Source of the DNA: Cenarchaeum sp.
Lineage (GTDB): Archaea; Thermoproteota; Nitrososphaeria; Nitrososphaerales; Nitrosopumilaceae
Direction: 5' to 3'
Assembly (NCBI GenBank): GCA_963693095.2
Contig: OY843768.1
Coordinates: forward strand, 544,001 to 608,000
Length of the DNA: 64,000 nt
Shown here: piece by piece, positions 1-64,000 of the stretch
Numbering within the stretch: the stretch's first letter is position 1
Layout of the letters: every line of letters starts with the position of its first letter
Made by a program: the position numbers and the translations under genes
The notes under the pieces: model-generated
The model's input: the letters and a program-made list of their open reading frames with translations, nothing else
Told to the model about the DNA's origin: nothing
Databases searched by the model: none

Positions 1-2
1 AG

Positions 3-3000
3 ATCGACGTGCCCAACGGCGTCACTGACAGGGCAGTGCCGCCAAACCCGATCACGCGTGACACAAAGGCCGGAGCCACGTACAACGCACTGCCACTCGG
101 GCCGTTCTCGGCATCCACGGAGAGCGTGACAGTCACGCACGTCATGCTGCGGACTGCGGCGAGCGGAACCCTTGACGTGCGCCACTGGACGATAACTGAT
201 GACGATGACGGCGATGCCTCGACGTCTGAGGCCCGCACGATATCGGGCATAGCACTTGGACTGGGCGATAACGCGCCGGTGGTCAGGAACGTCGATCTTG
301 CCACGACGCCCTTGGAGCTCGTCACGCTCGCTGGCCAGCAGACGCACGTGGTGGGAGATGTCACCGAGACGACGCTCGTCATCACGCACGCGGCCCTGGA
401 CTCGGCGGCATCGACGCCATCAGTGGCGTACACGCCGCCTGCGGATCCCGCAACCCCGTCCCTTGGTGGCGTGACCGCGCATGTGGCCGAGGCCGCCGAC
501 GGCATCGCGCCGTCGTTCACCGCGGTGACTGCGGGCCTGACCGAGACGAGCGTCACGTTCAGCGAGGCCGTGGCCCTCCCGACCTCTGGCCTGGCAGCCG
601 GCTGGGCAGTCGACGGCACCGCGGTGAGCCTGGCCGGCAGGCAGCCTGACGGGACCTTTACGCTCGTCCACGGGCCGCTGGCCTCCCCGGCGGCCACGCC
701 GACAGTCTCGTACACGGGAACGGCGAGCCCAGTCGCAGACCTTGCGGGCAACGCACTGGCCGCCGCGGGGACGACTGTGAGCGCAGTGGCCTCGGACAGG
801 ACGGGACCCTCGTTTGACGCGGCTGCACCGCCGCGATTCTCGGGCACCGACATTGTGATCACGTTTGATGAGGCGATAGTCGCGCTCGGCACGCCAACGC
901 CGCCAGTCGCGCTCACAAACGCGCTGACGGGCTCGACGGTCCAGGCGACTCCGGTCATCTCGGGCAGGGTTCTCACGCTCGATGCGGGCACGAGCCCCGA
1001 TGAGGGCACATGGGGAGTCCTCGTGCCACCGACAATAGTGGACGCCGTGGGCAACGCGCGCACCATGTCGGCCAGCACTGCGGGCGTGACGTACCCCGAG
1101 GACACGTCGGCCCCCACACTGGCGTCTGCCAGGCTCGCCACGCCAACGTCGATCATCGTGACGTTCAGCGAGGCCGTGACGTTGAGGACCGACCTGGCAG
1201 AGCCTGCCGCCTCGTCGTGGAGCCTTAGTGGCGGCGGGGATCTCACCGCGAGGAGCATTCGTGACGGCAAGGTCGAGATCGCAAGCGACTCGCTCCTCCC
1301 GTCGCTCACTGGAGTTCCGGCCGGCACGATGCTCACTATAAACAGCGCAGGATCGATATCAGACCTCGCGCTTCCGCCAAACGCGCCCCTCGCGCCGGCG
1401 TCGATCGCGCTGGTCGATGGTGCTGCGCCAATAGCCCTCACGGCGGCCTTTAGCGGGCCGACTGTGCTTGACGTGACGCTCAGCGAGCCGGTGAGGACTG
1501 CTGGCACGTGGAGCATCACCGCGCCAGAGGGCAACCTTGTGGTCACCTCGGCCGTGGAGGGCTCGACGCCTAGCGTCGTGCGCCTTACGGTGTCAGGCGT
1601 GACTGACGGCGCGACATACACCGTTGGGGTTCCCACCGAGCTCGCCGACAGGGCCTCGCCGCCCAACACGTACATTCGGGCCTCGTCGGTAACAGTGACA
1701 TATACGGACACGCCGGCACAGTTCACGGCGGCGACGTCTAGCGTGCGCACGACAGTCGTCACGTTTGAGTCGGCCCTCGGAGGCGCGATCAACGTCAATG
1801 GGTGGGCAGTCACCGATGATGACGACTCGGATCCGGCGACAGGGGAGAACCGCATGATATCGAGCATCGCGCTGGGAACTGCAGGCAACGCGCCGAGGGC
1901 AACGCAGTCTGGCGCGCACACGATAGGCGGCACGTCGACTGTGACGACCCTTGTCATCACGCACGCGCCGCTCTCCAAGACTGACTCGACTCCACAGATC
2001 TCCTATGACGGATCCACGGGAGCGCTCACGGCCGGCGGGACGGCAGTCGCGCGCAGTGCCGCCGAGGCGACTGACGGGGCGCGGCCAGTCATCGACGTGG
2101 TTCACATAACGGGCCTGACCTCGATGGTCGTGCAGTTTAGCGAGCCCATGGTGGGCTCGACGAGAGCTGGCTCGTGGATTGTCGGCGACGAGGAGGATCC
2201 GAGCGGTGATAGTCTTAAGGATGTCAGGGAATTCTTGCTGCCTGATAGCGACCCCGTGCTGAGGCTCTCTATACCACCGTCATCCCCGTTGAGTGAGATT
2301 GCCCTTGTAACCAAGCAGCTCTCCTCCACGCAGATCGGCTACTATGAGGGCAAGCGTGACGTAGACTATGGCGCCACCCTAGAGTACACGGGCACTGCGC
2401 TGACTGACGTGGCCGGCAATGCGCTGCGGGTGGGCGCAGAGGAGCTAAAGGTGCCACGTGAGCGCATGCTCGACAGGGCTGCGCCTGAGGCAAACACCGT
2501 CAATCTTGACGTGAGCAGGGCGCGCCTTGCGGACGCAGACCCGACAGTGGGTTATGGCACACTGCTGGTAAAGGCCGGAGACACTGTGCTGGTGCGGCCG
2601 GAGATACTGTCATACACGCCAAATGGCCCAGATGCTCCGAATTGCCGTCTACCAGAGCCACAGTGCGCTGATCAGCCATACGCCATGGAGTCTGCGACGG
2701 TCAAATACTTTGCTACTGACACATCACGTCCACTCTCTTATGATGCTGATAACGACAACTGGACACACACGCTGACTGTGACCACGGACGTGCCGGAGGG
2801 CCGGCTAGTGCCAGTGTTTACGACGATTGACACTCCGGTGGGCAACGAGGTAACGTTCACGCAAGGCACCGACTGCACCAGGGACCTAAACGCGCGAGCT
2901 GCAGCGTGCGTCGAGGGGCACCCCGATGATGAAATTACGGAGAGCCGCTTTGCCGCACTGTGGCCAATAGTGGACCACGACCCCCCAACAGTCGTCTCGG

Positions 3001-6000
3001 CCACAATGACGTCGACGACTACGACAGTGGTGACATTCAGCGAGATAGTGAGGTTTAACGGCGGGACCGCCGCCGAGCGCGCAGGCCACTGGGCCATAAA
3101 GAATGCCGGTGCGCAGGCGGCGACAGGCTCTGTCTCCATATCGGGCAAAGTGATGACAATGTCGCACGCGCCGCTCCCGACTGGCGCAACGCCGACACTA
3201 GAGTACGCCCTGGGCACCTCTGCGGCCGGACGCGTGGTTGACAGGATCGCCCGCGAGCTTGCGGCAATCACGCCGCAGAGCCCCGTCATGGTCGCCGACA
3301 GCGTGCCGCCGACGCTCGTGTCCGTGCTTCAGCAGTTGCCGACGCGAACGATACACGCCACGTTCAGCGAGGCACTTGACGCCTCCACTGTCTCTGGCAC
3401 GACAGTCTACCTAGAGGCCGGTGACACGACGTCTACTGGCAGGACGACGCCCGTGGCCGGCGTCACCGTGGCCCCAGTCACCGGCTCGCCAGAGACAGTC
3501 GCACTCACGCTTCCGCTCGCCGCAGCTGACGCACAGTACACGCTCAGGGCCACTACGGATATTGGTGATGCCTCACCGGCATCCAACAGCCCCGCGGCTG
3601 ACCTCGTGGACACCGTGACAGTCGACACGATGGTTCCGCTCGCGACGGCGATCTCGTACACTGTCCTCGAGGCCGACTCGCAGGGGGCGCTCTCGGCGCG
3701 CGCAGCGCCGTACTCCAACCATGCGCGCGCCGGTGACACGATACGCCTCACAGTCACGCTCAACCAGGATGCTGTAGAGCCGCCGACGATCCTCCTCGAC
3801 GGCAAGACCGACGATCCTGGCACCACGGCCGATGACGCCAACACCGTGACAATGACGCGCGCAACAGCCGGAGACGAGACGCGCTGGACCGTCGACTATG
3901 TCGTGCTAGCCGGAGCCGGCGAGCCTGCCGACGGCCCGTTTGAGTTTATGATGAGCGTGTCAGACGGGGCAATGCCCACGCCAAACATGACAGTCGTGAC
4001 GGGCTCTGCGGGCCATGTGCCCTCATACGCCGCACCGTCACGGCCCATAATTGACAGGGCAGCGCCGACCCTCGTGTCCGCAAAGTCGACTACGACGTCT
4101 GATGTCGTGCTCACGTTCAACGAGGCGCTCACCGGAACGGTGAGCAGGGCCGACTTGAGCCTCTCTGGGGCAACGTCAGGCAACCCGGCAAAGATCATCA
4201 CGTCGTCAGGGGCAGAGGCTGACTCGTACACGCTCTCCGGGCTCCCGCTGTCATTCACGCTGCGCCACGACGAGCTTGGGCACACGGGAGGCGGGGTTCG
4301 TGTCGCCTATACGGCGTCGGCCACGCGCCTGTTTGACGTTGCGGGCAATGAGCTGGCGACGTTTAGCGCAACGCCTGCAGCCGACGAGGTGAGGCCGACT
4401 GTGCGCAACGCATCATTTGAGATCGGCGGCGGCGCAATACTCGCCACGTTCAGCGAGGCGATGGGGACACCGGCGGCCGGCTGGGTCGCGATAGACGCCG
4501 CACTCGGCACGCTCGGTGACATTACGCTTGATGATACGCGCACGAGGCTTCGCGCCGAGGTCGGCACGGCGGCGATGGCCAACACGAGATACGTCATCGC
4601 GATCACGACGTCTGCTGCAGATGACGCCGCTGTCCCCAACACCCTGGCAACAAGGGCGGTCTACTTTTTGGACGGCCCGCCTGTCAGCCTGGGCGTCACG
4701 TCGATGGACGTCAGGGTCCTGCGCGAGGCCTCGCCAAATGACGGCGTGGAGAACCTCGTGGCGCGCACGGGCGCGCACGCGCAGCACGCGATGGCCGGTG
4801 ACACAATAGAGATCAGCGTCGTGCTCGACACTGCGGCGCAGGCCGGAGACGACCATGCCCCGAGGGCATCGTTCCTTGGAGGCGTTGCCGTCGGCATGGA
4901 GGAGGTCACGTCAGGCAGCCCCGCGCCTGCGGCGCGCACGGCATGGACCGCCCGGCACACGGTAGCTGCGGCTGATGCCGAGGGGCCGGCGGCCTTTGAG
5001 GTGTCAGCGGTGCGCACTAGGTCCGTGACAAACCCGATTAGCGGCGATGCCGAGGATGTCATGACGACGGGCATTGCCACGCAGGAGGCCATCACGGGCG
5101 CGGCGGGCAACGCCATCATTGACACGACGGCTCCGGCCGTCGCCGGCGCGCGCTTTGCCGGCACGTCGGCGATACTCGTCGAGTTTGGCGAGCCGATCAC
5201 AGCAGCGCCGGCGACGGTTCGCGTGAGCTCGCCGGACGGCGATGACGCAGGCGATGACGCAGACGTCGCCGACGCGGCAGTCACGCACGTGCCGCCCTCG
5301 CGCTCCATCTCGCTGGCAGTCACGCAGGCCTCTGATGGCGACACCTACTCGGCCATGCTGCCGGCCACAATCCTCGACAGGGCCGGCAACGCGCTAGTCG
5401 CCGTCTCGCGCGACGTGACGTTTAGTGACGGCCCCTATGTGACTGGAGCGAGGACGCTGGACGCGACTAGGACGCTCGTCACGTTTAGCGAGGCAGTTGG
5501 CGGCACGGCCGTGCGCCTCGAGTGGACGCTCACTGAGGGCTCGACTAGGGTTGCGGTGGACGGCATCGCCGCCGGCGAGGCCGCATCGGTGGCGACTGCG
5601 ACGACGACGCAGATCACCGGCTCCCCGACGAGCATCACGCTACTTCATGACGCGCTCTCCTCGACGGCCGCAACGCCGACTGTAGAGTTTGTGCGCTCTG
5701 GCGGCGCCTCGATGACAGACGCCGCCGGCGCTGACCCGCTGCTCGGGACGTCTGCCCCGCTGCCCGTGGCAGTGGATGGCGCACCGCCGGCGATCCTGTC
5801 CGCCACGTTTGCCGACGTCAGCACGCTTGACATCTCGTTTAGCGAGCCCATAGACCGCACGCTCACGACGCCGTCGGAATGGACCGCTGACAACGGCCTC
5901 ACAGTTGACAGCGTAATGGACGGCATGGACTCGGCACGAGTTCGCCTTGAGGTCTCCCCTCCGGCAGCCTCGCTTGTGCCATACACGATCGGCCTGCCAG

Positions 6001-9000
6001 ACGAGCTGCGAGACCTGGCCATTGCGCCAAACTCTGTCGTTGAGGGCACCACTGCGACTGTGACGTACTCGGGCACCGCGCCGTTTGGGGCCACAACATC
6101 GGACACGACGACGACGCTAGTGACGTTTGCCTCGGCGCCGTCAGGCACCATAGACGTCGATGACTGGAAGGTCATCGATGATGACGGGACTGACAGGGTG
6201 ATATCCCGCATCGCGCTAGGAACCGCTGATGGCGCGCCGGCCGCAACCGGCGGGGACAGCGCGCAGGCCCACACGATCGCGCAGGGCTCAACAGCACTAG
6301 TGCTTGCCGTGTCGCACGAGTCCATACTGCCGTCCTCGACGCCCATAGTCGTGTATGTCGCGCCGGGCTCGGGAGGGCTGTCCGTGGGCACCACGCCGGT
6401 TGCCTCCGGGGGAGTCGAGGCGACTGACGGGATTGTGCCGGTGGCCGGCGCGACGTTTGGGATTCCGCCCACGATCAGGGTCGCCTTTAGCGAGATCCTC
6501 TCGGGGACGCCCTTGGAGATCGAGGGGTACGCGTACACCGTCACTGTTCCCGACGGCGCCACGGGCATCGTCGATGGCGACAGCCTGCCTGACGCCGTGG
6601 CCCTAAAGCAGGGCGCAGGAGCCGTCTCGTATGATGCTGACACGATGGTTCTCACCATAACGCTTGCGAGCACCGCGACAGTTGGCGTGGACTATACGGT
6701 GCGCCTGCCTGACGTCACGGGCCTGCGCGACATGGCCGGCAACGCGCTGGCCTCGCGCGAGCTCGAAGTCGCATACGTGATCACGCGCGCAATAGTGGGC
6801 GGGGCAATAGACAACGTCACGTACGACGGCACCGCCGCCGCGTCGCTGACGGTCCAGAGCCTCTCGGGCTCGGGCCTCACGCCCGCCGAGTTCGCCGCGC
6901 TCACCACCGCCGCGCGCGAGCGCCTCGCCTCAGGCGAGTCGCAGATATCTCGGGCCACGTTCGGCCTGCCCTTTGGCCTCGAGCGGCCCGCGGCCTCGTC
7001 AGTCGACGTCACCGAGTGGTCCGTCATCGAGGGCGCCGAGGGCGACGTGGACTCGTCGTGCGCCAGGGTCGCCGGCGCCGGCACCGAGCGCGACGTCCTC
7101 TCCGTCGTCGCCGTGCGCGACGACACGATCATCTTTGAGCACGGGGCGCTCTCGCAGACCTCCTCGCGCGCGCACGCAATCTACTCCCCCGACGCGGCCC
7201 CGTCGGTGCGCGCGCTGGCCAGCTGCGCGTACATGGCCGACGCCAACTCGCTCGTGCGCCTTGAGGTCCGGACCGCCTCGGCGACGCCGCTGGGCTACCC
7301 CGTCGACCGCCTCGTCGCCGAGTTCAGCGAGCCCGTGCTGGCGCCCGACGGGTTCAACCTGGGGCTGGGGATCAGGCACGCGCCGATCGCCGGGGTGCTT
7401 GGCATTCTCGACGTCGACAGGATGACGAATCTGTCGACGACCGTGCCGGTGGCCACCGTGCTCATCACGCCGGCCGAGTATGCGTTCAGGCTGGCGCCGC
7501 ACCCGCCGACGGGGACTGCGGCCACGTGGGACACGTACCAGTACGAGCTGTTCTCCCAGACGTCGTTCCGCGCCCCCACCAGGGCCGACGGGACGTCGGT
7601 GCTGGCCGGCCCGACCGCCCCCCAAGGCGGCGTGCTCGACGGCCTGCCGCCGGCCCCCGTCGGGGCGCACGCGGTGTCGGGCAGCACGGCCACAGTCACG
7701 TTCAGCGAGGCGCCCGCCGCGTCGTCCTTTGACGGCGCCGGCGATGACGACGCCGCCGTCACCGTGCTCGACTCGGCGAGGAACGCGCGCGAGGTCACCG
7801 GCACGTCCCTCTCCGGCAGCGTGCTGACGATAACGACGTCGACGCCGCCGCAGGCGACTGACACCATAGAGGTCGTCGGCGTGGCCGACGGGGCCGGCAA
7901 CGTGGCCTCCAGGCCGGAGATACTGGCGACCACAAGGGCAAGCGCGACGGTGACGGTAGTCACGCTCAGCGAGCGCGTCTCGGGCAGCACGGCGGCGCTC
8001 CAGTGGCTGGTGGGCACCGGCGCCGACCGCGCCCGCGCGACGGGAGTGGCCGCCGGCGAGGCCGCGTCAGTCACGGCCGACGCGGCGCAGGACGGCGGCA
8101 CGGCAGTGCCGGTAACGTTTGAGGACACGCTGACCCTGCTCCACGCCGCGCACGCCGGCCCCGGCGCGCCAGAAGTCGAGTACGTCAGGTTCGACGACGA
8201 GCGCCTGCGCTCCAGCGGCGTGGCCCTCGGCGAGCCGTTCCCGCCAGTGCCTGTGGTGACCGGCGCACAGACTGTGAGCCTGGAGACGACAGTCGTCACG
8301 CTCAACACCGAGGTCACCGGCTCGACGTCTGCGCGCCAGTGGACCATCACGGACAGCGCATCTGGCGCGACGTCCGCGCGCGCGCTGGGGGTGGCCCCCG
8401 GTGACGTCACCGACGGCGCGACTGCGCCCACTGCTGACACCGCACTGGACGGCTCGACGCCAGTGTCCGTATCGTCCTCCACAATCACGCTCCTCCACGC
8501 GCCGCTCTCCTCGGCGGCCTCGACTCCGGTCGTGTCGTATGCGCATACCGGCACCGAGCGCCTCTCGACCCTTGGAGGAACGCTGGCCGCCACGGCATCC
8601 CCGCACGTGACGGCAACAGACGGGATCGCGCCTGCATCACTGGCGTCATTTGAGGGCTACAGGACGATTCGCGTGGCGTTTGGGGAGGCACTCTCGGCGA
8701 CACCCTCGGAGATCGCGGGGTACGCGTACACCGTCACGGTTCCAGACGGCGCCACGGGTATAGTCGATGGGGATGACCTGCCCGATGAGGTGGCCGTTCT
8801 GGCCGCCTCGACGTCGTATGACGCCGCGACGTTCACGCTCTCCCTGGTGCTCGCAGGCTTTGCGACTGACGGCGTCACGTACACGGTGGGCCTGCCCGAC
8901 GAGGCGGGGCTCAACGACATGGGAGGCAACGCGCCGGCAACTGGCGGCCTGGGGGCCGAGTACGACGCGCCGCCGCCAGACACAGTCGCGCCGACGATCG

Positions 9001-12000
9001 TCTCGGCGACGCTCACCTCTGCGTCGGGCATAAGGGTGGTCCTAAGCGAGGCCACAATCGGAAGCGTCGTGCCCTCCGAGTGGGACGCCGGCGAGGGCAC
9101 GACTATCGCCTCTGGGACCCTCTCAGGGAGCACGCTGACACTTGTCATCGATCCGCCCCGCCGGTCAACCGGAGTTGAGGCCGGCGTGGTGCTAGCCTAC
9201 GCCGGCTCGTCGATCATTGACCTCTCGCCGGAGGCCAACGCGCTAGTCGACGGCTCCAGTCCGCTAGTCGACGGCGCGCCGCCCATGGCCACGGCGATTG
9301 CCGTGAGCCTTCCGGGCCACTCGCCCTCGACGCACACGTCTGCTGCGCTTGTCAGGTTTAGCGAGCCGGTCTCAGAAAAGTCAGGCTCAGACAAGCCAGA
9401 CTCAGACAAACCAGACTCAGACAAGCCCGGCTCAGGCGAGTCAGCCCCCCTTACCTCGGAGATTAACCCCGGCACGCCCAACAGCGCAACACCCCGGCAC
9501 GTGGCCCCCTCGTTCATTGACAGGGGTTTGCCCTCAGTCAGCACCCTGCTTGCTGCTGACGACAAGATTACCACTGTTGAGCTGTCTGACACGGTGAGCG
9601 CGGCAATCGTGTTCCCCCCAAACCTTGGCACCAATGCGATCAACCTCGCGGGAGGAACGTCGATGTCCATTGGCGGCCCTGCGGATAGCGCGGGCAATGT
9701 GCTGCCAACGACGACTATTGTGGTGGGAGCCCAAGAGCTTGCGCCGCCGACATTCTCGGCCACTGCCACGGGACTCACGACAACCGTTGTCACGTTTAGC
9801 GATCGCATTGCGGGAACGACGCTGAACACGGACTGGCGCGTCGCCGGCTCTGTGGCCTCCTCTGTGTCGCCCGCGCTGAGCTATGGGCCGTCCACAAGCT
9901 CGCTCATACGACCAGTGTGGACCACCGAGCTGACGCTCACGCACGCGCCCCTCACGTCACCCTACACGCCAACGGTATCGTACACGCAGCCGTCCGGCCA
10001 GCGCGCCGTGCTGCTCTATGACGACCATCGAAACGCGATAGCGTCCGCGTCGACTGTGGCAACCAACGCCGTGAGGATTCCACTGGAGGCAACGGTTCGC
10101 ACAGTCGACGCGACGACTACGCAATTGACGTTTGCCTTGGCGCTGGCCGGCACGATCGACGTGCGCAACTGGGCGGTCCTGGATGATGACGACCTGGATC
10201 CGGCGACATCTGAGGCACGAGTCGTGTCAGGCATTGCGCTCGGCACAGCCGACGGAGCGCCTGCGGCCACGATTGGGCAGCCACACACGATCGCCGCAGG
10301 CTCAACCGAGACTGTGCTCCTGATCACGCACGACGACCTCTCTTCGACCTCCTCGACTCCGACTGTGACATACACGGCTCTGGACTCTGGCGGGCTGCGC
10401 TTTGGCACGCTGCCCATACTCACAGGAACGCTAGAGGCCGCCGACGGCGCGCCGCCGGAGGTGGTGTCGGCCTCGTTCACCTCCGGCGAGAGCATGGCCG
10501 TCACGTTCTCCGAGGACGTGACCGAGGTGACCACGGTGGACACGGGAGACGGCTGGACCGTCACCGGCACTGCCAACCTCTTCGTTACGGAGGCCGAGCG
10601 CACGGGGCCGGCCACGTACACGCTCACGCTACTCGCCGGTGCGGTGAGCGGCAGGACGTACACGGTTAATGCGGCCAACGGGATCAATGACCTCGCAGAC
10701 CCCGCAAACACGATAGGCGATGCGGCTAGCGCGACGGCGACATACATGACGCCATTCTCTGCGGCAACGCAGACGCTGACTACGACAGTCGTGACGTTCC
10801 AGAGCGCTCCGAGCGGAAGGCTCAACCTGCTCCAGTGGACGGTGACTGACGATGACGACGGTGATACAGGGACATCCGAGGCGAGGGCGATATCATCGCT
10901 CGTGCTAGGCTCCGTGTCAGTGGATGCGTCACTGCAGACATCCGCCCCAATAGGGACATCGAGCACGGCAGCAGAGATGACGATCACGCACGCGGCGCTC
11001 TCCTCGACGGGATCTACGCCCACTGTCACGCACAATATTGACAGGATGGCCTTCGAGCAGGGTGGACCGGGCAACCCCACCGGACTCTCTGTCCCATACC
11101 ATGTCGCCGAGGCCGCCGACAGGGTGCTGCCGACGTTCGAGGCCGAGCTGACCTCGGCGAGCACCGTGAGGATCCTCCTTGCCGAGGCCGTCACCGGCGC
11201 GACGGCGCCGGCCGAGTGGGCAGTGGGCGGCTCGTCAGTCGCGTCGCTCTCGCTTGCGGCCGACGGGGATCCAGAGACCGGCAGCCTGGCGATCAGCACG
11301 GCCACAGACGAGCTGTTCATCACGCTAGAATCCGCGCGCGCAAGCACCGCCCTCGGCGGCCTGACGGCCCCTGGCGTCACGTACACGCGCCCGTCCACGG
11401 GCACCAACACGATCGAGGACGCCGCGCGCAACGCCCTCGGCACGGCCGGCACCGCCGTGGCGGCCACGGCCCTGGAGGACAAGGCGCCGCCGACGTTCAC
11501 GGTCAAGGGGTCGAACAGCGACAACTTTGACTTCACCCACACCGTGACCTTCTCCGAGCCGGTCATGCTTGCCGCCGGCAAGGATGAGCCGACACATGAC
11601 GACTGGACGTTCACCGGCTCCGGCCGCTCCTCAGATCGCAGGATTCGTGGGGGCACGTTTGCGATCACGCCTGGGGCGTACTCGGCCCCTGACCTCGACG
11701 CCAATTCGCCCGCCAGCGGCTATACCCTCAGCCTGGACGAGGACAAGGCAACGATGGTGCCAGAACGCGGATTCTACGGCCGGCGCAGCATCTCATTCGA
11801 TCGTATTATCGGCACGATCACGCTCACGTTTAGCGCAACCCACGCCGACAGGATGGGCTCGATAGTCGATGCGAACAACAACGCGCTGGCCGACGGGACC
11901 TCGGTAGCGACGGAGCAGGACACGACGGCGCCGGACTTTACTGCCGTCACGGCCTCCCTGACGAGCACGAGGGTGCTGTTCACCGAGGCAGTCACGGGCA

Positions 12001-15000
12001 CGGCGCGCGCGACTGACTGGTCGATCTCTGACGGGGGCTCGACGATAGCCATCACGGGAATTCAGGGCCTAACGCCCGGCGGCGTTCCCACCTCGGTGAC
12101 CGAGCTCCTGAATCCTGGTAGCATTTTGTTCCTCCACAATACGCTCGACTCGACGGGCTCGATGCCGACAGTCTCGTACACGCGGCCGTCAGTGCCGGGG
12201 GCCGGTGAGCTGAAAGACCGCGCGGACAACTACATGGGCACCGCCGGCACGGCGCTGCAGCGTGTTGCGGCAGACGGGATCACGCCGGTTGCGAACGCGG
12301 GCCGCTTTACGGAGGCCAACATTGTCGAGGTTGACTTTAGCGAGGCCATGGCGGTGCCGACCACGCCAACGCTGACGGCCACGCTCGAGGGCACGGGAAC
12401 CGCCATAATGGACGACGGCAGCCCGACGCTCTCCACACCGACTGGCGGCGTGGCCGACTCGCGCCTGACGTTCACGCTGGTATCCAACGCCGCGCCGGGC
12501 GCCCACACGCTGGACCTGTCGACTGCCATAAAGGACGCCAATGGCGTGAGGGTGGCCGGCACCGCCGAGCTGTCCGGCGTGCGCTACGAGAATGTGGGAC
12601 CGACGCTGGTCCGCGCGCAGTTTGCCGCCGACTCCCAGAGCGCGACCCTGCTCTTCAACGAGGCGATAAGGTCGCCTCTGCCGGCGGGCCTGACGTTCAC
12701 GCCGGACGCCACGCCGGCCATCACTGTCGGCACGCCGTCACTCGACGATCGCACGATAACGATTCCGGTGACGTCTGACATCACGGGCGCCGATGACGAG
12801 ACGGTCTACGTGCTGAGGGTCGGCGGCACGGGCGCAATAGAGGACCTCCTCGGCAACGACTATGACGCCTCGTCCCCCGTGCGCATAACGTACGACTCGA
12901 CGGCCCCGACGTTCACCGCCGAGATCACCGGCCCGAGGACCATAGTCCTGACGTTCACCGACATCCTCGCGCCCGAGACAGTCACGTCCCCCAACTTTTC
13001 GGTGAGGTCGACTGACGGCCCTGTCCAGCTGGGCGGCACAAGCCGTGTCGACTATACCGCAGGCGAAAGGACAGTCACGCTCAACCTCCAAGGAGACGCG
13101 TCGGCGGCGGTCCACACGGTCACGCCGACGGCAGGGCTGGCCAACGCCGCATACCTGCCGTACGCCGCCGGCGGCGTCGTGGCCACGCGTGCTGACGCGC
13201 CGACGGCGACTGGCGTGGCCTATGCGGTCCTCGAGGGGACAACGGGCACAGCGAGGGCGTCCCCGTACGAGTCGCACGCGCGCGCCGGCGACACGATCCG
13301 GCTGTCGATCACGCTTGGCGGCGAGGCGCGCTCGGCGAGCGTGCTCTTTGTGGGCAAGACGGACCCTGCTGACGCCGTCGCGATGACCCGCGTTGGTTCG
13401 ACAAACGAGTGGCGCGCGCCGTATGTCGTAGAGACGACAGGAGACATAGACGGCGCGTTCACGTTTGACGCGACGGTCACGGCAGCCTCGGGCGCGACGA
13501 GCACGCTGGACGAGGCGACGTTCGCCACGCCTGCGCCGCCGACGATCGACCGCGTCGCTCCGGTGGCTACCGTGACGACGAGCGTGCGGCTCAAGGACGC
13601 GAGTGCTGATTCGGCATCGGGCACCGCGGCTAGCATCGGCGACGAGGTCCGCGTCAACGTAGCGGCCAACGAGCCGCTCATCACGTCCAACGGCGACATT
13701 GCGCTCTTTGGCCGCACCGGCGGGAGCGTCGTGGACGCCGACTCGGTTGACGTCGGCACGTCCAACGCGTACTCGTACGTGCGCACGATAGTCGACTCGG
13801 ACGCCAGCGGCCCGCTCGCCTTCAGCCTGATGATACGTGACAGGGCCGGCAACACCTCGGCGCTCACGCAGGCCAACGTGGCCTCGAACGTGGAGGTCGA
13901 CGTCGACGCGCCAGAGCTCTCCTCGGCGGCCACGACGTCGACCACGATGCTCACAGTCACGCTGTCAGAGGCCGTCACGGGAACGAGCGTCGACGGCGAC
14001 TGGGCAGTCGCCGGCGCCACCAACGTCGCAGTTAGCCCCTTCTCGGGCAGCACGACGACGATCACGCTCACGTACACGGATACCGAGGACACGTCATTCG
14101 CGCCGACAGTCACGTACTCGGGCACGGCCCTGGCCGACTCGGCCCGCAACGCGCTGGGCACAGGACAGGTGACGGCGGCCGACGGCGTGGCGCCGGCGGT
14201 AACCAGGGTCGAATTTGCGGCCGACGGCAACGGCGTGACGCTGACCTTTGGCGAGGCGCTCGGCGCGCTGCCCTCCGGGGTCACATTTGCGCTGACAAGC
14301 GCGGACGCGCAGGATCCCACTGCCGGCACGGCGAGCTCCTCGGGCAGCGCAGTAACGATCCCGCTGGCGCCCGGCGTCTCGGGCGCGGCTGACGGGACGG
14401 TGTACACGCTGACGGTCGGCGGCGCGGGCGCCATAGAGGACGCAAACGGCAACGCGTACGTCCCGGACCCCGCCAACGACCCCATCGAGGTGACATACGA
14501 CACGACTGCGCCGACGTTCAGCGCCGAGTTCACCGGCGCGCGCACGATTGTCCTCACGTTTGATGACGTCCTCGCCGCGGCGACAGTCGTTGCGGCCAAC
14601 TTTGGCGTGACGGTGCCCAACGCGGTTTCCGGCGGCGTCCCCGTCAGCGTCGCGCTGGACTCCACAAACCCCGTCGCCCACACGCCCGGCTCGAAGACAG
14701 TCACGCTCACGCTCGCAGGGGACGCTACGCGGGACGTGGTCCACACCATCACGCCGACGACCTCGCTGACCAACGCGGCGCACGTGGCGTACGGCACCGC
14801 CGGCGTCACGGCCGCGTTCGAGCCGAGTATGATCACGGCCTCGGCTGTGGGCCTGACGACGACGCTCGTGACGTTCAGCGTCAGCGCGCAGGGCGATGCG
14901 CTCTCGGGCACGCTCGACGTCGATAACTGGACGGTCACCGAGAACGACGCGGCCGACGCCGCGGCCAACGTGGCGCTCAGGACACTGAGCGTGGCCACGG

Positions 15001-18000
15001 CGCAAGGCGGCGTCCCGACGTCGACTGTGGCGACGCCCGAGACGACAACGGGAGCCGATGACGCAGTCACGCCTGGCATACCGTCGAGCCCGGCGGCCAC
15101 GCAGCTCCTCATCACGCACCCCGCACTCTCCTCGACGGCGGCGACGCCGCGCGTCGACTACGCCGGAGGCGACCTGAGGGTCAGCGGCGTCAAGGTGCCC
15201 AACATGGGCGTCGAGGCAGCGGACGGGATAATGCCCACTGCCAAGGCGGCCTTTGTGGGCCGCACGCTGACGGTAACGTTCAGCGAGCCGGTCAACGGCG
15301 TGCCGGCCACGCTGCAGGTCACGCCGCCGGGAGCCGCGGCGACCACGCCGACGTTCGACCACAACGACGGCGACAGCACGGCCACGGTGACGCTGGGTGA
15401 GGCCACGGCGGTAGGGACATGGCGCGTCGCCATACCGTCGGCCGTCACCGACTCGAGAGGCAACCCCGTTGCGTCTGGCACCGTGGCCGAGGCGGTGGTC
15501 TTGGCTGCGCCGGGGATTGATGGAGATCCAGAGTTCACGGCCCTTCCGCCCACCGGTGATGCCCTGCGGCCGTTCCCGTACCAGAACCATGCCCGCATAG
15601 GCGACCGGATACAGGTCACGCTCTCGCTCGACGGGAACGTCAGGACGCCTCCGACGATCGTCTTTGTGGGCAAGACCGACGATCCGAGCACGCCGCTAGT
15701 CGACGAGTCGGGCATGGTGCCCATGACGCGGGGTGCGGGCGCGCGCGAGTGGACCGCGAGGTACACAGTCGAGACCAGGGAGCAGAACCCTGGCCTGGCC
15801 GACGGCGCTTTCACGTACATTGCCACGGTCACAAGCGACACGGGTAACGAGGGCACCATTACTGGATCAGGCACTGCCGTTCCGCTAACGATCGACCGCA
15901 CGCCGCCGACGCTCTCCTCGGCGGCCACGAAGACGACGGGGACGCTGGCAGTCACGCTGTCAGAGACCGTCACGGGAGCCGGCGTCACCACCGAGTGGTC
16001 GGCAGCCGACGGCGGCACGGCGGCGATGGTCACCGGCGTGGGCGTCTCGGGCAGCACGGTGACGCTCACGTACGGCACGGTCGACGACACGTCATTCACG
16101 CCGACAGTGAGGTACACCGGCACGGGCCTGCTCGACTTGGCCGGCCACGCCATAGCGCTTGATGACACGACGTCTGAGGCCACGATAGCTGCCACTGACG
16201 GCGTAAAGCCGGCCATAGAGCTCGCCACGTTCACGGCGCCCAACAGGATATCGGTGGCGTTCAGCGAGGCCGTGGACGACGTCTCCTCGGAGGGGACGGC
16301 CGACTGGACCGTGACTGCAACGGAAGGCGACCTCACGGTGAACAGCGTCGGCTTTGACTCTCCGGCGACGTACACGCTCACGCTGGGTACCAGCGCGGTG
16401 ACTGAAAGGACATACACCGTCAACGTCGCCGACACGATCGACGACCTTGCCACGCCGACGCACAACAGGGTCGAGGCCGGCGAGTCTGCCATGGTGTCGT
16501 ACACGGTGCCGTTCTTTTCGGCCGAGACGAGATCCGACAGGACTGTCCTCGTCACGTTTGGCGGCTCGCTCACGGGCACGACGGCGCCATCGGAGTGGCG
16601 CGTTGGCACGGCGATGCCTGAGCGCATCGCGGTGGGGAGCGGCAGTGCTGTTCAGGGCACGTCGACGCTGTCTGCTGACGCAGAGATCACGCTCCACCTG
16701 GCAGGCGATGACGCGCTGGCCCACACGTCGGCCACGCCCACGGTGTCGTACACCAGGCCGACTGGCACGGGCGCCAACACGCTGAGAGACGCCGGCACCA
16801 TCGCGCAGGGCACCGCCGGCACGCCAGTCACGGTGACGGCGACGGACAAGGCCCCGCCGACGTTCACGGCGCACACGCTGACGACGGCGACGATAACCGT
16901 CACGTTCAGCGAGCTGATACACAACACGAGTTCACACAATAATCACACCCCCTGGCGAGCCGTGGGGAACTGGGACGTGGACGGCGCCGCGCCAAGCGCC
17001 CTGACCGCGGCCAACGTTACGCAGGGCGGTCCCACGCACACGGTCTTTACGCTCACCGTGGCGACCCTTGGCGTGGACGACATGCCCACGGTCACCTATA
17101 GCCGCCCCGCCTCCAACTATCTCGCCGACGCGCTGTTTGCCAGCAGATTGTCAGAAGACAATGCCAATAACAACCCGATTCCGGACGGCGCGTCGGCGAT
17201 AGCCTCTGACGGCATCGCCGCCACGGTAGACCCCTTCACGGCCGCCACGAGAAGCCTCACGACGACGCTCGTCACGTTTGACGGCGGCGCGCTGGCCGGC
17301 ACCCTCGACGTGGACGATTGGACGGTCACGGACAACGACACCGGCTCGGCCGACGCGGAGCCGGCGATATCGAGCGTGGCGACGGTGGCCGCCTCCGGCT
17401 CGGTGACGGCGACGCCCGAGACCTCGGCGGGGGCCGGTGATGCGGTAACACCGGCCATACCGTCGAGCCCTGCGGCTACGCAGCTCCTCATCACGCACGG
17501 GCCGCTCTCCTCGACGGCGGCCACGCCGCGCGTCGCGTACGCCGGAGGCGACCTTGACGAGGGGAGCGCCGACGTGGCCGACGGCGGTGCCGACGCGACT
17601 GACGGCGCGCCGCCGACGTTCACGGCCCATGAGGCGACTGAGGCCGAGGAGGCACTCGTCGGCGTCACGGACGACGACGGCCGCGCGCTGTACGCCGTCT
17701 ACACGGCCCGCATGTCCGAGGCGATGGACGCGACGGACTTTGCGACAACGCCTAGCGGCGCGGACGGGCAGTGGGCCGTGACGCTCGGGACGGCCACAGC
17801 GGCAGTCGACAGGGTCGCCCGCGCCGCCGCGGCCGACCCGGCGCCCGACAGGGTCGTCGTCAGGTCGTCCTCGACGTTCACGCCGCTGTTCCCGATCCCG
17901 GAGGGCAGCCCGACGCTGACGTACACGATGTCCTCCGCAGCCCTGGCGCTGGCCGACGCGGCCGGCGTGCAGATGAAATCGCCGACGAGAGCGGCGGTCA

Positions 18001-20453
18001 CGCCGGCACCAGTCGTGCCGCCGTTTGCCGCCGAGACGCGCAGCGCAACGACTACGCTCGTGACCTTTGACGGCGGCGACCTGGGCGGAGCGCTCGCAGT
18101 CGCCGACTGGTCGCTCGTGGACAGCGAGGGGCTGGTGTCGAGCCTGGTCGCGCTGGTCGTGGAGACCGTCACGACCGACCCCGCCGACTCTGTCAGGTCG
18201 AACACGGTCGGCACGCCCCACGGCGCGGCGGTGGCCTCGGTGCAGGTGGGCGCGTCGCCGGCCGTCACGCAGATCCTCATCACGCACCCCGAGCTCTCCT
18301 CTACGGCGTCCACGCCGACGGTCTTGTACAGGGGGACGGGCCTGACCGAGGGCGGGACCGCCGTGACGCTCGGCGACGCGGTGGCAGCCGACGGCGCGCC
18401 GCCGACGTTTGAGGCCGAGCTGGCCTCGGCGAGCACCGTGAGGATCATCTTTAGCGAGCGTGTCAACGGCACGACGGCGCAGGGCGAGTGGGCAGTGGCT
18501 GGCTCTGTGGTCAGCTCGGTCGCGCCGCCCGCGGCCACGGAGGTCGTCCTCGCGCTCGCCTCGGCGCGTGCAGGCACCGACCTCGGCGGCCTGGACGCCT
18601 CGGGCGTCACGTACACGCGCCCGACGGTGGGCGCCAACACGATCCAGGATGACGCGGACAACCACCTCGCCACCAATGCGGGCGACACGGTGACAGCAGA
18701 GCACGTTACTGACAAGATCGCCCCGACGGCGACGGTGACTGCGACTGTGAGGCTCGAGGGCGAGGGTGCTGACCATGCGACAGTCACAACGGCCGGAATC
18801 GACGACGACGTCCGCATCAACGTCGTGGCCAGCGAGCCGCTAGTCACGACCGTCGGTGACATTGCGCTCTTTGGGACGTCGACTGACGCCGACTCGGTGG
18901 ACACTGCGGCGGGCAACGCGTACTCGTACGTGCGCACGATACTCGACTCGGACGCCAGCGGTCCACTTGCGTTTACCCTGACGATAAGCGACAGTGAAGG
19001 CAACGAGGCGACGCTCACGCAGGCCGACGTGGCCTCGAACGTGACAGTCGACTCTGACGCGCCGACGTTCAGCGCAAGCCTCACGTCGGCTAGCACGGTA
19101 AAGATCACCTTTGGCGAGGACGTCGACGGCACGACGGCGTTCGGCGAGTGGGCAGTGGCCGGCTCGGCCCCCGAGTCGCTCTCGCTGACAGAGGACGGGA
19201 CGGCCGTGACGGGCGACCTGTCGATCACCACGGCCACCGGCGAGCTCTACATCACGCTCGCCGTCGCGCGCGCAAGCACCGACCTCGGCGGCCTGACTGC
19301 ATCGGGCGTCACGTACGCCCCCCGCAGCACGGGCGCGCTGGCCGACGTGGTGAACAACGCGTTCGTGACAGTCAGCGGCAAGGTTGCGGCCACGGCCGTA
19401 GCCGACAGGGCGCCGCCGACGCTCATCGCCGAGAGGCCGTCGCTGGACCGCACAAGCTATACCCACACCGTGACCTTCTCCGAGCCGGTAATGCTGGCGT
19501 CAGGCAAGGCGCTGCCCGAGCCGGCGGACTGGGAGTTCTCCGGCCGGACCAGCCTGGGAGACAACCCTGTGACGTTTGCAGCCCAGACGGGAGCATACAG
19601 CTCCGAGGCGGCCCTTGGCTATGCCATCGACCTGGGCACAGACGACAGGGTGACGCTGGTCCCGCAGGAGCCCTCAAGAAGGGACCAACGCGTTAATGGC
19701 GCTCCCGCGTTCAGGCAAATCGCCCCGGCCACGGTCATGATCACCTTTGACGCGCAGGCCGACGGCAGGGTCGGCTCGATCGTCGACGCCGAGGGCAACG
19801 CGCTGGCCGAGGGGGTCTCGACGCCGGTGGGCGACTTTACGGCGCCGACGTTCACGGCCAGGACGCAAAGCCTGACGGTCACGGAGGTCTCGTTCAGCGA
19901 GGCCGTCACGGGCACGGCGCGAGCGCAGGACTGGTCGGTCTCCGGAACGCAGGTCACCGGCGTCTCTGACACCCGTGGCGGCGCAGGCTCGGCCACCCTC
20001 GAGCTCACCGGCGAGTCGTTGATGTACCTCGTCCACGCCGACCTCGCCTCGACTGGCGACGAGCCGGCGGTGTCGTACACGCGCCCGTCCGTGTCGGGGA
20101 CAGGAACGCTGGCCGATCCTGCGTCCAACGCCATGGGCACCGTCGGCACGGCGCTGGAGGCCACGGCGGAGGACGGCATTGCGCCGCTCTTGGAAGGCGC
20201 GGCGCTTGACGCCACGACCAACACGATAACGCTGACGTTCGGCGAGGGCCTGAGCCGAGCACGGCCACGGCGGCCAACATCGCAGTCTATGGGTTCGAGC
20301 CGCCGCGGACCCGCACCGCCTCGGCGCTACAGCTTGACGCCTCGCACGGCACGGCCGGCGTCCTCTACGCGGCCGGCTCGTCAGACTCTGATGACTCGAC
20401 GGTCTCGGTCAGGCTCCCGGCCGCCGACACGAGCGGCGCGTACAAGGTCGTAG
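3..20453 (+). CDS. Giant repetitive surface protein, 5' part (5'-partial; Ig-like/SwmB-like repeat modules); ends in an out-of-frame tail after a frameshift
   Basis: This is the 6814-aa ORF in the track. The frame is already open at position 3 (ATC GAC GTG = I-D-V-P-N-G-V-T-D-R-A-V-P-P-N). That sequence matches the end of an internal module (compare YTVGVPTELADRASPPN at ~1620), so the GTG at 9 is an internal Val and the real start lies upstream. It contains dozens of T.V.FSE...D.AGN and HARAGD modules. The last ~66 aa (SRARPRRPTS...) break the composition and are frameshift read-through up to TAG at 20451-20453. Confidence 0.93.
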   Translation: MDVPNGVTDRAVPPNPITRDTKAGATYNALPLGPFSASTESVTVTHVMLRTAASGTLDVRHWTITDDDDGDASTSEARTISGIALGLGDNAPVVRNVDLATTPLELVTLAGQQTHVVGDVTETTLVITHAALDSAASTPSVAYTPPADPATPSLGGVTAHVAEAADGIAPSFTAVTAGLTETSVTFSEAVALPTSGLAAGWAVDGTAVSLAGRQPDGTFTLVHGPLASPAATPTVSYTGTASPVADLAGNALAAAGTTVSAVASDRTGPSFDAAAPPRFSGTDIVITFDEAIVALGTPTPPVALTNALTGSTVQATPVISGRVLTLDAGTSPDEGTWGVLVPPTIVDAVGNARTMSASTAGVTYPEDTSAPTLASARLATPTSIIVTFSEAVTLRTDLAEPAASSWSLSGGGDLTARSIRDGKVEIASDSLLPSLTGVPAGTMLTINSAGSISDLALPPNAPLAPASIALVDGAAPIALTAAFSGPTVLDVTLSEPVRTAGTWSITAPEGNLVVTSAVEGSTPSVVRLTVSGVTDGATYTVGVPTELADRASPPNTYIRASSVTVTYTDTPAQFTAATSSVRTTVVTFESALGGAINVNGWAVTDDDDSDPATGENRMISSIALGTAGNAPRATQSGAHTIGGTSTVTTLVITHAPLSKTDSTPQISYDGSTGALTAGGTAVARSAAEATDGARPVIDVVHITGLTSMVVQFSEPMVGSTRAGSWIVGDEEDPSGDSLKDVREFLLPDSDPVLRLSIPPSSPLSEIALVTKQLSSTQIGYYEGKRDVDYGATLEYTGTALTDVAGNALRVGAEELKVPRERMLDRAAPEANTVNLDVSRARLADADPTVGYGTLLVKAGDTVLVRPEILSYTPNGPDAPNCRLPEPQCADQPYAMESATVKYFATDTSRPLSYDADNDNWTHTLTVTTDVPEGRLVPVFTTIDTPVGNEVTFTQGTDCTRDLNARAAACVEGHPDDEITESRFAALWPIVDHDPPTVVSATMTSTTTTVVTFSEIVRFNGGTAAERAGHWAIKNAGAQAATGSVSISGKVMTMSHAPLPTGATPTLEYALGTSAAGRVVDRIARELAAITPQSPVMVADSVPPTLVSVLQQLPTRTIHATFSEALDASTVSGTTVYLEAGDTTSTGRTTPVAGVTVAPVTGSPETVALTLPLAAADAQYTLRATTDIGDASPASNSPAADLVDTVTVDTMVPLATAISYTVLEADSQGALSARAAPYSNHARAGDTIRLTVTLNQDAVEPPTILLDGKTDDPGTTADDANTVTMTRATAGDETRWTVDYVVLAGAGEPADGPFEFMMSVSDGAMPTPNMTVVTGSAGHVPSYAAPSRPIIDRAAPTLVSAKSTTTSDVVLTFNEALTGTVSRADLSLSGATSGNPAKIITSSGAEADSYTLSGLPLSFTLRHDELGHTGGGVRVAYTASATRLFDVAGNELATFSATPAADEVRPTVRNASFEIGGGAILATFSEAMGTPAAGWVAIDAALGTLGDITLDDTRTRLRAEVGTAAMANTRYVIAITTSAADDAAVPNTLATRAVYFLDGPPVSLGVTSMDVRVLREASPNDGVENLVARTGAHAQHAMAGDTIEISVVLDTAAQAGDDHAPRASFLGGVAVGMEEVTSGSPAPAARTAWTARHTVAAADAEGPAAFEVSAVRTRSVTNPISGDAEDVMTTGIATQEAITGAAGNAIIDTTAPAVAGARFAGTSAILVEFGEPITAAPATVRVSSPDGDDAGDDADVADAAVTHVPPSRSISLAVTQASDGDTYSAMLPATILDRAGNALVAVSRDVTFSDGPYVTGARTLDATRTLVTFSEAVGGTAVRLEWTLTEGSTRVAVDGIAAGEAASVATATTTQITGSPTSITLLHDALSSTAATPTVEFVRSGGASMTDAAGADPLLGTSAPLPVAVDGAPPAILSATFADVSTLDISFSEPIDRTLTTPSEWTADNGLTVDSVMDGMDSARVRLEVSPPAASLVPYTIGLPDELRDLAIAPNSVVEGTTATVTYSGTAPFGATTSDTTTTLVTFASAPSGTIDVDDWKVIDDDGTDRVISRIALGTADGAPAATGGDSAQAHTIAQGSTALVLAVSHESILPSSTPIVVYVAPGSGGLSVGTTPVASGGVEATDGIVPVAGATFGIPPTIRVAFSEILSGTPLEIEGYAYTVTVPDGATGIVDGDSLPDAVALKQGAGAVSYDADTMVLTITLASTATVGVDYTVRLPDVTGLRDMAGNALASRELEVAYVITRAIVGGAIDNVTYDGTAAASLTVQSLSGSGLTPAEFAALTTAARERLASGESQISRATFGLPFGLERPAASSVDVTEWSVIEGAEGDVDSSCARVAGAGTERDVLSVVAVRDDTIIFEHGALSQTSSRAHAIYSPDAAPSVRALASCAYMADANSLVRLEVRTASATPLGYPVDRLVAEFSEPVLAPDGFNLGLGIRHAPIAGVLGILDVDRMTNLSTTVPVATVLITPAEYAFRLAPHPPTGTAATWDTYQYELFSQTSFRAPTRADGTSVLAGPTAPQGGVLDGLPPAPVGAHAVSGSTATVTFSEAPAASSFDGAGDDDAAVTVLDSARNAREVTGTSLSGSVLTITTSTPPQATDTIEVVGVADGAGNVASRPEILATTRASATVTVVTLSERVSGSTAALQWLVGTGADRARATGVAAGEAASVTADAAQDGGTAVPVTFEDTLTLLHAAHAGPGAPEVEYVRFDDERLRSSGVALGEPFPPVPVVTGAQTVSLETTVVTLNTEVTGSTSARQWTITDSASGATSARALGVAPGDVTDGATAPTADTALDGSTPVSVSSSTITLLHAPLSSAASTPVVSYAHTGTERLSTLGGTLAATASPHVTATDGIAPASLASFEGYRTIRVAFGEALSATPSEIAGYAYTVTVPDGATGIVDGDDLPDEVAVLAASTSYDAATFTLSLVLAGFATDGVTYTVGLPDEAGLNDMGGNAPATGGLGAEYDAPPPDTVAPTIVSATLTSASGIRVVLSEATIGSVVPSEWDAGEGTTIASGTLSGSTLTLVIDPPRRSTGVEAGVVLAYAGSSIIDLSPEANALVDGSSPLVDGAPPMATAIAVSLPGHSPSTHTSAALVRFSEPVSEKSGSDKPDSDKPDSDKPGSGESAPLTSEINPGTPNSATPRHVAPSFIDRGLPSVSTLLAADDKITTVELSDTVSAAIVFPPNLGTNAINLAGGTSMSIGGPADSAGNVLPTTTIVVGAQELAPPTFSATATGLTTTVVTFSDRIAGTTLNTDWRVAGSVASSVSPALSYGPSTSSLIRPVWTTELTLTHAPLTSPYTPTVSYTQPSGQRAVLLYDDHRNAIASASTVATNAVRIPLEATVRTVDATTTQLTFALALAGTIDVRNWAVLDDDDLDPATSEARVVSGIALGTADGAPAATIGQPHTIAAGSTETVLLITHDDLSSTSSTPTVTYTALDSGGLRFGTLPILTGTLEAADGAPPEVVSASFTSGESMAVTFSEDVTEVTTVDTGDGWTVTGTANLFVTEAERTGPATYTLTLLAGAVSGRTYTVNAANGINDLADPANTIGDAASATATYMTPFSAATQTLTTTVVTFQSAPSGRLNLLQWTVTDDDDGDTGTSEARAISSLVLGSVSVDASLQTSAPIGTSSTAAEMTITHAALSSTGSTPTVTHNIDRMAFEQGGPGNPTGLSVPYHVAEAADRVLPTFEAELTSASTVRILLAEAVTGATAPAEWAVGGSSVASLSLAADGDPETGSLAISTATDELFITLESARASTALGGLTAPGVTYTRPSTGTNTIEDAARNALGTAGTAVAATALEDKAPPTFTVKGSNSDNFDFTHTVTFSEPVMLAAGKDEPTHDDWTFTGSGRSSDRRIRGGTFAITPGAYSAPDLDANSPASGYTLSLDEDKATMVPERGFYGRRSISFDRIIGTITLTFSATHADRMGSIVDANNNALADGTSVATEQDTTAPDFTAVTASLTSTRVLFTEAVTGTARATDWSISDGGSTIAITGIQGLTPGGVPTSVTELLNPGSILFLHNTLDSTGSMPTVSYTRPSVPGAGELKDRADNYMGTAGTALQRVAADGITPVANAGRFTEANIVEVDFSEAMAVPTTPTLTATLEGTGTAIMDDGSPTLSTPTGGVADSRLTFTLVSNAAPGAHTLDLSTAIKDANGVRVAGTAELSGVRYENVGPTLVRAQFAADSQSATLLFNEAIRSPLPAGLTFTPDATPAITVGTPSLDDRTITIPVTSDITGADDETVYVLRVGGTGAIEDLLGNDYDASSPVRITYDSTAPTFTAEITGPRTIVLTFTDILAPETVTSPNFSVRSTDGPVQLGGTSRVDYTAGERTVTLNLQGDASAAVHTVTPTAGLANAAYLPYAAGGVVATRADAPTATGVAYAVLEGTTGTARASPYESHARAGDTIRLSITLGGEARSASVLFVGKTDPADAVAMTRVGSTNEWRAPYVVETTGDIDGAFTFDATVTAASGATSTLDEATFATPAPPTIDRVAPVATVTTSVRLKDASADSASGTAASIGDEVRVNVAANEPLITSNGDIALFGRTGGSVVDADSVDVGTSNAYSYVRTIVDSDASGPLAFSLMIRDRAGNTSALTQANVASNVEVDVDAPELSSAATTSTTMLTVTLSEAVTGTSVDGDWAVAGATNVAVSPFSGSTTTITLTYTDTEDTSFAPTVTYSGTALADSARNALGTGQVTAADGVAPAVTRVEFAADGNGVTLTFGEALGALPSGVTFALTSADAQDPTAGTASSSGSAVTIPLAPGVSGAADGTVYTLTVGGAGAIEDANGNAYVPDPANDPIEVTYDTTAPTFSAEFTGARTIVLTFDDVLAAATVVAANFGVTVPNAVSGGVPVSVALDSTNPVAHTPGSKTVTLTLAGDATRDVVHTITPTTSLTNAAHVAYGTAGVTAAFEPSMITASAVGLTTTLVTFSVSAQGDALSGTLDVDNWTVTENDAADAAANVALRTLSVATAQGGVPTSTVATPETTTGADDAVTPGIPSSPAATQLLITHPALSSTAATPRVDYAGGDLRVSGVKVPNMGVEAADGIMPTAKAAFVGRTLTVTFSEPVNGVPATLQVTPPGAAATTPTFDHNDGDSTATVTLGEATAVGTWRVAIPSAVTDSRGNPVASGTVAEAVVLAAPGIDGDPEFTALPPTGDALRPFPYQNHARIGDRIQVTLSLDGNVRTPPTIVFVGKTDDPSTPLVDESGMVPMTRGAGAREWTARYTVETREQNPGLADGAFTYIATVTSDTGNEGTITGSGTAVPLTIDRTPPTLSSAATKTTGTLAVTLSETVTGAGVTTEWSAADGGTAAMVTGVGVSGSTVTLTYGTVDDTSFTPTVRYTGTGLLDLAGHAIALDDTTSEATIAATDGVKPAIELATFTAPNRISVAFSEAVDDVSSEGTADWTVTATEGDLTVNSVGFDSPATYTLTLGTSAVTERTYTVNVADTIDDLATPTHNRVEAGESAMVSYTVPFFSAETRSDRTVLVTFGGSLTGTTAPSEWRVGTAMPERIAVGSGSAVQGTSTLSADAEITLHLAGDDALAHTSATPTVSYTRPTGTGANTLRDAGTIAQGTAGTPVTVTATDKAPPTFTAHTLTTATITVTFSELIHNTSSHNNHTPWRAVGNWDVDGAAPSALTAANVTQGGPTHTVFTLTVATLGVDDMPTVTYSRPASNYLADALFASRLSEDNANNNPIPDGASAIASDGIAATVDPFTAATRSLTTTLVTFDGGALAGTLDVDDWTVTDNDTGSADAEPAISSVATVAASGSVTATPETSAGAGDAVTPAIPSSPAATQLLITHGPLSSTAATPRVAYAGGDLDEGSADVADGGADATDGAPPTFTAHEATEAEEALVGVTDDDGRALYAVYTARMSEAMDATDFATTPSGADGQWAVTLGTATAAVDRVARAAAADPAPDRVVVRSSSTFTPLFPIPEGSPTLTYTMSSAALALADAAGVQMKSPTRAAVTPAPVVPPFAAETRSATTTLVTFDGGDLGGALAVADWSLVDSEGLVSSLVALVVETVTTDPADSVRSNTVGTPHGAAVASVQVGASPAVTQILITHPELSSTASTPTVLYRGTGLTEGGTAVTLGDAVAADGAPPTFEAELASASTVRIIFSERVNGTTAQGEWAVAGSVVSSVAPPAATEVVLALASARAGTDLGGLDASGVTYTRPTVGANTIQDDADNHLATNAGDTVTAEHVTDKIAPTATVTATVRLEGEGADHATVTTAGIDDDVRINVVASEPLVTTVGDIALFGTSTDADSVDTAAGNAYSYVRTILDSDASGPLAFTLTISDSEGNEATLTQADVASNVTVDSDAPTFSASLTSASTVKITFGEDVDGTTAFGEWAVAGSAPESLSLTEDGTAVTGDLSITTATGELYITLAVARASTDLGGLTASGVTYAPRSTGALADVVNNAFVTVSGKVAATAVADRAPPTLIAERPSLDRTSYTHTVTFSEPVMLASGKALPEPADWEFSGRTSLGDNPVTFAAQTGAYSSEAALGYAIDLGTDDRVTLVPQEPSRRDQRVNGAPAFRQIAPATVMITFDAQADGRVGSIVDAEGNALAEGVSTPVGDFTAPTFTARTQSLTVTEVSFSEAVTGTARAQDWSVSGTQVTGVSDTRGGAGSATLELTGESLMYLVHADLASTGDEPAVSYTRPSVSGTGTLADPASNAMGTVGTALEATAEDGIAPLLEGAALDATTNTITLTFGEGLSRARPRRPTSQSMGSSRRGPAPPRRYSLTPRTARPASSTRPARQTLMTRRSRSGSRPPTRAARTRS
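6470..6750 (+). repeat. Module duplicated at ~8662-8935 (IRVAF.E.LS.TP.EI.GYAYTVTVPDGATGIVDGD.LPD)
   Basis: The DNA is near-identical in part, e.g. ggggtacgcgtacaccgtcac.gttcc.gacggcgccacggg in both copies. Confidence 0.8.
9371..9445 (+). repeat. In-frame 15-bp tandem repeat x5 (SEKSG-SDKPD-SDKPD-SDKPG-SGESA)
   Basis: The units are ctcagaaaagtcagg / ctcagacaagccaga / ctcagacaaaccaga / ctcagacaagcccgg / ctcaggcgagtcagc. Confidence 0.9.
11481..13190 (+). repeat. ~1.7 kb five-module block duplicated at ~27221-28936
   Basis: The modules are collinear (…DTTAPDFTA…, TPVANAGRFT…, PTLV.AQFA…, APTFTA.ITGPR…) and share long DNA tracts such as actcgcgcctgacgttcacgctggt and ccaacgccgcatacctgccgtacgccgccggcggcgtcgtggccacgcg. 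Confidence 0.88.
16505..16860 (+). repeat. Module duplicated at ~38490-38842 (PFFSAETRSDRTVLVTF…TAPSEWRVGTA.P)
   Basis: Both copies share tgccgttcttttcggccgagacgagatc and have collinear protein sequence. Confidence 0.8.
17229..18470 (+). repeat. ~1.2 kb block duplicated at ~49499-50745; related single modules at ~24375-24780 and ~26830-27220
   Basis: 17241-17535 and 49511-49805 are 295 bp long with about 6 mismatches by eye. The block continues through the AEE.LVGVTD.DGR…YTARMSEAMDA and PPFAAETRSATTT modules. Confidence 0.9.
19407..20185 (+). repeat. Two-module block duplicated at ~34645-35428 (APPTLIAERP.LDR…VMITFDAQADGRVGSIVDAEGNALAEG)
   Basis: Both copies contain the long identical tract ccggccacggtcatgatcacctttgacgcgcaggccgacggcagggtcggctcgatcgtcgacgccgagggcaacgcgctggc. 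Confidence 0.9.
20250..20257 (+). other. Single-base deletion (-1 frameshift) joining the two frames
   Basis: The sequence reads GGC CTG AG CCG AGC ACG GCC ACG GCG GCC AAC. Adding one G (CTG GAG CCG) or one C (CTG AGC CCG) gives FGEGL[E/S]PSTATAANIAVYGF. This aligns without a gap across the junction with intact paralogous modules FSEGLDSDTVIAANFAVRGF (~53870) and FSEGLLATTAVAANFEVRGF (~57630), each with six residues between GL and AAN. Confidence 0.9.
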
Positions 20454-23400
20454 TCAAGCGGTCAGTAACGGACACAAAGGGCCACATGTACGCCCCCGTG
20501 CCCAACACCGGCGGCCCGCACACCGACAACGGCGACATCACGGTCCTGAGGGGTGACACGGCGGCCCCGCTGGCCACAATGATAGTGGTCAGCGTCCACG
20601 ATGGCCCCGCCACGGTCCCGGCAAAGACCGGCGAGCACGCGCCCTTTGCCGGCGTCGGCGACACGGTGCGCATCGCGCTCACGCTCGACGAGGCCGCCGT
20701 CGGCGCGCCAGAGATAACGGTCGCCGGCGCGACGCGCGCGATGACAAGCACGGGTGCCGCCGGCGCAATGGAGTGGTTCTATGACCTCCTAGTGGTGGCC
20801 GCCGCCCCCGGGACGCCCGCCACGCCCGAGGTTGACGGTGCCCCCGAGATGGGCTCCACGCCCCCGACGCCTGCGACTCCCGAGGAGGCCATGCTCTCGT
20901 TCTCTATATCCGTCACCGACGGCGTGAACGGGGGCACGATAACCGAGACGGCAGGCCACTCGGGCACTCTAACAGTCAGCCGCCCCGCCATAGACGTCAC
21001 GCCGCCGACGGCCTCGTCGGTCACGACGGCCGTGAGGCTTGCTAGCGCCGGCGCCGACGCGCCGGCGGGCACCGTGGCCGGCATCGGCGACCAGGTCCGC
21101 GTGACGCTCACGGCCAGCGAAGCGCTCGACGCGCAGACCTCCGACATTGCGCTCTTTGGCGCGCTCGCCGTGCCGGCCGACTCCGTCGCGCCCGCCGGCG
21201 CCAACGCGTACATCTACGTGCGCACGGTGGAGGCGACTGACGCCGACGGCGCGATCGAGTTCAGCCTGACGGTACGTGACAGGGCCGGCAACGAGGCGGC
21301 CGCGCCGGCGACGCACGCCACGGCGACTGAGCGCGTGAGCGTCGACGCCACGGCGCCGACGCTCGAGTCGGCCAGGACGACGTCGACTGCGACCCTGGAG
21401 GTCACGCTCTCCGAGGACGTCACGGGAACGAGCGCCGACGGCGACTGGGCAGTCGCCGGCGCCACAGGGGTCGAGTTCGTGTCGGCCTCGGGCAGGATCG
21501 TGACGCTGCGGTACGACATCGCGGCGACGTCATTTGCGCCGATAGTCACGTACTCGGGCACGATCCTGGCCGACTCGCAGGGCAACCCGCTGCGCGCAGG
21601 CTCGGTGACGGCCGCTGACGGCGTGGCACCAACGCTGGCCCGCGCGGCCTTTGCGTCCGGCGGCACGACTGTGACGATGCTCTTTAGCGAGGCGATCGCC
21701 ACGCCGCTGCACCACCAGCTCTCCCTTGCACTGTCAAGCGATGTGCAGGGCACGCCCTCCCCGCGAACCGGTCCGGCGACGGCCTCGGGCAGCACGATAA
21801 CGTTCCCGCTGACGATCGCCGTCTCGTCGGTGGCCGACGGCACGGTGTTCAGGGTGGCAGTCGTCGCGGGCTCCATAGTGGATGCCGGCGGCAACGCGTA
21901 CGCCGAGGACGCCATGAACCCCGCGACGGCTACGTACGACCCCACGGCGCCGACGTTCACCGCCGAGTTCACCGGCGCACGCACCGTCGTGCTGACCTTT
22001 GATGACGTTCTCGCGGAGGCTACGGTCACTGCCGCCAACTTTGGCGTGACGGTGCCCAACGCGACTCCCGGCGGCGCCCCCGTCAGCGTCGCGCTGGACT
22101 CTGACAGCCCAGTTGCCTACGCCTCCGGCTCGGTGACAGTCACGCTTACGCTCGCCGGCGACGCGACGCAGGGCGTGGTCCACACAGTCACCCCGAAGGC
22201 CTCGCTGACCAACAGTGCGCACGTGCCGTACGCCGCCGGCGGCGTCGAGGCCACGCGCGCGATCACCGACATGACCGCACCTACGGCAAGCTCGATAGCC
22301 TTTGAGGTGTACGACGGCACGCCGGATGCCGGCACGCTAAAGACCGGCGACAGCGAGCTGCTCGCAAGCGACGGGGACACGATCCGCCTGATACTGACGC
22401 TCAACGAGGACGCCGCCGGCACGCCGACGATAGAGGTGGACGGCCTGACGGCGGCGGGTACCGCGATGGGCGACAACGGCGACGCGCTGGCCACGACGTG
22501 GCACCACGACCTGCTCGTGACGACCTCCCCGGGCGAGGCGGCCTTTACGTTCACGATCAAGGCGGCTGACGCGGCGGGCAACTCGGAGCCCATAACGCAG
22601 GCCGCCGGCCTGGCCTCCGGAGTCACCGTCAGCGTGCCGACCATAGACCTGACTGCGCCGACGGCGACTGCGGAGTTCACGGCGGCCAGGACGCTAGTCA
22701 TCACGGCAGGCGAGGCGCTACTCAACACGAAGGCGCAGGTGGAGGGCTATACGTTCGCCGTGAGCGCCGGAGGCAGCACCGTCTCGCTGGCCACGGCGGA
22801 CCCGGCGGCTGACCCGCCGGTGATGCCCATCGTCTATGACGCGACGACCCGCACGATCACGCTCACGCTGGCCGCCGACGCGGCCGCCGCCGAGCACACA
22901 GTCACGCTACCGGCGGGCCTGGCCGACCTTGCCGGCAACGCGTTTGCCTCGGGCGCCACGACGAGCGCGACGTACACGGCAGACGCGCCGGACACTACTG
23001 CGCCAACGTTCAGCGCAAGCCTCACGTCTGCGAGCACCGTGACGATCACGTTTACCGAGGCTGTCAGCGGCACGACGGCGCCGGCCGAGTGGACCGTCGC
23101 CGGCTCGACAGTCATCACGGTCACGCCCTCCTCGCCGTCCTCGGTTGACGAGGTCGTCCTCACGCTGTCGGCCTCGCGCGTGGGCACGGCACTGGCCGAC
23201 CCAGACGGTGATGGCCCGCTCGAGGAGATCACGCCGGCAAGCGTGGTCTATGCGCGCCCTGCGGCGGACTCGGCGACTACGTCTAACACGCTCGCCGACG
23301 GCGCTGCCAACGACCTTGCCGCCGCCGGCATGAGGGCCACGGCCACGGCAGTGACTGACGGCGCTTCACCGACGGCCAGGGCGGCCTTTTTGGGCAGCGC

Positions 23401-26400
23401 GATCGTCATCCTGTTCAGTGAGCCGGTCAACGGAGTGCCGGCCACGCTGGGCCTCACGCCGCCGGCCGGCTCGACTGTCACTGGCGGCCAGCTTGGAGCA
23501 GACCACGCCGACGGCACCGCCAGGGCGTCAGTCGCGATCTCCTCGCCAGATGGCGGCGAGTACTCTGTCGCGCTGCCCACGGGCATAGATGACGCCTCGG
23601 ACAACGAGCTCGCCGCCGTCTCGGTGACTGCCACGTACGCGGAGGACACGTCGGCGCCTACGTTCAGCGCCGAGCTGACCTCGGCGCAGACCGTGAGGAT
23701 CACGTTCAACGAGGCCGTCTTTGGCGTGACTGTCGGCTCCGAGTGGGCAGTCGCCGGCTCGACAGTCAGCACTGTGGTGCCGTCCTCGCCCTTTGATGCC
23801 ACAGAGATCGTCCTCACGCTGTCGGCCTCGCGCGTGGGCACGGCACTAGAAGACCCAGACGGTGATGGCCCGCTCACGGAGATCACGACGGCGAACGTGG
23901 TCTATACGCGCCCGTCGACGGGTGATGACACGCTCCGGAACTCGGCAGAGCTCCGCCTTGCAGCCGCCGCCGGCGGCTCGACATCTGCCACGGCCGTCAC
24001 CGACAAGGCCGCGCCGACGTTCACGGCGCGCACGGCGACCACGACGACAGTCGCCGTCACGTTCAGCGAGCTTATACACAACTCGGGGGAGTTCGGTGAG
24101 AAATGGGAGAACGTGGCTCACTGGAGGGTGGACGGTGCCATGCCGACTGGGGTCATGGCGGCCAACACGACGTCTGCCACGATCTACACGCTCACGGTGG
24201 GGGCGGCCTTTGGCGTGGACGCCACGCCGTCGATCCTCTACGTGCGCCCCTCCGTTTACTACCTCTCTGACGCGCTGGCTGATAGCTCAGCTGACTTGCC
24301 CGACGCCAACCACGTCCTGTCTACGCCTGCCGACATGCCAATAGTCGCCTCTGACGGCATCACCCCGCCCGTCGCAGTAGACCCCTTCACGGCAGCCACT
24401 GCGAGCCTCACGACGACGCTCGTGACCTTTACTGGCAGCGCGCTCACCGGCACGCTCGACGTGACGAACTGGACGGTCACCGACAACGACACGGCCGACT
24501 CGATGAATGTGGAGCACACGCCATCTAGCGTGGCGACTGCTGCGGCTGACGGCACCCCGACGTCGACTGCGGCCACGGCGAGCACCCCGATTGCCATACC
24601 GAACGGCTCCACTGCCAAGCACCTGCTCATCACGCACCCCGAGCTCTCCTCGACGGCGGCCACGCCGCAAGTCGCGTATGAAAAGCCCGGCACCAGGCCG
24701 ACCGGCGGGTTCCTCGCCGAGGGCACCTCGGATGTCGCCACGCGCGACACTGCGGCGACTGACGGCGCGCCTCCGACATTCACCGCCGAGTTCGACGGCG
24801 CCACCACGATCACCGTGGAGTTCAGCGAGGCCGTGACCGAGGTTACCGCGGGCTGGTCGGCGAGCGGCGGCCTTTCGGTGTCGACCGTGGGCTTTGACGA
24901 CGACACGTACACGCTCACCGTCTCTGGCGCGACTGACGGCACAACGTACACGGTCAGCGCGCCTGGCACGATCAAGGACAAGGCCACGCCGACGGCCAAC
25001 ACGATAGACGCCGACGAGGATGCAGACGCGACGTACACGGCGCCGCCGGAGGCCTTGACTGTGGCCTTTTCGGCGTACAACGAGCTCCGCGTGACCTTTG
25101 GCTATGACATAGTGGAGTCGTCGATCCCGTCAACGCTGACGGTGACGCCGGCCATAGGCACAGCGACGGCGCACGCGGCGAACGCCGACCCCGACGACGC
25201 CAGGACGATCATAGTCAGCCTTGGCGGCGGCGCGGCGGATCAGACCGCGTACACAGTCACGCTGCCTGCCGCAATATCGCGCACCGACGGCGTCGCGTTT
25301 AACGGCGCCACGGGCAGCGCCGCCGTGCCGGTGTCCGTCGAGCGCGAAGGCGGCGTGGGCGATGCCTCGCGGGTGGTCCTGGTGTTCCATTATGACGCGC
25401 CGGACATGCGCACGCTGGCCGGCATGGCCGCGCCCACGGACTCTGAGGGGTGGGGCACGCTGCGCGTCACGCCAGTGCGCGGCGACCTGCCGGGCAGCGT
25501 GGCGCTCGGCGCGGCGTTTGACGCCAGGGTCACGACAAGCGGCTCGACACCCGACGGATCGCGGATCAGCGTCCATGTCGACCCGTCGCACTTTGCGCTC
25601 GCGACGCCGCAGTCCTACGAGATCGTGCTCCCGTCGTCGCTCAAAGAGCACGTCGCAGGCGATGACACGCCGGCTGACAACGACTCCCTCCTGGCGATAC
25701 CCTTTACGTTCACGACTGAGGCGCATCCGGCGTTCACGGCTGAAATCGTCTCGCCCACGCGAATCGACGTCACGTTCACCGGCCCTGTCGGCGTATTCGA
25801 CGATTTCGATATCGGCAACTATGAGGATGATGACGACCACCCTGACGGCGAGATATTTGTGCCGTACCAGACGCTGCCTGCGCACTGGATCATCGACCAG
25901 ACCCCCGGCGACCTGCCCGCGGTGAACGCGAACGTGGCGAGCAGGGACAACACGGTGGTCTTTTCGGCCGCAGAGCTCGTGTTCGGCGAGTTTCCAGAGG
26001 ATGGCGCCATGACCATGCGGCTGACCCTGCAGGAGTCTGACGCGCTGCTGCCCGATGCGGCGCCCGTGATCCGCTACTCGCCCAGGGTTCCGTTTGCCGT
26101 GGATCGTGACGGGTACTATCTGGTTGCCGTGGACCCCGTGTTTGGCGCTAACGAGGACCGACCCGTGCTCCCGTTCACGACGGCCGTGGCGCCGGACACG
26201 ACGGCTCCGACGTTTAGCGCCGAGCTCACGTCGGCTAGCACGGTAAAGATCACCTTTACCGAGGACGTCGACGGCACGACGGCGGCCTCCGAGTGGAGCT
26301 TTGACGGCACTGCACCGGCCTCGCTCTCGCTGACGGCCACCGGCGGGACCGAGACCGGAGACCTGGTGTTCACCGCGGCCGCCAACGAGCTCTACCTCGC

Positions 26401-29400
26401 CCTCGCCTCCGCGCGCGCTAGCACCGCCCTGGGCACACTGGCCGCCTCGGACGTCACGTACACCCCGCGCAGCACGGGCGCGCTGGTCGACACGGCGGAC
26501 AACGCGTTCGTGCTGGTCAGCGGCATGGTCGAGGCCACGGCGATAGCCGACAGTGCGACGCCGACGTTCAGAGCCGAGTTCGACGGCGCCACGACGATCA
26601 CCGTGGAGTTCAGCGAGGACGTGACTAAGGTTCTGTCGACGGATCCGGCGGAGGGCTGGTCGACGTCTGGCCTGTCCGTGTCAAACGTAGCCCACGCAGG
26701 CGCCGAGTACACGCTCACCGTCTCGGCTGCCACGTCCGGCACGCAGTACACGATCAACCTGGCAGACGACATCGCCGACATCGCCACGCCGGCCAACGCG
26801 ATAGGCGACGGCGCCATGACGACGGCGACGTACACGGCGCCTGACCCCTTCGCGGCCGCCACTGCGAGCCTCACGACGACGCTAGTGACCTTTGACGGCG
26901 GCGCGCTGGCCGGCACGCTCGACGTGGAGGACTGGACGGTCACGGACAACGACACCGGCTCGGCGGACGCGGAGCTGGTCATATCGAGCGTGGCGACGGC
27001 TGCGGCCGACGGCACCGCGACGTCGACTGCGGCCACGGCGGACACCCCGGCCGGCATACCGGGCGCCTCGACTGTCACGCGCCTGCTCATCACGCACGAC
27101 GCGCTCTCCTCGACTGGCGCCACGCCGCGCGTCGACTATGCCGGCGGCGACCTCAAGGAGGGCGGCGCCAGCGGCACCAGCGTCGACGACGGCGGTGCAG
27201 ACGCGACTGATGGCGTAGCGCCGACGTTCACCGCCGAGGGGTCGAAACAAGACCGCATCTACACCGTGACCTTCTCCGAGCCCGTCTCGCTGGCCACCGG
27301 CAAGACGCCGCCGACGGCGGCCGACTGGACGTTCACCGGCACCGGCATTGCTAGAGGCCGTGCTACTCCGGCCACGTTTGCGATCACGCCTGGAGCGTAT
27401 TCGCCCCCTGACCGCGTCAACGATACGCCGGCTAGCGGTTATGCCCTCAACCTGGCCGAGGACGAGGCAACGATGGTGCCAAGTCAGAGAACAGGCGGCG
27501 GCCGAAACGCCGTCTCATTCGCTACTCTTTTCGACAGTACGATCATGCTCGTGTTTAGAGCTGCCGACGACACCAGGATGAACTCGATAGTCGACGACGC
27601 CGGCAACGCGCTGGCCGACGGAACATCGGTACAGCCAGAGGAGGACACGACGGCGCCGGACTTTACTGCCCGCACGAGCACCCTGACGCAAACGAGGGTA
27701 ACGTTCACCGAGGACGTCACGGGCACCACCCGCATCGGCGACTGGTCGATCACTGACGGGAGCTCCCAGATAACCATCACGGGCATTGTCACCGTTGACA
27801 CTGCCACCGGTGATACCACCTCGTCAACCACACACGAGAATCCTAGTGGCGTGACCTTTATCCACACCAGCCTCGCCTCGACGGGCGCCGAGCCGACAGT
27901 CTCGTACACCAGGCCGTCTGAGTCGGGTACCGGAACGCTGGCCGACCGCGCGAACAACGTCATGGGCACCGTCAGCACGCCACTGGAGCGTACGGCAGAC
28001 GACGGGGTCACGCCGGTTGCGAATGCGGGTCGCTTTACGTCGGCCAACACAGTCGAGGTTGACTTTGGCGAGGCCATGGCGGCGCCGACCACCCAGACGC
28101 TGACGGCCACGCTCGAGGGCACGCAGACGACCATAGTGGACAACGGCAGCCCCGCGTTCTCCACCCCGCCTAGTGGCGTGGCCAACTCGCGCCTGACGTT
28201 CACGCTGGTCTCCAACGCCGCACAGGGCACCTACACGCTGGACCTGTCGACTGCCATAGAGGACGCCAACGGCGTGAGAGTGGCCCAAAGCGCCGAGCTG
28301 ACAGGCGTGCGAAACGACAATGTGGCACCGACGCTGGTCCAGGCACAGTTTGCCTCCGCGCAGAGCGTGACGTTGCTCTTTAGCGAGGCGATAGAGCCGA
28401 CGCTGCCAGACGGGCTGACGTTCACGCTGGCCGGCACGCCGACTGTCACTGCCGGCACGGCGACAGTCGATGACAGGACGATAACGATCCCCGTGACGTC
28501 TAGCCTCACGGCCGCCAACGACGGGACAGAGTACACGCTGGGGATTAGCGGAGGCGCCATAGAGGACCTCGCCGGCAACGACTATGTCGCCACGGCCCCA
28601 GTGACCATAACGTATGACACGACTGCGCCGACGTTCACCGCTGCGATCACCGGCCCGAGGGTCATTGACCTGACGTTCAGCGACGCCCTCGCGCCTGCGA
28701 CAGTCGTGGGCGCCAACTTTGCGGTGACGACGCCTGACGGCGACGACGCTGACAGCATAGCCGAGACTGTCGCGCTGTCCAGCACAACCCCTGTCGCTTA
28801 TACTGCAGGCGAAAGGACAGTCAGGCTCAACCTCGCCGGTGACGTCATCTCGGCGGTTCACACCGTCACGCCGAGCACAGAGCTCGCCAACGCCGCATAC
28901 CTGCCGTACGCCGCCGGCGGCGTCGTGGCCACGCGCAGCCCGGCGCCCGTGGCGACTGCGATAACAGTCACCGTTCACGACGGCGATCCGGCCACGGTTG
29001 CGGCAAAGACGGGCATCGCTGCAGGCTTTGCCGGCATTGATGACACAATCCGCGTCGCGGTCACGCTTGACAAGGACGCAGTCGGCACGCCGACAATAGA
29101 CATCAACGGGAACACCGGCGCGTCCATGGTGAGCACCGGCGGCAGCGACGCAAAGACGTGGCACTATGACCTCGCCGTGTCAACAGGGACGGCCGAGACG
29201 ACATCGCTGGACTTTACGATCAGAGTCACCGACGGGACGACTGCGGGCACGATAACGCCGACGAGCGGCCACTCGGCCTCGCTGACTGTGCCCCGGCCGT
29301 CCATAGACGTCACGCTGCCGACGGCGACGTCAGTCACCACGAGCGTCAGGTTCGGAGCCTCGACTGCCGACGAGCCATCGGGCACAGTGGCCGGCATCGG

Positions 29401-32400
29401 CGACAGGCTTCTCGTCACGCTCGTGGCAAGCGAGTTCATCGACGCGACGACAGGTGACATTACGCTCTTTGGTCGGACCGGCGCGAGTGCGGTGAACGCC
29501 GACAGATTCTTCTCTGACTCTGGACCCACCGGAGTCGCGTACGAGCGCGTGATACAGGCGACTGACGCCGACGGCGTGATCGAGTTTAGCATCACGTTCC
29601 GCGACCGTGCCGGCAACGAGGTGGCCGCGCCGGTGACGCACGCCACGGCTACTGCGCGCGTGAGCGTCGACGCCACGGCGCCGACCCTCGAGTCTGCTGC
29701 GACGACTTCGACTGAGACCCTGGAGGTCACGCTCTCCAAGGCCGTCACGGGCGCCGGCGTCAACGCCGAGTGGTCTGCAGTGGACGGCACGACGGCGGCT
29801 GCGATCTCCGACGTCGACGTCTCGGGCGTCACGGTGACGCTCACGTACGCGACGATCACCGACACGTCATTTGCGCCGACAGTCACGTACACGGGCACGG
29901 GACTGGCCGACTCGGCCCGCAACGCGCTTGGCGGCGCCCCCGTCACCGCCGATGACGGCCTGAACCCAACGGCCAAGGCGGCCTTCTCGGGCAACGTGAT
30001 CACGATAACGTTCAGCGAGCCGGTCAACGGCGTGCCGGACACGCTGCAGGTCACGCCGCCGGGCGCGTCGGCCGTCCAGCTTGGCGCCGACCATGACGAC
30101 GGAGATTCGACGGCGACTGTCGAGATCGACTCGCCGGAGTCTGGCGAGTACACAGTCGCCCTGCCGTCTGGCATAGACGACGAGGCTGACAACGTGCTGG
30201 CCGCCGGGGACGTGCGCGCGACGTACACGCCCGCCGTGCCAACGGCGACTGCCGTGGCGTACACGGTCCTTGATGGGAGCACGGCCAACGCGAGGCCTGA
30301 CCCGTACGCCTCCCACGCGCGCGCCGGCGACACGATCAGGCTCTCGATCACTCTTGACGGCGAGGCGAGCTCGGTTAGCGTGCTCTTTGTGGGCAAGACA
30401 GACGATCCGGACATGACGGCAGACGACGCCAACACGGTTACCATGGTGCGCTTCGGGAGCACGAACGAGTGGCGCGCGTCATATGTCGTAGAGTCTGCAG
30501 GCTCCATAGACGGCGCGTTCACGTTTGACGCGACGGTGACGGCCGCCTCGGGCATGACGCGCCCTGTGGACGAGGCGACCCTGCCGACGCCGCTGCCTCC
30601 GACGATCGACCGCGTCGCGCCGACGGCGACGGTGACTGCGACTGTGAGGCTAGAGGACGCGACGGCAGACTCGACCACTGTCACGCTGGCCGGAATCGGC
30701 GATGACGTCCGCGTCAACGTGGCGGCCAGCGAGACGCTCGTCACGGCAGTCGGCGACATTGCGCTCTTTGGGACGACGACTCCCGCCGACTCGGTGGCCA
30801 CCGGCACGTCCAACGCGTACTCGTACGTGCGCACGATAGCCGCCTCGGACGCCGGCGGCGCGCTCATGTTCAGCCTGACGATAAGCGACACTGCGGGCAA
30901 CACGGCGACGCTCACGCAGGCCAACGTGGCATCGAACGTGACGGTTGACTCTGGCGCGCCGACGTTCAGCGCAGAGCTCACGTCGGCTAGCACAGTAAAG
31001 ATCACCTTTGTCGAGGCCGTCAGCGGCACGACAGCGCCCGGCGAGTGGGAAGTCACCGGCTCGTCCGTCGAGTCGATCTCGCTGGCGGAAGACGGGATGC
31101 CCGGGACGGGCGCCGTGACGCTCGATGAAACCGACGAGCTCTACATCACGCTCGCCTCCGCGCGCGCAAGCACCGACCTTGGAGGCCTGGCCGCCTCGGG
31201 CGTCGCGTACGTGCCGCTCGCAGCCGGCACGCTAGTCGACCTGGCCGGCAACGCGTTCGTGACGGTCAACGGCAAGGTTGCGGCCACGGCCCTGGCCGAC
31301 AAGGCCGCCCCGACGTTCACCGCCGAGTTCGACGGCGCGACCACGATCACCGTGACGTTCAGAGAGGCTGTGACTGCGGTTACCACGGGCTGGTCGGCGA
31401 GCGGCGGTCTCACGGTGTCAAACGCGGCCCCTGACGCCGACGACGCCACCACGTACACGCTCACCGTCTCTGGCGCGACTGACGGCACAGGGTACACGAT
31501 AAGCGCGCCTGGCACGATCATGGACAAGGCCACGCCGCCCAACACGATAGAAGCCGGCGAGGAGGCCACCGCGACGTACACGGCGGCGCCCGCGCCGACG
31601 GCGACTGCCGTGGCGTACACGGTCCTTGAGGGGAGCACGGCCAACGCGAGGCCTGACCCGTACGCCTCGCACGCGCGCGAGGACGACACAATCAGGCTCT
31701 CGATCACGCTTGACGGCGAGGCGAGCTCGGTGAGCGTGCTCTTTGTGGGCAAGACAGCCACTGCTGACGCAGTCACGATGACCCAAGTCACCGGGACCAA
31801 CGAGTGGTTCGCGACGTATGTCGTAGAGTCTGCAGGCTCCATAGACGGCGCGTTCACGTTTGACGCGACGGTGACGGCCGCCTCGGGCTCGACGCGCCAG
31901 GTGGACGAGGCGACCGTGTCGGCGACGACGCCTCCGACGATCGACCGCGACGCGCCGACGGCGATGGTGACTGCGACTGTGAGGCTTGAGGGCCAGGGCA
32001 CTGATGCGGCATCGGGCACGATCGCCGGAATCGACGACATTGTCCGCGTCAACGTGGCGGCCAGCGAGACGCTCGTCACGGCAGTAGGCGACATTGCGCT
32101 CTTTGGGACGACGACTCCCGCCGACTCGGTGGCCACCGGCACGTCCAACGCGTACTCGTACGTGCGCACGATAGCCGCCTCGGACGTCGGCGGCGCGCTC
32201 ACGTTCACCCTGACGATACGCGACACTGCGGGCAACACGGCGACGCTCACGCAGGCCAACGTGGCATCGAACGTGACGGTTGACTCTGGCGCGCCGACGT
32301 TCAGCGCAGAGCTCACGTCGGCTAGCACCGTAAAGATCACCTTTGTCGAGGCCGTCAGCGGCACGACGGCGCGTGGCGAGTGGGCAGTCGCCGGCTCGTT

Positions 32401-35400
32401 TGTCGCGTCGCTCTCGCTTCCGGGCGGCGAGGCCAACAGACTGGCGATCATCAATGCAGGCGACGAGCTCTACCTCAATCTCGCCTCCGCGAGCGCAGGC
32501 ACAGACCTCGGCGACCTGACTGCCTCGGGCGTCACGTACACGCCGCGCGCCGGCGGCGCGCTAGTCGACGCGGCGAGAAACGCGTTCGTGACGGACAACG
32601 GCATGGTCGTGGCCACGGCTCTGGCAGACAGGGCGGCCCCCATGTTTGTTCGCGCCGCCTTTGCGACTGGCGGCACTGGCGTGACGCTGACCTTTACTGA
32701 GACGCTCGCCTCGCTGCCCTCCACGCTCGACTTTACGCTGACAACGACGGTGTCGGGCGCGCCGTCGACCACGCTCGGCACGGCGAGCGCCGAGGGCAGC
32801 ATGATAACGATCCAGGTGACGTCTGCCATCACGGCTGCTGATGACGGGACGGTGTACACGTTGACGATCGGCGGCACGGGCGCCATAGAGGACACCAGCG
32901 GCAACGAGTATGCCGGAGCACCTGTGGACGTCATATACGACTCTACGCCGCCGACGTTCACCGCAGGGTTCACCGGCGCGCGCACCATCGTGCTGACCTC
33001 CAATGAGGCCCTCGCGCCGGCGACAGTCGTGGCGGCCAACTTTGGCGTGACGGTGCCCAACGCAGTGTCGGGCGGCGAGCCCGTCAGCGTCGCGCTGGCC
33101 ACGGCAGACCCGGCAGCCGACCCGCCGGTGATGCCCATCGCCTATGACGCGACTGCACTCACAGTCACGCTCACGCTCGCCGCCGACGCGCCGCAGGGCG
33201 TGGTTCACACAATCACGCCGACTGACTCGCTGACCAACGTGGCGCACGTGCCGTACGCCGCCGGTGGCATCATGGCCTCGCGCGCACCCGCCGCGCCGAC
33301 GGCGACTGCCGTGGCTTACACGGTCTTTGAGGGCACAACGTCCACCGAGAGGACTTCGCCGTACGCATCCCACGCGCGCGCCGGCGACACGATCAGGCTC
33401 TCGATCACGCTTGACGGCGAGGCGAGCTCGGTTAGCGTGCTCTTTGTGGGCAAGACGGCCGCTGATGACGCAGTCCCAATGGACCGTGTCGATGCGACTA
33501 ACGAGTGGCGCGCGACGTATATCGTAGAGTCTGCAGGCTCCATAGACGGCCCGTTCACGTTTGTCGCGACGGCGATGACCTCCTCGGGCGCGACGGCGCC
33601 GGTGGACGAGACGACCCTGTCGACGCCGCCGCCTCCGACGATCGACCGCGCCGCACCGACCTTTGGCGCAGAGCTCACGTCTGCGGACACCGTGACGATC
33701 ACGTTTAGCGAGAATGTCAGCGGCACTACGGCGCCGGCCGAGTGGACCGTCGCCGGCTCGACAGTCACAGCAGTCACGCCCTCCTCGCCGTCCTCGGCCA
33801 GCGAGATCGTCCTCACGCTGTCGGCCTCGCGCGTGGGCACGGCACTGGCAGATCCGGACGGTGATGGCCCGCTCGCGGAGATCACGCCGGCAAGCGTGGT
33901 CTATACGCGCCCCGGGCCGTACTCGGCGACTGCGTCTAACACGATCGCCGACGCCGCTGCCCACGACCTCGCCGCAGCCGCCATGACGGCTGAGGCCACG
34001 GGGGTGACTGACGGCGCGCCACCGACGGCCAGGGCGGCCTTTTTGGGCAGCGCGATCGTCATCCTGTTCAGCGAGCCGGTCAACGGAGTGCCGGACACGC
34101 TGCAGGTCACGCAGCCGGGCGCATCGGCCGGCCCGCTTGGCGCAGACCACGCCGACGGCACCGACAGGGCGTCAGTCGCAGTCTCCTCGCCGCCTGCCGG
34201 CGATCACTCTGTCGCGCTGCCCACGGGCATAGATGACGCCGCAGACAACGCGCTCGCCGCCGCCTCGGTGACTGCCACGTACGCGGCGGACACGACTGCG
34301 CCGACGTTCAGGGCAGAGCTGGCCTCGGCGAGCACCGTGAGGATCGTGTTCAACGAGCCCGTCTTTGGCGCGAGTGCCGGCTCCGAGTGGGCAGTCGCCG
34401 GCTCGGGCGTCAGCGCCGTGGTGCCCTCCTCGCCATTTGACGCCACAGAGATCGTCCTCACGCTGGCCGTGGCGCGCACCCAGACCGTCCTGGCCGACAC
34501 CGACGGCACTGGCCCGCTCGCGGAGATCACGGCGGCGAGCGTGATCTACACGCGCCCGTCGACGGGCGATGACACGCTCCGGAACTCGGCGGAGCTTCAC
34601 CTTGCAACCGCCGCCGGCGGCACGACGGCTGCCACGGCGATAGCTGACAAGGCCCCGCCGACGCTCATAGCCGAGAGGCCGACGCTGGACCGCATCGACA
34701 ACACCCACATCGTGACCTTCTCCGAGCCGGTCATGCTGGCGTCAGGCAAGTCGCTGCCAGAGTCGGCGGACTGGACGTTCTCCGGCAGGACCAGCCTGGG
34801 GGACATCCCGGTGCCGTTTAGAGCCCAGACGGGAGAATACTTCTCCTCCGGGGTGGCCTTTGGCTACGCCATCGACCTGGGCACAGGCGACAGGGCGACG
34901 CTGGTCCCGCAGGATACGTCAAGAAGGGACCGCGATAATGGCGTTCCCGCGTTCAGGAACATCGCGCCGGCCACGGTCATGATCACCTTTGACGCGCAGG
35001 CCGACGGCAGGGTCGGCTCGATCGTCGACGCCGAGGGCAACGCGCTGGCAGAGGGGGCCTCGACGCCGGTGGGCGACTTTACGGCGCCGACGTTCACGGC
35101 CAGGACGCTTGGGCTGGCGCTCACAGAGGTCGCGTTCACCGAGGCCGTCACGGGCACGGCGCGCGCGGCGGACTGGTCGGTCTCCGGCACGCAGGCCACC
35201 GGCGTCTCCCTCACCAGTGGCGGCGCAGGCACGGCCACTATCGGGCTCGACCGCCAGTCGGTGATGTACCTCGTCCACGCCGACCTCGCATCGACTGACG
35301 CCGAGCCGACGGTGTCGTACGCGCGCCCGTCCGAGTCAGGAACCGGAACGCTGGCCGACCCCGCGACTATCGTCATGGGCACCGTCAGCACTCCGCTGGA

Positions 35401-38400
35401 GGCCACGGCCGCAGACGGCATCGCCCCGACGGTCAGGACCTCCGAGTTCACCGGGCCGAACAAGCTCGTCATCACGTTCAGCGAGCACCTGGCGGCGTTT
35501 ATACCGGTCAATGTTGATAATGATAGTGGTAAGTATGTTGTATTGCGCTATGGAGAGGCGGTTCCGACAGACATTGGCGAGTACCCCGTAACGCTCCCCG
35601 ACGGCGAGTCCGTGCCTCTCACCGGCACGGCCGACTATGCCGAGCAGGCCACCACCTCGACAGTCACGCTCACGCTGGCCTCGCCCTCGGCGACGGGCAC
35701 GATCCACACAGTGGCGCTCCCCAACAACATAACCGATGACGCACGCAACCAGCTCGCCGTGGACGCGACGGCGAGCGCGACGTACACGGCGTCGACGCAG
35801 ACTGACACCATGCCGCCAACGTTCACGGCGCGCGTGTTCAACACCACACACGTCGTGGTAAAGTTCGACGAGCCCATACAGGGCACGACGGCCGTGGCAG
35901 ACTGGGCGATCACCCTGACGGGCACCACCACGCCAACGCTGGTCGGGGCGACTCAGGATCCTGGTGCGGGCAACAATGCTCCGCGCCTCAAGGGCAGCGC
36001 CACCATACTGGCCGCCCACGAGTTCGACGGCCTGCTGTATGTCGGCGCCCTCAAAGCCGCCCCATTCCTGGCGCTCACTGACACGCCCACGGTGACGTAC
36101 ACGCAGCCGGCGACCGGAGGCCTCACCGACGTGCTGCCCGAGGGGGACACGCCCAACAGGGTGCAGACCGGCAGCACGGTGGCCTTGGCAGGGGACAAGA
36201 CGCGTCCCACGGTCACGTCCGCGGCATTTACGGCCGAGCACACGATCACGGCCACATTCAGCATGGATGTCACGTTCGTGACTGGAGTCGATAACTACGC
36301 GTCAGACGACGCGTGGACGGTGACGTCGCCGAGGGGCAGCCTGGCCGTAGAGTCCGCCGAGCGCACGTCCTCTGACACGTACACGCTCACGCTGGATGAT
36401 GACACCGATACAATTCCTGGCAGGGCGTACATGGTTACCCCAGACGAGAACGTCCTGGACTTTTATGGCAATTCCGCGCTCAGAGTCAGCGGCGGAGACA
36501 CCGGCCCCCTCATGTCATACCCCGTGCAGGCCTACGACGGGCCGCTTGATGCCAGGACACAGACGTCCACCACGACGCTCATCACGTTTGACGGCGGGAG
36601 CCTCACCGGCACGCTCGCCGTGGCCGACTGGGCAGTCGCCGAGGCGGCCCCCGAGACTGCCGCGAGCATTGCCATATCGAGCATCGCGACGGTGACTGCT
36701 GACGGGATGGGCCAGGTCACCGCGACGCCGGTTGACGGCTCCACGCCGGCAGTCACGCACGTGCTGGGATCCACGCCCACAGTCACGTCGCTGCTCATCA
36801 CGCACGCAGAGCTCTCCAACACGGCCTCCACGCCCATAGTCACGTACACGCGCCCTGCGTCTGACGGCCTGATGGCCGGCACGACTGCCGTGCCGACAGG
36901 CCCTGTTGACGCCGCAGACGGCGCGCCGCCGGCGCTTGCCGACAGCGGCTCGCTCTTTATGCTCAGGGCCGATCGCCACACTGCCCAGTCACAATATTAC
37001 ACCCAGAATCCTGCCGGCGCCGGCCATAACGCATGGGTGATCATAAAGCCCACCGAGCCCCTCCATGCCGGCGGCTCGCCCATAGAGTTTATTGGCGCCA
37101 ATCCTACCGACGACAGCTACACTCCATCTGCCGCCGCCGCTGACATTGCGTTCTTCCCCGGCACGTCCTCGCCCGCAGGCGCCCTGGTCGCGGGCAAGGC
37201 CCAGAGCACGCAGGTGTACAACTATTCGTACGCCGTCACGGCCTCCTCGCCGGAGGGCGCCATCCCGTTCACGCTCACCGTGCGCGACGGCGCCGGCAAC
37301 ACGGCGACGTTCACGCAGGCGGACCTGACTGACGACTCGTCTGACACCGGTTCAGGCGCCCTGATAGCCGGCGGGGGATACCGCGTGAGCGTCGACCGGA
37401 CCGCCCCCACGGTCGACTCCTCCGCGTTCACCGCGCCGAACGAGCTCACCATCACGTTCGACGAGCACCTGGTGGCGCTTGCGGCACCGGCGAGTGCGGG
37501 GGCGATCAGGGACGTGGCAGGCGTTCCGACAGACGTTGCCAGGTACCCCACAACGACCCCAGACGGCACCGTGACCCTCACCTCGGCCGTCTATGCCGAG
37601 CAGGCCACCACCTCGACAATCACGCTCACGCTGGCCTCGGCCGCGGCGGCCGGCACGGCCCACACAGTCACGCTTCCCGTCGTGGGAGTTGACCCAAACA
37701 CGCTCACCGCACTGGCAGATGACGCAAAGAACCTCCTCGCGGCCACGACGGCGAGCGCGACGCGCCAGGCATCGGACACCACGGCGCCAGTCGCAAGCTC
37801 GATAGCCTTCGAGGTGTACGACGGCACGCCGGATGCCGGCACGCTAAAGACCGGCGACAGCAGGCTGCTCGCAAGCGACGGGGACACGATCCGCCTGATA
37901 CTGACGCTCAGCGAGGACGCCGCCGGCACGCCGACGATAGAGGTGCACGGCCGGACGGCGGCGGGGACCGCGATGGGCGACAACGGCGACGCGCTGGCCA
38001 CGACGTGGCACCACGACCTGTCCGTGACGTCCTCCTGGACTGAGGCGGCCTATACGTTCACGATCGCAGCGGCCGACGCGGCGACCAACTCGGAGCCCAT
38101 CACGCGGACCGCAGGCCTGGCCGCCGGAGTCACCGTCACCGTGCCGACCATAGACCTGACTGCGCCGACGGCGACTGCGGTCTTCTCGAGCACCAACACG
38201 CTCGTCATCACGGTAGGCGAGGCGCTACTCAACACGAAGGCCCAGGTGGAGGGCTATGCGTTCACCGTGAGCGCCGCCAGCAGCACCGTCTCGCTGGCCA
38301 CAGAAGATCTGATGGCTAACCCGCAGGTGATGCCCATCGTCTATGACGCCACGGCCAGCACGATCACGCTCACGCTGGCCAGCCTCGCGGCGGCGGGCGT

Positions 38401-41400
38401 GGAGCACACCGTCACGCTGCCGGCCGCGCTCACCGACAGGGCCGGCAACGCGTTTGCCTCGCCTGCCGAGGTCGACGCGACGCACATGTTGCCGTTCTTT
38501 TCGGCCGAGACGAGATCAGATAGGACTGTTCTAGTCACGTTTGACGCGGCGCTCACGGGCGCGACGGCGCCATCAGAGTGGCGCGTGGGCACCGCAACGC
38601 CTGCGGGCATCGCAGTTGGGGACGGCACTGCGCTTCCGGTTTCGCAGACGCTGACGGCCGACACAAAGATCACGCTGCACCTTGCATCTGGGGACAGGCT
38701 GGCCCACACTGCGTCCACGCCCACAGTGTCGTACACGAAACCGTCTGGCACCGGCGCCAACGTCCTGAGGGAGGGCACCAACGAGCAGGGCATCACCGGC
38801 ACGGCACTAACGGCAACGGCAGCGGACAAGGCGCCGCCGACTGCGTCGATCACGTCTGGCGAGCTCGACGAGCTAGTCATCACGTTCAGCGAGCCGCTCG
38901 ACTCGGCCACGCTGCCGACGACGTACGAGATCGAGGTAGAGAGCGACGGCACGCTAGTGGACCTGCACGAGACCACCCTTCCAGCGTACGCCGCGCAGGC
39001 GACCTCCTCTACAGTCACAATCACGCTCGCCGATGACGCCACCGTCGAAGTCGAGCTCGTCGTAAAGATACCGAATTCGATAACGGACGCAAACTCCAAT
39101 GCGTACTCGGGCGATTCCCTCTCCGTTACGCCAAAGGCCGCCGCTGACACGACGAGGCCGACGTTCACCGCCGAGACCGTCAGGCCCGGCCACGTCACGA
39201 TAGAGTTTGACGAGCCGGTCTTTGGCGCGACGGCTACGGCCGACTGGAGCGTCGGCGGCGCCACGCCCTCGGGAATCACGGCTACGACAGTAGGCGGCGC
39301 ACCCGTCAGGACGTCGCTGATTCCGAGATTTGTCGAAGGCGTCCAACAGCCACCGCCGCTGGTTCTGGGCCCGATGATCGTGAGAATCGCCGACCCGATC
39401 ACCTCGATGACGCTGCAGCTCAGCCCAACGCTCGGGGCTGACGCAACGCCGAGCGTGGCATACACGGCACCGGCGCCTGAGACGCTCCCGCTCCCGCCCC
39501 CGTCATCGCCGACGAGGGGCCTGCGCGACACGGCGCTGCCCACGTCCAACGGGATGGCGACTGCGACGGTTATGGCAACTGACGGCATAGTGGGCGCCAT
39601 CGTGCCGTCTGCCACGGCGCTCACGCTGAGCACGCTCACCGCCGGCGACACCCCTGCGATCCCGCCGACCCTCGTCGGCACGGGCTACAAGGTCACGTTC
39701 ACCCTCACGCTTGACTCAACGCCGGCCTCGCTGCCGCAGATCAGGCTCTTTACGACGGGTGCGACGGCAACTGCCATGGCCTTGGACAGTGGCCAGGGCG
39801 TGCCGGCCAACACGTACACGCACACGCACACCGTGGTGGCCGCAGACCCCGACGGCCTCCTGTCGCTCTGGATAGACGTGGGCGCAAACACAGTCGTCTC
39901 GCACGTCGCGACGACAGTTGACCAGGGCACGCCGACTGAGAGGATAGAGTATGTCACGACGGGCCTGCCGAGCCAGGCCCCGCCGCCCCTGGCAGTGACA
40001 GTCGACACGACGGCACCGGGCGTTGAGTCCATCGTGCTCGGCTCGCCGCCTGATGACCCGACGACGACCGGAACGGACGAGTCGACAACGCGCTCGACGA
40101 TAACGCTGACGTTCAACGAATTCATGAATCGCCCGACGCTCACCAGGAGCTCGCTCCCCGTGACGCTGTCGACCGGAACGGCAAGTGTCATCGCAGACGA
40201 CACGAACACGGCCGGCATAGACGAGGGCGTGCTCATTGGCCAGGCTCCGCTGAGGTCGCTGACCGACGCGCCCCGCACGCAGGTCACCATCACGCTTGAC
40301 TCCCCGCTGGTGGTCAGCACAGAGTACACGGTCACACCGGCAACCACGGTGACTGACACCGTGGGCAACGCGTACGCCGGCACCGCCGTCTCTGCGACGC
40401 ACACGGTCATACAGCCTCTGGCCTACACGGCGCGCGCGACGTCGACGACAACCACTGTTATCACGCTTGCCGGCGCGCTGGCCTCGTCAGTCACGACGTC
40501 GACTGACCTCGACGAGCTAGAGTGGCATGTCGAGGACGCAGTGAGGGTGGCCGGAGAGCCGTCCGTCTCGGGCTCGCAGAGGATCGTCTCGCTTGCGGCA
40601 GTCACGGCGACTGGCACTGCGCCCACAGTCACGCTCACGCACGCGCCGCTGACAGTCACGCAGACGCCGCTCATAACGTACGTGCCCGGCACGGAGGCCG
40701 ACCTTGCCGGCGACGATGGCGCGCCGCTCATCACGACTGGCGTGCGCGCCGCTGACGGCATTGCGCCGACGGCGACTGCGGCATTTGGCACGGGGCTAGT
40801 CGCCGGCGATGACACGTTCTCGACGGTTCGCCTTACGTTCAGCGAGGCCCTCTCGACAATAACGGGCGCGACATTCGCCGTGAACGGCCCGAGGGTCGAC
40901 TCGGGCAACGGCCCGACAGTCGCGCTCCGGCAGGACGACCCCGCCACTACCGGCGTTGACGAGTCTGCAGCCAATGCCGTCTATGCGGCCGGCCCGCCGG
41001 CCACAGTCACGCTCACGCTTGACTCGGATGTTGCCGACGGCGTGTACACCGTCACGATCACCGGCGTCAGCGACGCGAACAGCAACGCGTACGCCGCCGG
41101 CGCGATCAGCGCGCGCAGCCCAGTCGACTTTGTGCCGCCGCGCACGGACTTCCACGTCTCCTCCTCCTCGTTCACGTCCCTAGACACGCTACGGCTCGAG
41201 TTCAGCGGCGTCCTTGTCAACACGGATGGCGCGCTTGACGGCGTGACGTTTGCGGTGAGCGGCCCGAGGGTCGACTCGGGTGACGCCGGTCCGGCAGTCA
41301 CGCTCCTGCAGGAGAGCGGCAGCCTGTCAGCGTCGGCCGTCTCGCACACCCTCATCACCGAGTCGCTTCCGGGCATGGCGCCCACGCCGGTCAACTCGGT

Positions 41401-44400
41401 CGTGACGCTAAGGCTCAACGCAGACGCCGCTGACGGCGAGTACACCGTCGCGATCGCCGGCGCCAGGCAGGCAGCAGACGCGACTGCCACGCCACCGCGC
41501 CTCGAGCGCGCGTACGCCGCCGGCGACGTCGCCGTGACGCTCGGGCCACTAGAGCCCAGGGCAGTGGAGCTGGACATTGTGGTTGCTGACACCAATGATG
41601 TGGAGCGGACCGGCGAGGCGACCTCGCTTGCGCGCGCCGGCGACAAGATAGTAATCACCGCAACGCTTGCGGACATGACGGCTAGCGCGCCTGTCATTCG
41701 CGCGTTTGGCGCCACTGTGTCAGAAGGCGAAGAGGAGACGACGACCTTTGGCGGCAGCGCCGTGGCCATGACTGCCGGCGCGACTGCGCGCGAGTGGACA
41801 TCAACGTTCACGGTGAGCGCCGCAGACGCAGACACGCCGGTGCCGGCAGCCGACGGCCCGTTCACGTTCCGCATGTCAGCGGACTGCACTGACGCGACTG
41901 ACACGGCCGCAGACCGCGACGGCTGCGTGGACACCGACCACGATGACGCCGCGCTCCTCGGCGCGATGCTGCCGACCATAGACCGGACACCGCCTGTGAT
42001 CGAGGACGTCACCATCGCGACAGTCAACGCCGCGAGCGCAAACGCGCTAGTCGTCGAGTTCAGCGAGCCCATAGCGGCCGGCACGCTCTCGCGCGACAGC
42101 CTCGTGGTGTCCACGGGAACCGGCGCGTCTGCGACGCGCGCGGCACTTGTGGCCGATGACGCCGACGAGGCAGGCGACTCGGCGCTCCTCCACAACGGAG
42201 CGACTGTCACGATCGTGCTCGCCGCCGCGCTGGCCGACGGCACGACGTACGTGATAACGCCGACGAATGCGCTCACCGACATCGCCGGCAACGCGTATGC
42301 GGCCTCGTCATACAGCGCGGCATACGGCTCGCTCGGCTATGCGGCTAGCCTGGAGTCGAGGACGACGACTGTGCTCACGTTCGGCGCCGCGCTACAGTCC
42401 TCACTCGGGGTCGGCTCCACGCTTGACGCCTCGCACTGGCGAGTCGAGGATATTGCCGGCTCGACCCCGCTGGCACTGCGCATCGCCTCGGTGGTTCCCT
42501 CGACTGTGGGTGCGACGACTGTCATGGAGGTGACGTTCAGCGACGCGCTGCGCTCCTCGACGGTGACTGCCTCGTCGATCACCGTCGCGGACTCTGATAA
42601 CAACGCGCTCACGCCGACAGTGTCGCACACGTCGGCCTCGCAAGTCGTGAGGCTCACCTTTGATCCCGCGCTGGCAGCCGGCACGTACACGCTCGGCGCG
42701 ACCACGGCCGTCACGACCACGTCCGGAGAGGCGCTGGGCGCCGCCGTGAGCAGAGCCGTCGCCTGGGACCCAGCCTCGTCGCCGACGGTCCAGTTTGACG
42801 ACGAGGGCCGCCCCACGCCGCACCCCTCGCGCGCCGCCGAGAGGAGCGTGATCTCGGCCACGCTGACGAGAGCCGGCACCTCGCCGCAGGTGACGATCGT
42901 CCACTCGCCGCTGCTCAACACGGACACGCCGGTCATCTCGTACTCGCAGTGCGACGCGGCCTGCCTGGCAGGCGCATCTGGCGCGCCGGTGACGACAGGG
43001 CGCATGGTCGCCGCCGACGGCGCGCCGCCGGAGGTCGTCTACGCCATGCGCACCTCAGACGGCAGGATTGCGATACCCTTCCACGAGGCCGTCGCCGGCA
43101 CGTCCACGGCGACGTTTACGGTGAACGGCCCGAGGGCGAGTGCAAGCGACGCCGGCCCGGCAGTGCCGCTCCACGGCACTCGCGCGACTGCCGTCTCGTA
43201 CAGCGACGCGTCACGGACGATCACGCTAACGCTGGTGGATCCGCTGCCGGAGACCGGCGAGTACACGGTGAGGATGATCGGCCTGACTGACACGGCGAGC
43301 CCCGTCAACCTGTACGACGCGGCTGACACGGTGAGCATATCACCGATCGACATGAGGCCGCCAGTCGAGTCCGTGGCGTTCACGACACCCTCGAGCCTCC
43401 TCGTCACCTTTGGCCTCGGGGTGGCCGGCGTGGGCGACATGGTGGGCGCCGAGGTGTGCGGCACTGCCGTGGAGGAGGGAGTCTCCGTCTTCCGCTGCGT
43501 CCTCGTCCCGTCTGATGAGACAGAGGGCACGGGCCTGACTGGCATCTCGGTCAGCTATCGGCGCGTCACCTCGTCAGTTGTCAACGGCGAGACAGTGCTG
43601 GCGCCACACTCCTCCTCCACGCTCGCCGGCGCGACCTTTGAGCTGCGCGGCCCGCGCGTTGACGACTCTGATCCCGGCCCGGTCATTGGCATATCGCAGG
43701 CGGCGTACTCTGGCGTCCCGCCGCCCACCGTCGGCATCGCGCTGGGCTCGCCGGTCTCGCCCGGCGCGTACTCGCTGAGCATCGCCGGCGTGACCGGCAT
43801 CACGCAACTGCGCCACGAGCTGGTCACTAGCATCGGCGTCGTCCTCGAGGCGCCAAGGCGCGCGGCGACTGCAATAGAGTACGATGTCCTAAAGGGCGCA
43901 GAGGGCAGCAAGACCATCGTGACTCCGGGCGACGGCAGGCTCTCACAGTTTGTGGGGGCTGGCGATGACATTAGGCTGACAGTCACGCTCAACGAGGCAG
44001 TCACGATGGCGCCGCAGGTCCGCTTTGTCGGCAAGGTCACAGCCGACGACGCCGACACGGCCGTTGACGAGTCCCTCGGCGTGCCGATGAGCGCAGTCTC
44101 GGGCAGGACCAACACGTGGACCACGACGTACACGGTAGAGACTGCCGAGCAGAACGCGGGACTGCGCGACGGGCCGTTCACGTTTGAGATACCGCACCCC
44201 GACGGCGTGTCTGTCGGCCCGACGATCACCGGCGCCTCTGGCCACGCCGCGCCGCTCATCGCGGCAAACAATGGCGTGCCGATAGGCCCTGTGGTGGACA
44301 CTGACCCGAGCAGCCCAACGTTCGAGCAGGTCCTCGACAGGCTTCACTCGGCGCCGACACCGCCGACGATAGACCGCACGGCGCCGACGATAGCGACAGT

Positions 44401-47400
44401 GTCGTTTGTTAGCGCAGATGCGGCCGCATCCAACGCGATCAGGGTAATGTTTGACGAGCGGATCAACCCCGCCACGCTCACCAGGGCAAGCCTGCCGGTG
44501 ACTGCCACCGACTCGTCAGGCAGTCCGCTGACCATCACGCTGCACACCGACGACGCGACCGAGGATGGCGACTCGGCGATACTCGTCTCCGCGGTCAACT
44601 CTGGCGTCGGCTCGGGCGCCTCCCAGTACACCGCCGTCACGATCGTCCTGGCCTCGGCGCTGACTGACGGCGCGACGTACACGGTCACGCCTGCGCCCAC
44701 AGTCACCGACCTGGCAGGCAACGCGCTGGCGCTCACCGGCACGGAGCCTGACACGCGCGCCGTCTCGGCGACGTACAGCGCCCCGCCGGCGGCCCTCACG
44801 TACACGGTGATGACGGCCTCGCCGACGCAGACGACAGTCACGTTTGGCGCCGCGCTCCATGCGAGGATCACGACGTCGACTGATCTTGACGAGGCAAAGT
44901 GGATCGTCGAGGACATTGCCGGCGCGAGCCCCGCCACGACACCGTCGGCCGCCGATGACCGCGCCGTCACTGCCATCACCGTCACCACGGTGGGCGCATC
45001 ACCCGTACTGACGCTCACGCACGAGGCGCTCACCGAGACCTCGCGCGCCCTCGTCTCGTACCGGCCGTCCCTCGGCGACCCGCCGACGTTCGACGCGGCA
45101 GGCGCGCCGGTCACGAGCCAGCCCGGCGCCACCGCGGGCCATGACATCGTCGGCGCCACCGGCGCAGCCGTCTCGACTGACGCGGTCCACGCCACGGCAG
45201 GTGGCGCGCCGACTGTAAGGACGGTCTTTGAGTCATCTGCCACCACGCGCACGATCCTGCTCAGCGAGGAGGTGTCTGCCACGCCGACAGTCGAGATGCG
45301 CGCGACAGGCACGCCGACGTATGCGAGCGCCGCCGTGGAGGCCACCGCGGGCCGCGCGATACTCGTCGCCTCGACGCTCTCTGGCAGCGTCGACGTGAGG
45401 ATAGCGGGCATACACTCATCGACCGTGGAGGCCACCGGCGTGCCAGTCGCCACGGACCGCATAGACACCGACGTCTATATCGTGCCCGGCGACGCGACGG
45501 CTGCCACGGTGGTCGGCAGGGACGCCTCGCATGGCCTGCGCGACGCCTCGGGCCGCGCCATGGCGCCGCTCTCGGCCTCCTTTAACGTGCCGGCCGACGG
45601 CGAGCTCGTCCTGATCGCCGTGTCCCCGTCAGTCAGCGACAGGTCAGTGAGGCTCCTGTTCAGCGAGGCCATCGATCCGGCATCGGTCAGCGCCTCGGCC
45701 TTTGAGGTCACCGGCCCCTCGCCGTCCACAGCACCGCTGACGATAACGACTGCCACGCTCGATGCCGCGTTGTCAGTCGGCGCGCCTCGCAACGTGGTGA
45801 CGCTGGTCATAGCAGAGGACATATCCGCCGCGGGCCAGTACGTCGTGACGGCAAGGGCCGCCGGCGGAATCACGCAGCCTGACGCGGTGCCCGAAGGCGC
45901 ACTGGCAGCCGACTCGGTCTCCGTGTTCCGCGTGGCCGCCGCCGGCACCGCCACGCTCACGGCCGCCGCGCCGTCAGGCGCGCAGACAGTCGTCGCGACG
46001 CTCACGCCGGCGATCGACATGACCTCTGCAGGTCCGCAGGTCTTTAGGATAGTCGGGCCGTCAGGCGCGCAGCAGTTCCGCGCGATCGAGTCGACTACGG
46101 CGACGTCGGCCACTACGGTGAGCATATCGGTGCGGGCAGCACTGCCGGCAGGCACGTACACGCTGGAGACCATAGAGCCCCCGCGCGCGACTGGCCTGAC
46201 GCTCAACCTCGACAGGCTTGACGGCACGGCGGGAGCCGGCACGGCAGCAGACACAGTCGACGCGCCGATAACTGCGAGGATTGACGGCGCCGAGCTCGTC
46301 ATCCCGTCCGGAGCCACGTTCACGTTTGGCAGCGCCGCCGAGGCGGTCCTCCTGGAGCGCGCCGCACTCGACGCGGATGAGGCATACTCGGCGCCGGGCT
46401 CGTCGCCGACTGCAGCGGACACTGCGGCTGCTGCTGCAATCTCCGCGATCATCGAGTCTGACGCGGCAGCCAGGGCGCTTGGCGCACGCGGCGACGCGCT
46501 CTCCTCGGTACCGCTCATAGAGGCCGGCAGCGCGTCATCGGGCATATCGCTCTCGGCACCCGCATCGCTGCGCATAGACGGCGATGCGTCTGACACCGGC
46601 GCCATCCACGCGTTCTACCTCTCTGGCGCCGATAACGACGTCGTCAACGCCGTGCCCGAGTGCGCGGACAGCGTGACGCACACGACTGCGCCGACGCTTG
46701 GCGCCGGCGAGGACTGTTACGTCGAGGACGGCGCCGACGTCGTCATCTGGACGAGCCACATGACGCAGTTTGGCGTCGCGACTTCTGGCACGCCACTCAC
46801 GTTCGTTGCGTCAAGCACGTCGGCCACGCAGACCCTCGTCACGTTCAGCCTGCCGGTGTCCGGCACGACGGCGGCAGCCGAGTGGGCGGTAAACGGCGTG
46901 CAGGCCACGGGAGTCGCCTCTGCTGGCGCAAGCGCAGCAGCGCAGACGCTCGACGACGACTATACGCTCACGCTGACCCACGCAGACGCCGGCACGGCGG
47001 CAAGGGACTCGGTCACGTACACCAGGTCGGCCGGCCAGTCCTCACAGATCCTCTTATCGGGCACTGGAGACGACACGATGGAGCTCGCAGCGCCGGGAGA
47101 CACGGTTAGCGCAGATGCGCTTGGTGATGCGGCATCGCCGACGTTCACGGCAGAGTTCCTTGATGCCGACACGATCACGCTCTTGCCAAGCGAGGCTCTC
47201 GACGCTGACACCGTCACGGGAGCCAACTTTGGGCTCAGCGGCCCGGACGGCCCTGATGCGGGCAGCCTGCGCGACATTCTCGCACTCGACGCGACGACGC
47301 CTGTAGATTACACGGCCGGCACGACGACTATCGCGCTAAACCTCGACGAGTCGGCGATTGCAGACGGCCTCTATGTCATCAGGCCATCCACGTCAGTCAC

Positions 47401-50400
47401 CGACGTCAGGGGCAACGCGTACGTCAGCAGCGCCGGCTCGCTTGCCACAGGCCTCGTCTTTGCTGCCACTGACGCGACGGCGACATACGACCCAACGCTC
47501 GGCGACTTTGATGCGCGCGCGCAGAGCCTGGTGGTGACGCGCGTCACGTTTGGCGCGGCCCTGGCCGGCACGCTTGATGTCGGCAACTGGACCGTGACTG
47601 ATGATGACGCAGACGTGGCCATGATCACGCGCGTGGCACTGGGCTCGGCGGATGACGCGCGCGAGGCTACGCCTGACACGACGCACGCGATCGCGCAAGG
47701 CTCTGCGGCTCTCGCACTGTTCATCACGCACGAGGAGCTCGACTCGACAGCTGCCACGCCGAGAGTCGCCTACGCCGGAGGCGACCTGACTGCCGGCGGG
47801 CTCGACGTGGCCGACCGCGGAGTCGAGGCCGCCGACGGGATCGCCCCGTCCATCGAGTCGGCCATGTTCACCGATGCTGACATGCTCGACATCACGATCA
47901 GCGAGACGCTCCTCAACTCAAAGGCAGACGTGGACGGCTACACGTTTGGCGTGACGGTGCCAGACACCGACTCGGACGGCGTTCCTGAGGATGTCCAGCT
48001 GGACGGCACCAACCCCGTCGACTATGACGCGACGGCCAGCACGATCACGCTCACGCTCGCCGGTGATGCCACGTCGGCCATCGTGCACACCGTCACGCTG
48101 CCTGCCGCGCTAGTCGACAGGGCAGGCAACGCGTTTGCCTCGCCGGCCGAGGCGGACGCGACGTACACGCCGGATGTCGCGCCGGCGGCGACTGACGTGG
48201 AGTACACGGTTCTTGAGGGGACAACGTCCAACGCGAGGCCTGACCCGTACTCCTCGCACGCGCGCGCAGGCGACACGATCATGCTCTCGATCACGCTCGG
48301 CGGTGAGGCGAGCTCGGTTAGCGTGCTCTTTGTGGGCAAGACGGACGATCCGGACACGACGGCAGACGACGCCAACACGGTTGCCATGGCGCGCGTCGAG
48401 AGCACGAACGAGTGGCGCGCGATGTACGTCGTAGAGTCTACAGGCACCATCGACGGCGCGTTCACGTTTGACGCGACGGTGACGGCCGCCTCGGGCGCGA
48501 CGCGCCCTGTGGACGAGGCGACCCTGTCGGCGACGACGCCGCCGACGATCGACCGCGCCGCGCCGACGGCGACGGTGACTGCGACTGTGAGGCTCGCGGG
48601 CCAGGGCACTGATGCGGCATCGGGCACGATCGCCGGCATCGGCGACACTGTCCGCGTCAAAGTTGCGGCCAACGAGCCGCTCGTCACGGCACCCGGCGAC
48701 ATTGCGCTCTTTGGGACGTCGACTGCCGCCGACTCGGTGGACCCCGGCACGTCCAACGCGTACTCGTACGTGCGCACAATAGTCGCCTCGGAGGCCAACG
48801 GCCCACTCACGTTCAGCCTGACGATACGCGACAGGGCAGGCAACGAGGCAACGCTCACGCAGGCCGACGTGGAATCGAACGTGACAGTCGACTCTGACGC
48901 GCCGACGCTATCCTCGGCGGCCACGGCGACGACGGCCACGCTGACTGTCACGCTCTCAGAAGCCGTCACGGGAGCCGGCGTCACCACCGAGTGGTCTGCA
49001 GAGGACGGCGCGACGGAGGCTATGATCTCCGGCGTCGACGTCTCGGGCAGCACGGTGACACTCACTTACGCGACGATCGCCGACACGTCATTTGCGCCGA
49101 CAGTAGAGTACACGGGCACGGGCATAGTCGACGCTGCCCGCAACGCCATAACGCTTGACTCCGCGACGTCTGCGGCCACAGTGGCTGCGACTGACGCCCT
49201 AAGGCCGGAGATAGACACCTCCACGTTCACGGCGGCCGACAAGATATCGGTGACCTTTAGCGAGGCCGTGACGAGTGACCTGAGGACAGGGGCGGAGGGA
49301 TGGTCCGTGGTGGCCGGCTCCAGCCTCACGGTGAGCGACGTCATGTTTGCCTCCCCCACGTACACGCTCACGGTGTCCGACGTGGTGCCCGGCACAGAGT
49401 ACACGATCAACGCAGCAGACATGATCGACGACCTCGTCACGCCGACGGCAAACAGGGTTCTCTCCACCGAGTCTGACACTGCGACGTACACGGCGCCTGA
49501 CCCCTTCGCGGCCGCCACGAGAAGCCTCACGACGACGCTCGTCACGTTTGACGGCGGCGCGCTGGCCGGCACCCTCGACGTGGACGACTGGACGGTCACG
49601 GACAACGACACCGGCTCGGCTGACGCGGAGCTGGTCATATCGAGCGTGGCGACGGTGGCCGCCTCCGGCTCGGTGACGGCGACGCCCGAGACCTCGGCGG
49701 GGGCCGGTGATGCGGTAACACCGGCCATACCGTCGAGCCCTGCGGCCACGCAGCTCCTCATCACGCACGGGCCGCTCTCCTCGACGGCGGCCACGCCGCG
49801 CGTCGACTATGCCGGCGGCGACCTCAGGGAGGGCGGCGCCAGCGGCACCGGCGTCGCCGACGGCGGCGCCGACGCGGCCGACGGCGTGCCGCCGACGTTC
49901 ACGGTTCACGACGCGACAGAGGCCGAGGAGGGACTCGTCGGCGTCACGGACGAGGACGGCCGGGTGATGTACTCCGTCTACACGGCCCGCATGTCCGAGG
50001 CGATGGACGCGGCGGACTTTGCCTCCACGCCGACCGGCGCAGACGGGCAGTGGTCCGTGGCGCTTGGCACGGCCACGGCGGCAGCCGACATGGTCCACCG
50101 CGCCGCCGCGGCCGGCCCGCTGCCCGACAGGGTAGTCGTGCGGGTCCTGGCGTCTGGCCTGGTGGCGTTCCCGTTCCCGCAGGGGACCCCGACGCTGACG
50201 TACACGGCCTCCGGCGACCTCGCGCTGGCCGACGCGGCCGCCGTGGCGATGGCCTCGCCGACGTCCGCTGCGGTGACCCCGGAGCCCCCGGCCGGGCCGC
50301 CGTTTGCCGCCGAGACGCGCAGCGCGACTACTACGATCGTGACCTTTGACGGCGGCGACCTGGGCGGCGCGCTCGCAGTCGCCGACTGGTCCGTCATGGA

Positions 50401-53400
50401 GAGCGGTGGCGTGGGGCAGCGCCTGGTCGCGCTGGTCGTGGAGACCGTCACGACCGACCCCACAGACTCTGTCAGGTCGAACACGGTCGGCACGCCCCAC
50501 GGCGCGCCTGTGGCCTCGGTGACGGTCGGGGCGTCGCCGGCAGTCACGCAGGTTCTCATCACGCACCCGCAGATCTCGACGGCGGCGACGCCGACGGTCT
50601 CGTACAGGGGGACTGGCCTGACCGAGGGCGGGATCGCCGTGGAGCTCGGCGACGCGGTGGCCGCCGACGGCGCGCCTCCGACGTTCGAGGCCGAGCTCAC
50701 GTCTGCGAGCTCCGTGAGGGTCATCTTTAGCGAGCCCGTCGACGGCGCGACGGCGGTTGGCGAGTGGGCAGTGGACGGCTCGGCTCCCGAGTCGCTCTCG
50801 CTGACAGAAGACGGGGCGGCCGAGGCGGGCACCGCGTCGCTCGCCGGCACCGAGGAGCTCTTTATCGCGCTCGCCGCGCCACGCCCAGGCACCGACCTGG
50901 GCGGGCTGACCGCAGCGGGCGTCACGTACACGGCGCCGACCCAGGGCGCGATAGAGGACGACACGGACAACGACCTTGGCACGGCAAACACCGCCCTGCA
51001 GGCCACGGCAGTCACCGACAAGGCGCCGCCGATGATCGTCTCGGCCACGTTCACCGACGCCGACACGATATCCGTCACGTTCACCGAGGACGTGACCAAC
51101 GTGACTGACATTGTGGGAGGCGACGGCTGGTCGGTGGAGCTCGGCAGCACCCCCGTCGGCCTGAACTCGGCGGCGCGCACGGCCGACTCGACGTACACGC
51201 TAGAGCTCACCGCCGGCGTGGACACCGGCATGGCGCACACGATCCACGCGGCCGACGCGATAGCCGACGTCTCAGACGCGGCCAACCCGATAGACGCCGG
51301 CGCCATGACGACGGCGACGTACACGGCGCCGGCGCAGGCGCCGACGATAACGGGCGCGACGCTTGACACGCCGACGTCAATCACCGTCACGTTCTCAGAA
51401 ATGCTTGACGGCGAGACGGACGCCGACGAGTGGAGAGTCGACAACACGGCGCCGGCCTCGGTGACGGCAGGCGGCTCGACGGCCGCCGCCGGCACGGAGC
51501 TCACGATAACGGCGGCCACCATGACGCTCACGCTAACGCTGGCCAGCGCGCAGGACGCCGACGCGACGCCGATAGTGACGTACACGCGGCCGACAGGCAC
51601 CAGCGCCAACTCGCTGGACAACCCGGCCGACACCCCGCTCGACTCGACGCTCTCGCCCCACGTCACGGCCGCCGACATGATCGACCCGTCCATCGATTCG
51701 GCCAGGTTCACGGCGGCAAACATGATCGAAGTCACGTTCACCGAGCCGGTGACAGAGGACACGTCGACGTCGGCGGCGGGCGGAACCGGCTGGTCGCTGA
51801 CTGACACGGTGGGCAGCCTCGCCGTGCAGACAGTCGCGCACTCGGGCAGCACGTACACGCTCACGCTCGACGGCAACGCCGTGCTTGCCAGGGCGTACAC
51901 GATAGACGCCGCTGACGGGATAACCGACGAGTCTCCGGCGGACAACCCTGTAGACGACGGTGAGAGGGTCGGCGTGACGTACACGATACCGGACACGTCA
52001 GTTCCGACGTTCAGCGCAGAGCTCACCTCGGCGAGCACGGCAAGGATAGAGTTCAGCGAGGCCGTCAGCGGCATGACGGCGGCCTCCGAGTGGGCGTTTG
52101 CCGACTCGACTGTCGAGTCGCTCTCGCTGATGGCCGACGGGACGTTTACGATGGGCAACCTCGTGCTCTCCGGCACCGAGCTCTTTGCCACCTTTGACAG
52201 GGCCCGCACGCGGACTAGCCTGGACAACGGCGACGGCAACGACGACGGCACCGCCGTGGAGATCACGCCGGCAGTCGTGACATACACGCGCCCGTCGACT
52301 GGCGACAACACGATCCAGGACGGCACGAACCACCTCGCCGCCGCCGGCGACTCGACAGACGCCACGGCCGTCACCGACAAGGCCCCGCCGACGTTCACGG
52401 CGCGCACGGTGACGGTGACGACGATCGCCGTCACCTTTAGCGAGGCGATACACAACACGTCCGCTAGCGCCGACAATCCGCGCGCCGACGTGCTAAGCGT
52501 GACAAATTGGGACGTGGACGACGGCACGCCGAGCTCCCTGGTCGCGGCCAACTTTACGCAGGCCGGTGCCCCGACGGGTCCCGGTAACGCGGCATACACG
52601 GTCTTTACGCTCACATTCGCCAGTGCCTTTGGCGTGGACGCCACGCCCACAGTCACCTATGTCCGCTCCGGCCCAGGCTATCTGAGCGACGCGCTGACGA
52701 GCCACTTCAGAGACCATTCCGACAACAACGAGATTTCAGACGACGCGCTGGCAGCAGTGGCGACCGACGGCATCGGTCCGGCCATCGACACGACAGCGCC
52801 GACTGTCAGCACGGACGACGTGGAGTTCAGGCGCAGCGCCGACGGCATGACCTATAGCATAAGGATCCACTTCAGCGAGGCACTCGACAGGGACACAGTC
52901 ACGGCGGCAGGCAACTTTGCGCTCACGTCCAACAGCAACCCCGTGACGGTCACCCCATCCTATGTCGCGCCGGCCTCGGGGCAGACCACCTCGCACGTGG
53001 ATCTCGCCCTGACGACTGCGCCGACAATGTCTGCCAGATATTCGATCACCATCGCCCCCGCCGTCACTGACGTGGCGATGAACGCAGTCGCCTCCGCAAG
53101 CCGCTCCTTCACGGTGGATCTCGACATCACCCCGCCGACGGTCTCCTCGGCGGCGTTTAGCGGCCTCTCGACCATAGTCCTCTCGGTCAGCGAGCCCCTT
53201 GACACTGACACCGTGACCGGCCTGACCGTCATGGGCCTGGGCAGTGCCACGGACCTCACGGTCTCCACGGCGGCAAACATGGGAACCTCCGCGCCATACA
53301 CGGTCCACGCCACGACAACCGACGCGACGGCCAACGCGAGGTACACGCTGACGGTCCCGACAACGGTGACTGACGACTCTAGCACGCCAACTGCGCTGGC

Positions 53401-56400
53401 AGCGCCGGCGACGTTCACGGTCACTGCGCCGGCGACGGGCGGGACGATCGCCACGCCGACTGTGATGTCTGCGCAGACTACGAGCCGCGAGACGACAACA
53501 GTCACGTTCAGCGGCACGCTCGCCCTCGGCGAGACGAGCGCCTCGGACTGGGCGCTAACGCCTGGCTCAATCACCGTCACATCGTTGCGGGCCGGCATGC
53601 AGACCGAGGCCGCCTCGACGCCGTCGGCTACGCTGGACATGGGAGACGTGTCGATCACGCCGACCAACATGATAACGCTGGTCCACACCACCATAGGCAC
53701 AGGCGCCACGCCGACCGTGCAGTATGACGGGACGGGAACGATAACGGCCTCTGGCGCGCCGGGCGTCGTGCCGACCACGGCCTCCCCGCACACCACGGCG
53801 ACTGACGGGGTCGCGCCGCTCGTGATGACTGCGACATACGCTGAGACAAACCGCGAGATAACGCTCACGTTCAGCGAGGGCCTGGACTCCGACACGGTCA
53901 TCGCGGCCAACTTTGCGGTGCGCGGGTTCACCGAGCCCACGACGCGCTCGGACACGCTGGCGTTCAACACGGCGCACGGCACGGACGGAGTCCTCTACAC
54001 GGCTGGCTCCTCGGACTCTGAGACCTCGATGGTCTCGATCAGGCTCGCCACCTCTGACTCGTATGACGACTACAAGGTCGTCATAGCGGGCTCGGTTATG
54101 GACACAAACACCAACGCGTACGTGCCCATAGACAACCCTGACGGCAGCGACGCTACTGACGACAGCGACGTCGACGTCGAAAAGGTCGACGAGACTGCCC
54201 CGCGGGCCACGGAGATAACAGCCACAGTCCACGACGGCACGCCGGGCGCGAGCACGGCAAAGACCGGCGATCACAGGACCTTTGCCGGCATCGGCGACAC
54301 GGTTCGCCTGGACATCACGCTCGACGAGGACGCCTCTGGCACGCCGACCATAGACGTGGCCGGCGTGACTGGCGCCTCGATGGACGACATGGCAGACGGC
54401 GACGCGACGACGTGGCGCTATGACCTCGTCGTGTCGGCCACGACGGTCGAGACGTCATCGCTGACCTTTACGATAAACGTCACCGACGGCGATAACTCTG
54501 GCACGATAACGGAGACGACCGGACACGTGGGCACGCTGATGTTCAACCGGCCGACCATAGACGTGACGGTGCCGACGGCGACGGTGACGACTAGCGTGAG
54601 GCTCGAGGACGCCCCGTCAGACTCGTCGACAGTCACCACGGCCGGCATCGACGACGAGCTTCGCGTGACGCTCACGGCCAGCGAGGCGCTCGACGCACGG
54701 GTCACTGACATTGATCTCTTTGCGGCTGCAGTGGACGCCGACTCCGTCGAGGGCGCCGGCGCCAACGCGTACGCGTACGTGCGCACGATAGTGGCGGATG
54801 ACGCCAACGGCGATATCGAGTTCTCCGTCACGTTCCGCGACAGGGCCGGCAACGCGGCAGCGGCCGCATTGACGCACACCGACGCGACGCCGCGCGTGAC
54901 AGTCGACGCCACGCCGCCGACCATAACGTCTGCCGCGACTGCATCCACCACGACGCTCACAGTCACGCTATCCGAGGCAGTCACGGGCGCCGGCACGTGG
55001 TCTGCAGTGGATGGCTCGACGACTGCAATGATCTCCTCGGCGGGCGTCTCGGGCGACACGGTGACGCTCACGTACACGGCGATCGCAGACACGTCATTTG
55101 CGCCGAGAGTCACGTACTCGGGCACGGGCATAGTCGACGCCGGTCGCAACGCCCTGGTGTCCGGCAGCCAGCAAGGCGCCACTGACGGGGTCTCGCCGAC
55201 GGCTGAGGCGGCCTTCTCGGGCAACTCCATCGTCATAACGTTCAGCGAGCCTGTCACCGGCGTGACGTCCATGGACGTCACGGCGCCGATGGCGTCCACG
55301 TCCGTGTCCACGACCGCACACCACACCGCCGGCGAGGCGACTGTGAGGATAGACCCACCCACGCCGGTGGCAATCGGCACGTGGACAGTCGCCATACCGG
55401 CAACAGTCACCGACGTGGCGACCAACGCGCGCGCCACGACTAGCGTCACGGCCGAGCGCGCAGAAGCCCCCACGGCGACAGTCGCCTACGAGGTGCAGGA
55501 ACAGGCCACAATGACGGCAAAGGCCTCTCCGCACACAAACCACGCGCGCGCAGACGACACGATCGTCCTCTCGCTCACGCTATCCGAGTCCGTCGACACG
55601 GCGCCGACTGTCCTCTTTGTGGGCAAGACGACAAACCCGGTCACGATGACCAGGGCCGGCACGACGAACGTGTGGAGTGCGCCGTATGTCGTAGAGTCGA
55701 CCGGATCCATAGACGGCACGTTCACGTTTGCCGCGACGCTCACGGGCAACACGGGCTCGACGCGCCCCGTGAGCGCCGACCCGGCCACGGCACCGACAAT
55801 AGACCGCGTGGAGCCGACGGTCTCCACGACGGTGTTTATGGGCAACTCGATCGTCATAACGTTCAGCGAGCCTGTCTACAATGTGCCGATGACGCTTGAT
55901 GTCACGGCTCCGGGGGAGACCATGGACGAAGACACGACTGCACACCACACCGACGGCGAGGCGACTGTGAGGATAGACCTGACTGAGCCGGTAGATGTCG
56001 GCTCGTGGACAGTCGACATACCGGCAGCCGTCATCGATGTGGCAAACAATGCGCGCGCCGCAGCATCGGCGAGCGTAATGGCCATGCGCACCGACGCACC
56101 CACGGCGACGGTGGCCTATGCGGTCTTTGAGTCTGACGGCACGACGCACCGCACCGCACCGCACGCGGACCACGCGCGCGTCGGCGACAAGATCAGGCTC
56201 TCGCTCACGCTCTCTGAGGCCGTCACCACTGCGCCGACGGTCGTCTTTGTGGGCAAGGTCGACGATCCGTCCACGCCGCTAGTCGATGAGTCGGGCAGTG
56301 CCAACATGGTGAACGTGGCGGGAACGAACGAGTGGCGCGCGACGTACACCGTGGAGACAGACATGCAGGACACGGCAGAGCTCGGCAGCCCGTTCACGTT

Positions 56401-59400
56401 CATCGCGACGATCACGGGCAACACGGGCTCGACGGGCACGGCGACAGAGGCCCTGGCGACGCCGCCGACAATAGACCGCGTGGTGCCGAGGATAACCTCT
56501 GCAGAGTTCACCGAGGCTGACACGATTGTCATCACGCTCTCTGAGGCCCTCGCCGGTACGGCCTCGACCATAGAGAGCTACACGTACGGCCTGACTGCCC
56601 CTGATAACACGAACACGCCGGACGACTCGGACGCCAATCCGGACGTCATCGTGCTGGCCACGGCAGCCCCCTCGGCCACGCCGCCAGTAAAGCCAGTCAC
56701 GTACAACGCCGGCTCGCGCACGATCACCCTCACGCTGGCAGCCGACGCGACTGCCGATGTGGCCTACACAGTAGAGCTGCCGACGGAGCTGGTCGACGTG
56801 GCAGAAAACGCGTTCACCGATAGGACAGAGGACGCGACGTACGACCCGCCAGAGGCCTCATCGCTCACGTTCACCGTGATGACCGGCTCGCCGCTGACCG
56901 AAAAGACTGGCGCAAACGCCAACCTGGCCGGAATAGGCAACACGATACGCATAACCCTCGGCCTCGACGCTGCCGTGACTGCGGTGCCGCAGATAACGCT
57001 GGACGGCAGGGACACGGCGTCAGTGGCCATGACCGCAGGCGCTGCCATGACGTGGAGCCACGACTATGTCGTGGACGCAACGCATGACAGCGCCACGGCC
57101 TCAGACCCGCTGGACATCTCCATGCTCGTCACGGGCAACAACGGCAACGTCGTGAGGATAACGGCCACGGACGGCCTGGCCTCGGGCACGTCAGTCACGC
57201 TGCCCCTGATCGACGCGGAGAGGCCGACGGCCACGGCGCTCACCGCCGCCGTGGTGCTCGCAGGGCAGTCCGCCGACGCGGCAGCCGGCACGGTGGCGGC
57301 CATCGGCGACAATGTCCTCGTGCGCCTCACGGCCGACGAGGAGCTCACCACGGCCGCTACCGACATTGCCTTCTTTGGCCGCACCGGCGTGAACGCCAAC
57401 TCGGTCACGCCGGGTGCGTCCAACCTGTACACGTACGCGCGCACGATACTCGACACGGACGACAACGGCCCACTCGCGTTCAGCCTTACCATGAGCGACA
57501 TTGCGGGCAACACGGCGACGGCGGCGCTCACGCAGGGCGACCTGACGGGCACGAACGTGACAGTCGACTCTGACGCGCCAACAGTCACCGCCATGTCGCA
57601 CAGCGACACGGCGCGCACGATAACGCTCACGTTCAGCGAGGGCCTTCTCGCGACCACGGCAGTGGCGGCCAACTTTGAGGTGCGCGGGTTCACCGAGTCA
57701 ACCCAGGTGCGCTCCCCCTCCGCACTGGCGCTCAACGCGGCACACGGCACGGCCGGAGTCGACTACACGGCCGGCACCCTGGCCTCTGACGCCTCGACGG
57801 TCACGATCGGCCTGAACGCAGACGACTCGTACGACGCGTACAAGGTCATCATCGCGACAGCAGTCACGGACACGGCGACCAACGCGTACGTGCCCATATC
57901 CAACCCCGACGGAGACGCGGCGACTGACGACAGCGACATCACGGTGCAAAAGACCGACATGACTGCCCCGCGGGCCACGGAGATATCCGTCACAGTCCAC
58001 GACGGCGCCGCCACGGTTGCGGCAAAGACGGGTGACGCTGCAGGCTTTGCCGGCATCGGCGACACGGTTCGCCTGGACATCACGCTCAACGAGGACGCCT
58101 CTGGCACGCCGACCATAGACGTGGCCGGCGAGACTGGCGAGATGATGAACGACAGGGGAGACGTCGACGCAAAGACATGGCGCTATGACCTTACCGTGTC
58201 GGCCACGACAACTGAGACGTCATCGCTGGACTTTACGATAACGGTCACCGACGGCACAACACAGGGCATGATAACTGCCACGACCGGCCACGTGGGCACG
58301 CTGACATTCGACCGGCCGGCCATAGACAGGACGGCGCCGACGGCCTCGTCTCTCACCACGACGGTGAGGCTCGAGGGCGCGGCAGCAGACTCGTCCACTG
58401 TCACGCTGGCAGGCATCGATGACGACGTTCGCATCAACGTCACGGCCAGCGAGCCGCTAGTCACGGCCGTCGGCGACATTGCGCTCTTTGGGACGTTGAC
58501 TGCCGCTGACTCGGTGGATCCAGGCGCGTCCAACGCGTACTCGTACGTGCGCACGATAGTCGACTCGGACGCCAACGGCCCGCTCGCGTTCAGCCTGACG
58601 ATGCGCGACAGGGCCGGCAACACGGCGACGCTCACGCAGGCCGACGTGGACGGCACGAACGTCACCGTCGATGCCGACGCGCCGACCATCATGTCTGCGG
58701 TGACGGCATCGACTACGACGCTCACAGTCACGCTCTCTGAGGCAGTTACGGGGACGTCCATGGGCGGACACTGGTCGGCAATCGACACGGATCCCGCCGT
58801 GACGGCCGCAATCTCCGCGGCAGACGTCTCGGGCAGCACGGTGACGCTCACGTACACGGCGATCGAGGACACGTCATTCAGCCCAGAGGTCACGTACACG
58901 GCGCCGTCCTCTGGAGCGCCGGCTGACGCGGCGCGCAACGCGCTGGGCGGCAGCCCCGTCACCGCCGCTGACGGCCTGAGCCCAACGGCCACGGCGGCCT
59001 TCTCGGGCAACTCTATCGTCATAACGTTCAGCGAGCCTGTCACCGGCGTGACGTCAATGGGCGTCACGGCGCCAAGTGCGTCCACGCCAACATCCATGAC
59101 CGCAGACTATGACGACGGCACGAGGACCGCGACGATAGACCTCACCGCGCCGATAGCAACAGGCACGTGGACAGTCAACATACCGATGACAGTCATTGAC
59201 GCGTCCAACAATGTGCGCGCCACTGCCAGCGTCACTGCCGATCGCGCGGCGGCTCCCACGGCGACAGTCGCCTACGAGGTGCAGGACCAGAGCACGGGAA
59301 CGGCGCGCGCCGCGCCGTACACAAACCACGCGCGCGAAGGTGACGTGATCAGGCTCTCGCTCACGCTCAGCGAGGCAGTCGACATGGCACCGACTGTCCT

Positions 59401-62400
59401 CTTTGTTGGCAAGACTGACAGTCCGGACACGACAGCAGATGACGCCAACACGGTAACCATGATGCAGGTCGGCAGCACGATGGAGTGGTACGCAGACTAT
59501 ATGGTCGAGACGGTGGCTGCCGCACCGGCCATAGACGGCCAGTTCACGTTCATCGCGACGCTCACGGGCAACATGGGCGCTATGGGTCCTGTGACGCAGG
59601 CCTCGACGTCGCCGCCGACAATAGACCGCGTGGCGCCGACGCTCAGCGCGGCGCAGACTGACGGCCTGCGCGAGGTCTCTGTGACGTTTAGCGAGAGCGT
59701 GTGGGGAACCACAAGTGCCTCCGAGTGGACAGTCGGCGGCACTGCTGCGGAGAGCATCACCACTGACGGCTCGGCGCAGACCGGCGACCTGAACCTCGTG
59801 CGGAGGGCAACTCTGGCCATCGGCCTCTCGCAGGCCGGCGAGCTCGCCGGCGGCGAGGCGAGGCCGGCAGTAGCCCTCATGGCACGCGCGTCCGGTGGCC
59901 TCGTAGATATCGCCGGCAACCCCGTGGATGGCACACCGGTCACGGCCATAGACCGCATACGCCCGAGCCTCGTCTCCATGGAGTTCACGGCGCCCCGCAT
60001 GATCACAGTCACGCTGAGCGAGCCCATTGATGCTGACACGCTAGGCAGGAGCATCCCGCAGGGCAGCCTGAGCCCGCGCCTCGGGGCAATCACGGTCAAC
60101 TATGCGGCCGGCGCCGAGTCGCTCACGCTGATGACAGTCAATGGCGCAGTGGAGGGCACAAGCCACTCGCTCACGCTGCCCTCGCGCGTGACTGACGCGG
60201 CCAACCCTGCCGGCGTGGCGCGCAACAACATCCTGCCGACCTCCGTCTCAGACAGCCTGCCTAGCACGGTGGAGCCGACATACACGGCGCGCACGTACAA
60301 CGCCTCGCACGTCATCGTGACGTTCAGCGCGCCCGTTCAGGGCACGACGGCGGCGTCAGAGTGGACATTTGAAGTGCCGCCATCTGACCTGGTGACACCA
60401 GATGGCACAGGGCGGGCGGTAAACGCGGTGGCTGACAAGATTGATCCGGACATGACCGAGAGGCTTGATGACACGATACTGGCGTCATCTGCGTTCACCG
60501 GCCCATTCTATGTCGGCCACAAGGATCCAAGTGACGGCACATTCCCCGTCTGGGGACCGGGCGCCACGCCGGTCGTGAGGTTCACGATGCCGTCCAACGG
60601 CCTCGCCAGCGTTGTTCCGGAAGGTGACACGCCCATCACGCTAAAGACGGGTGCCGTGACTGCCGCTGACGCCATCGCGCCCACGGCAGCCTCGGCAGTC
60701 TTTGACACGCCGACTGAGGTCCACGTCACGTTCAGCGAGGACGTCCGCATCCAGAACCGCGACGGCCTGACAGTCTCCGGACTTGCCGTCACCGGCGCCA
60801 TGCTCGGCATGTCAGACAACATAGTGGTCCTCACCGTCAGTCCGCCGGCCGTCGAGGGCACGGCGCACACAGTCGGCATCGCGCGCGCAAGCGTGCAGGA
60901 TGGCGGCGGCAACACGCTTGCGGCAGACAGGACATTTAAGAACGTCATGTTCCAGGACGTTCTGGCGTTCACGGCATCCACGTTCAGGGCCGCCTCTGGC
61001 GAGCACGTCAGGGTCGTCCTCGATGACGACACGGTGGGAACGACGGTGGCCGGCGAGTGGTTCATCGGCGTTGCCGCCGACGGGACCGGCGGTGCGTCGG
61101 CGGCCTCGCTCTCGGCAGTCTGCACGGCCGGCGCAGGCCCCGCGGTCCAGGCGTCGATCAACATGGCCGACATTTGCCCCGGTGCTGCCGAGTTTGAGCC
61201 CAACACGATATACCTCGCATACGTCGCGCCGGACTCGGGCGCGACGCCCCGCGTGGCGTACAGGGCGCCGGCCGGAGACGGCGCGACGCCCATAGTCTCG
61301 ACGGTCAACATGCTCGGCATATCCGATCGCGCAGTGCTCGCCACAGACGGCCTGGCCCCGCTCTTTACGGCGGCGGCGACGACGAGCTCGAAAACCCTCA
61401 CGGTGACGTTTGACGAGGACGTCACGGCAGCGGCCGGAGGGCCTGACGCCTCGCGCTGGTACCACTATGACTCGGCCGTCGACCCGCCCACGCGCGCCGA
61501 GCTCAACATGGCAGTCTCGGCGATGACAATGTTCGACTCGGCAACGCTGGACGACCGCACGCTCACGCTCACGCTGCCAGAGGATTACGCGCCCTCAAGC
61601 GGCTGGGGACCCGGCGACACGGCCGCCGTCCCGCAGACGATAGGCTATGTCGTGCCGGCCGGGGAGACGGCGGACATACTCGATGCCTCACCGGCGGCCA
61701 ACGGCCTGGCAGACGGCACGGCGATCCGTGGCGTCACTGACGACGCGCCGCCAGAGATCGCCATGCTCACAGTCGTGGTCCTCGATGACAGCTCGCCAAG
61801 GGTGCCAAAGACCGACGGCTATGCGCACATCGCCGGCGCCGGTGATGCGATACGCGTCACGCTAGAGCTCTCCGAGCCGTCCTCGACCACCTCGCTGCCG
61901 AGAATCTCGGCGCTAAACGTGCAGGCCACGATGGCGCTGAGCAACGGCGACATGACGGCCACATCAGCAGACATCGCCGTGCCCGGCTCGTGGCCGAGCG
62001 ACGGGCCACTAGAGTTCACCATCACCGTCAATGACGCCGTGAACCCACCCAACGAGGCGTCGTTCACGCAGGAGGACCATGACAACCAGGAAGACGTTCA
62101 GCCGGTCCTCGTGGACGTCAACATGCCGAGCATCGAGGCCGTCCTGAGAACGTCGACTGACATGGTCCAGCTAGTCTTCTCCGAGGATGTCACCGGCACG
62201 GACAGCGTTTCGGTGAGCGCTGACGCAACGCCAGACGCGGCCACTGACCCGACAGCGCCCGTACTCATCAGGCCGTCGCCGGCGGGCAGCGACGCGACTG
62301 CGGCACTCGCACTCGTGCAGGGCACGTACATATTCACGATAGGGACCGGCGTCACCGACCTTGCCGGCAACGCGTTTGTGCCCCAAGAGGTCACGATCGG

Positions 62401-64000
62401 CGAGGGCGGGGAGATCGAGTCAGACACGCTCGTCGTGCCGGCCAGCGGCGCGCTGCCTGTCACGATCAGCGCGCCTGATGAGCGAGGACGGCCCATGGCG
62501 CCTGTCACGCTCCTCGTCGACGATCTCGTGGCAGACGACAGCACGTTTGATGGGGATATCACGATTCGCCTCGGGCGCTCCGAAGTCACTATATTCAGCG
62601 GGACCATGATCAACGACCTCGGCCCGACAGACGACGACGCGCCCACGCAGGGCACGCTCATCGCCGAGCTTGCGCGCCGCCTCGCCGACCTGACATACCA
62701 CGGCGCACTTGATGCTGACGACGAGGCCGCGCAGACGGCCAACGAGCGCGCCGCGCGGGCCATCACCTCCAGTGAGCCGGCAGTCCTCGTCACGCTAGGC
62801 AAGAGGTCTGATGCCGAGTCGGTCCTGTTCTCGAAACCAGTCCTGATCAGGCTTGATGGCGTCTCCGAGTCAGACCACATATTCTACATGGAGGCCGACC
62901 AGGATGTCGTGGACCGCATGCTCGTGACGGCGATACCGACGTGCCGTGATGCCGGATACGAGGACTTTGACCCCGAGACGGGACCGACACTGGGCAGCGC
63001 AATGACAGAGGATGATGCGCGCGAGTGCCACGTGCGCGACGGCGGGGACATTCTCATCTGGACGAACCACTTTACGCAGTTTGGCGGCAGCTTGCAGGGC
63101 ATACGCGTGGGCGGCGGCGGCGACGGGTGCGATGACTGCACGCCGCCAACGCTAGGAATAGACAGCACCGGAGTCCGCAGGGTCGCCGGCGGGTTCTCGT
63201 ACAATGCCGACACAATAGACGCCGAGTACTATTACACGCCGCTCCCGCTAATCACGGTAGAGACTGGCGAGGAGAACACGGCTGTCATCAAGGTCTTTGA
63301 GGACACCGGGCCGCAGAACGTGCGCCACGTCGGCCTGGGCTTTGGCCTCTCGCGCGGGCAGCACTTTGCCGAGTCGCAGGCCGAGATTAGGGTGCACCTG
63401 CCGTTTAGCGGCGCGCCGACCATCTCGCTTGACGATCCGGCCGGCGCCATCGACGTCGACTCGCTGCGTGCCATGACGGCAACGGGTGACTGCATGGCCG
63501 GATCGACTGCCGAGTGCCTCATCGTCACGATATACCACACGTTCCATGAGCCACTCGACTTTAACGTAGTCTCGACGATGGTCTGGGATGACAGGCGCAA
63601 CTCGTGGCAGAACTTTTTCAACCACGGCATCCACATCACCGGCGAGTCGCTAAACCCGCGCCACGGCATCGCAGTCAACGGCGGCGGGCTTGTCCTCTAC
63701 CCGCTCATCTCGGGCCACGTCGATGATGACGGTGACGGGATATACGATTATGACGCGCGCCACGTGACGTACATGCTAGACGAAGACCACCGCGTGTACC
63801 GCCTCACGCCTAACGGGACGTACCAGCTTGCGCGCAACCTCGCCTCGCTCCACCACGAGATTGACGACTCGATGTATGACGAGTCGCGCCTGACCTCGCA
63901 TGGGGCCGCGCGCGGAACGGTATTCTTTGATGAAATAATCGATAGGGAGCGCCGCATAGCCGCCGAGTACCTCAGGTCCATGGGAATGTCAATTGACATT
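20252..64000 (+). CDS. Giant repetitive surface protein, 3' part (about 14,580 aa, 3'-partial, absent from the ORF track)
   Basis: The frame with codon starts at position mod 3 = 2 opens after TGA 20207-20209. It reads the same module families wherever I translated it (e.g. 25322, 46202, 62402) and is still open at 63962-64000 (AEYLRSMGMSIDI). The track lists no + ORF in this frame after 19696, as expected if no stop occurs before the window end. The first ATG is at 20486, mid-module and without a signal peptide. Confidence 0.92.
22286..22950 (+). repeat. Block duplicated at ~37793-38460 (ASSIAFEVYDGTPDAGTLKTGDS.LLASDGDTIRLILTL…)
   Basis: The DNA is near-identical from gcaagctcgatagcctt onward. 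The offset is 15,507 nt, which keeps the frame. Confidence 0.9.
23005..24020 (+). repeat. ~1 kb three-module block duplicated at ~33655-34665 (…LADPDGDGPL.EITPASVVY.RP…)
   Basis: Shared tracts include acggcgccggccgagtggaccgtcgccggctcgacagtca and ccgacggccagggcggcctttttgggcagcgcgatcgtcatcctgttcag. Confidence 0.88.
30242..32640 (+). repeat. Local tandem duplication (period ~1.34 kb); further copies at ~13200-13910, ~33295-33655 and ~48190-48905
   Basis: 30707-31032 and 32042-32367 are 326 bp long with about 6 mismatches by eye, at an offset of 1335 nt. The PDPYASHAR.. module starts at ~30242 and ~31598. Confidence 0.9.
46202..46780 (+). other. Internal ZU5/GAIN-like putative autoproteolytic domain (…EC…EDCYVEDGADVVIWTSHMTQFG)
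   Basis: This is a non-repeat domain inside the 3' frame, with Cys codons at 46661 and 46715 and H-M-T at 46757-46765. It is clearly paralogous to the domain at 62400-63090. The fold assignment is inferred from the motif. Confidence 0.6.
53850..55625 (+). repeat. ~1.8 kb block duplicated at ~57612-59415; more diverged copy at ~20215-21600 spanning the frameshift
   Basis: Shared tracts include ctttgccggcatcggcgacacggttcgcctggacatcacgctc and cccacggcgacagtcgcctacgaggtgcagga, and the module order is collinear. Confidence 0.86.
62402..63085 (+). other. Distal ZU5/GAIN-like putative autoproteolytic domain (…LFSKPVLIRL…TC…RECHVRDGGDILIWTNHFTQFG)
   Basis: It has a ZU5-like F-x-K-P-V motif at 62828-62842, Cys codons at 62942 and 63026, and H-F-T at 63068-63076 followed by QFG. 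The fold assignment is inferred from the motifs. Confidence 0.65.
63110..64000 (+). other. C-terminal non-repeat domain (GGGG-DGCDDCTPPTLG…GGFSYN…YYTPLPLITVETG…VWDDRRNSWQNFFNHG…GESLNP), thaumarchaeal type
   Basis: Direct translation shows an aromatic-rich globular sequence with CxxC (63128/63137), a second Cys pair (63491/63515) and DDDGDGIYDY (63722-63751). The resemblance to C-termini of Nitrosopumilaceae secreted proteins is from memory and has not been searched. Confidence 0.6.

Follow-up and report, generated by a model that had tools for sequence, protein, structure and literature searches.

The locus analyzed here, a stretch of 64,000 nucleotides (hereafter called the window) from the genome of a Cenarchaeum-type archaeon, is open almost from end to end, and thus raises the question of whether it belongs to one single gene and, if so, what the product of such a gene might do for the cell. 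A sequence-only reading had proposed a gene that fills the entire window and encodes a protein of at least 21,333 amino acids. This minimum holds but understates the size, since the window comprises 21,333 of the 30,699 codons of a gene that extends, once its frame is repaired, over 92.1 kb of the forward strand (contig C1:516070-608168; window positions -27,930 to 64,168). The gene begins about 28 kb upstream of the window and ends 168 nt downstream of it, and extension in both directions located a signal-peptide-like N-terminus as well as a stop codon (Table 1). It occupies 4.6% of the 2.0-Mb genome, and the predicted protein has a mass of about 3.1 MDa and a pI of 4.2 (3382 acidic vs. 1307 basic residues). 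Taken as a whole, the data are best explained by the window representing the interior and the 3' end of one intact 92.1-kb gene of a Cenarchaeum-type ammonia-oxidizing archaeon, a view that we regard as quite probable.

Table 1. Features of the giant gene within the window (window coordinates; all on the forward strand).
Feature	Position	Strand	Details
Internal and 3' part of the giant gene	1..64000	+	Residues 9,312-30,644 of 30,699; frame extents from the genome, 0 stops, Big_5 throughout, frame restored in read contigs
Frame +3 segment, Ig-like modules	3..20252	+	6750 codons
Assembly error, one C missing after 20254 (CC, should be CCC)	20253..20255	+	1-nt gap relative to paralog; extra C in covering contigs
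Frame +2 segment	20255..64000	+	14,582 codons; 55 more beyond the window, stop codon at 64166-64168
Example of an Ig-like module, 120 aa, Big_5 type	28295..28654	+	Big_5 E 1.5e-9; target of structure model
GAIN/ZU5-like beta-sandwich domain	62402..63097	+	Residues ~12-243 of the C-terminal region; AF2 block with pLDDT ~72-92
H-F-T motif in W-T-N-H-F-T-Q-F-G (63059-63085)	63068..63076	+	Predicted self-cleavage between F and T
Conserved core of the C-terminal module, starting C-D-D-C-T-P-P-T-L-G	63128..63628	+	Invariant columns C254 to G420

The codon counts that had been given for the two segments flanking the junction at position 20254 are exact, and neither segment contains an in-frame stop when read through. 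The accompanying statement that the window is free of starts, stops and intergenic DNA is correct for this read-through version only; as deposited, frame +3 is open from 3 to 20453 and ends in a stop codon (20451-20453) with the next ATG at 20486, and frame +2 is open from 20210 to past 64000. Random codons at 67% GC would include about 2.3% stops, and by our own arithmetic 14,582 codons would remain open by chance with a probability of about e^-335. The third codon position is GC-rich (GC3 0.79-0.83 vs. GC1 0.62 and GC2 0.58), with the same bias on either side of the junction; the opposite strand offers ORFs of at most 892 amino acids. We found neither a tRNA gene nor an Rfam family in the window. 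A single small tandem repeat is present, and TRF detected no module arrays at the DNA level.

The frame break itself stems from a fault in the assembly as deposited and not from the organism. In comparison with a paralog (C1:1275305-1275897, reverse strand; 80% identity over 601 nt), the window is one base short at 20254/20255 (GAG-CCGAGC vs. GATCCCGAC). An extra C behind position 20254 is present in every covering contig from four public sequencing runs of two studies (X1, X2, X3, and X5), with depths with the C over total depth of 587.1/587.1, 414.8/414.8, 23.8/23.8, and 5.3/5.3; run X5, from another study, contributes a depth of only 5.3. One contig (X3 record 21), covering 19848-22063, differs from the window by the added C and by nothing else. 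Since all covering contigs carry the additional base, we attribute the break to the assembly and read a single ORF of 30,699 codons. The best-covering runs may derive from the sample behind the genome assembly, so that this comparison tests the consensus rather than providing an independent test of the biology. In agreement with the proposal of one gene across the junction, one Ig-like module (residues 16028-16175) bridges it. A separate second gene starting from the ATG at 20486 was considered and rejected; it would open with mid-module sequence and lacks a signal peptide.

Were the frameshift real, the locus would be a pseudogene, or would be split into a pair of ORFs with about 16,100 and about 14,500 codons, of which only the first would be secreted. 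The deletion is, after all, present in the deposited sequence with its stop at 20453 and ATG at 20486, and another giant paralog of the same assembly is likewise broken by a 1-nt deletion, which could mean that the family decays. However, this reading is very unlikely, given the extra C in all covering contigs with no other difference, a break that falls inside a module and is followed in frame +3 by out-of-frame, Arg/Pro-rich text, and a downstream ORF devoid of a signal peptide; moreover, each of the two breaks removes a base from a brief run of C or G (CCC to CC, GG to G), a pattern that we take to be typical of consensus errors. The second deletion makes further small assembly errors possible, as at least one more such case exists. 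Small errors aside, the 92-kb ORF could be an assembly chimera in which paralogous giant genes were joined via shared repeats, so that no single molecule would encode 30,699 amino acids. Modules are common to the nine paralogs, blocks of 85-96% identity and up to 7.1 kb are shared with the paralog at 1.25-1.32 Mb, and the run contigs contain many alternative joints in the compared stretch (window 18000-23000), where no matching piece exceeds 2.2 kb; it is therefore the deposited assembly that supports continuity over 92 kb. Against this stand the divergence of the repeats and the integrity of the frame. No repeat within the gene or shared with paralogs exceeds 96% identity (longest blocks 7.1 kb at 87% and 2.0 kb at 95.9%), and most modules are 15-68% identical at the protein level, so that accurate long reads should be able to position them. 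The blocks that had been described as near-identical on both sides of the junction do exist, but at only 86-88% identity (17229-18505 vs. 49499-50781, 87.4%; 19386-20186 vs. 34628-35428, 87.5%). The two sides of each alternative joint measure 20-36 nt and are separated by other letters, and the joints are attributed to repeats or other copies. Throughout the 92 kb the frame remains open, and it has a single putative signal peptide and a single C-terminal region in the correct order; independently, the closed genome of another Cenarchaeum species carries an uninterrupted frame of 25,697 aa that belongs to this family. We therefore consider a chimera unlikely and proceed with one intact gene.

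The repeats of the protein are diverged Ig-like beta-sandwich modules of the Big_5/SbsC type, an assignment that draws in part on a structure model; about 257 of them, each of about 117 amino acids, follow the N-terminus. In the whole protein 184 modules were detected directly (103 upstream of the junction, 80 downstream, and one spanning it) with a median spacing of 117 amino acids, covering 69% of the length. For the window, 124 direct detections and an estimate of about 178 from the 117-aa spacing show that the roughly 190 modules of about 110 amino acids proposed earlier were about right. The Pfam family Big_5 (PF13205) scored above its gathering threshold (23.6 bits) in seven of the eight pieces scanned (23.8-228.6 bits), and the piece 13503-20252 had no Pfam match at E<=0.01; among single modules, 40 of 76 matched Big_5 at E<=0.01. 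The mean column identity between modules is 20%. An AF2 model of the module at 28295-28654 (pLDDT 88.5) is all-beta with nine strands, and the best of its four Foldseek matches at E<=1e-3 is the S-layer protein SbsC (4uic; E 1.7e-4, TMq 0.62). Judged from this model, the module fold appears nearest to Ig domains of the S-layer proteins SbsC, SbsB, and Sap.

The product begins with a hydrophobic N-terminus resembling a signal peptide: residues 1-28 are alone among the 30,699 amino acids in forming a Kyte-Doolittle window above 1.8 and are followed by A-W-A|Q, although this putative signal peptide has no basic n-region. A TTATATA sequence lies 23 nt upstream of the ATG at 516070, with the same spacing of 23-24 nt in the paralogs, and a poly-G tract is found another 41 nt upstream of this TATA box. 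Tracts of G14-G21 are present 28-50 nt upstream of the TATA box in six giant-gene promoters; these account for six of the eight homopolymers of at least 14 nt on contig C1, of which an iid estimate would predict about 0.13. At orthologous sites the tract lengths in two species are 21 vs. 17, 18 vs. 19, 16/18 vs. 19/17, 13 vs. 16, and 15 vs. 15. Phase-variable surface-protein loci with poly-G/C tracts occur, for example, in Neisseria and Campylobacter. The giant genes resemble such loci in carrying long poly-G tracts of species-dependent length at the 5' control regions of a surface-protein multigene family; in the bacterial loci, however, the tract lies in the promoter spacer or the coding region, whereas here it lies upstream of the TATA box in an archaeon.

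At its other end the protein terminates in a 599-aa region common to all nine giant paralogs. The first part of this region was modeled as a beta-sandwich whose structural neighbors are of two kinds. In VIA-align, region residues 16-245 matched GAIN domains (CD97, Z 7.9 with an rmsd of 4.1 over 141 aligned residues, and 7.6; BAI3, 7.0; CELSR1, 6.9; Gpr126, 6.3) and ZU5 domains (ankyrin, Z 7.4, 7.3, and 6.8; UNC5b, 6.1), all of them borderline and below the confidence bar of the tool (Z 8). Foldseek returned nothing for this model at E<=1e-3, eight sub-regions of the C-terminal region matched no Pfam family (GPS, GAIN, and ZU5 included) at E<=10, and a sequence search of the PDB with this domain gave just two chance-level hits to retinol-binding protein (E 0.42 and 0.85). 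The nearest named cluster in the ESM Atlas is ZU5 at 0.85, which is a lead only. In the model, the turn that connects the two final strands (E227-235 and E237-241) holds an H-F-T motif. In an alignment of 20 family sequences, two of which end short of the site, H-[F/L]-T is present in all 18 that cover it (H-F-T in 17, H-L-T in one), a motif that conforms to the HX(S/T) rule for microbial autoproteolysis ('MAIN') domains (Brogan & Rudner, bioRxiv 10.64898/2026.05.12.724683). From model and motif together, the domain is probably MAIN-like, with predicted self-cleavage.

It is followed by the conserved core, and a poorly modeled helical tail lies between this core and the stop codon. The core has no match in Pfam, NCBIfam, or among PDB sequences, but recurs, at E<=1e-3, in 825 proteins of the library searched; many of these have 400-700 amino acids and unrelated N-terminal domains. 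The giant protein has neither a membrane anchor nor a known archaeal sorting signal. Because the core module is joined to unrelated extracellular domains in other proteins, we regard it as a candidate cell-envelope anchor.

An archaeal origin, on which the proposed size record depended, was confirmed through marker genes: in this genome both the SSU rRNA gene (1457.6 bits) and amoA are archaeal, and its relatives are Cenarchaeum MAGs. The host is a sponge-associated, Cenarchaeum-type ammonia-oxidizing archaeon. The NCBI taxonomy places Cenarchaeum in the family Cenarchaeaceae; under GTDB the genus falls within the Nitrosopumilaceae. The nine paralogs together make up 15.5% of the genome.

Giant surface proteins with Ig repeats are already known; what is new here is the size, the lineage of the host, and the way in which domains and promoter are combined. 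Like giant Ig-like adhesins and S-layer-type proteins (Big_5, SbsA-SbsC), the protein combines a putative N-terminal export signal with a tandem Ig-like array; unlike them, it has about 257 strongly diverged modules in 30,699 amino acids, an archaeal host, and a C-terminal region that belongs to no Pfam or NCBIfam family. With the proteins of a published set of 15,000 with MAIN domains it shares the sequence of a putative signal peptide, presumed adhesion domains, a GAIN-like domain with HX(S/T) in a beta-turn, and a C-terminal end domain, but its fold match is borderline (Z<8), it lacks a sortase signal as well as SLH and other known anchors, and it is about 20 times as large as their mean of 158 kDa (Brogan & Rudner, bioRxiv 10.64898/2026.05.12.724683). 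Halomucin of Haloquadratum walsbyi (9159 aa; PMC4378361; PMC1544339) likewise comes from an archaeon, is giant and secreted, carries a signal sequence, and is thought to surround the cell; it is mucin-like, however, whereas the protein described here is an Ig-module array more than three times as long, in line with the claim that it exceeds halomucin, and no sequence relation is expected. The giant genes of Omnitrophota and other bacteria also exceed 30 kb and are missed or fragmented in short-read assemblies, but encode multi-enzyme 'archaeovorins' of predatory bacteria; the same source, in the passages available, states that proteins of more than 10,000 amino acids are far fewer in Archaea than in Bacteria and occur mostly in Asgard archaea, and these passages mention neither Cenarchaeum nor Thaumarchaeota (West-Roberts et al., bioRxiv 10.1101/2023.11.21.568195). 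We found no archaeal protein of comparable size described; this one is far larger.

From this architecture we infer that the protein would be exported by Sec and held on the cell envelope by its conserved C-terminal module, from where a flexible, acidic fiber would project, with which the cell might attach to, or recognize, the matrix of its sponge host or neighboring cells. The fiber would be about 1 µm long when the 0.8 µm proposed earlier for the window is extended to the whole gene. Less certain is that the GAIN/ZU5-like domain directly preceding the anchor would cut itself at H-F|T, and that the giant ectodomain would then stay non-covalently attached and could be shed under tension, by analogy with what has been proposed for MAIN domains. 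Transcription from a TATA box 23 nt before the ATG might yield a leaderless mRNA, and the upstream poly-G tract may tune or switch expression. The same gene structure could instead serve a coat that protects the cell or gathers ions, either in the manner of halomucin or as a canopy associated with the S-layer; it would block phagocytosis by the host or concentrate cations near the ammonia-oxidizing envelope. The kinship of the modules to S-layer Ig domains and the strongly acidic composition are compatible with such a coat, as is the precedent of halomucin as a giant secreted protein around cells (PMC4378361), and the genome share of the family suggests a bulk structural role. However, the protein shows no low-complexity regions of a mucin-like or glycan-rich kind and has only 61 N-x-S/T sequons in its 30,699 amino acids, and a force-release GAIN-like element, if such it is, together with poly-G promoters would fit variable adhesins better. 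We thus view the coat as a possible but rather unlikely function, and favor the adhesive fiber.

The most far-reaching reading of these data, which we put forward tentatively and as a possibility only, is that of an archaeon with a genome of about 2 Mb that displays micrometer-long, 3-MDa Ig fibers, the largest archaeal protein yet described, each fiber held to the envelope through an anchor domain of thaumarchaeal type and a GAIN-like joint that cleaves itself, and turned on and off gene by gene through poly-G tracts. If true, this would be an archaeal counterpart of the phase-variable adhesin repertoires of bacteria, combined with a eukaryote-style mechanical release, for life in a sponge.

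The sequence-only reading had seen one gene filling the window in two parts of 6750 and 14,582 codons; both counts proved exact, and neither part contains a stop codon. In an ORF scan of the window (GC content 65-70%), frame +3 of the plus strand is open from 3 to 20453 with an open 5' end, frame +2 of the same strand has its earliest ATG at 20486 and an open 3' end, and no ORF of more than 892 aa is present on the minus strand. In the source genome (2,003,945 bp in two contigs, 99.55% complete), frame +3 is open from position 515953 of the contig, C1, and the stop of frame +2 lies at 608168, so that 21,333 of about 30,700 codons are visible in the window. Extension in both directions, proposed as a check, led to a signal-peptide-like N-terminus upstream and to this stop downstream; the single-gene reading is supported, and the true gene is half again longer than the part originally seen. 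The size claim had been made conditional on an archaeal origin, and the organism is an archaeon: the genome contains an archaeal SSU rRNA gene (1457.6 bits) and an archaeal amoA (E 3e-117), related loci in a species-representative collection include 'MAG: Cenarchaeum sp.' and 'Thaumarchaeota archaeon S13', and NCBI taxonomy places Cenarchaeum in the Nitrososphaerota.

Module sequence in frame +3 ends at ...TLTFGEGL and is followed by Arg/Pro-rich text up to the stop, while module sequence in frame +2 runs from ...STATAANIAVYG on; a single Ig-like module straddles the junction. Compared with a paralogous stretch (C1:1275305-1275897, minus strand; 80% identity over 601 nt), one base is missing at window 20254/20255. 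Seven public sequencing runs, none of them listed as an RNA run, matched part of window 16000-25000, and we aligned the contigs of four of these (X1 to X3 from study P1, X5 from study P2) to window 18000-23000. Every covering contig carries an extra C at 20254; the depth with this C relative to the total depth was 587.1/587.1 (X1), 414.8/414.8 (X2), 23.8/23.8 (X3) and 5.3/5.3 (X5). The covering contigs have no further difference around 20254, among them the longest piece, a 2,217-nt run contig covering 19848-22063, and with the extra C the codon becomes AGC and the frame is unbroken. The best-matching runs may represent the source sample of the genome, so that the comparison tests the assembly consensus, the very question to be settled here. 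The alternative of a separate second gene starting at ATG 20486 was rejected; its start would fall in the middle of a module and be devoid of an export signal. Since the extra C is present in all covering contigs, a module spans the junction, and no export signal follows ATG 20486, we conclude that an error of the assembly caused the frameshift and that the gene is one ORF.

The encoded protein comprises 30,699 aa (3.10 MDa, pI 4.2). Ala, Thr, Val, Ser, Gly and Asp are abundant in it, Lys accounts for 0.6%, and Cys occurs 32 times; the sole strongly hydrophobic stretch of the protein is the N-terminal MGVGGGVLLVSALAVLALAALLPGALHGEAWA, which ends in front of QT. Big_5, a Pfam family of Ig-like modules, scored above the Pfam cut-off in seven of eight pieces of the protein, and weak matches in its body to CopC and SWM_repeat are likewise Ig-like. 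With a jackhmmer profile grown from a single-module seed we detected 184 modules (median length 118 aa, median spacing 117 aa) that cover 69% of the protein length; the 53 gaps between them, mostly multiples of about 110 aa, are taken to be further-diverged modules, and the spacing gives estimated totals of about 257 modules in the whole protein and about 178 in the window. Among 76 aligned modules, 40 match Big_5 singly, identity to the first module ranges from 15 to 68%, and mean column identity is 20%; the modules are old copies. TRF detected no DNA-level module arrays in the window. The only DNA tandem repeat found there is an in-frame short repeat within the gene at 9371-9435 (15-nt unit, 4.3 copies). 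A structural model of the module is an all-beta sandwich (pLDDT 88.5), whose closest counterparts are S-layer Ig domains, those of SbsC, SbsB and Sap. With about 4 nm per Ig domain, the extended protein would be about 1 µm long.

Eight further giant ORFs of this genome end in versions of the C-terminal region, i.e., the last 599 aa (49-76% identity); together with the gene of the window they form a nine-member family that occupies 311 kb (15.5% of the genome). Family relatives are present in each of the four further genomes searched from the genus. A search for longer proteins returned homologs of 1050-2995 aa whose sole source name is 'hypothetical protein', and within the 5,500-17,500-aa range of a 5.8-billion-protein collection, five proteins carry the C-terminal domain, the longest of 7,439 aa. 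G004, a closed genome (1.64 Mb) from a different species of Cenarchaeum, contains an uninterrupted 25,697-aa frame of the giant family. This is not the ortholog of the giant gene; it is orthologous to the paralog at 1.25-1.32 Mb, as both begin with the N-terminus MAQLS(Q/H)SRL..., and the N-terminal 400 aa of the giant protein found no ortholog in G004 (best E 3.6e-5). The paralog itself (C1:1247749-1324529, minus strand) has a 24,633-codon frame that is cut off from its own C-terminal region near C1:1250835 by a 1-nt deletion relative to the G004 ortholog (G for GG, in a 91% identical stretch). This deletion is probably another assembly error, with a read-through product of about 25,600 aa; it indicates that the deposited assembly contains scattered single-base errors, in agreement with the error at window 20254.

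Stretches of higher similarity are embedded in the gene: window 40418-47488 (7.1 kb, 87%) and 2060-4081 (2.0 kb, 95.9%) match the paralog at 1.25-1.32 Mb, and 6807-8632 (1.8 kb, 95.9%) matches an upstream part of the giant gene itself. No block within the gene or shared with paralogs is closer than 96%. This mosaic of blocks of 85-96% identity amid otherwise diverged modules suggests gene conversion between and within giant genes. The gene encodes a single putative signal peptide and a single C-terminal region, each at the correct end. Its 92-kb continuity rests on the deposited assembly and is backed indirectly by the divergence of the repeats, by this layout of the ends, and by the G004 frame. 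The flanks (C1:510072-515187 and C1:608204-616293) contain defence-type genes, namely those for HATPase_c_3 with DUF6577, an AAA_15 ATPase, a zinc-ribbon/PEGA/Mrr_cat protein, and an EcoRV-like endonuclease with a D12 (Dam-type) adenine methylase; no functional link of these flanking genes to the giant gene was found.

Putative promoter features of the giant genes on contig C1
Feature	Position	Strand	Remark
G14 tract	515985-515998	coding	upstream of the giant gene; window -28,015 to -28,002
TTATATA	516040-516046		41 nt after the G14 tract, 23 nt before ATG 516070
Poly-G promoter tract	337054-337067	coding	
Poly-G promoter tract	493170-493190	coding	
Poly-G promoter tract	766200-766215	coding	
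Poly-G promoter tract	776010-776027	coding	
Poly-G promoter tract	1324331-1324348	coding	

A TATA-to-ATG spacing of 23-24 nt recurs at the paralogs; it fits a leaderless archaeal mRNA that would start at ATG 516070. It speaks against the in-frame ATG at 516031, which is located upstream of the TATA box, as a start. Contig C1 contains 16 homopolymers of at least 10 nt, eight of which are at least 14 nt long; about 0.13 G/C runs of at least 14 nt are expected from an iid estimate. Six of these eight are coding-strand poly-G tracts of 14-21 nt, positioned 28-50 nt upstream of a giant-gene TATA box; they precede the giant gene, its 24.6k, 16.1k, 3.06k and 3.06k paralogs, and a 5.3k gene upstream of the giant gene. 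At orthologous promoters of G004 the flanks are kept and the tracts are present with different lengths (21 versus 17, 18 versus 19, 16/18 versus 19/17). Elsewhere on C1, a G18 tract (16806-16823) is located away from any recognised giant-gene start, and a G15 tract (1959854-1959868), also not at a giant-gene start, is kept in G004 together with its flanks, there as G15 too. A C13 tract (C1:1328123-1328135), likewise away from any recognised giant-gene start, shares its downstream sequence with the 24.6k paralog's promoter, of which kind it may be a remnant.

Poly-G promoter tracts of this kind resemble bacterial contingency loci; alternatively, they could form G-quadruplexes or provide the binding site of a regulator. 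For comparison, one survey, in the part accessible to us, describes short poly-A/T tracts inside coding genes only (PMC2831843).

We modelled the C-terminal region with AF2 from a 20-sequence alignment (A1). The model (mean pLDDT 66.8) is good for residues 12-242, moderate for 270-400, and poor for 400-599, where it has two long terminal helices. Foldseek returned nothing at E<=1e-3 for the 599-aa model, whose residues 400-599 are poorly modelled. In an exhaustive VIA-align search, the top matches of residues 16-245 were GAIN domains of adhesion GPCRs (CD97, Z 7.9 and 7.6; BAI3, 7.0; CELSR1, 6.9; Gpr126, 6.3) and ZU5 domains (ankyrin, 7.4, 7.3 and 6.8; UNC5b, 6.1), all below the confidence bar of 8; for residues 258-411 the matches were V-set Ig domains (Z 6-7), also below this bar. 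The sequence W-T-N-H-[F/L]-T-x-F-G is kept in 18 of 18 sequences covering the site, which the AF2 model places in the turn that joins the final two strands of the domain. The motif W-T-x-H-F/L-T is present in eight of the nine giant genes; the exception, an 11,156-codon member (C1:50437-83907), has the core C-terminal module only and is without the motif.

Pfam searches at E<=10 with eight GAIN-like sub-regions gave no match, and in PDB sequence searches profiles A1 and A3 returned no match and two chance-level matches; neither approach linked the domain by sequence to GPS, GAIN or ZU5. Against NCBIfam, the C-terminal region, the first 500 aa of the protein and 1000 aa of module sequence were all without a match. 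The 30 nearest ESM Atlas clusters have no common Pfam family, and ZU5 at 0.85 is a lead only. A missing sequence link is as expected from the available portion of a preprint on microbial GAIN (MAIN) domains (bioRxiv 10.64898/2026.05.12.724683), according to which these GAIN-like domains occur widely across bacteria and archaea, self-cleave at HX(S/T) in a beta-turn (between HF and S in B. subtilis YfkN), and are positioned in secreted proteins between a large adhesion or enzymatic ectodomain and a cell-surface anchor. Like MAIN domains, the family sequences that cover the site have such a motif, H-[F/L]-T, in a beta-turn predicted by the model. The preservation of this motif in the last turn of all 18 sequences, together with the rule stated in that portion of the preprint, raises our belief in a self-cleaving GAIN-like joint in front of the core module, a prediction that we regard as somewhat better than evenly balanced.

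The core module begins with CDDCTPPTLG, contains many invariant residues in alignment A1, and has 825 protein matches (E<=1e-3) in a library of 1.84 billion proteins. Five of eight such proteins that we scanned carry clear, unrelated extracellular domains N-terminal to the core (SBBP propellers with DUF7948; Big_12; ANF_receptor with LVIVD; Laminin_G_3 with fn3), and the remaining three have no front domain or a weak Big_5 match only. With the query used, the module was found in 14 of 24 further genomes of the taxonomic family and in none of 16 genomes from the order's other families. This occurrence of one C-terminal module on varied secreted passengers makes it a candidate envelope-anchoring or sorting domain; we infer such a role indirectly, since neither a membrane segment nor a known archaeal sorting signal was found when hydropathy and sequence of the giant protein were examined.

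Giant Ig-repeat surface proteins are an already known kind of protein. Our search for the largest archaeal protein returned only papers on halomucin, given as 9159 aa in the accessible text (PMC4378361), and a UniProt survey showed at most seven proteins of at least 5000 aa per archaeal proteome. Archaeal proteins of more than 10,000 aa are described as few and mostly Asgard, and titin as about 40,000 aa, in the sections available of West-Roberts et al. (bioRxiv 10.1101/2023.11.21.568195). The portions consulted of two comparative genomic studies of sponge Thaumarchaeota (PMC7848895, PMC6697440) make no mention of giant or large proteins, and our literature search, outside which many subscription papers and preprint supplements lay, found no description of these giant genes. 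New are their size and lineage, the probable GAIN-like joint with the undescribed putative anchor module, and the poly-G promoters. The joint is a candidate case, in an archaeon, of the GAIN-type autoproteolysis recently described for microbes, the core module opens a candidate for an uncharacterised envelope-anchoring domain to testing, and the tracts are candidates for homopolymer-based promoter switching in Archaea. Genes of this size can be hidden by single-base consensus errors and by short-read fragmentation. If expressed, the giant protein would raise the size ceiling of archaeal proteins to about 30,700 aa, in the range of titin, and such genes would be affordable for a streamlined symbiont; the family provides specific surface molecules as possible mediators of sponge host recognition.

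Follow-up and report, generated by a model that had tools for sequence, protein, structure and literature searches.

The segment encoded at 46202-46798 of the window, the 64,000-nt stretch of Cenarchaeum sp. DNA analysed here, is probably a second, internal cis-autoproteolytic domain of the MAIN (Microbial Autoproteolysis INducing) type within one secreted Ig-repeat protein of a Cenarchaeum-like ammonia-oxidising archaeon. A terminal-type domain of the same family lies downstream in the same chain. By analogy with known self-cleaving domains, the protein probably breaks into three pieces of 24,898, 5,437 and 364 aa that would stay together until pulled apart. The domain type is already known; the internal second copy is the unusual feature.

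As shown in Table 1, the H-M-T motif stands where the sequence-only reading had placed it, at the end of a domain of ~190 aa, and the in-frame translation of 46202-46790 is the text quoted there (...AVPECADSVTHTTAPTLGAGEDCYVEDGADVVIWTSHMTQFGVATSG). A family profile run on the whole protein found exactly two domains (E 1.2e-42 and 6.8e-51) and at most 3.6 bits elsewhere, and a regular expression for the motif, applied to every genome ORF of 1,500 aa or more, matched only within copies of the MAIN/GAIN-like domain. The occurrence of the two domains is therefore not due to chance. The internal and distal domains are 36% identical over 164 columns (E = 5e-17). A third, degenerate copy was considered ~600 residues before the distal domain, where a Cys pair is similarly spaced, and was rejected because the profile finds no domain there. 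The 330 aa that follow the internal motif have matches (E ≤ 1e-5) at 23 further sites in the downstream part of the protein and at 12 in the upstream part, and the 1,000 aa on each side of the internal domain hold Big_5 Ig-like domains (29.7 and 32.7 bits; Pfam cut-off 23.6 bits), so repeat modules do resume directly after the internal copy, as had been noted. The middle fragment of 5,437 aa given earlier is the exact spacing between the two predicted cuts. The C-terminal fragment, put at 309 aa or more, was right within the window and comes to 364 aa in the full gene. The statement that the internal site lies 5,400 aa from the end was mistaken: that figure is the distance to the second site, and the protein ends 5,801 aa away.

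Table 1. Features of the giant gene and its two MAIN/GAIN-like domains, in window positions.
Feature	Position	Strand	Remarks
Giant gene, 5' portion	1..20254	+	codons begin at positions divisible by 3; open at window 5' end
One-base gap in deposited assembly	20254..20255	.	extra C in public-run contigs; paralog alignment
Giant gene, 3' portion	20255..64000	+	frame of 20486; continues past window end
Internal MAIN/GAIN-like domain	46202..46798	+	199 aa as modelled
Internal domain parts	strands 46268-46327; helices 46412-46507; beta-sandwich core 46544-46786	+	model
Cys-bounded span, internal domain	46661..46717	+	C154 46661-46663, C172 46715-46717; both family-invariant
Internal motif H186-M187-T188	46757..46765	+	predicted autoproteolytic triad; H 46757-46759, M 46760-46762, T 46763-46765
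Predicted scissile bond M↓T, internal domain	between nt 46762 and 46763	+	
Last beta strand QFGVATS, internal domain	46766..46786	+	model, strand 189-195; pLDDT ~91 for residues 181-190
Big_5-type Ig-like repeat region between domains	46787..62512	+	
Distal (terminal-type) MAIN/GAIN-like domain	62513..63109	+	
Distal motif H-F-T	63068..63076	+	text WTNHFTQFG; predicted cut F↓T between nt 63073 and 63074
Conserved C-terminal module, start	63110..64000	+	GGGGDGCDDCTPPTLG... then ~330 aa

The internal domain was modelled with AlphaFold2 from a 59-sequence alignment; a first model, built from the 8 copies of this genome only, gave a pLDDT of 42 and was set aside. Mean pLDDT was 73.5, with values of 80-94 in the core and 91-94 over residues 151-190. 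In the model H186 and M187 close strand 179-187 and T188 is the sole non-strand residue before the last strand (189-195), which puts H-M-T at the predicted turn leading into the final strand of a beta-sandwich, as anticipated. The top match of a Foldseek search of the PDB was the ankyrin ZU5 domain (E 0.012, probability 0.94, TM-scores 0.32/0.39), with the GAIN domains of CD97 and CELSR1 next (E 0.11-0.31), and the ZU5 and GAIN alignments covered ~200 columns compared to ~90 for generic Ig matches. Because there was no Foldseek match in the PDB at E ≤ 0.001 and TM-scores were 0.3-0.4, the assignment of a GAIN/ZU5 fold is only suggestive; the model's floppy N-terminal third probably pulls the TM-scores down. 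The Pfam models for GPS, GAIN and ZU5 gave no match to either window domain at E ≤ 1 and none to the 59 alignment members at E ≤ 10. Searches of PDB sequences returned nothing relevant, with chance matches to ice-binding proteins at E > 0.1. One ESM Atlas cluster carries ZU5 on 45% of its members (score 0.84), which is a lead only. The proposal of a GAIN/ZU5-type domain with an H-x-T cut site is thus partly supported, in silico, by the conserved motif, the modelled turn and kinship to a Bacillota protein of MAIN layout (see below), whereas the ZU5 and GAIN fold matches to the model are weak.

The domain family has no Pfam or NCBIfam model. Among 1.84 billion representatives we found 212 family matches, with the C-terminal signature C...C...IWTxH(F/L/M)TxFG, and all ten copies in this genome keep C...C..D..D..IWTxH(F/M/L)TxFG. 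Residues C154, C172, T184 and H186 are invariant in the 59-sequence alignment (18% mean column identity), and G109, T188 and F190 are conserved in at least 90%. C154 and C172 likely form a disulphide; Cys, at only 0.1% of residues, is found in pairs in this protein. In 150 representative proteins, 144 of 166 domain instances carry H-x-T/S (HFT 82, HLT 51, HMT 5, HFS 3, HAT 2 and HLS 1), and the 22 that do not are mostly extra copies in multi-copy proteins. A Thr-type, Cys-clamped subfamily accounts for a large share of the archaeal, DPANN and candidate-phyla matches. The distance from the end of the domain to the C-terminus has a median of 165.5 aa in the 150 proteins, 39 of which have a hydrophobic helix and a basic tail at the C-terminus; in one family member an LPXTG-type signal follows the domain directly, and one has a PEFG-CTERM. 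This architecture matches that of membrane-proximal self-cleaving modules. The name 'PGF-pre-PGF' carried by some relatives refers to a different region, after the domain, and was rejected as the identity of the domain.

GAIN-like MAIN domains were described in bacteria and archaea by Brogan & Rudner (bioRxiv 10.64898/2026.05.12.724683, 13 May 2026), with B. subtilis YfkN, cut at HF↓S, as the prototype. According to this preprint, HF↓S cleavage of bacterial MAIN was found by Edman degradation and abolished by an S-to-A substitution, the fragments co-purify, and the cleavage assays cover bacterial domains only. YfkN is reported there to resemble GAIN subdomain B of latrophilin (TM 0.63), MAIN is operationally defined by PSI-BLAST retrieval from the YfkN MAIN domain, and virtually all MAIN proteins are said to be ordered signal peptide, ectodomain, MAIN and anchor. 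In our searches YfkN-like proteins were not reached: none was present among the 12 matches obtained with the 59-sequence alignment, and an HFS-type member run by tblastn against plasmids yielded a single chance match (E = 7). A link was instead provided by a Paenibacillus protein, to whose domain the 8 copies of this genome were aligned by hhalign with a probability of 94.3% (E 1e-7, 80 columns, HFT motifs aligned). This protein consists of a Pel9A-like pectate-lyase beta-helix, Big_2, the domain and 3 SLH repeats, and because the order enzyme, Ig, domain and SLH is a MAIN layout in the preprint, the relative connects the domain to MAIN. The Paenibacillus genome has a single copy of the domain and so offers no bridge to HFS-type copies, and Bacillota made up 9 of the best 80 genome loci in a search with the 8-sequence profile. 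A MAIN-type assignment of the domain is supported in silico by the motif, its modelled position and the Paenibacillus profile link.

As in MAIN proteins, H-x-(S/T) occupies the turn that leads into the final strand of the (here modelled) beta-sandwich, and a large adhesive or enzymatic ectodomain comes before the domain and a presumed attachment module after it, in a large protein with a predicted signal peptide. The distal copy has a signal-peptide-like N-terminus and Ig repeats upstream and, downstream, a C-terminal module with no match to a known anchor family and no transmembrane segment. The internal copy deviates from the MAIN order, with 5,437 aa of repeats after the domain. Other differences are the nucleophile, which is Ser in YfkN and would be Thr here, the flanking IWT...FG signature, and two invariant Cys that are not found in the Paenibacillus relative. 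The C-terminal module of no known family takes the place of the sortase, SLH or transmembrane anchors of MAIN proteins. An extra copy 5,437 aa upstream of the distal one also has no counterpart in the preprint's main text, in which the terms 'tandem', 'two MAIN' and 'multiple MAIN' do not appear. The suggestion that such autoproteolytic fuses were undescribed must therefore be divided: the domain type is that of Brogan & Rudner, while the text of their preprint does not mention a double arrangement.

Both domains lie in a single ORF of ~30,699 aa (~92 kb), read after a one-base repair at 20254. It extends from an ATG at G000:C1:516070, 27,931 nt upstream of the window, where a signal-peptide-like N-terminus is encoded, to G000:C1:608165, 165 nt beyond the window, and the predicted N-terminal fragment is counted from this ATG. 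In four public runs, which come from two studies (X1, X2 and X3 from one study and X5 from another), each contig that spans the site has an extra C behind 20254, and alignment to the paralogous giant gene, which reads straight through at this point, showed that 1 nt is missing. An assembly error in the deposited genome accounts for the break in frame at 20254, and the ORFs on either side are one gene. The deposited frame changes at 20254, and since the extra C restores it, the earlier N-terminal fragment of at least 15,587 aa holds as a lower bound. The ATG at 20486, which falls within a repeat module uninterrupted in the paralog, is not a real start.

Could the break instead be real in the sequenced strain? 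The gene would then be a pseudogene or split, which we consider very unlikely, and the portion with both domains would have no signal peptide of its own, a consequence to which we give equally little weight. The break is present in the deposited sequence, position 20254 lies outside any long homopolymer, and the paralogous giant gene likewise shows a pair of long ORFs that overlap towards its 3' end, at G000:C1:1250631-1250895. Against this, every contig over 20254 in the four runs has the extra C, third-position GC is gene-like on either side (0.78-0.91), and the repeat module around 20486 is unbroken in the paralog. A less remote reading concerns the internal copy, which is confined to two paralogous giant genes of this genome; none turned up in the genus's four other genomes that were searched. 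The single complete genome among those four has a giant ORF of 25,697 aa with the terminal copy alone, so the internal copy is dispensable; it may be a by-product of gene fusion. It is conceivable but unlikely that only the terminal copies self-cleave, the internal one being an uncut relic that acts as a spacer domain; just as unlikely, through fusion an upstream adhesin's MAIN domain would have ended up in mid-protein, with its C-terminal module lost. The tree sets the two internal copies apart as a lineage of their own rather than as duplicates of the terminal copy in the same protein, which fits a fusion origin. In addition, Met before Thr is rare in the family (5/166), both internal copies have a 13-residue insertion relative to relatives in the genus, and a dN/dS of 0.43 between the paralogs is not strong constraint. 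However, despite a long branch of its own (0.94 changes per column) the internal copy keeps all family-invariant residues, as does that of the paralog (81% identical), and the near-invariant positions are also kept in both. HMT occurs in terminal-type copies of other taxa, and two motif-bearing copies are present in 4 of the 150 representative proteins, which belong to unrelated lineages that include DPANN archaea and candidate-phyla bacteria. Elsewhere, extra copies that lose function have lost H and T. Finally, the domain is more constrained than its flanks (dN/dS 0.43 compared to 0.70 in the 2,000 aa upstream). Selective constraint on the internal copy appears to be only moderate, yet the copy looks maintained because the invariant residues are kept in both paralogs and dN/dS is lower than upstream.

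It is also rather improbable that the whole family is a non-catalytic beta-sandwich, for example a ZU5-like binding or stalk module, in which neither copy cuts; that H-x-T-x-F-G would then be kept for structural reasons seems similarly improbable. The best fold matches are ankyrin ZU5 domains, which do not self-cleave, and all fold matches are weak; the sole Pfam-named Atlas cluster is the ZU5 lead described above, and the GPS and GAIN models have no sequence match. In contrast, an invariant His with Thr/Ser two positions on, located exactly where the chain turns into its final strand, corresponds to the catalytic geometry of GAIN, MAIN, ZU5-FIIND and PIDD, and the domain is kin to a Bacillota SLH-anchored enzyme of MAIN layout, a type for which the preprint reports cutting by bacterial domains. 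The motif is lost precisely in extra tandem copies, as expected of a catalytic rather than a structural motif.

If both domains are indeed MAIN-type and self-cleaving, the protein would be exported via its N-terminal signal peptide, after which the beta-sandwich would fold. His186 would deprotonate Thr188, Thr188 would attack the Met187 carbonyl, and an N-to-O acyl shift followed by ester hydrolysis would break the chain between M and T. The strand behind the new N-terminus (TQFGVATS...) would stay hydrogen-bonded in the sandwich, leaving the pieces joined non-covalently. With an identical reaction at HF↓T in the distal copy, the mature protein would consist of its three chains in series, connected by two mechanically breakable joints. 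Cleavage, fragment association and release by force are inferred from GAIN/MAIN chemistry. By the same analogy the most likely use would be load-driven shedding of the long adhesive part, as proposed for MAIN/GAIN proteins.

The C-terminal module is common to 8 proteins of the genome and matches no family in Pfam, NCBIfam or the ESM Atlas. The C-terminal 364 aa contain no transmembrane segment (maximum Kyte-Doolittle value 1.18 over 19 aa), and a scan of the whole protein found no hydrophobic segment past the signal peptide. With neither a transmembrane segment nor a known anchor in these 364 aa, the two-stage, force-released tether of the sequence-only reading is a putative one. The module is presumed to be an attachment module, in which case the cell would hold this end of the protein. 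A module of no known family would in that case be a likely attachment device.

GAIN/GPS domains of adhesion GPCRs and polycystin-1 use the same HX(S/T) chemistry, and their last strand stays bound after the cut. They likewise have paired Cys just upstream of the site and a helical segment N-terminal to the sandwich, and those of CD97 and CELSR1 were among the few full-length fold matches, but these were not significant. The domains described here differ in that they have no match to Pfam PF01825 or PF16489, are not followed by a 7TM or polycystin membrane part, and have a helical part that is much reduced compared to GAIN subdomain A. In animals, several GAIN domains stay uncleaved although their motif is intact; the motif is no guarantee of cutting. 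ZU5/UPA proteins (PIDD1, the FIIND of NLRP1/CARD8 and, by analogy, Nup98) have an H-F-S type site that is cut through an N-to-O acyl shift. ZU5 was the top fold match, yet Pfam PF00791 finds no match here, and the ZU5/UPA proteins act in eukaryotic signalling in the cytosol. For two self-cleavages within a single chain, the closest precedent is PIDD1, which is reported to cut itself at F445↓S446 and S588 to give three fragments (PMC9162469). Its sites are ~140 residues apart in adjacent domains, whereas those predicted here are separated by thousands of residues of a fibre. SEA domains of mucins, which have the cleavage motif G↓S-V-V-V, and SEAL domains of RsgI anti-sigma factors likewise self-cleave in a beta-sheet turn and hold their fragments non-covalently. 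They differ from the present domains in fold and motif. They are likewise membrane-proximal, with separation by force proposed, and are treated as convergent with MAIN in the preprint (10.64898/2026.05.12.724683).

If both joints are cut, the archaeal protein would use the GAIN-type "cut but hold" principle twice in one chain. This would carry the MAIN concept beyond the wall-anchored enzymes of bacteria, to surface fibres in ammonia-oxidising archaea, and would add a Thr-type, cysteine-clamped subfamily to it. Tentatively, the two joints might differ in strength and break away serially in one ~30,700-residue fibre, giving a graded two-step release, a possibility that we regard as doubtful. 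It is equally speculative that the 24,898-aa part would be shed first, at the internal H-M↓T, with the 5,437-aa stalk kept. No firmer is the idea that release of the stalk, at the terminal H-F↓T, would require another load or condition. Graded two-step mechanical release, if true, is not known to have been described for GAIN, MAIN or SEA proteins, and the pair of joints would offer a natural system for the tuning of mechanical strength between two serial joints. Such release may have arisen repeatedly, since two motif-bearing copies occur in 4 of the 150 representative proteins.

The deposited genome splits this 92-kb gene through a one-base assembly error. At ~30,700 residues its product is among the longest prokaryotic proteins on record; titin, at ~40,000 aa, is often reported as the largest protein, according to a 2023 preprint on giant genes.

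Translation of window positions 46202-46790 reproduced exactly the protein text quoted in the sequence-only reading, including its H-M-T motif, and a second, terminal copy of the domain (WTNHFTQFG) shares 36% identity with the internal one (E = 5e-17). A family profile run over the whole protein found exactly two domains (E 1.2e-42 and 6.8e-51) and no third, every other stretch reaching at most 3.6 bits. The 330-residue stretch that follows the internal motif has 35 further matches within the protein (E <= 1e-5), and Big_5 Ig-like domains lie on both flanks of the internal site; the repeats therefore resume at once after the internal domain, as had been noticed. Cuts at the predicted M|T and F|T sites would yield pieces of 24,898, 5,437 and 364 residues, computed for the full gene. 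The middle fragment had been proposed at its exact length, and both "at least" figures for the outer fragments hold as lower bounds.

Coordinates of the features, in window positions or, with C1, on the contig of the genome studied (G000)
Feature	Position	Remark
Upstream ORF	3..20453	+ strand
Downstream ORF	20486..64000	+ strand; ATG inside a repeat module
Missing C	20254-20255	
Giant gene, start	G000:C1:516070	upstream of the window
Giant gene, end		165 nt beyond the window
Internal domain	46202-46798	H-M-T at 46757-46765
Terminal domain	62513-63109	H-F-T at 63068-63076
C-terminal module	63110 on	also at locus L007:2068-3120
Paralogous giant gene	G000:C1:1247713-1324529	
Paralog, long ORF	G000:C1:1250631-1324529	24,633 aa
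Paralog, ORF overlap	1250631-1250895	with a 1,061-aa ORF
Further giant ORF	C1:337113-385487	16,125 aa
Further giant ORF	C1:50437-83904	11,156 aa
Like-composed ORFs	C1:1277-6379, 7518-12620, 1971240-1976240	1,701, 1,701, 1,667 aa

The window, with 67.5% G+C, occupies G000:C1:544001-608000 and contains two very long ORFs. The 3' end of the upstream ORF is Arg/Pro/Ser-rich nonsense, and near 20.3 kb the third-position G+C switches frame. Aligned to the paralogous giant gene, which is uninterrupted at the matching place, the window is short of one base at about 20254. Every contig that covers this position in four public sequencing runs (X1, X2 and X3 from one study, X5 from another) has an extra C behind it, at full depth; because of this, the deposited assembly is in error at the frame break, or at most represents a variant there. 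Runs X1-X3 possibly derive from the sample that was assembled, yet they are at odds with the assembly here. In the deposited assembly the missing base divides the 92-kb gene into two ORFs. With the base restored, the product has 30,699 residues and a signal-peptide-like N-terminus (MGVGGGVLLVSALAVLALAALLPGALHGEAWA|Q), the signal sequence being its sole strong hydrophobic stretch. Its 32 Cys residues (0.1%) are nearly all paired, 2 to 55 residues apart, and two of the pairs are those of the two MAIN-type domains; this suggests a few deliberate disulphides in a fibre that would otherwise be Cys-free.

Ten copies of the domain were found in the genome, all keeping the pattern C...C..D..D..IWTxH(F/M/L)TxFG. 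Eight are terminal: each precedes a G-rich stretch bearing C-D/S-D-C-T-P/S-P-T-L-G and then a conserved module of ~330 aa, with which the protein finishes. Two are internal, in the window and in the 24,633-aa ORF. There is no model for the domain in Pfam or NCBIfam. Searching 1.84 billion representatives with a profile returned 212 proteins at E <= 0.001, most matches covering only the C-terminal ~90 residues, the beta-sandwich core. The best 150 of these proteins hold 166 domain instances, of which 144 have H-x-T/S (HFT 82, HLT 51, HMT 5, HFS 3, HAT 2, HLS 1); most of the other 22 are additional copies in proteins where the domain is repeated in tandem. The relatives P0009, P0012, P0015, P0017, P0018, P0061 and P0145 have one to four sandwich copies with His and Thr replaced (for example TKVMQFYGA, TKRLAGFYGA), which look like non-cleaving derivatives serving as repeat units. 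Across an alignment of 59 diverse members (mean column identity 18%; numbering of the modelled 199-aa internal domain), the invariant positions are C154, C172, T184 and H186, and conservation is >= 90% at G109, T188 and F190. Among the best 150 proteins the domain typically lies 100-250 residues before the C-terminus (median 165.5), and 39 of them have a terminal hydrophobic helix and basic tail; the family segments inspected have low-complexity linkers after the domain, and one family member each has an LPXTG-type signal and PEFG-CTERM. The best 80 of 166 confirmed genome loci, with taxa taken from record titles, comprise archaea (DPANN 26, Nitrososphaerota 18, Methanosarcinales 3, unclassified 4) and bacteria (Patescibacteria 10, Bacillota 9, Actinomycetota 4, Gammaproteobacteria 4, unclassified 2), in a scan that detects one motif type only because the pattern D[VIL][VIL]IWTxH[FML]T was used.

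AlphaFold2 gave a poor model from 8 sequences (pLDDT 42) and, from 59, a model whose pLDDT averages 73.5 and lies at 91-94 within residues 151-190. It starts at the N-terminus with three short strands, followed by a disordered loop, a long helix and then a six-strand sandwich, in which strand 179-187 is closed by H186-M187, T188 is the lone non-strand residue and the last strand spans 189-195; H-M-T is thus modelled in the turn before the last strand, where the earlier proposal required it. Nothing in the PDB matched the model at E <= 0.001 in Foldseek. Ankyrin ZU5 came first (E 0.012, probability 0.94), and CD97 and CELSR1 were listed with their GAIN domains (E 0.11-0.31); these matches span about 200 columns, and the remainder are antibody variable domains over about 90. 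The fold evidence for GAIN/ZU5 likeness is suggestive, not decisive. Sequence and model together support the predicted GAIN/ZU5-like self-cleavage site well.

Microbial counterparts of GAIN subdomain B, termed MAIN domains, were described by Brogan and Rudner (bioRxiv, 13 May 2026), who found them by Foldseek and then PSI-BLAST from B. subtilis YfkN. According to the portions of that preprint available, cleavage occurs at HF|S (Edman degradation) and is lost in S-to-A mutants, the fragments co-purify, and the proteins usually run from a signal peptide through adhesion or enzyme domains to MAIN and a surface anchor; the domains are stated to be present in archaea, and only bacterial ones were assayed. 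A profile of eight copies from this genome aligned with a Paenibacillus domain (hhalign probability 94.3%, E 1e-7), H-F-T motifs in register, in a protein with a pectate-lyase-like beta-helix, Big_2, the domain and three SLH repeats, the layout described for MAIN proteins in those portions. Because of this match and layout, the motif, its predicted position and the anchor-proximal location in the family, we assign the domain to MAIN with fair confidence, the sequence link being the one to the Paenibacillus protein, and, within MAIN, to a Thr-type, cysteine-bearing subfamily.

The domain type is thus already described; the double arrangement within an archaeal fibre of ~30,700 aa is a new variation on it, and "tandem", "two MAIN" and "multiple MAIN" are absent from the available portions of Brogan and Rudner. 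Two motif-bearing copies per protein occur in 4 of the 150 representatives (P0011; P0056; P0058, named Nanoarchaeia; and P0095, named Peregrinibacteria), so the arrangement is rare but recurrent. Eukaryotic PIDD1 reportedly cuts itself twice, at S446 and S588, into three fragments (PMC9162469). A "two-stage fuse" would be an attractive reading of the giant protein.

Four further genomes of the genus, and five further genera of the family, yielded terminal-type copies only; the complete genome G004, of the same genus, has a 25,697-aa ORF with a terminal copy only. The two internal copies are 81-82% identical and, in a tree of 24 copies, form a pair on its own long branch (0.94), while the terminal domain of the same giant protein clusters with other terminal copies and not with this pair. 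On this branching, the internal copy is not a duplicate of its own protein's terminal domain. Most likely it arose by a fusion in which the MAIN domain of an upstream gene was retained and that gene's C-terminal module lost, the giant gene being duplicated afterwards. All conserved family positions are retained in the two internal copies. Their dN/dS is 0.43 across the domain, compared with 0.70 for the 2,000 residues before it, modest evidence that the internal domain is maintained. Identity between the giant genes is ~80% around the internal domain. The paralog reads as two overlapping ORFs, possibly through a second assembly indel.

The last 364 residues of the giant protein contain no hydrophobic segment (maximum 1.18) and match no family in Pfam, NCBIfam or Atlas. 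The C-terminal module (GGGDGCDDCTPPTLG..DSTG.RRV.GGFSYN...EYYYTP.PL, then some 300 residues more) lacks a transmembrane segment and terminates 8 proteins here as well as those of genus relatives; in other genera of the family, a Gly/Ser linker leads into another conserved tail (...GILGTPL.INEVSYDKC...).

The genome (2.0 Mb, 60% G+C, two contigs) has an archaeal rRNA operon (SSU 1457.6 bits against the archaeal model). Its proteins have their closest named relatives in Nitrososphaerota (Thaumarchaeota) MAGs, and the public genome loci with the closest domain copies are titled Cenarchaeum sp. ORFs of >= 1,500 aa number 22, including at least one antisense shadow ORF, and occupy ~19% of the 2.0 Mb. 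Three ORFs of identical or near-identical composition, one reaching the contig end, may be a tandem duplicate or the overlapping ends of a circular contig.

Follow-up and report, generated by a model that had tools for sequence, protein, structure and literature searches.

The window (the whole stretch of 64,000 nucleotides that was analysed, from a Cenarchaeum sp.) carries a giant open reading frame (ORF) made up of Big_5 Ig-like repeats (Pfam, E down to 3e-22), in which a conserved domain occurs twice and which closes with a conserved C-terminal module. The features are as follows, in coordinates of the window:

20210-20453, forward strand: stretch in which an upstream giant ORF, ending at 20453, overlaps the open frame that holds the 14,560-aa ORF
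20486-64000 and past the window end, forward strand: giant ORF carrying the distal domain (14,560 aa from its ATG; stop at window-equivalent 64168)
46043-46789, forward strand: internal copy of the domain in the same ORF (E 2.5e-70 to profile A1)
62543-63094, forward strand: distal MAIN/GAIN-B/ZU5-like beta-sandwich, core domain common to distant homologues, ~185 aa (alignment A2 and AF2 model)
62942-63028, forward strand: span between two invariant Cys codons, C197 (62942-62944) and C225 (63026-63028)
63068-63076, forward strand: H-F-T motif of the distal domain (His 63068-63070, Phe 63071-63073, Thr 63074-63076)
63083-63127, forward strand: Gly-rich linker GGSLQGIRVGGGGDG, joining the last strand of the domain to the C-terminal module
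63113-64000 and on to window-equivalent 64165, forward strand: conserved C-terminal module of 351 aa, starting GCDDCTPPTLG

Protein-like sequence switches frame at ~20255, from the upstream giant ORF to the 14,560-aa ORF, and because it crosses frames there the two ORFs look like a single frameshifted gene of ~30,700 aa. The signal peptide is present on the upstream ORF, across the frameshift, and is absent from the 14,560-aa ORF itself. A further apparent frameshift lies at genome positions 1,250,628-1,250,895.

The preliminary description of this DNA had placed a ZU5-like domain at 62402-63110. That interval encloses the core (62543-63094) and its first ~45 aa are a preceding extension; the strings quoted from it, ...EPAVLVTLGKRSDAESVLFSKPVLIRLDG... 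and ...ECHVRDGGDILIWTNHFTQFGGSLQGIRVGGGGDG, were recovered exactly in the forward translation. The distal domain terminates in ...DILIWTNH-F-T-QFG, with the motif residues numbered His14195, Phe14196 and Thr14197 in the ORF. By analogy with GAIN domains and with the MAIN (Microbial Autoproteolysis INducing) domains exemplified by Bacillus subtilis YfkN (Brogan & Rudner, bioRxiv 10.64898/2026.05.12.724683), the predicted scissile bond is Phe14196-Thr14197, and the stretch across this putative site reads ...IWTNHFTQFGGSLQGIR. C197 and C225 likely form a disulfide, because the domain is extracellular.

The distal domain was modelled with AF2 at high confidence (pLDDT 90.4, pTM 0.88). The motif (H239-F240-T241 in the modelled segment) lies at the end of the sandwich, where the last two strands were assigned to residues 232-240 and 242-246, and T241 is the sole non-strand residue, in the turn that joins them. 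The model thus shows a feature that characterises MAIN/GAIN-B-like domains, an H-hydrophobic-S/T motif in the tight turn linking the final pair of strands, and the isolation of T241 in this turn agrees with published descriptions of cleavage-site geometry in GAIN and MAIN domains. A clade-specific helix insertion occupies residues 124-139 of the modelled segment.

Conservation of the motif was assessed in alignment A2 (64 sequences, distant homologues included). Non-conservation of His and Thr among homologues had been named beforehand as evidence against cleavage; the opposite was found, the motif His being invariant (64/64) and the nucleophile position being occupied by Thr in 61 sequences, Ser in two and Ala in one. 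T237, C197 and C225 are each present in 64/64 sequences and F243 in 63/64, and the residue between His and Thr varies (F46/L12/M5/A1). A search of 1.84 billion proteins (1.84e9) gave 98 profile matches, 92 with the motif; the six exceptions to the pattern comprise one HFTSYG variant, one sequence truncated before the site, one likely false match and three proteins (P0054, P0055 and P0088) that have lost H and/or T. When a species-genome collection was scanned with a degenerate motif, 117 ORFs were retrieved and 117/117 matched the core-domain HMM, a check that is partly circular (the motif lies inside the HMM), with most matches covering HMM positions ~7-144 of 145. These HMM and pattern surveys located the family in CPR and archaeal proteomes, as had been guessed from the sequence. 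It is present in Thaumarchaeota (free-living ones included), DPANN, CPR, Bacillota and Actinobacteria, and a profile search of relatives detected the domain in 12/24 other genomes of the same family. Recurrence and motif conservation are far beyond chance.

The 2.0-Mb genome holds ten copies of the domain, and H and T are kept in 10/10. The internal copy to which the preliminary description had alluded was found at 46043-46789; it terminates in IWTSHMTQFG (H-M-T at 46757-46765) and is followed directly by Ig-like repeats, without linker or anchor.

The C-terminal module occurs in nine copies in the genome, each at a C-terminus, with 49-77% identity among paralogues. Its homologues were found in Thaumarchaeota, and all thaumarchaeal carriers of the domain share this same module at their end. 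An 11,156-aa paralogue has the module preceded by a degenerate stretch without the motif. The AF2 model of the module (pLDDT 79.8) comprises an Ig V-set/Siglec-like sandwich, a low-confidence part and two long helices, and its fold matches, the best at E 7.7e-5, were the SrpA/Hsa Siglec-like domains and Ig V domains. Scans of the module against Pfam and NCBIfam returned no family, and no transmembrane (TM) segment, lipobox, sortase signal or SLH was found in it. It is a putative anchoring part of the protein.

The homologues show a general order of adhesion or enzyme domains, then the domain, then an anchor (TM, LPXTG, SLH or CWB2), which is the order reported for MAIN proteins. In short homologues the domain is followed by a S/T/G-rich stalk and by either a C-terminal TM segment with a basic tail or LPXTG; in Bacillota members it stands between Cadherin-like, LRR or Flg_new domains and three SLH, three CWB2 or LPXTG. 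NHL, subtilase and beta-helix domains also occur N-terminal to it. The window protein runs from Ig-like repeats through the domain to a module without a TM segment, and its internal copy deviates from the MAIN order.

Fold searches were carried out with Foldseek against the PDB, using the distal AF2 model. The highest probabilities were obtained for ankyrin ZU5-ZU5-UPA (6m3p, 0.77 and 0.60; 6m3q, 0.54) and for the GAIN domain of CD97 (8ikj, probability 0.69, E 0.045, query TM 0.35; 9mqr, 0.63, 0.13 and 0.33), ahead of the GAIN domains of BAI3, CELSR1 and latrophilin; both CD97 GAIN and ankyrin ZU5 rank within the top six. No match reached E ≤ 0.001 in this search, and the GAIN/ZU5 matches are weak (E 0.045-0.57, query TM 0.15-0.37). 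In the ESM Atlas, a cnidarian ZU5 (PF00791) cluster was the nearest named cluster for the window domain (0.87) and the third for a distant member (0.86); these are treated as leads only.

Family models gave no name to the domain. With the Pfam ZU5 model PF00791 (cut-off 21 bits), no match was obtained for the domain at E ≤ 1, for the six-frame genome at E ≤ 10 or, among the matches listed, for the 64 members at E ≤ 10. The whole of Pfam-A gave no family for the window domain at E ≤ 10, scanning the domain and its distant homologues against Pfam and NCBIfam left the domain without a family, and no GPS or GAIN family was among the matches listed for the 64 members (25 of the 98 families matched). 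Profile A1 searched against PDB sequences hit only an endoglucanase at chance level (E 0.88). A second, more ZU5-like 'HFTKFAV' domain of Bacillota proteins (type B, the present family being type A) was aligned to type A with hhalign at probabilities of 3% and 8.5%, which are not significant, and the aligned pieces were co-linear. The type B profile gave chance-level matches only against the PDB (ZO-1 ZU5 at E 1.3-1.6). No bridge to YfkN was found through the 5'-nucleotidase genes of three Bacillota genomes; the YfkN-like nucleotidase of a Cohnella genome (1,626 aa) has SLH repeats, lacks the H-x-S/T domain and matches neither HMM. The ZU5 likeness that had been proposed holds for the sequence pattern, the predicted sandwich and the terminal H-hydrophobic-T-x-F turn, all of which are those of the ZU5/GPS(GAIN)/Nup98 autoproteolytic superfamily; it does not extend to the PF00791 model, and the GAIN/ZU5 fold matches are weak.

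Of the closest known systems, the MAIN domains, whose working definition is retrieval by PSI-BLAST with that of YfkN as the query, occur in Bacillota and also in archaea and are proposed to mediate force-dependent ectodomain release. YfkN is cut between F and S of HFS; the S1346A substitution abolishes cleavage and Thr restores it, and the cleavage products co-purify until SDS or heat frees the ectodomain (10.64898/2026.05.12.724683). The present family has in common with these domains the H-hydrophobic-S/T motif in the turn before the last strand, large secreted host proteins and, in its homologues, a site that follows adhesion or enzymatic domains and precedes the surface-anchoring part; its predicted sandwich may also be GAIN-B-like. 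It differs in having H-F-T with Thr where HFS dominates in Bacillota, in the size of the host (14,560 aa, rising to ~30,700 aa should the frameshift be an artefact, whereas MAIN proteins are reported to average 158 kDa), in a second, mid-protein copy (the preprint places the domain just before the anchor in virtually all proteins) and in the thaumarchaeal module behind the domain in place of a sortase signal, SLH or wall-binding domain. The layout suggested in the preliminary description (giant adhesive part, domain, conserved terminal part) matches that of bacterial MAIN proteins; the C-terminal part, there called cell-proximal, has no TM segment.

GAIN domains are among the best fold matches, and the GAIN/GPS regions of adhesion GPCRs and polycystin-1 (e.g. 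CD97 8ikj/9mqr, latrophilin 4dlq) likewise lie downstream of a huge adhesive ectodomain and have their H-x-T-x-F site between the final two strands. The window protein differs from them in having neither a helical GAIN-A subdomain nor a 7TM or 11TM receptor behind the site, and the GPS carries a four-Cys pattern where the present family has two conserved Cys. A signalling role for a 'tethered peptide' cannot be inferred from the present data. The ZU5 domains of ankyrin, UNC5 and PIDD (PF00791) share the beta-sandwich with a terminal HF[ST]xF, and ankyrin ZU5 is the top-probability fold match, but PF00791 gives no match to the present family. Zhang et al. (2012, PMC3482391) predicted ZU5-superfamily autopeptidases in large surface proteins of bacteria, where they would free toxins and filamentous surface proteins; in their polymorphic toxins ZU5 is typically N-terminal in large RHS-repeat proteins. 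The domain described here occupies C-terminal and internal positions, and the window protein yielded no toxin domain. A polymorphic-toxin reading, raised by the release of toxins by ZU5 in such systems, was rejected on two grounds: paralogues keep the C-terminal module conserved (49-77% identity) where variability would be expected, and the fold of the module is Ig-like.

The best explanation of the region is that a Cenarchaeum-like thaumarchaeon secretes a giant Ig-repeat adhesin whose base contains a microbial GAIN-B-like ('MAIN'-type, ZU5-superfamily) autoproteolytic sandwich, a reading to which we assign a probability of roughly two in three. It was weighed against three others. The domain may be a non-cleaving structural 'stalk' sandwich that spaces the filament from the terminal module, in which W-T-x-H-F-T-x-F-G is kept for the folding or packing of the last hairpin and not for catalysis. 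Many animal ZU5 domains and some GAIN domains are non-cleaving, and P0054, P0055 and P0088, having lost H and/or T, must therefore work without cleavage; the 11,156-aa paralogue keeps its C-terminal module behind a degenerate, motif-less stretch, the GAIN/ZU5 fold similarity is statistically weak, no family model matches and cleavage is a prediction. We nevertheless consider this explanation unlikely: an invariant His with Thr/Ser two residues on in 63/64 sequences, at a one-residue turn and across archaea, CPR, Bacillota and Actinobacteria, has the signature of the catalytic dyad and not of a packing motif, the hydrophobic residue between them varies (F46/L12/M5/A1) as at H-x-S/T sites, and bacterial domains of like signature and placement do cleave, as reported for the MAIN proteins described in the preprint.

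The local pattern (G..L.IP.G... and ...F.kPV.I.L...) is ZU5-like, ankyrin ZU5 has the top Foldseek probability (0.77) and the nearest named clusters in the ESM Atlas include a cnidarian ZU5 cluster, all of which would suit a ZU5 domain sensu stricto (ankyrin/UNC5/PIDD), obtained from or shared with animals such as a sponge host and standing outside the microbial MAIN group. Such an origin is improbable, given that PF00791 is without a match at E ≤ 10 and that members occur in free-living Thaumarchaeota, DPANN, CPR, Bacillota and Actinobacteria and in 12/24 other genomes of the same taxonomic family; this wide prokaryotic spread favours an old prokaryotic family over a host-derived gene. Most improbable is that the motif is recognised or processed by another enzyme, for instance a surface protease or a sorting transpeptidase, which would act there by cutting or transferring the protein. 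Its position just upstream of linkers and anchor signals is the usual place of sorting signals, and the one C-terminal module common to all thaumarchaeal members could be a sorting domain; however, the model confidently buries the motif in a hairpin of the folded sandwich, not in an exposed tail, and it occurs with unrelated anchoring systems (TM, LPXTG, SLH, CWB2), so that no single partner enzyme could be conserved.

Under the autoproteolytic reading, the following mechanism is proposed. Once folding is complete, His14195 would activate the hydroxyl of Thr14197, which would attack the Phe14196-Thr14197 peptide bond (N-to-O acyl shift), and the resulting ester would be hydrolysed. The C-terminal fragment after the cut would be 364 aa long (strand TQFGGS, Gly linker and conserved C-terminal module); with its first strand still held in the sandwich, it would remain attached to the giant N-terminal fragment. 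When the filament is pulled, the strand would be extracted and the filament freed from the cell-held part. Cleavage, non-covalent association and force-dependent release are thus all predictions for the window protein; since the domain has the predicted fold and the His-Phe-Thr motif of self-cutting GAIN/ZU5/MAIN domains, the huge filament can probably detach at its base when force is applied. The idea of shedding, already put forward in the preliminary description, matches the experiments on bacterial MAIN domains reported by Brogan & Rudner.

The internal copy suggests the idea of several break points per filament: its H-M-T (46757-46765) would provide a second one, ~5,800 aa from the C-terminus. 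We tentatively propose, as a possibility with the odds against it, that each giant filament (up to ~30,700 aa) is a chain whose pieces are held together non-covalently, in which the basal domain before a putative, hitherto undescribed thaumarchaeal anchoring module and the mid-filament domain act as two predetermined points of mechanical breakage.

For a long time, self-cleaving GAIN-type domains counted as a hallmark of animal adhesion receptors, and microbial counterparts were reported only in the 2026 preprint, which is based on Bacillota proteins. The locus presents the same device, with cleavage predicted, in ammonia-oxidising archaea, with ten copies in a 2-Mb genome, and places it at the base of proteins that are among the largest predicted in prokaryotes. 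If the domain does cleave, the release of such filaments would be explained, tested autoproteolysis would be extended to the H-F-T branch of archaea and CPR, and the C-terminal module would become a candidate surface-anchoring domain of Thaumarchaeota. To our knowledge, no anchoring signal of this kind has been described for Thaumarchaeota. If both break points are real, the cell could attach to host or particle surfaces and, under load, detach at defined positions, and the protein would be a multi-fuse adhesin that goes beyond the just-before-anchor scheme of the MAIN preprint, and the first such case linked to an archaeal symbiont.

Translation of 62402-63110 exactly reproduced the strings quoted in the preliminary description, including EPAVLVTLGKRSDAESVLFSKPVLIRLDG and ECHVRDGGDILIWTNHFTQFGGSLQGIRVGGGGDG, and the features of the region were located as follows:

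62942-62944 and 63026-63028, + strand: codons of the invariant Cys pair (from the alignment)
63068-63076, + strand: His-Phe-Thr codons (from the translation)
63113 to the stop (window-equivalent 64168), + strand: C-terminal module (from the translation)

When the region was searched against the genome with tblastn, the domain (~250 aa) followed by the module (~350 aa) was found at the end of eight large ORFs (stop-to-stop lengths 1,061 to 16,125 aa), and the domain without the module at two internal sites: window positions 46043-46789 and within a 24,633-aa ORF. The copy at 46043-46789 ends in IWTSHMTQFG and has more Ig-like repeats directly behind it. The ten copies share 41% mean column identity, and C197, C225, I235, W236, T237, H239, T241 and G244 (numbering of the 249-aa modelled segment) are invariant. 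The family domain recurs as a module rather than being a motif that arose by chance. The two invariant Cys residues probably form a disulfide bracing the hairpin.

With a profile built from these ten copies, a search of 1.84 billion representative proteins (E ≤ 0.001) gave 98 matches. The pattern [WYHF]-T-x-H-[FLMA]-[TS]-x-F was present in 92; the other six were one with HFTSYG, one ending before the site, one probable false Ig-like match and three lacking H and/or T. In a 64-sequence alignment, C197, C225, T237 and H239 were each conserved in 64/64 and F243 in 63/64; position 241 was T (61), S (2) or A (1), and the residue between it and H239 was F (46), L (12), M (5) or A (1). The His and Thr singled out in the preliminary description are thus conserved among homologues. 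Distant matches aligned to the last ~105 profile positions only, and the first ~60 residues of the modelled segment and the helix 124-139 were specific to the thaumarchaeal clade.

A degenerate DNA pattern, D-x-x-[IV]-W-T-x-H-[FL]-[TS]-x-F-[GA], was scanned over the species-genome collection and occurred at no fewer than 117 loci. The whole-core HMM matched all 117 listed motif-bearing ORFs (full-sequence E 4e-8 to 6e-48, mostly over HMM positions ~7-144 of 145), a control that is partly circular, as this HMM contains the motif. Among the 80 titles listed of these at least 117 loci were archaea (Nitrosopumilus, Cenarchaeum, Nitrosotalea, Nitrosarchaeum, Nitrosotenuis, Woese-, Pace-, Nano- and Micrarchaeia, Methanosarcinales) and bacteria (many Patescibacteria, Paenibacillus, Cohnella, Syntrophomonas, Desulfotomaculaceae, Gracilibacteraceae, Microbacteriaceae, Solirubrobacterales and two Gammaproteobacteria). 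Named family members came from Nitrosarchaeum, 'Thaumarchaeota archaeon S13-S15', Peregrinibacteria and Nomurabacteria. Across 40 relatives, the domain was present in 4/4 of the same genus, 8/20 from the family's other genera and 0/16 from other families of the order.

Short homologues start with an N-terminal part, continue with the domain and an S/T/G-rich stalk, and finish in a hydrophobic helix with a Lys/Arg tail; in one of them an LPXTG-type signal takes the place of the helix. A Microbacteriaceae protein also ends with LPXTG. Bacillota members carry Cadherin-like, LRR or Flg_new domains first, then the family domain and, behind it, three SLH or three CWB2 repeats. In several Bacillota proteins, a Gly/Ser linker directly joins the family domain to a second, different domain of ~135 aa, which shows a ZU5-like pattern (GG.l...ga.i.iP.gAl ... 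F.k.v.ItlpfD ... W) and terminates in ...HFTKFAV, at the following homologous loci:

L089:3612-4022: second, HFTKFAV-type domain
L038:2272-2682: second, HFTKFAV-type domain
L054:2354-2764, - strand: second, HFTKFAV-type domain
L021:4861-5271, - strand: second, HFTKFAV-type domain
L040:6151-6561, - strand: second, HFTKFAV-type domain

Judged by sequence, these proteins would have two putative self-cleaving domains in tandem ahead of the SLH repeats. Comparison of the two domains with hhalign gave no significant relation.

The 249-aa segment was modelled with AlphaFold2 using a 64-row alignment, and the model is mostly beta (pLDDT 90.4, pTM 0.88). The last strands are 224-229, 232-240 and 242-246, and therefore Thr241 is the sole turn residue after H239-F240. 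Foldseek of the model against the PDB returned nothing at E ≤ 0.001; BAI3, CELSR1 and latrophilin GAIN domains were at lower ranks than the entries tabulated, and rank 1 by E-value was a phage baseplate entry with a probability of 0.06.

Table. The five Foldseek entries highest by probability (entry, description, probability, E-value).
6m3p_E, ankyrin-G ZU5-ZU5-UPA, 0.77, 0.064
8ikj, CD97 GAIN, 0.69, 0.045
9mqr_A, CD97 GAIN, 0.63, 0.13
6m3p_C, ankyrin-G, 0.60, 0.11
6m3q_E, ankyrin-B, 0.54, 0.14

In the ESM Atlas, a cnidarian ZU5 cluster was the nearest named cluster to the window domain (0.87) and the third among named clusters for a distant member (0.86), similarities under the 0.9 level that serve as leads only. 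Pfam and NCBIfam scans assigned no family to the domain or to 20 distant members, each scanned singly; PF00791 matched nothing in the whole genome at E ≤ 10, and ZU5, GPS and GAIN were absent among the 25 listed of 98 families matched by 64 members (E ≤ 10). With no Foldseek match at E ≤ 0.001, ESM Atlas leads only and silent sequence models, the assignment of the predicted fold to GAIN/ZU5 is consistent and specific but statistically weak.

The ZU5 superfamily of Zhang et al. 2012 (PMC3482391) unites ZU5, GPS and the Nup98 autoproteolytic domain, and its autopeptidases are predicted in polymorphic toxins and other large bacterial surface proteins. A preprint (Brogan & Rudner, bioRxiv 10.64898/2026.05.12.724683, May 2026) describes Microbial Autoproteolysis INducing (MAIN) domains: GAIN-B-like sandwiches of bacteria and archaea, discovered via Foldseek from latrophilin GAIN, with a conserved H-x-S/T site. 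In the B. subtilis protein YfkN, HFS is cut between its F and S, S1346A blocks the cut and Thr restores it; the fragments remain associated and the ectodomain is releasable. Nearly all MAIN proteins begin with a signal peptide, followed in order by adhesion or enzyme domains, the MAIN domain and an anchor, which is a sortase signal, a wall-binding domain or SLH. Operationally, the preprint defines MAIN membership by PSI-BLAST retrieval from YfkN. Compared by motif, predicted turn, placement and partner domains, the family domain agrees with MAIN in each of these features, and its Paenibacillus/SLH context is of the kind illustrated there. The placement of the internal copy departs from the arrangement given in the preprint.

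A Cohnella YfkN-like nucleotidase (L142:2666-7543, - strand; 1,626 aa, two 5_nucleotid_C domains), with a C-terminal part resembling SLH repeats by eye, was considered as a bridge from the family domain to YfkN. No link was obtained: the protein has no H-x-S/T site and no match to either domain HMM, and therefore not every YfkN-like protein has a MAIN-type domain.

By analogy with GAIN and MAIN, we consider self-cleavage of the family domain likely (probability roughly 0.68). His14195 (ORF numbering) would activate Thr14197, and an N-to-O acyl shift followed by hydrolysis would break the bond between F14196 and T14197. The resulting C-terminal fragment of 364 aa would retain its first strand, TQFGGS, within the sandwich until load on the filament extracts it and frees the filament. 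The internal copy at 46043-46789 would provide another non-covalent joint, some 5,800 aa before the C-terminal end.

The C-terminal module shows 49-77% identity among nine genome copies, and its homologues (34-59% identity) lie at the C-termini of other, for the most part unnamed proteins, behind varied upstream parts (TSP3, SWM repeat, fn3) and in many cases after a Gly/Ser linker. It begins GCDDCTPPTLG, and Cys is nearly invariant at module residues 6, 9, 127 and 135. In its model (pLDDT 79.8), a well-predicted sandwich at residues ~10-180 resembles Ig V domains and the Siglec-like domains of the streptococcal adhesins SrpA/Hsa (E 7.7e-5 at best); behind it come a stretch of low prediction confidence and two long helices. 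Pfam and NCBIfam scans found no family for the module, and it has no transmembrane segment or known anchoring signal. The label 'cell-proximal' in the preliminary description is therefore a plausible reading of the module's constantly terminal position. The module is widespread at thaumarchaeal protein C-termini (window 63113-64000; L010:1826-2905 in a homologous locus); in an 11,156-aa paralogue the sequence ahead of it is degenerate (…RAVHMRQTSS…) and lacks the H-x-T-x-F site.

The host ORF runs on the + strand from 20486 past the window end (stop at window-equivalent 64168; 14,560 aa) and is composed of Ig-like repeats, with Pfam Big_5 matches (best E 3e-22). The opposite strand also holds long ORFs, a usual side effect of coding sequence with 65-70% G+C; the window (G000:C1:544001-608000) has 65-70% G+C, against 60% for the genome (2.0 Mb, two contigs, 99.55% complete). 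Eleven stop-to-stop ORFs of the adhesin family sum to ~104,000 codons, roughly 15% of the 2.0-Mb genome as computed from their lengths. At about 20255 (within 20210-20453), protein-like sequence passes from the frame of ORF 3..20453 to that of ORF 20486..64000, and beyond this point the upstream frame is Arg/Pro-rich nonsense; therefore the two are probably one gene of ~30,700 aa split by a frameshift. An assembly error, a real mutation or recoding could account for this frameshift. The first of the two ORFs (~16,100 aa) starts outside the window, and the signal peptide is on it. A second frame change, outside the window at G000:C1:1250628-1250895 of this genome, lies within continuous repeat sequence and links the 24,633-aa ORF to a 1,061-aa ORF with terminal domain and module. 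A relative (G004) has one open frame of 25,697 aa containing the family domain.

The observation in the preliminary description was confirmed, and its reading of the domain as ZU5/GAIN-like and autoproteolytic was largely right in kind. Among the MAIN/GAIN-B/ZU5-superfamily autoproteolytic domains, the best place for it is as a new member that is thaumarchaeal, of H-F-T type and partly internal; assignment to Pfam ZU5 would be wrong. The principle is already published; new here are the proteins that carry the domain, its internal copy and the C-terminal module.
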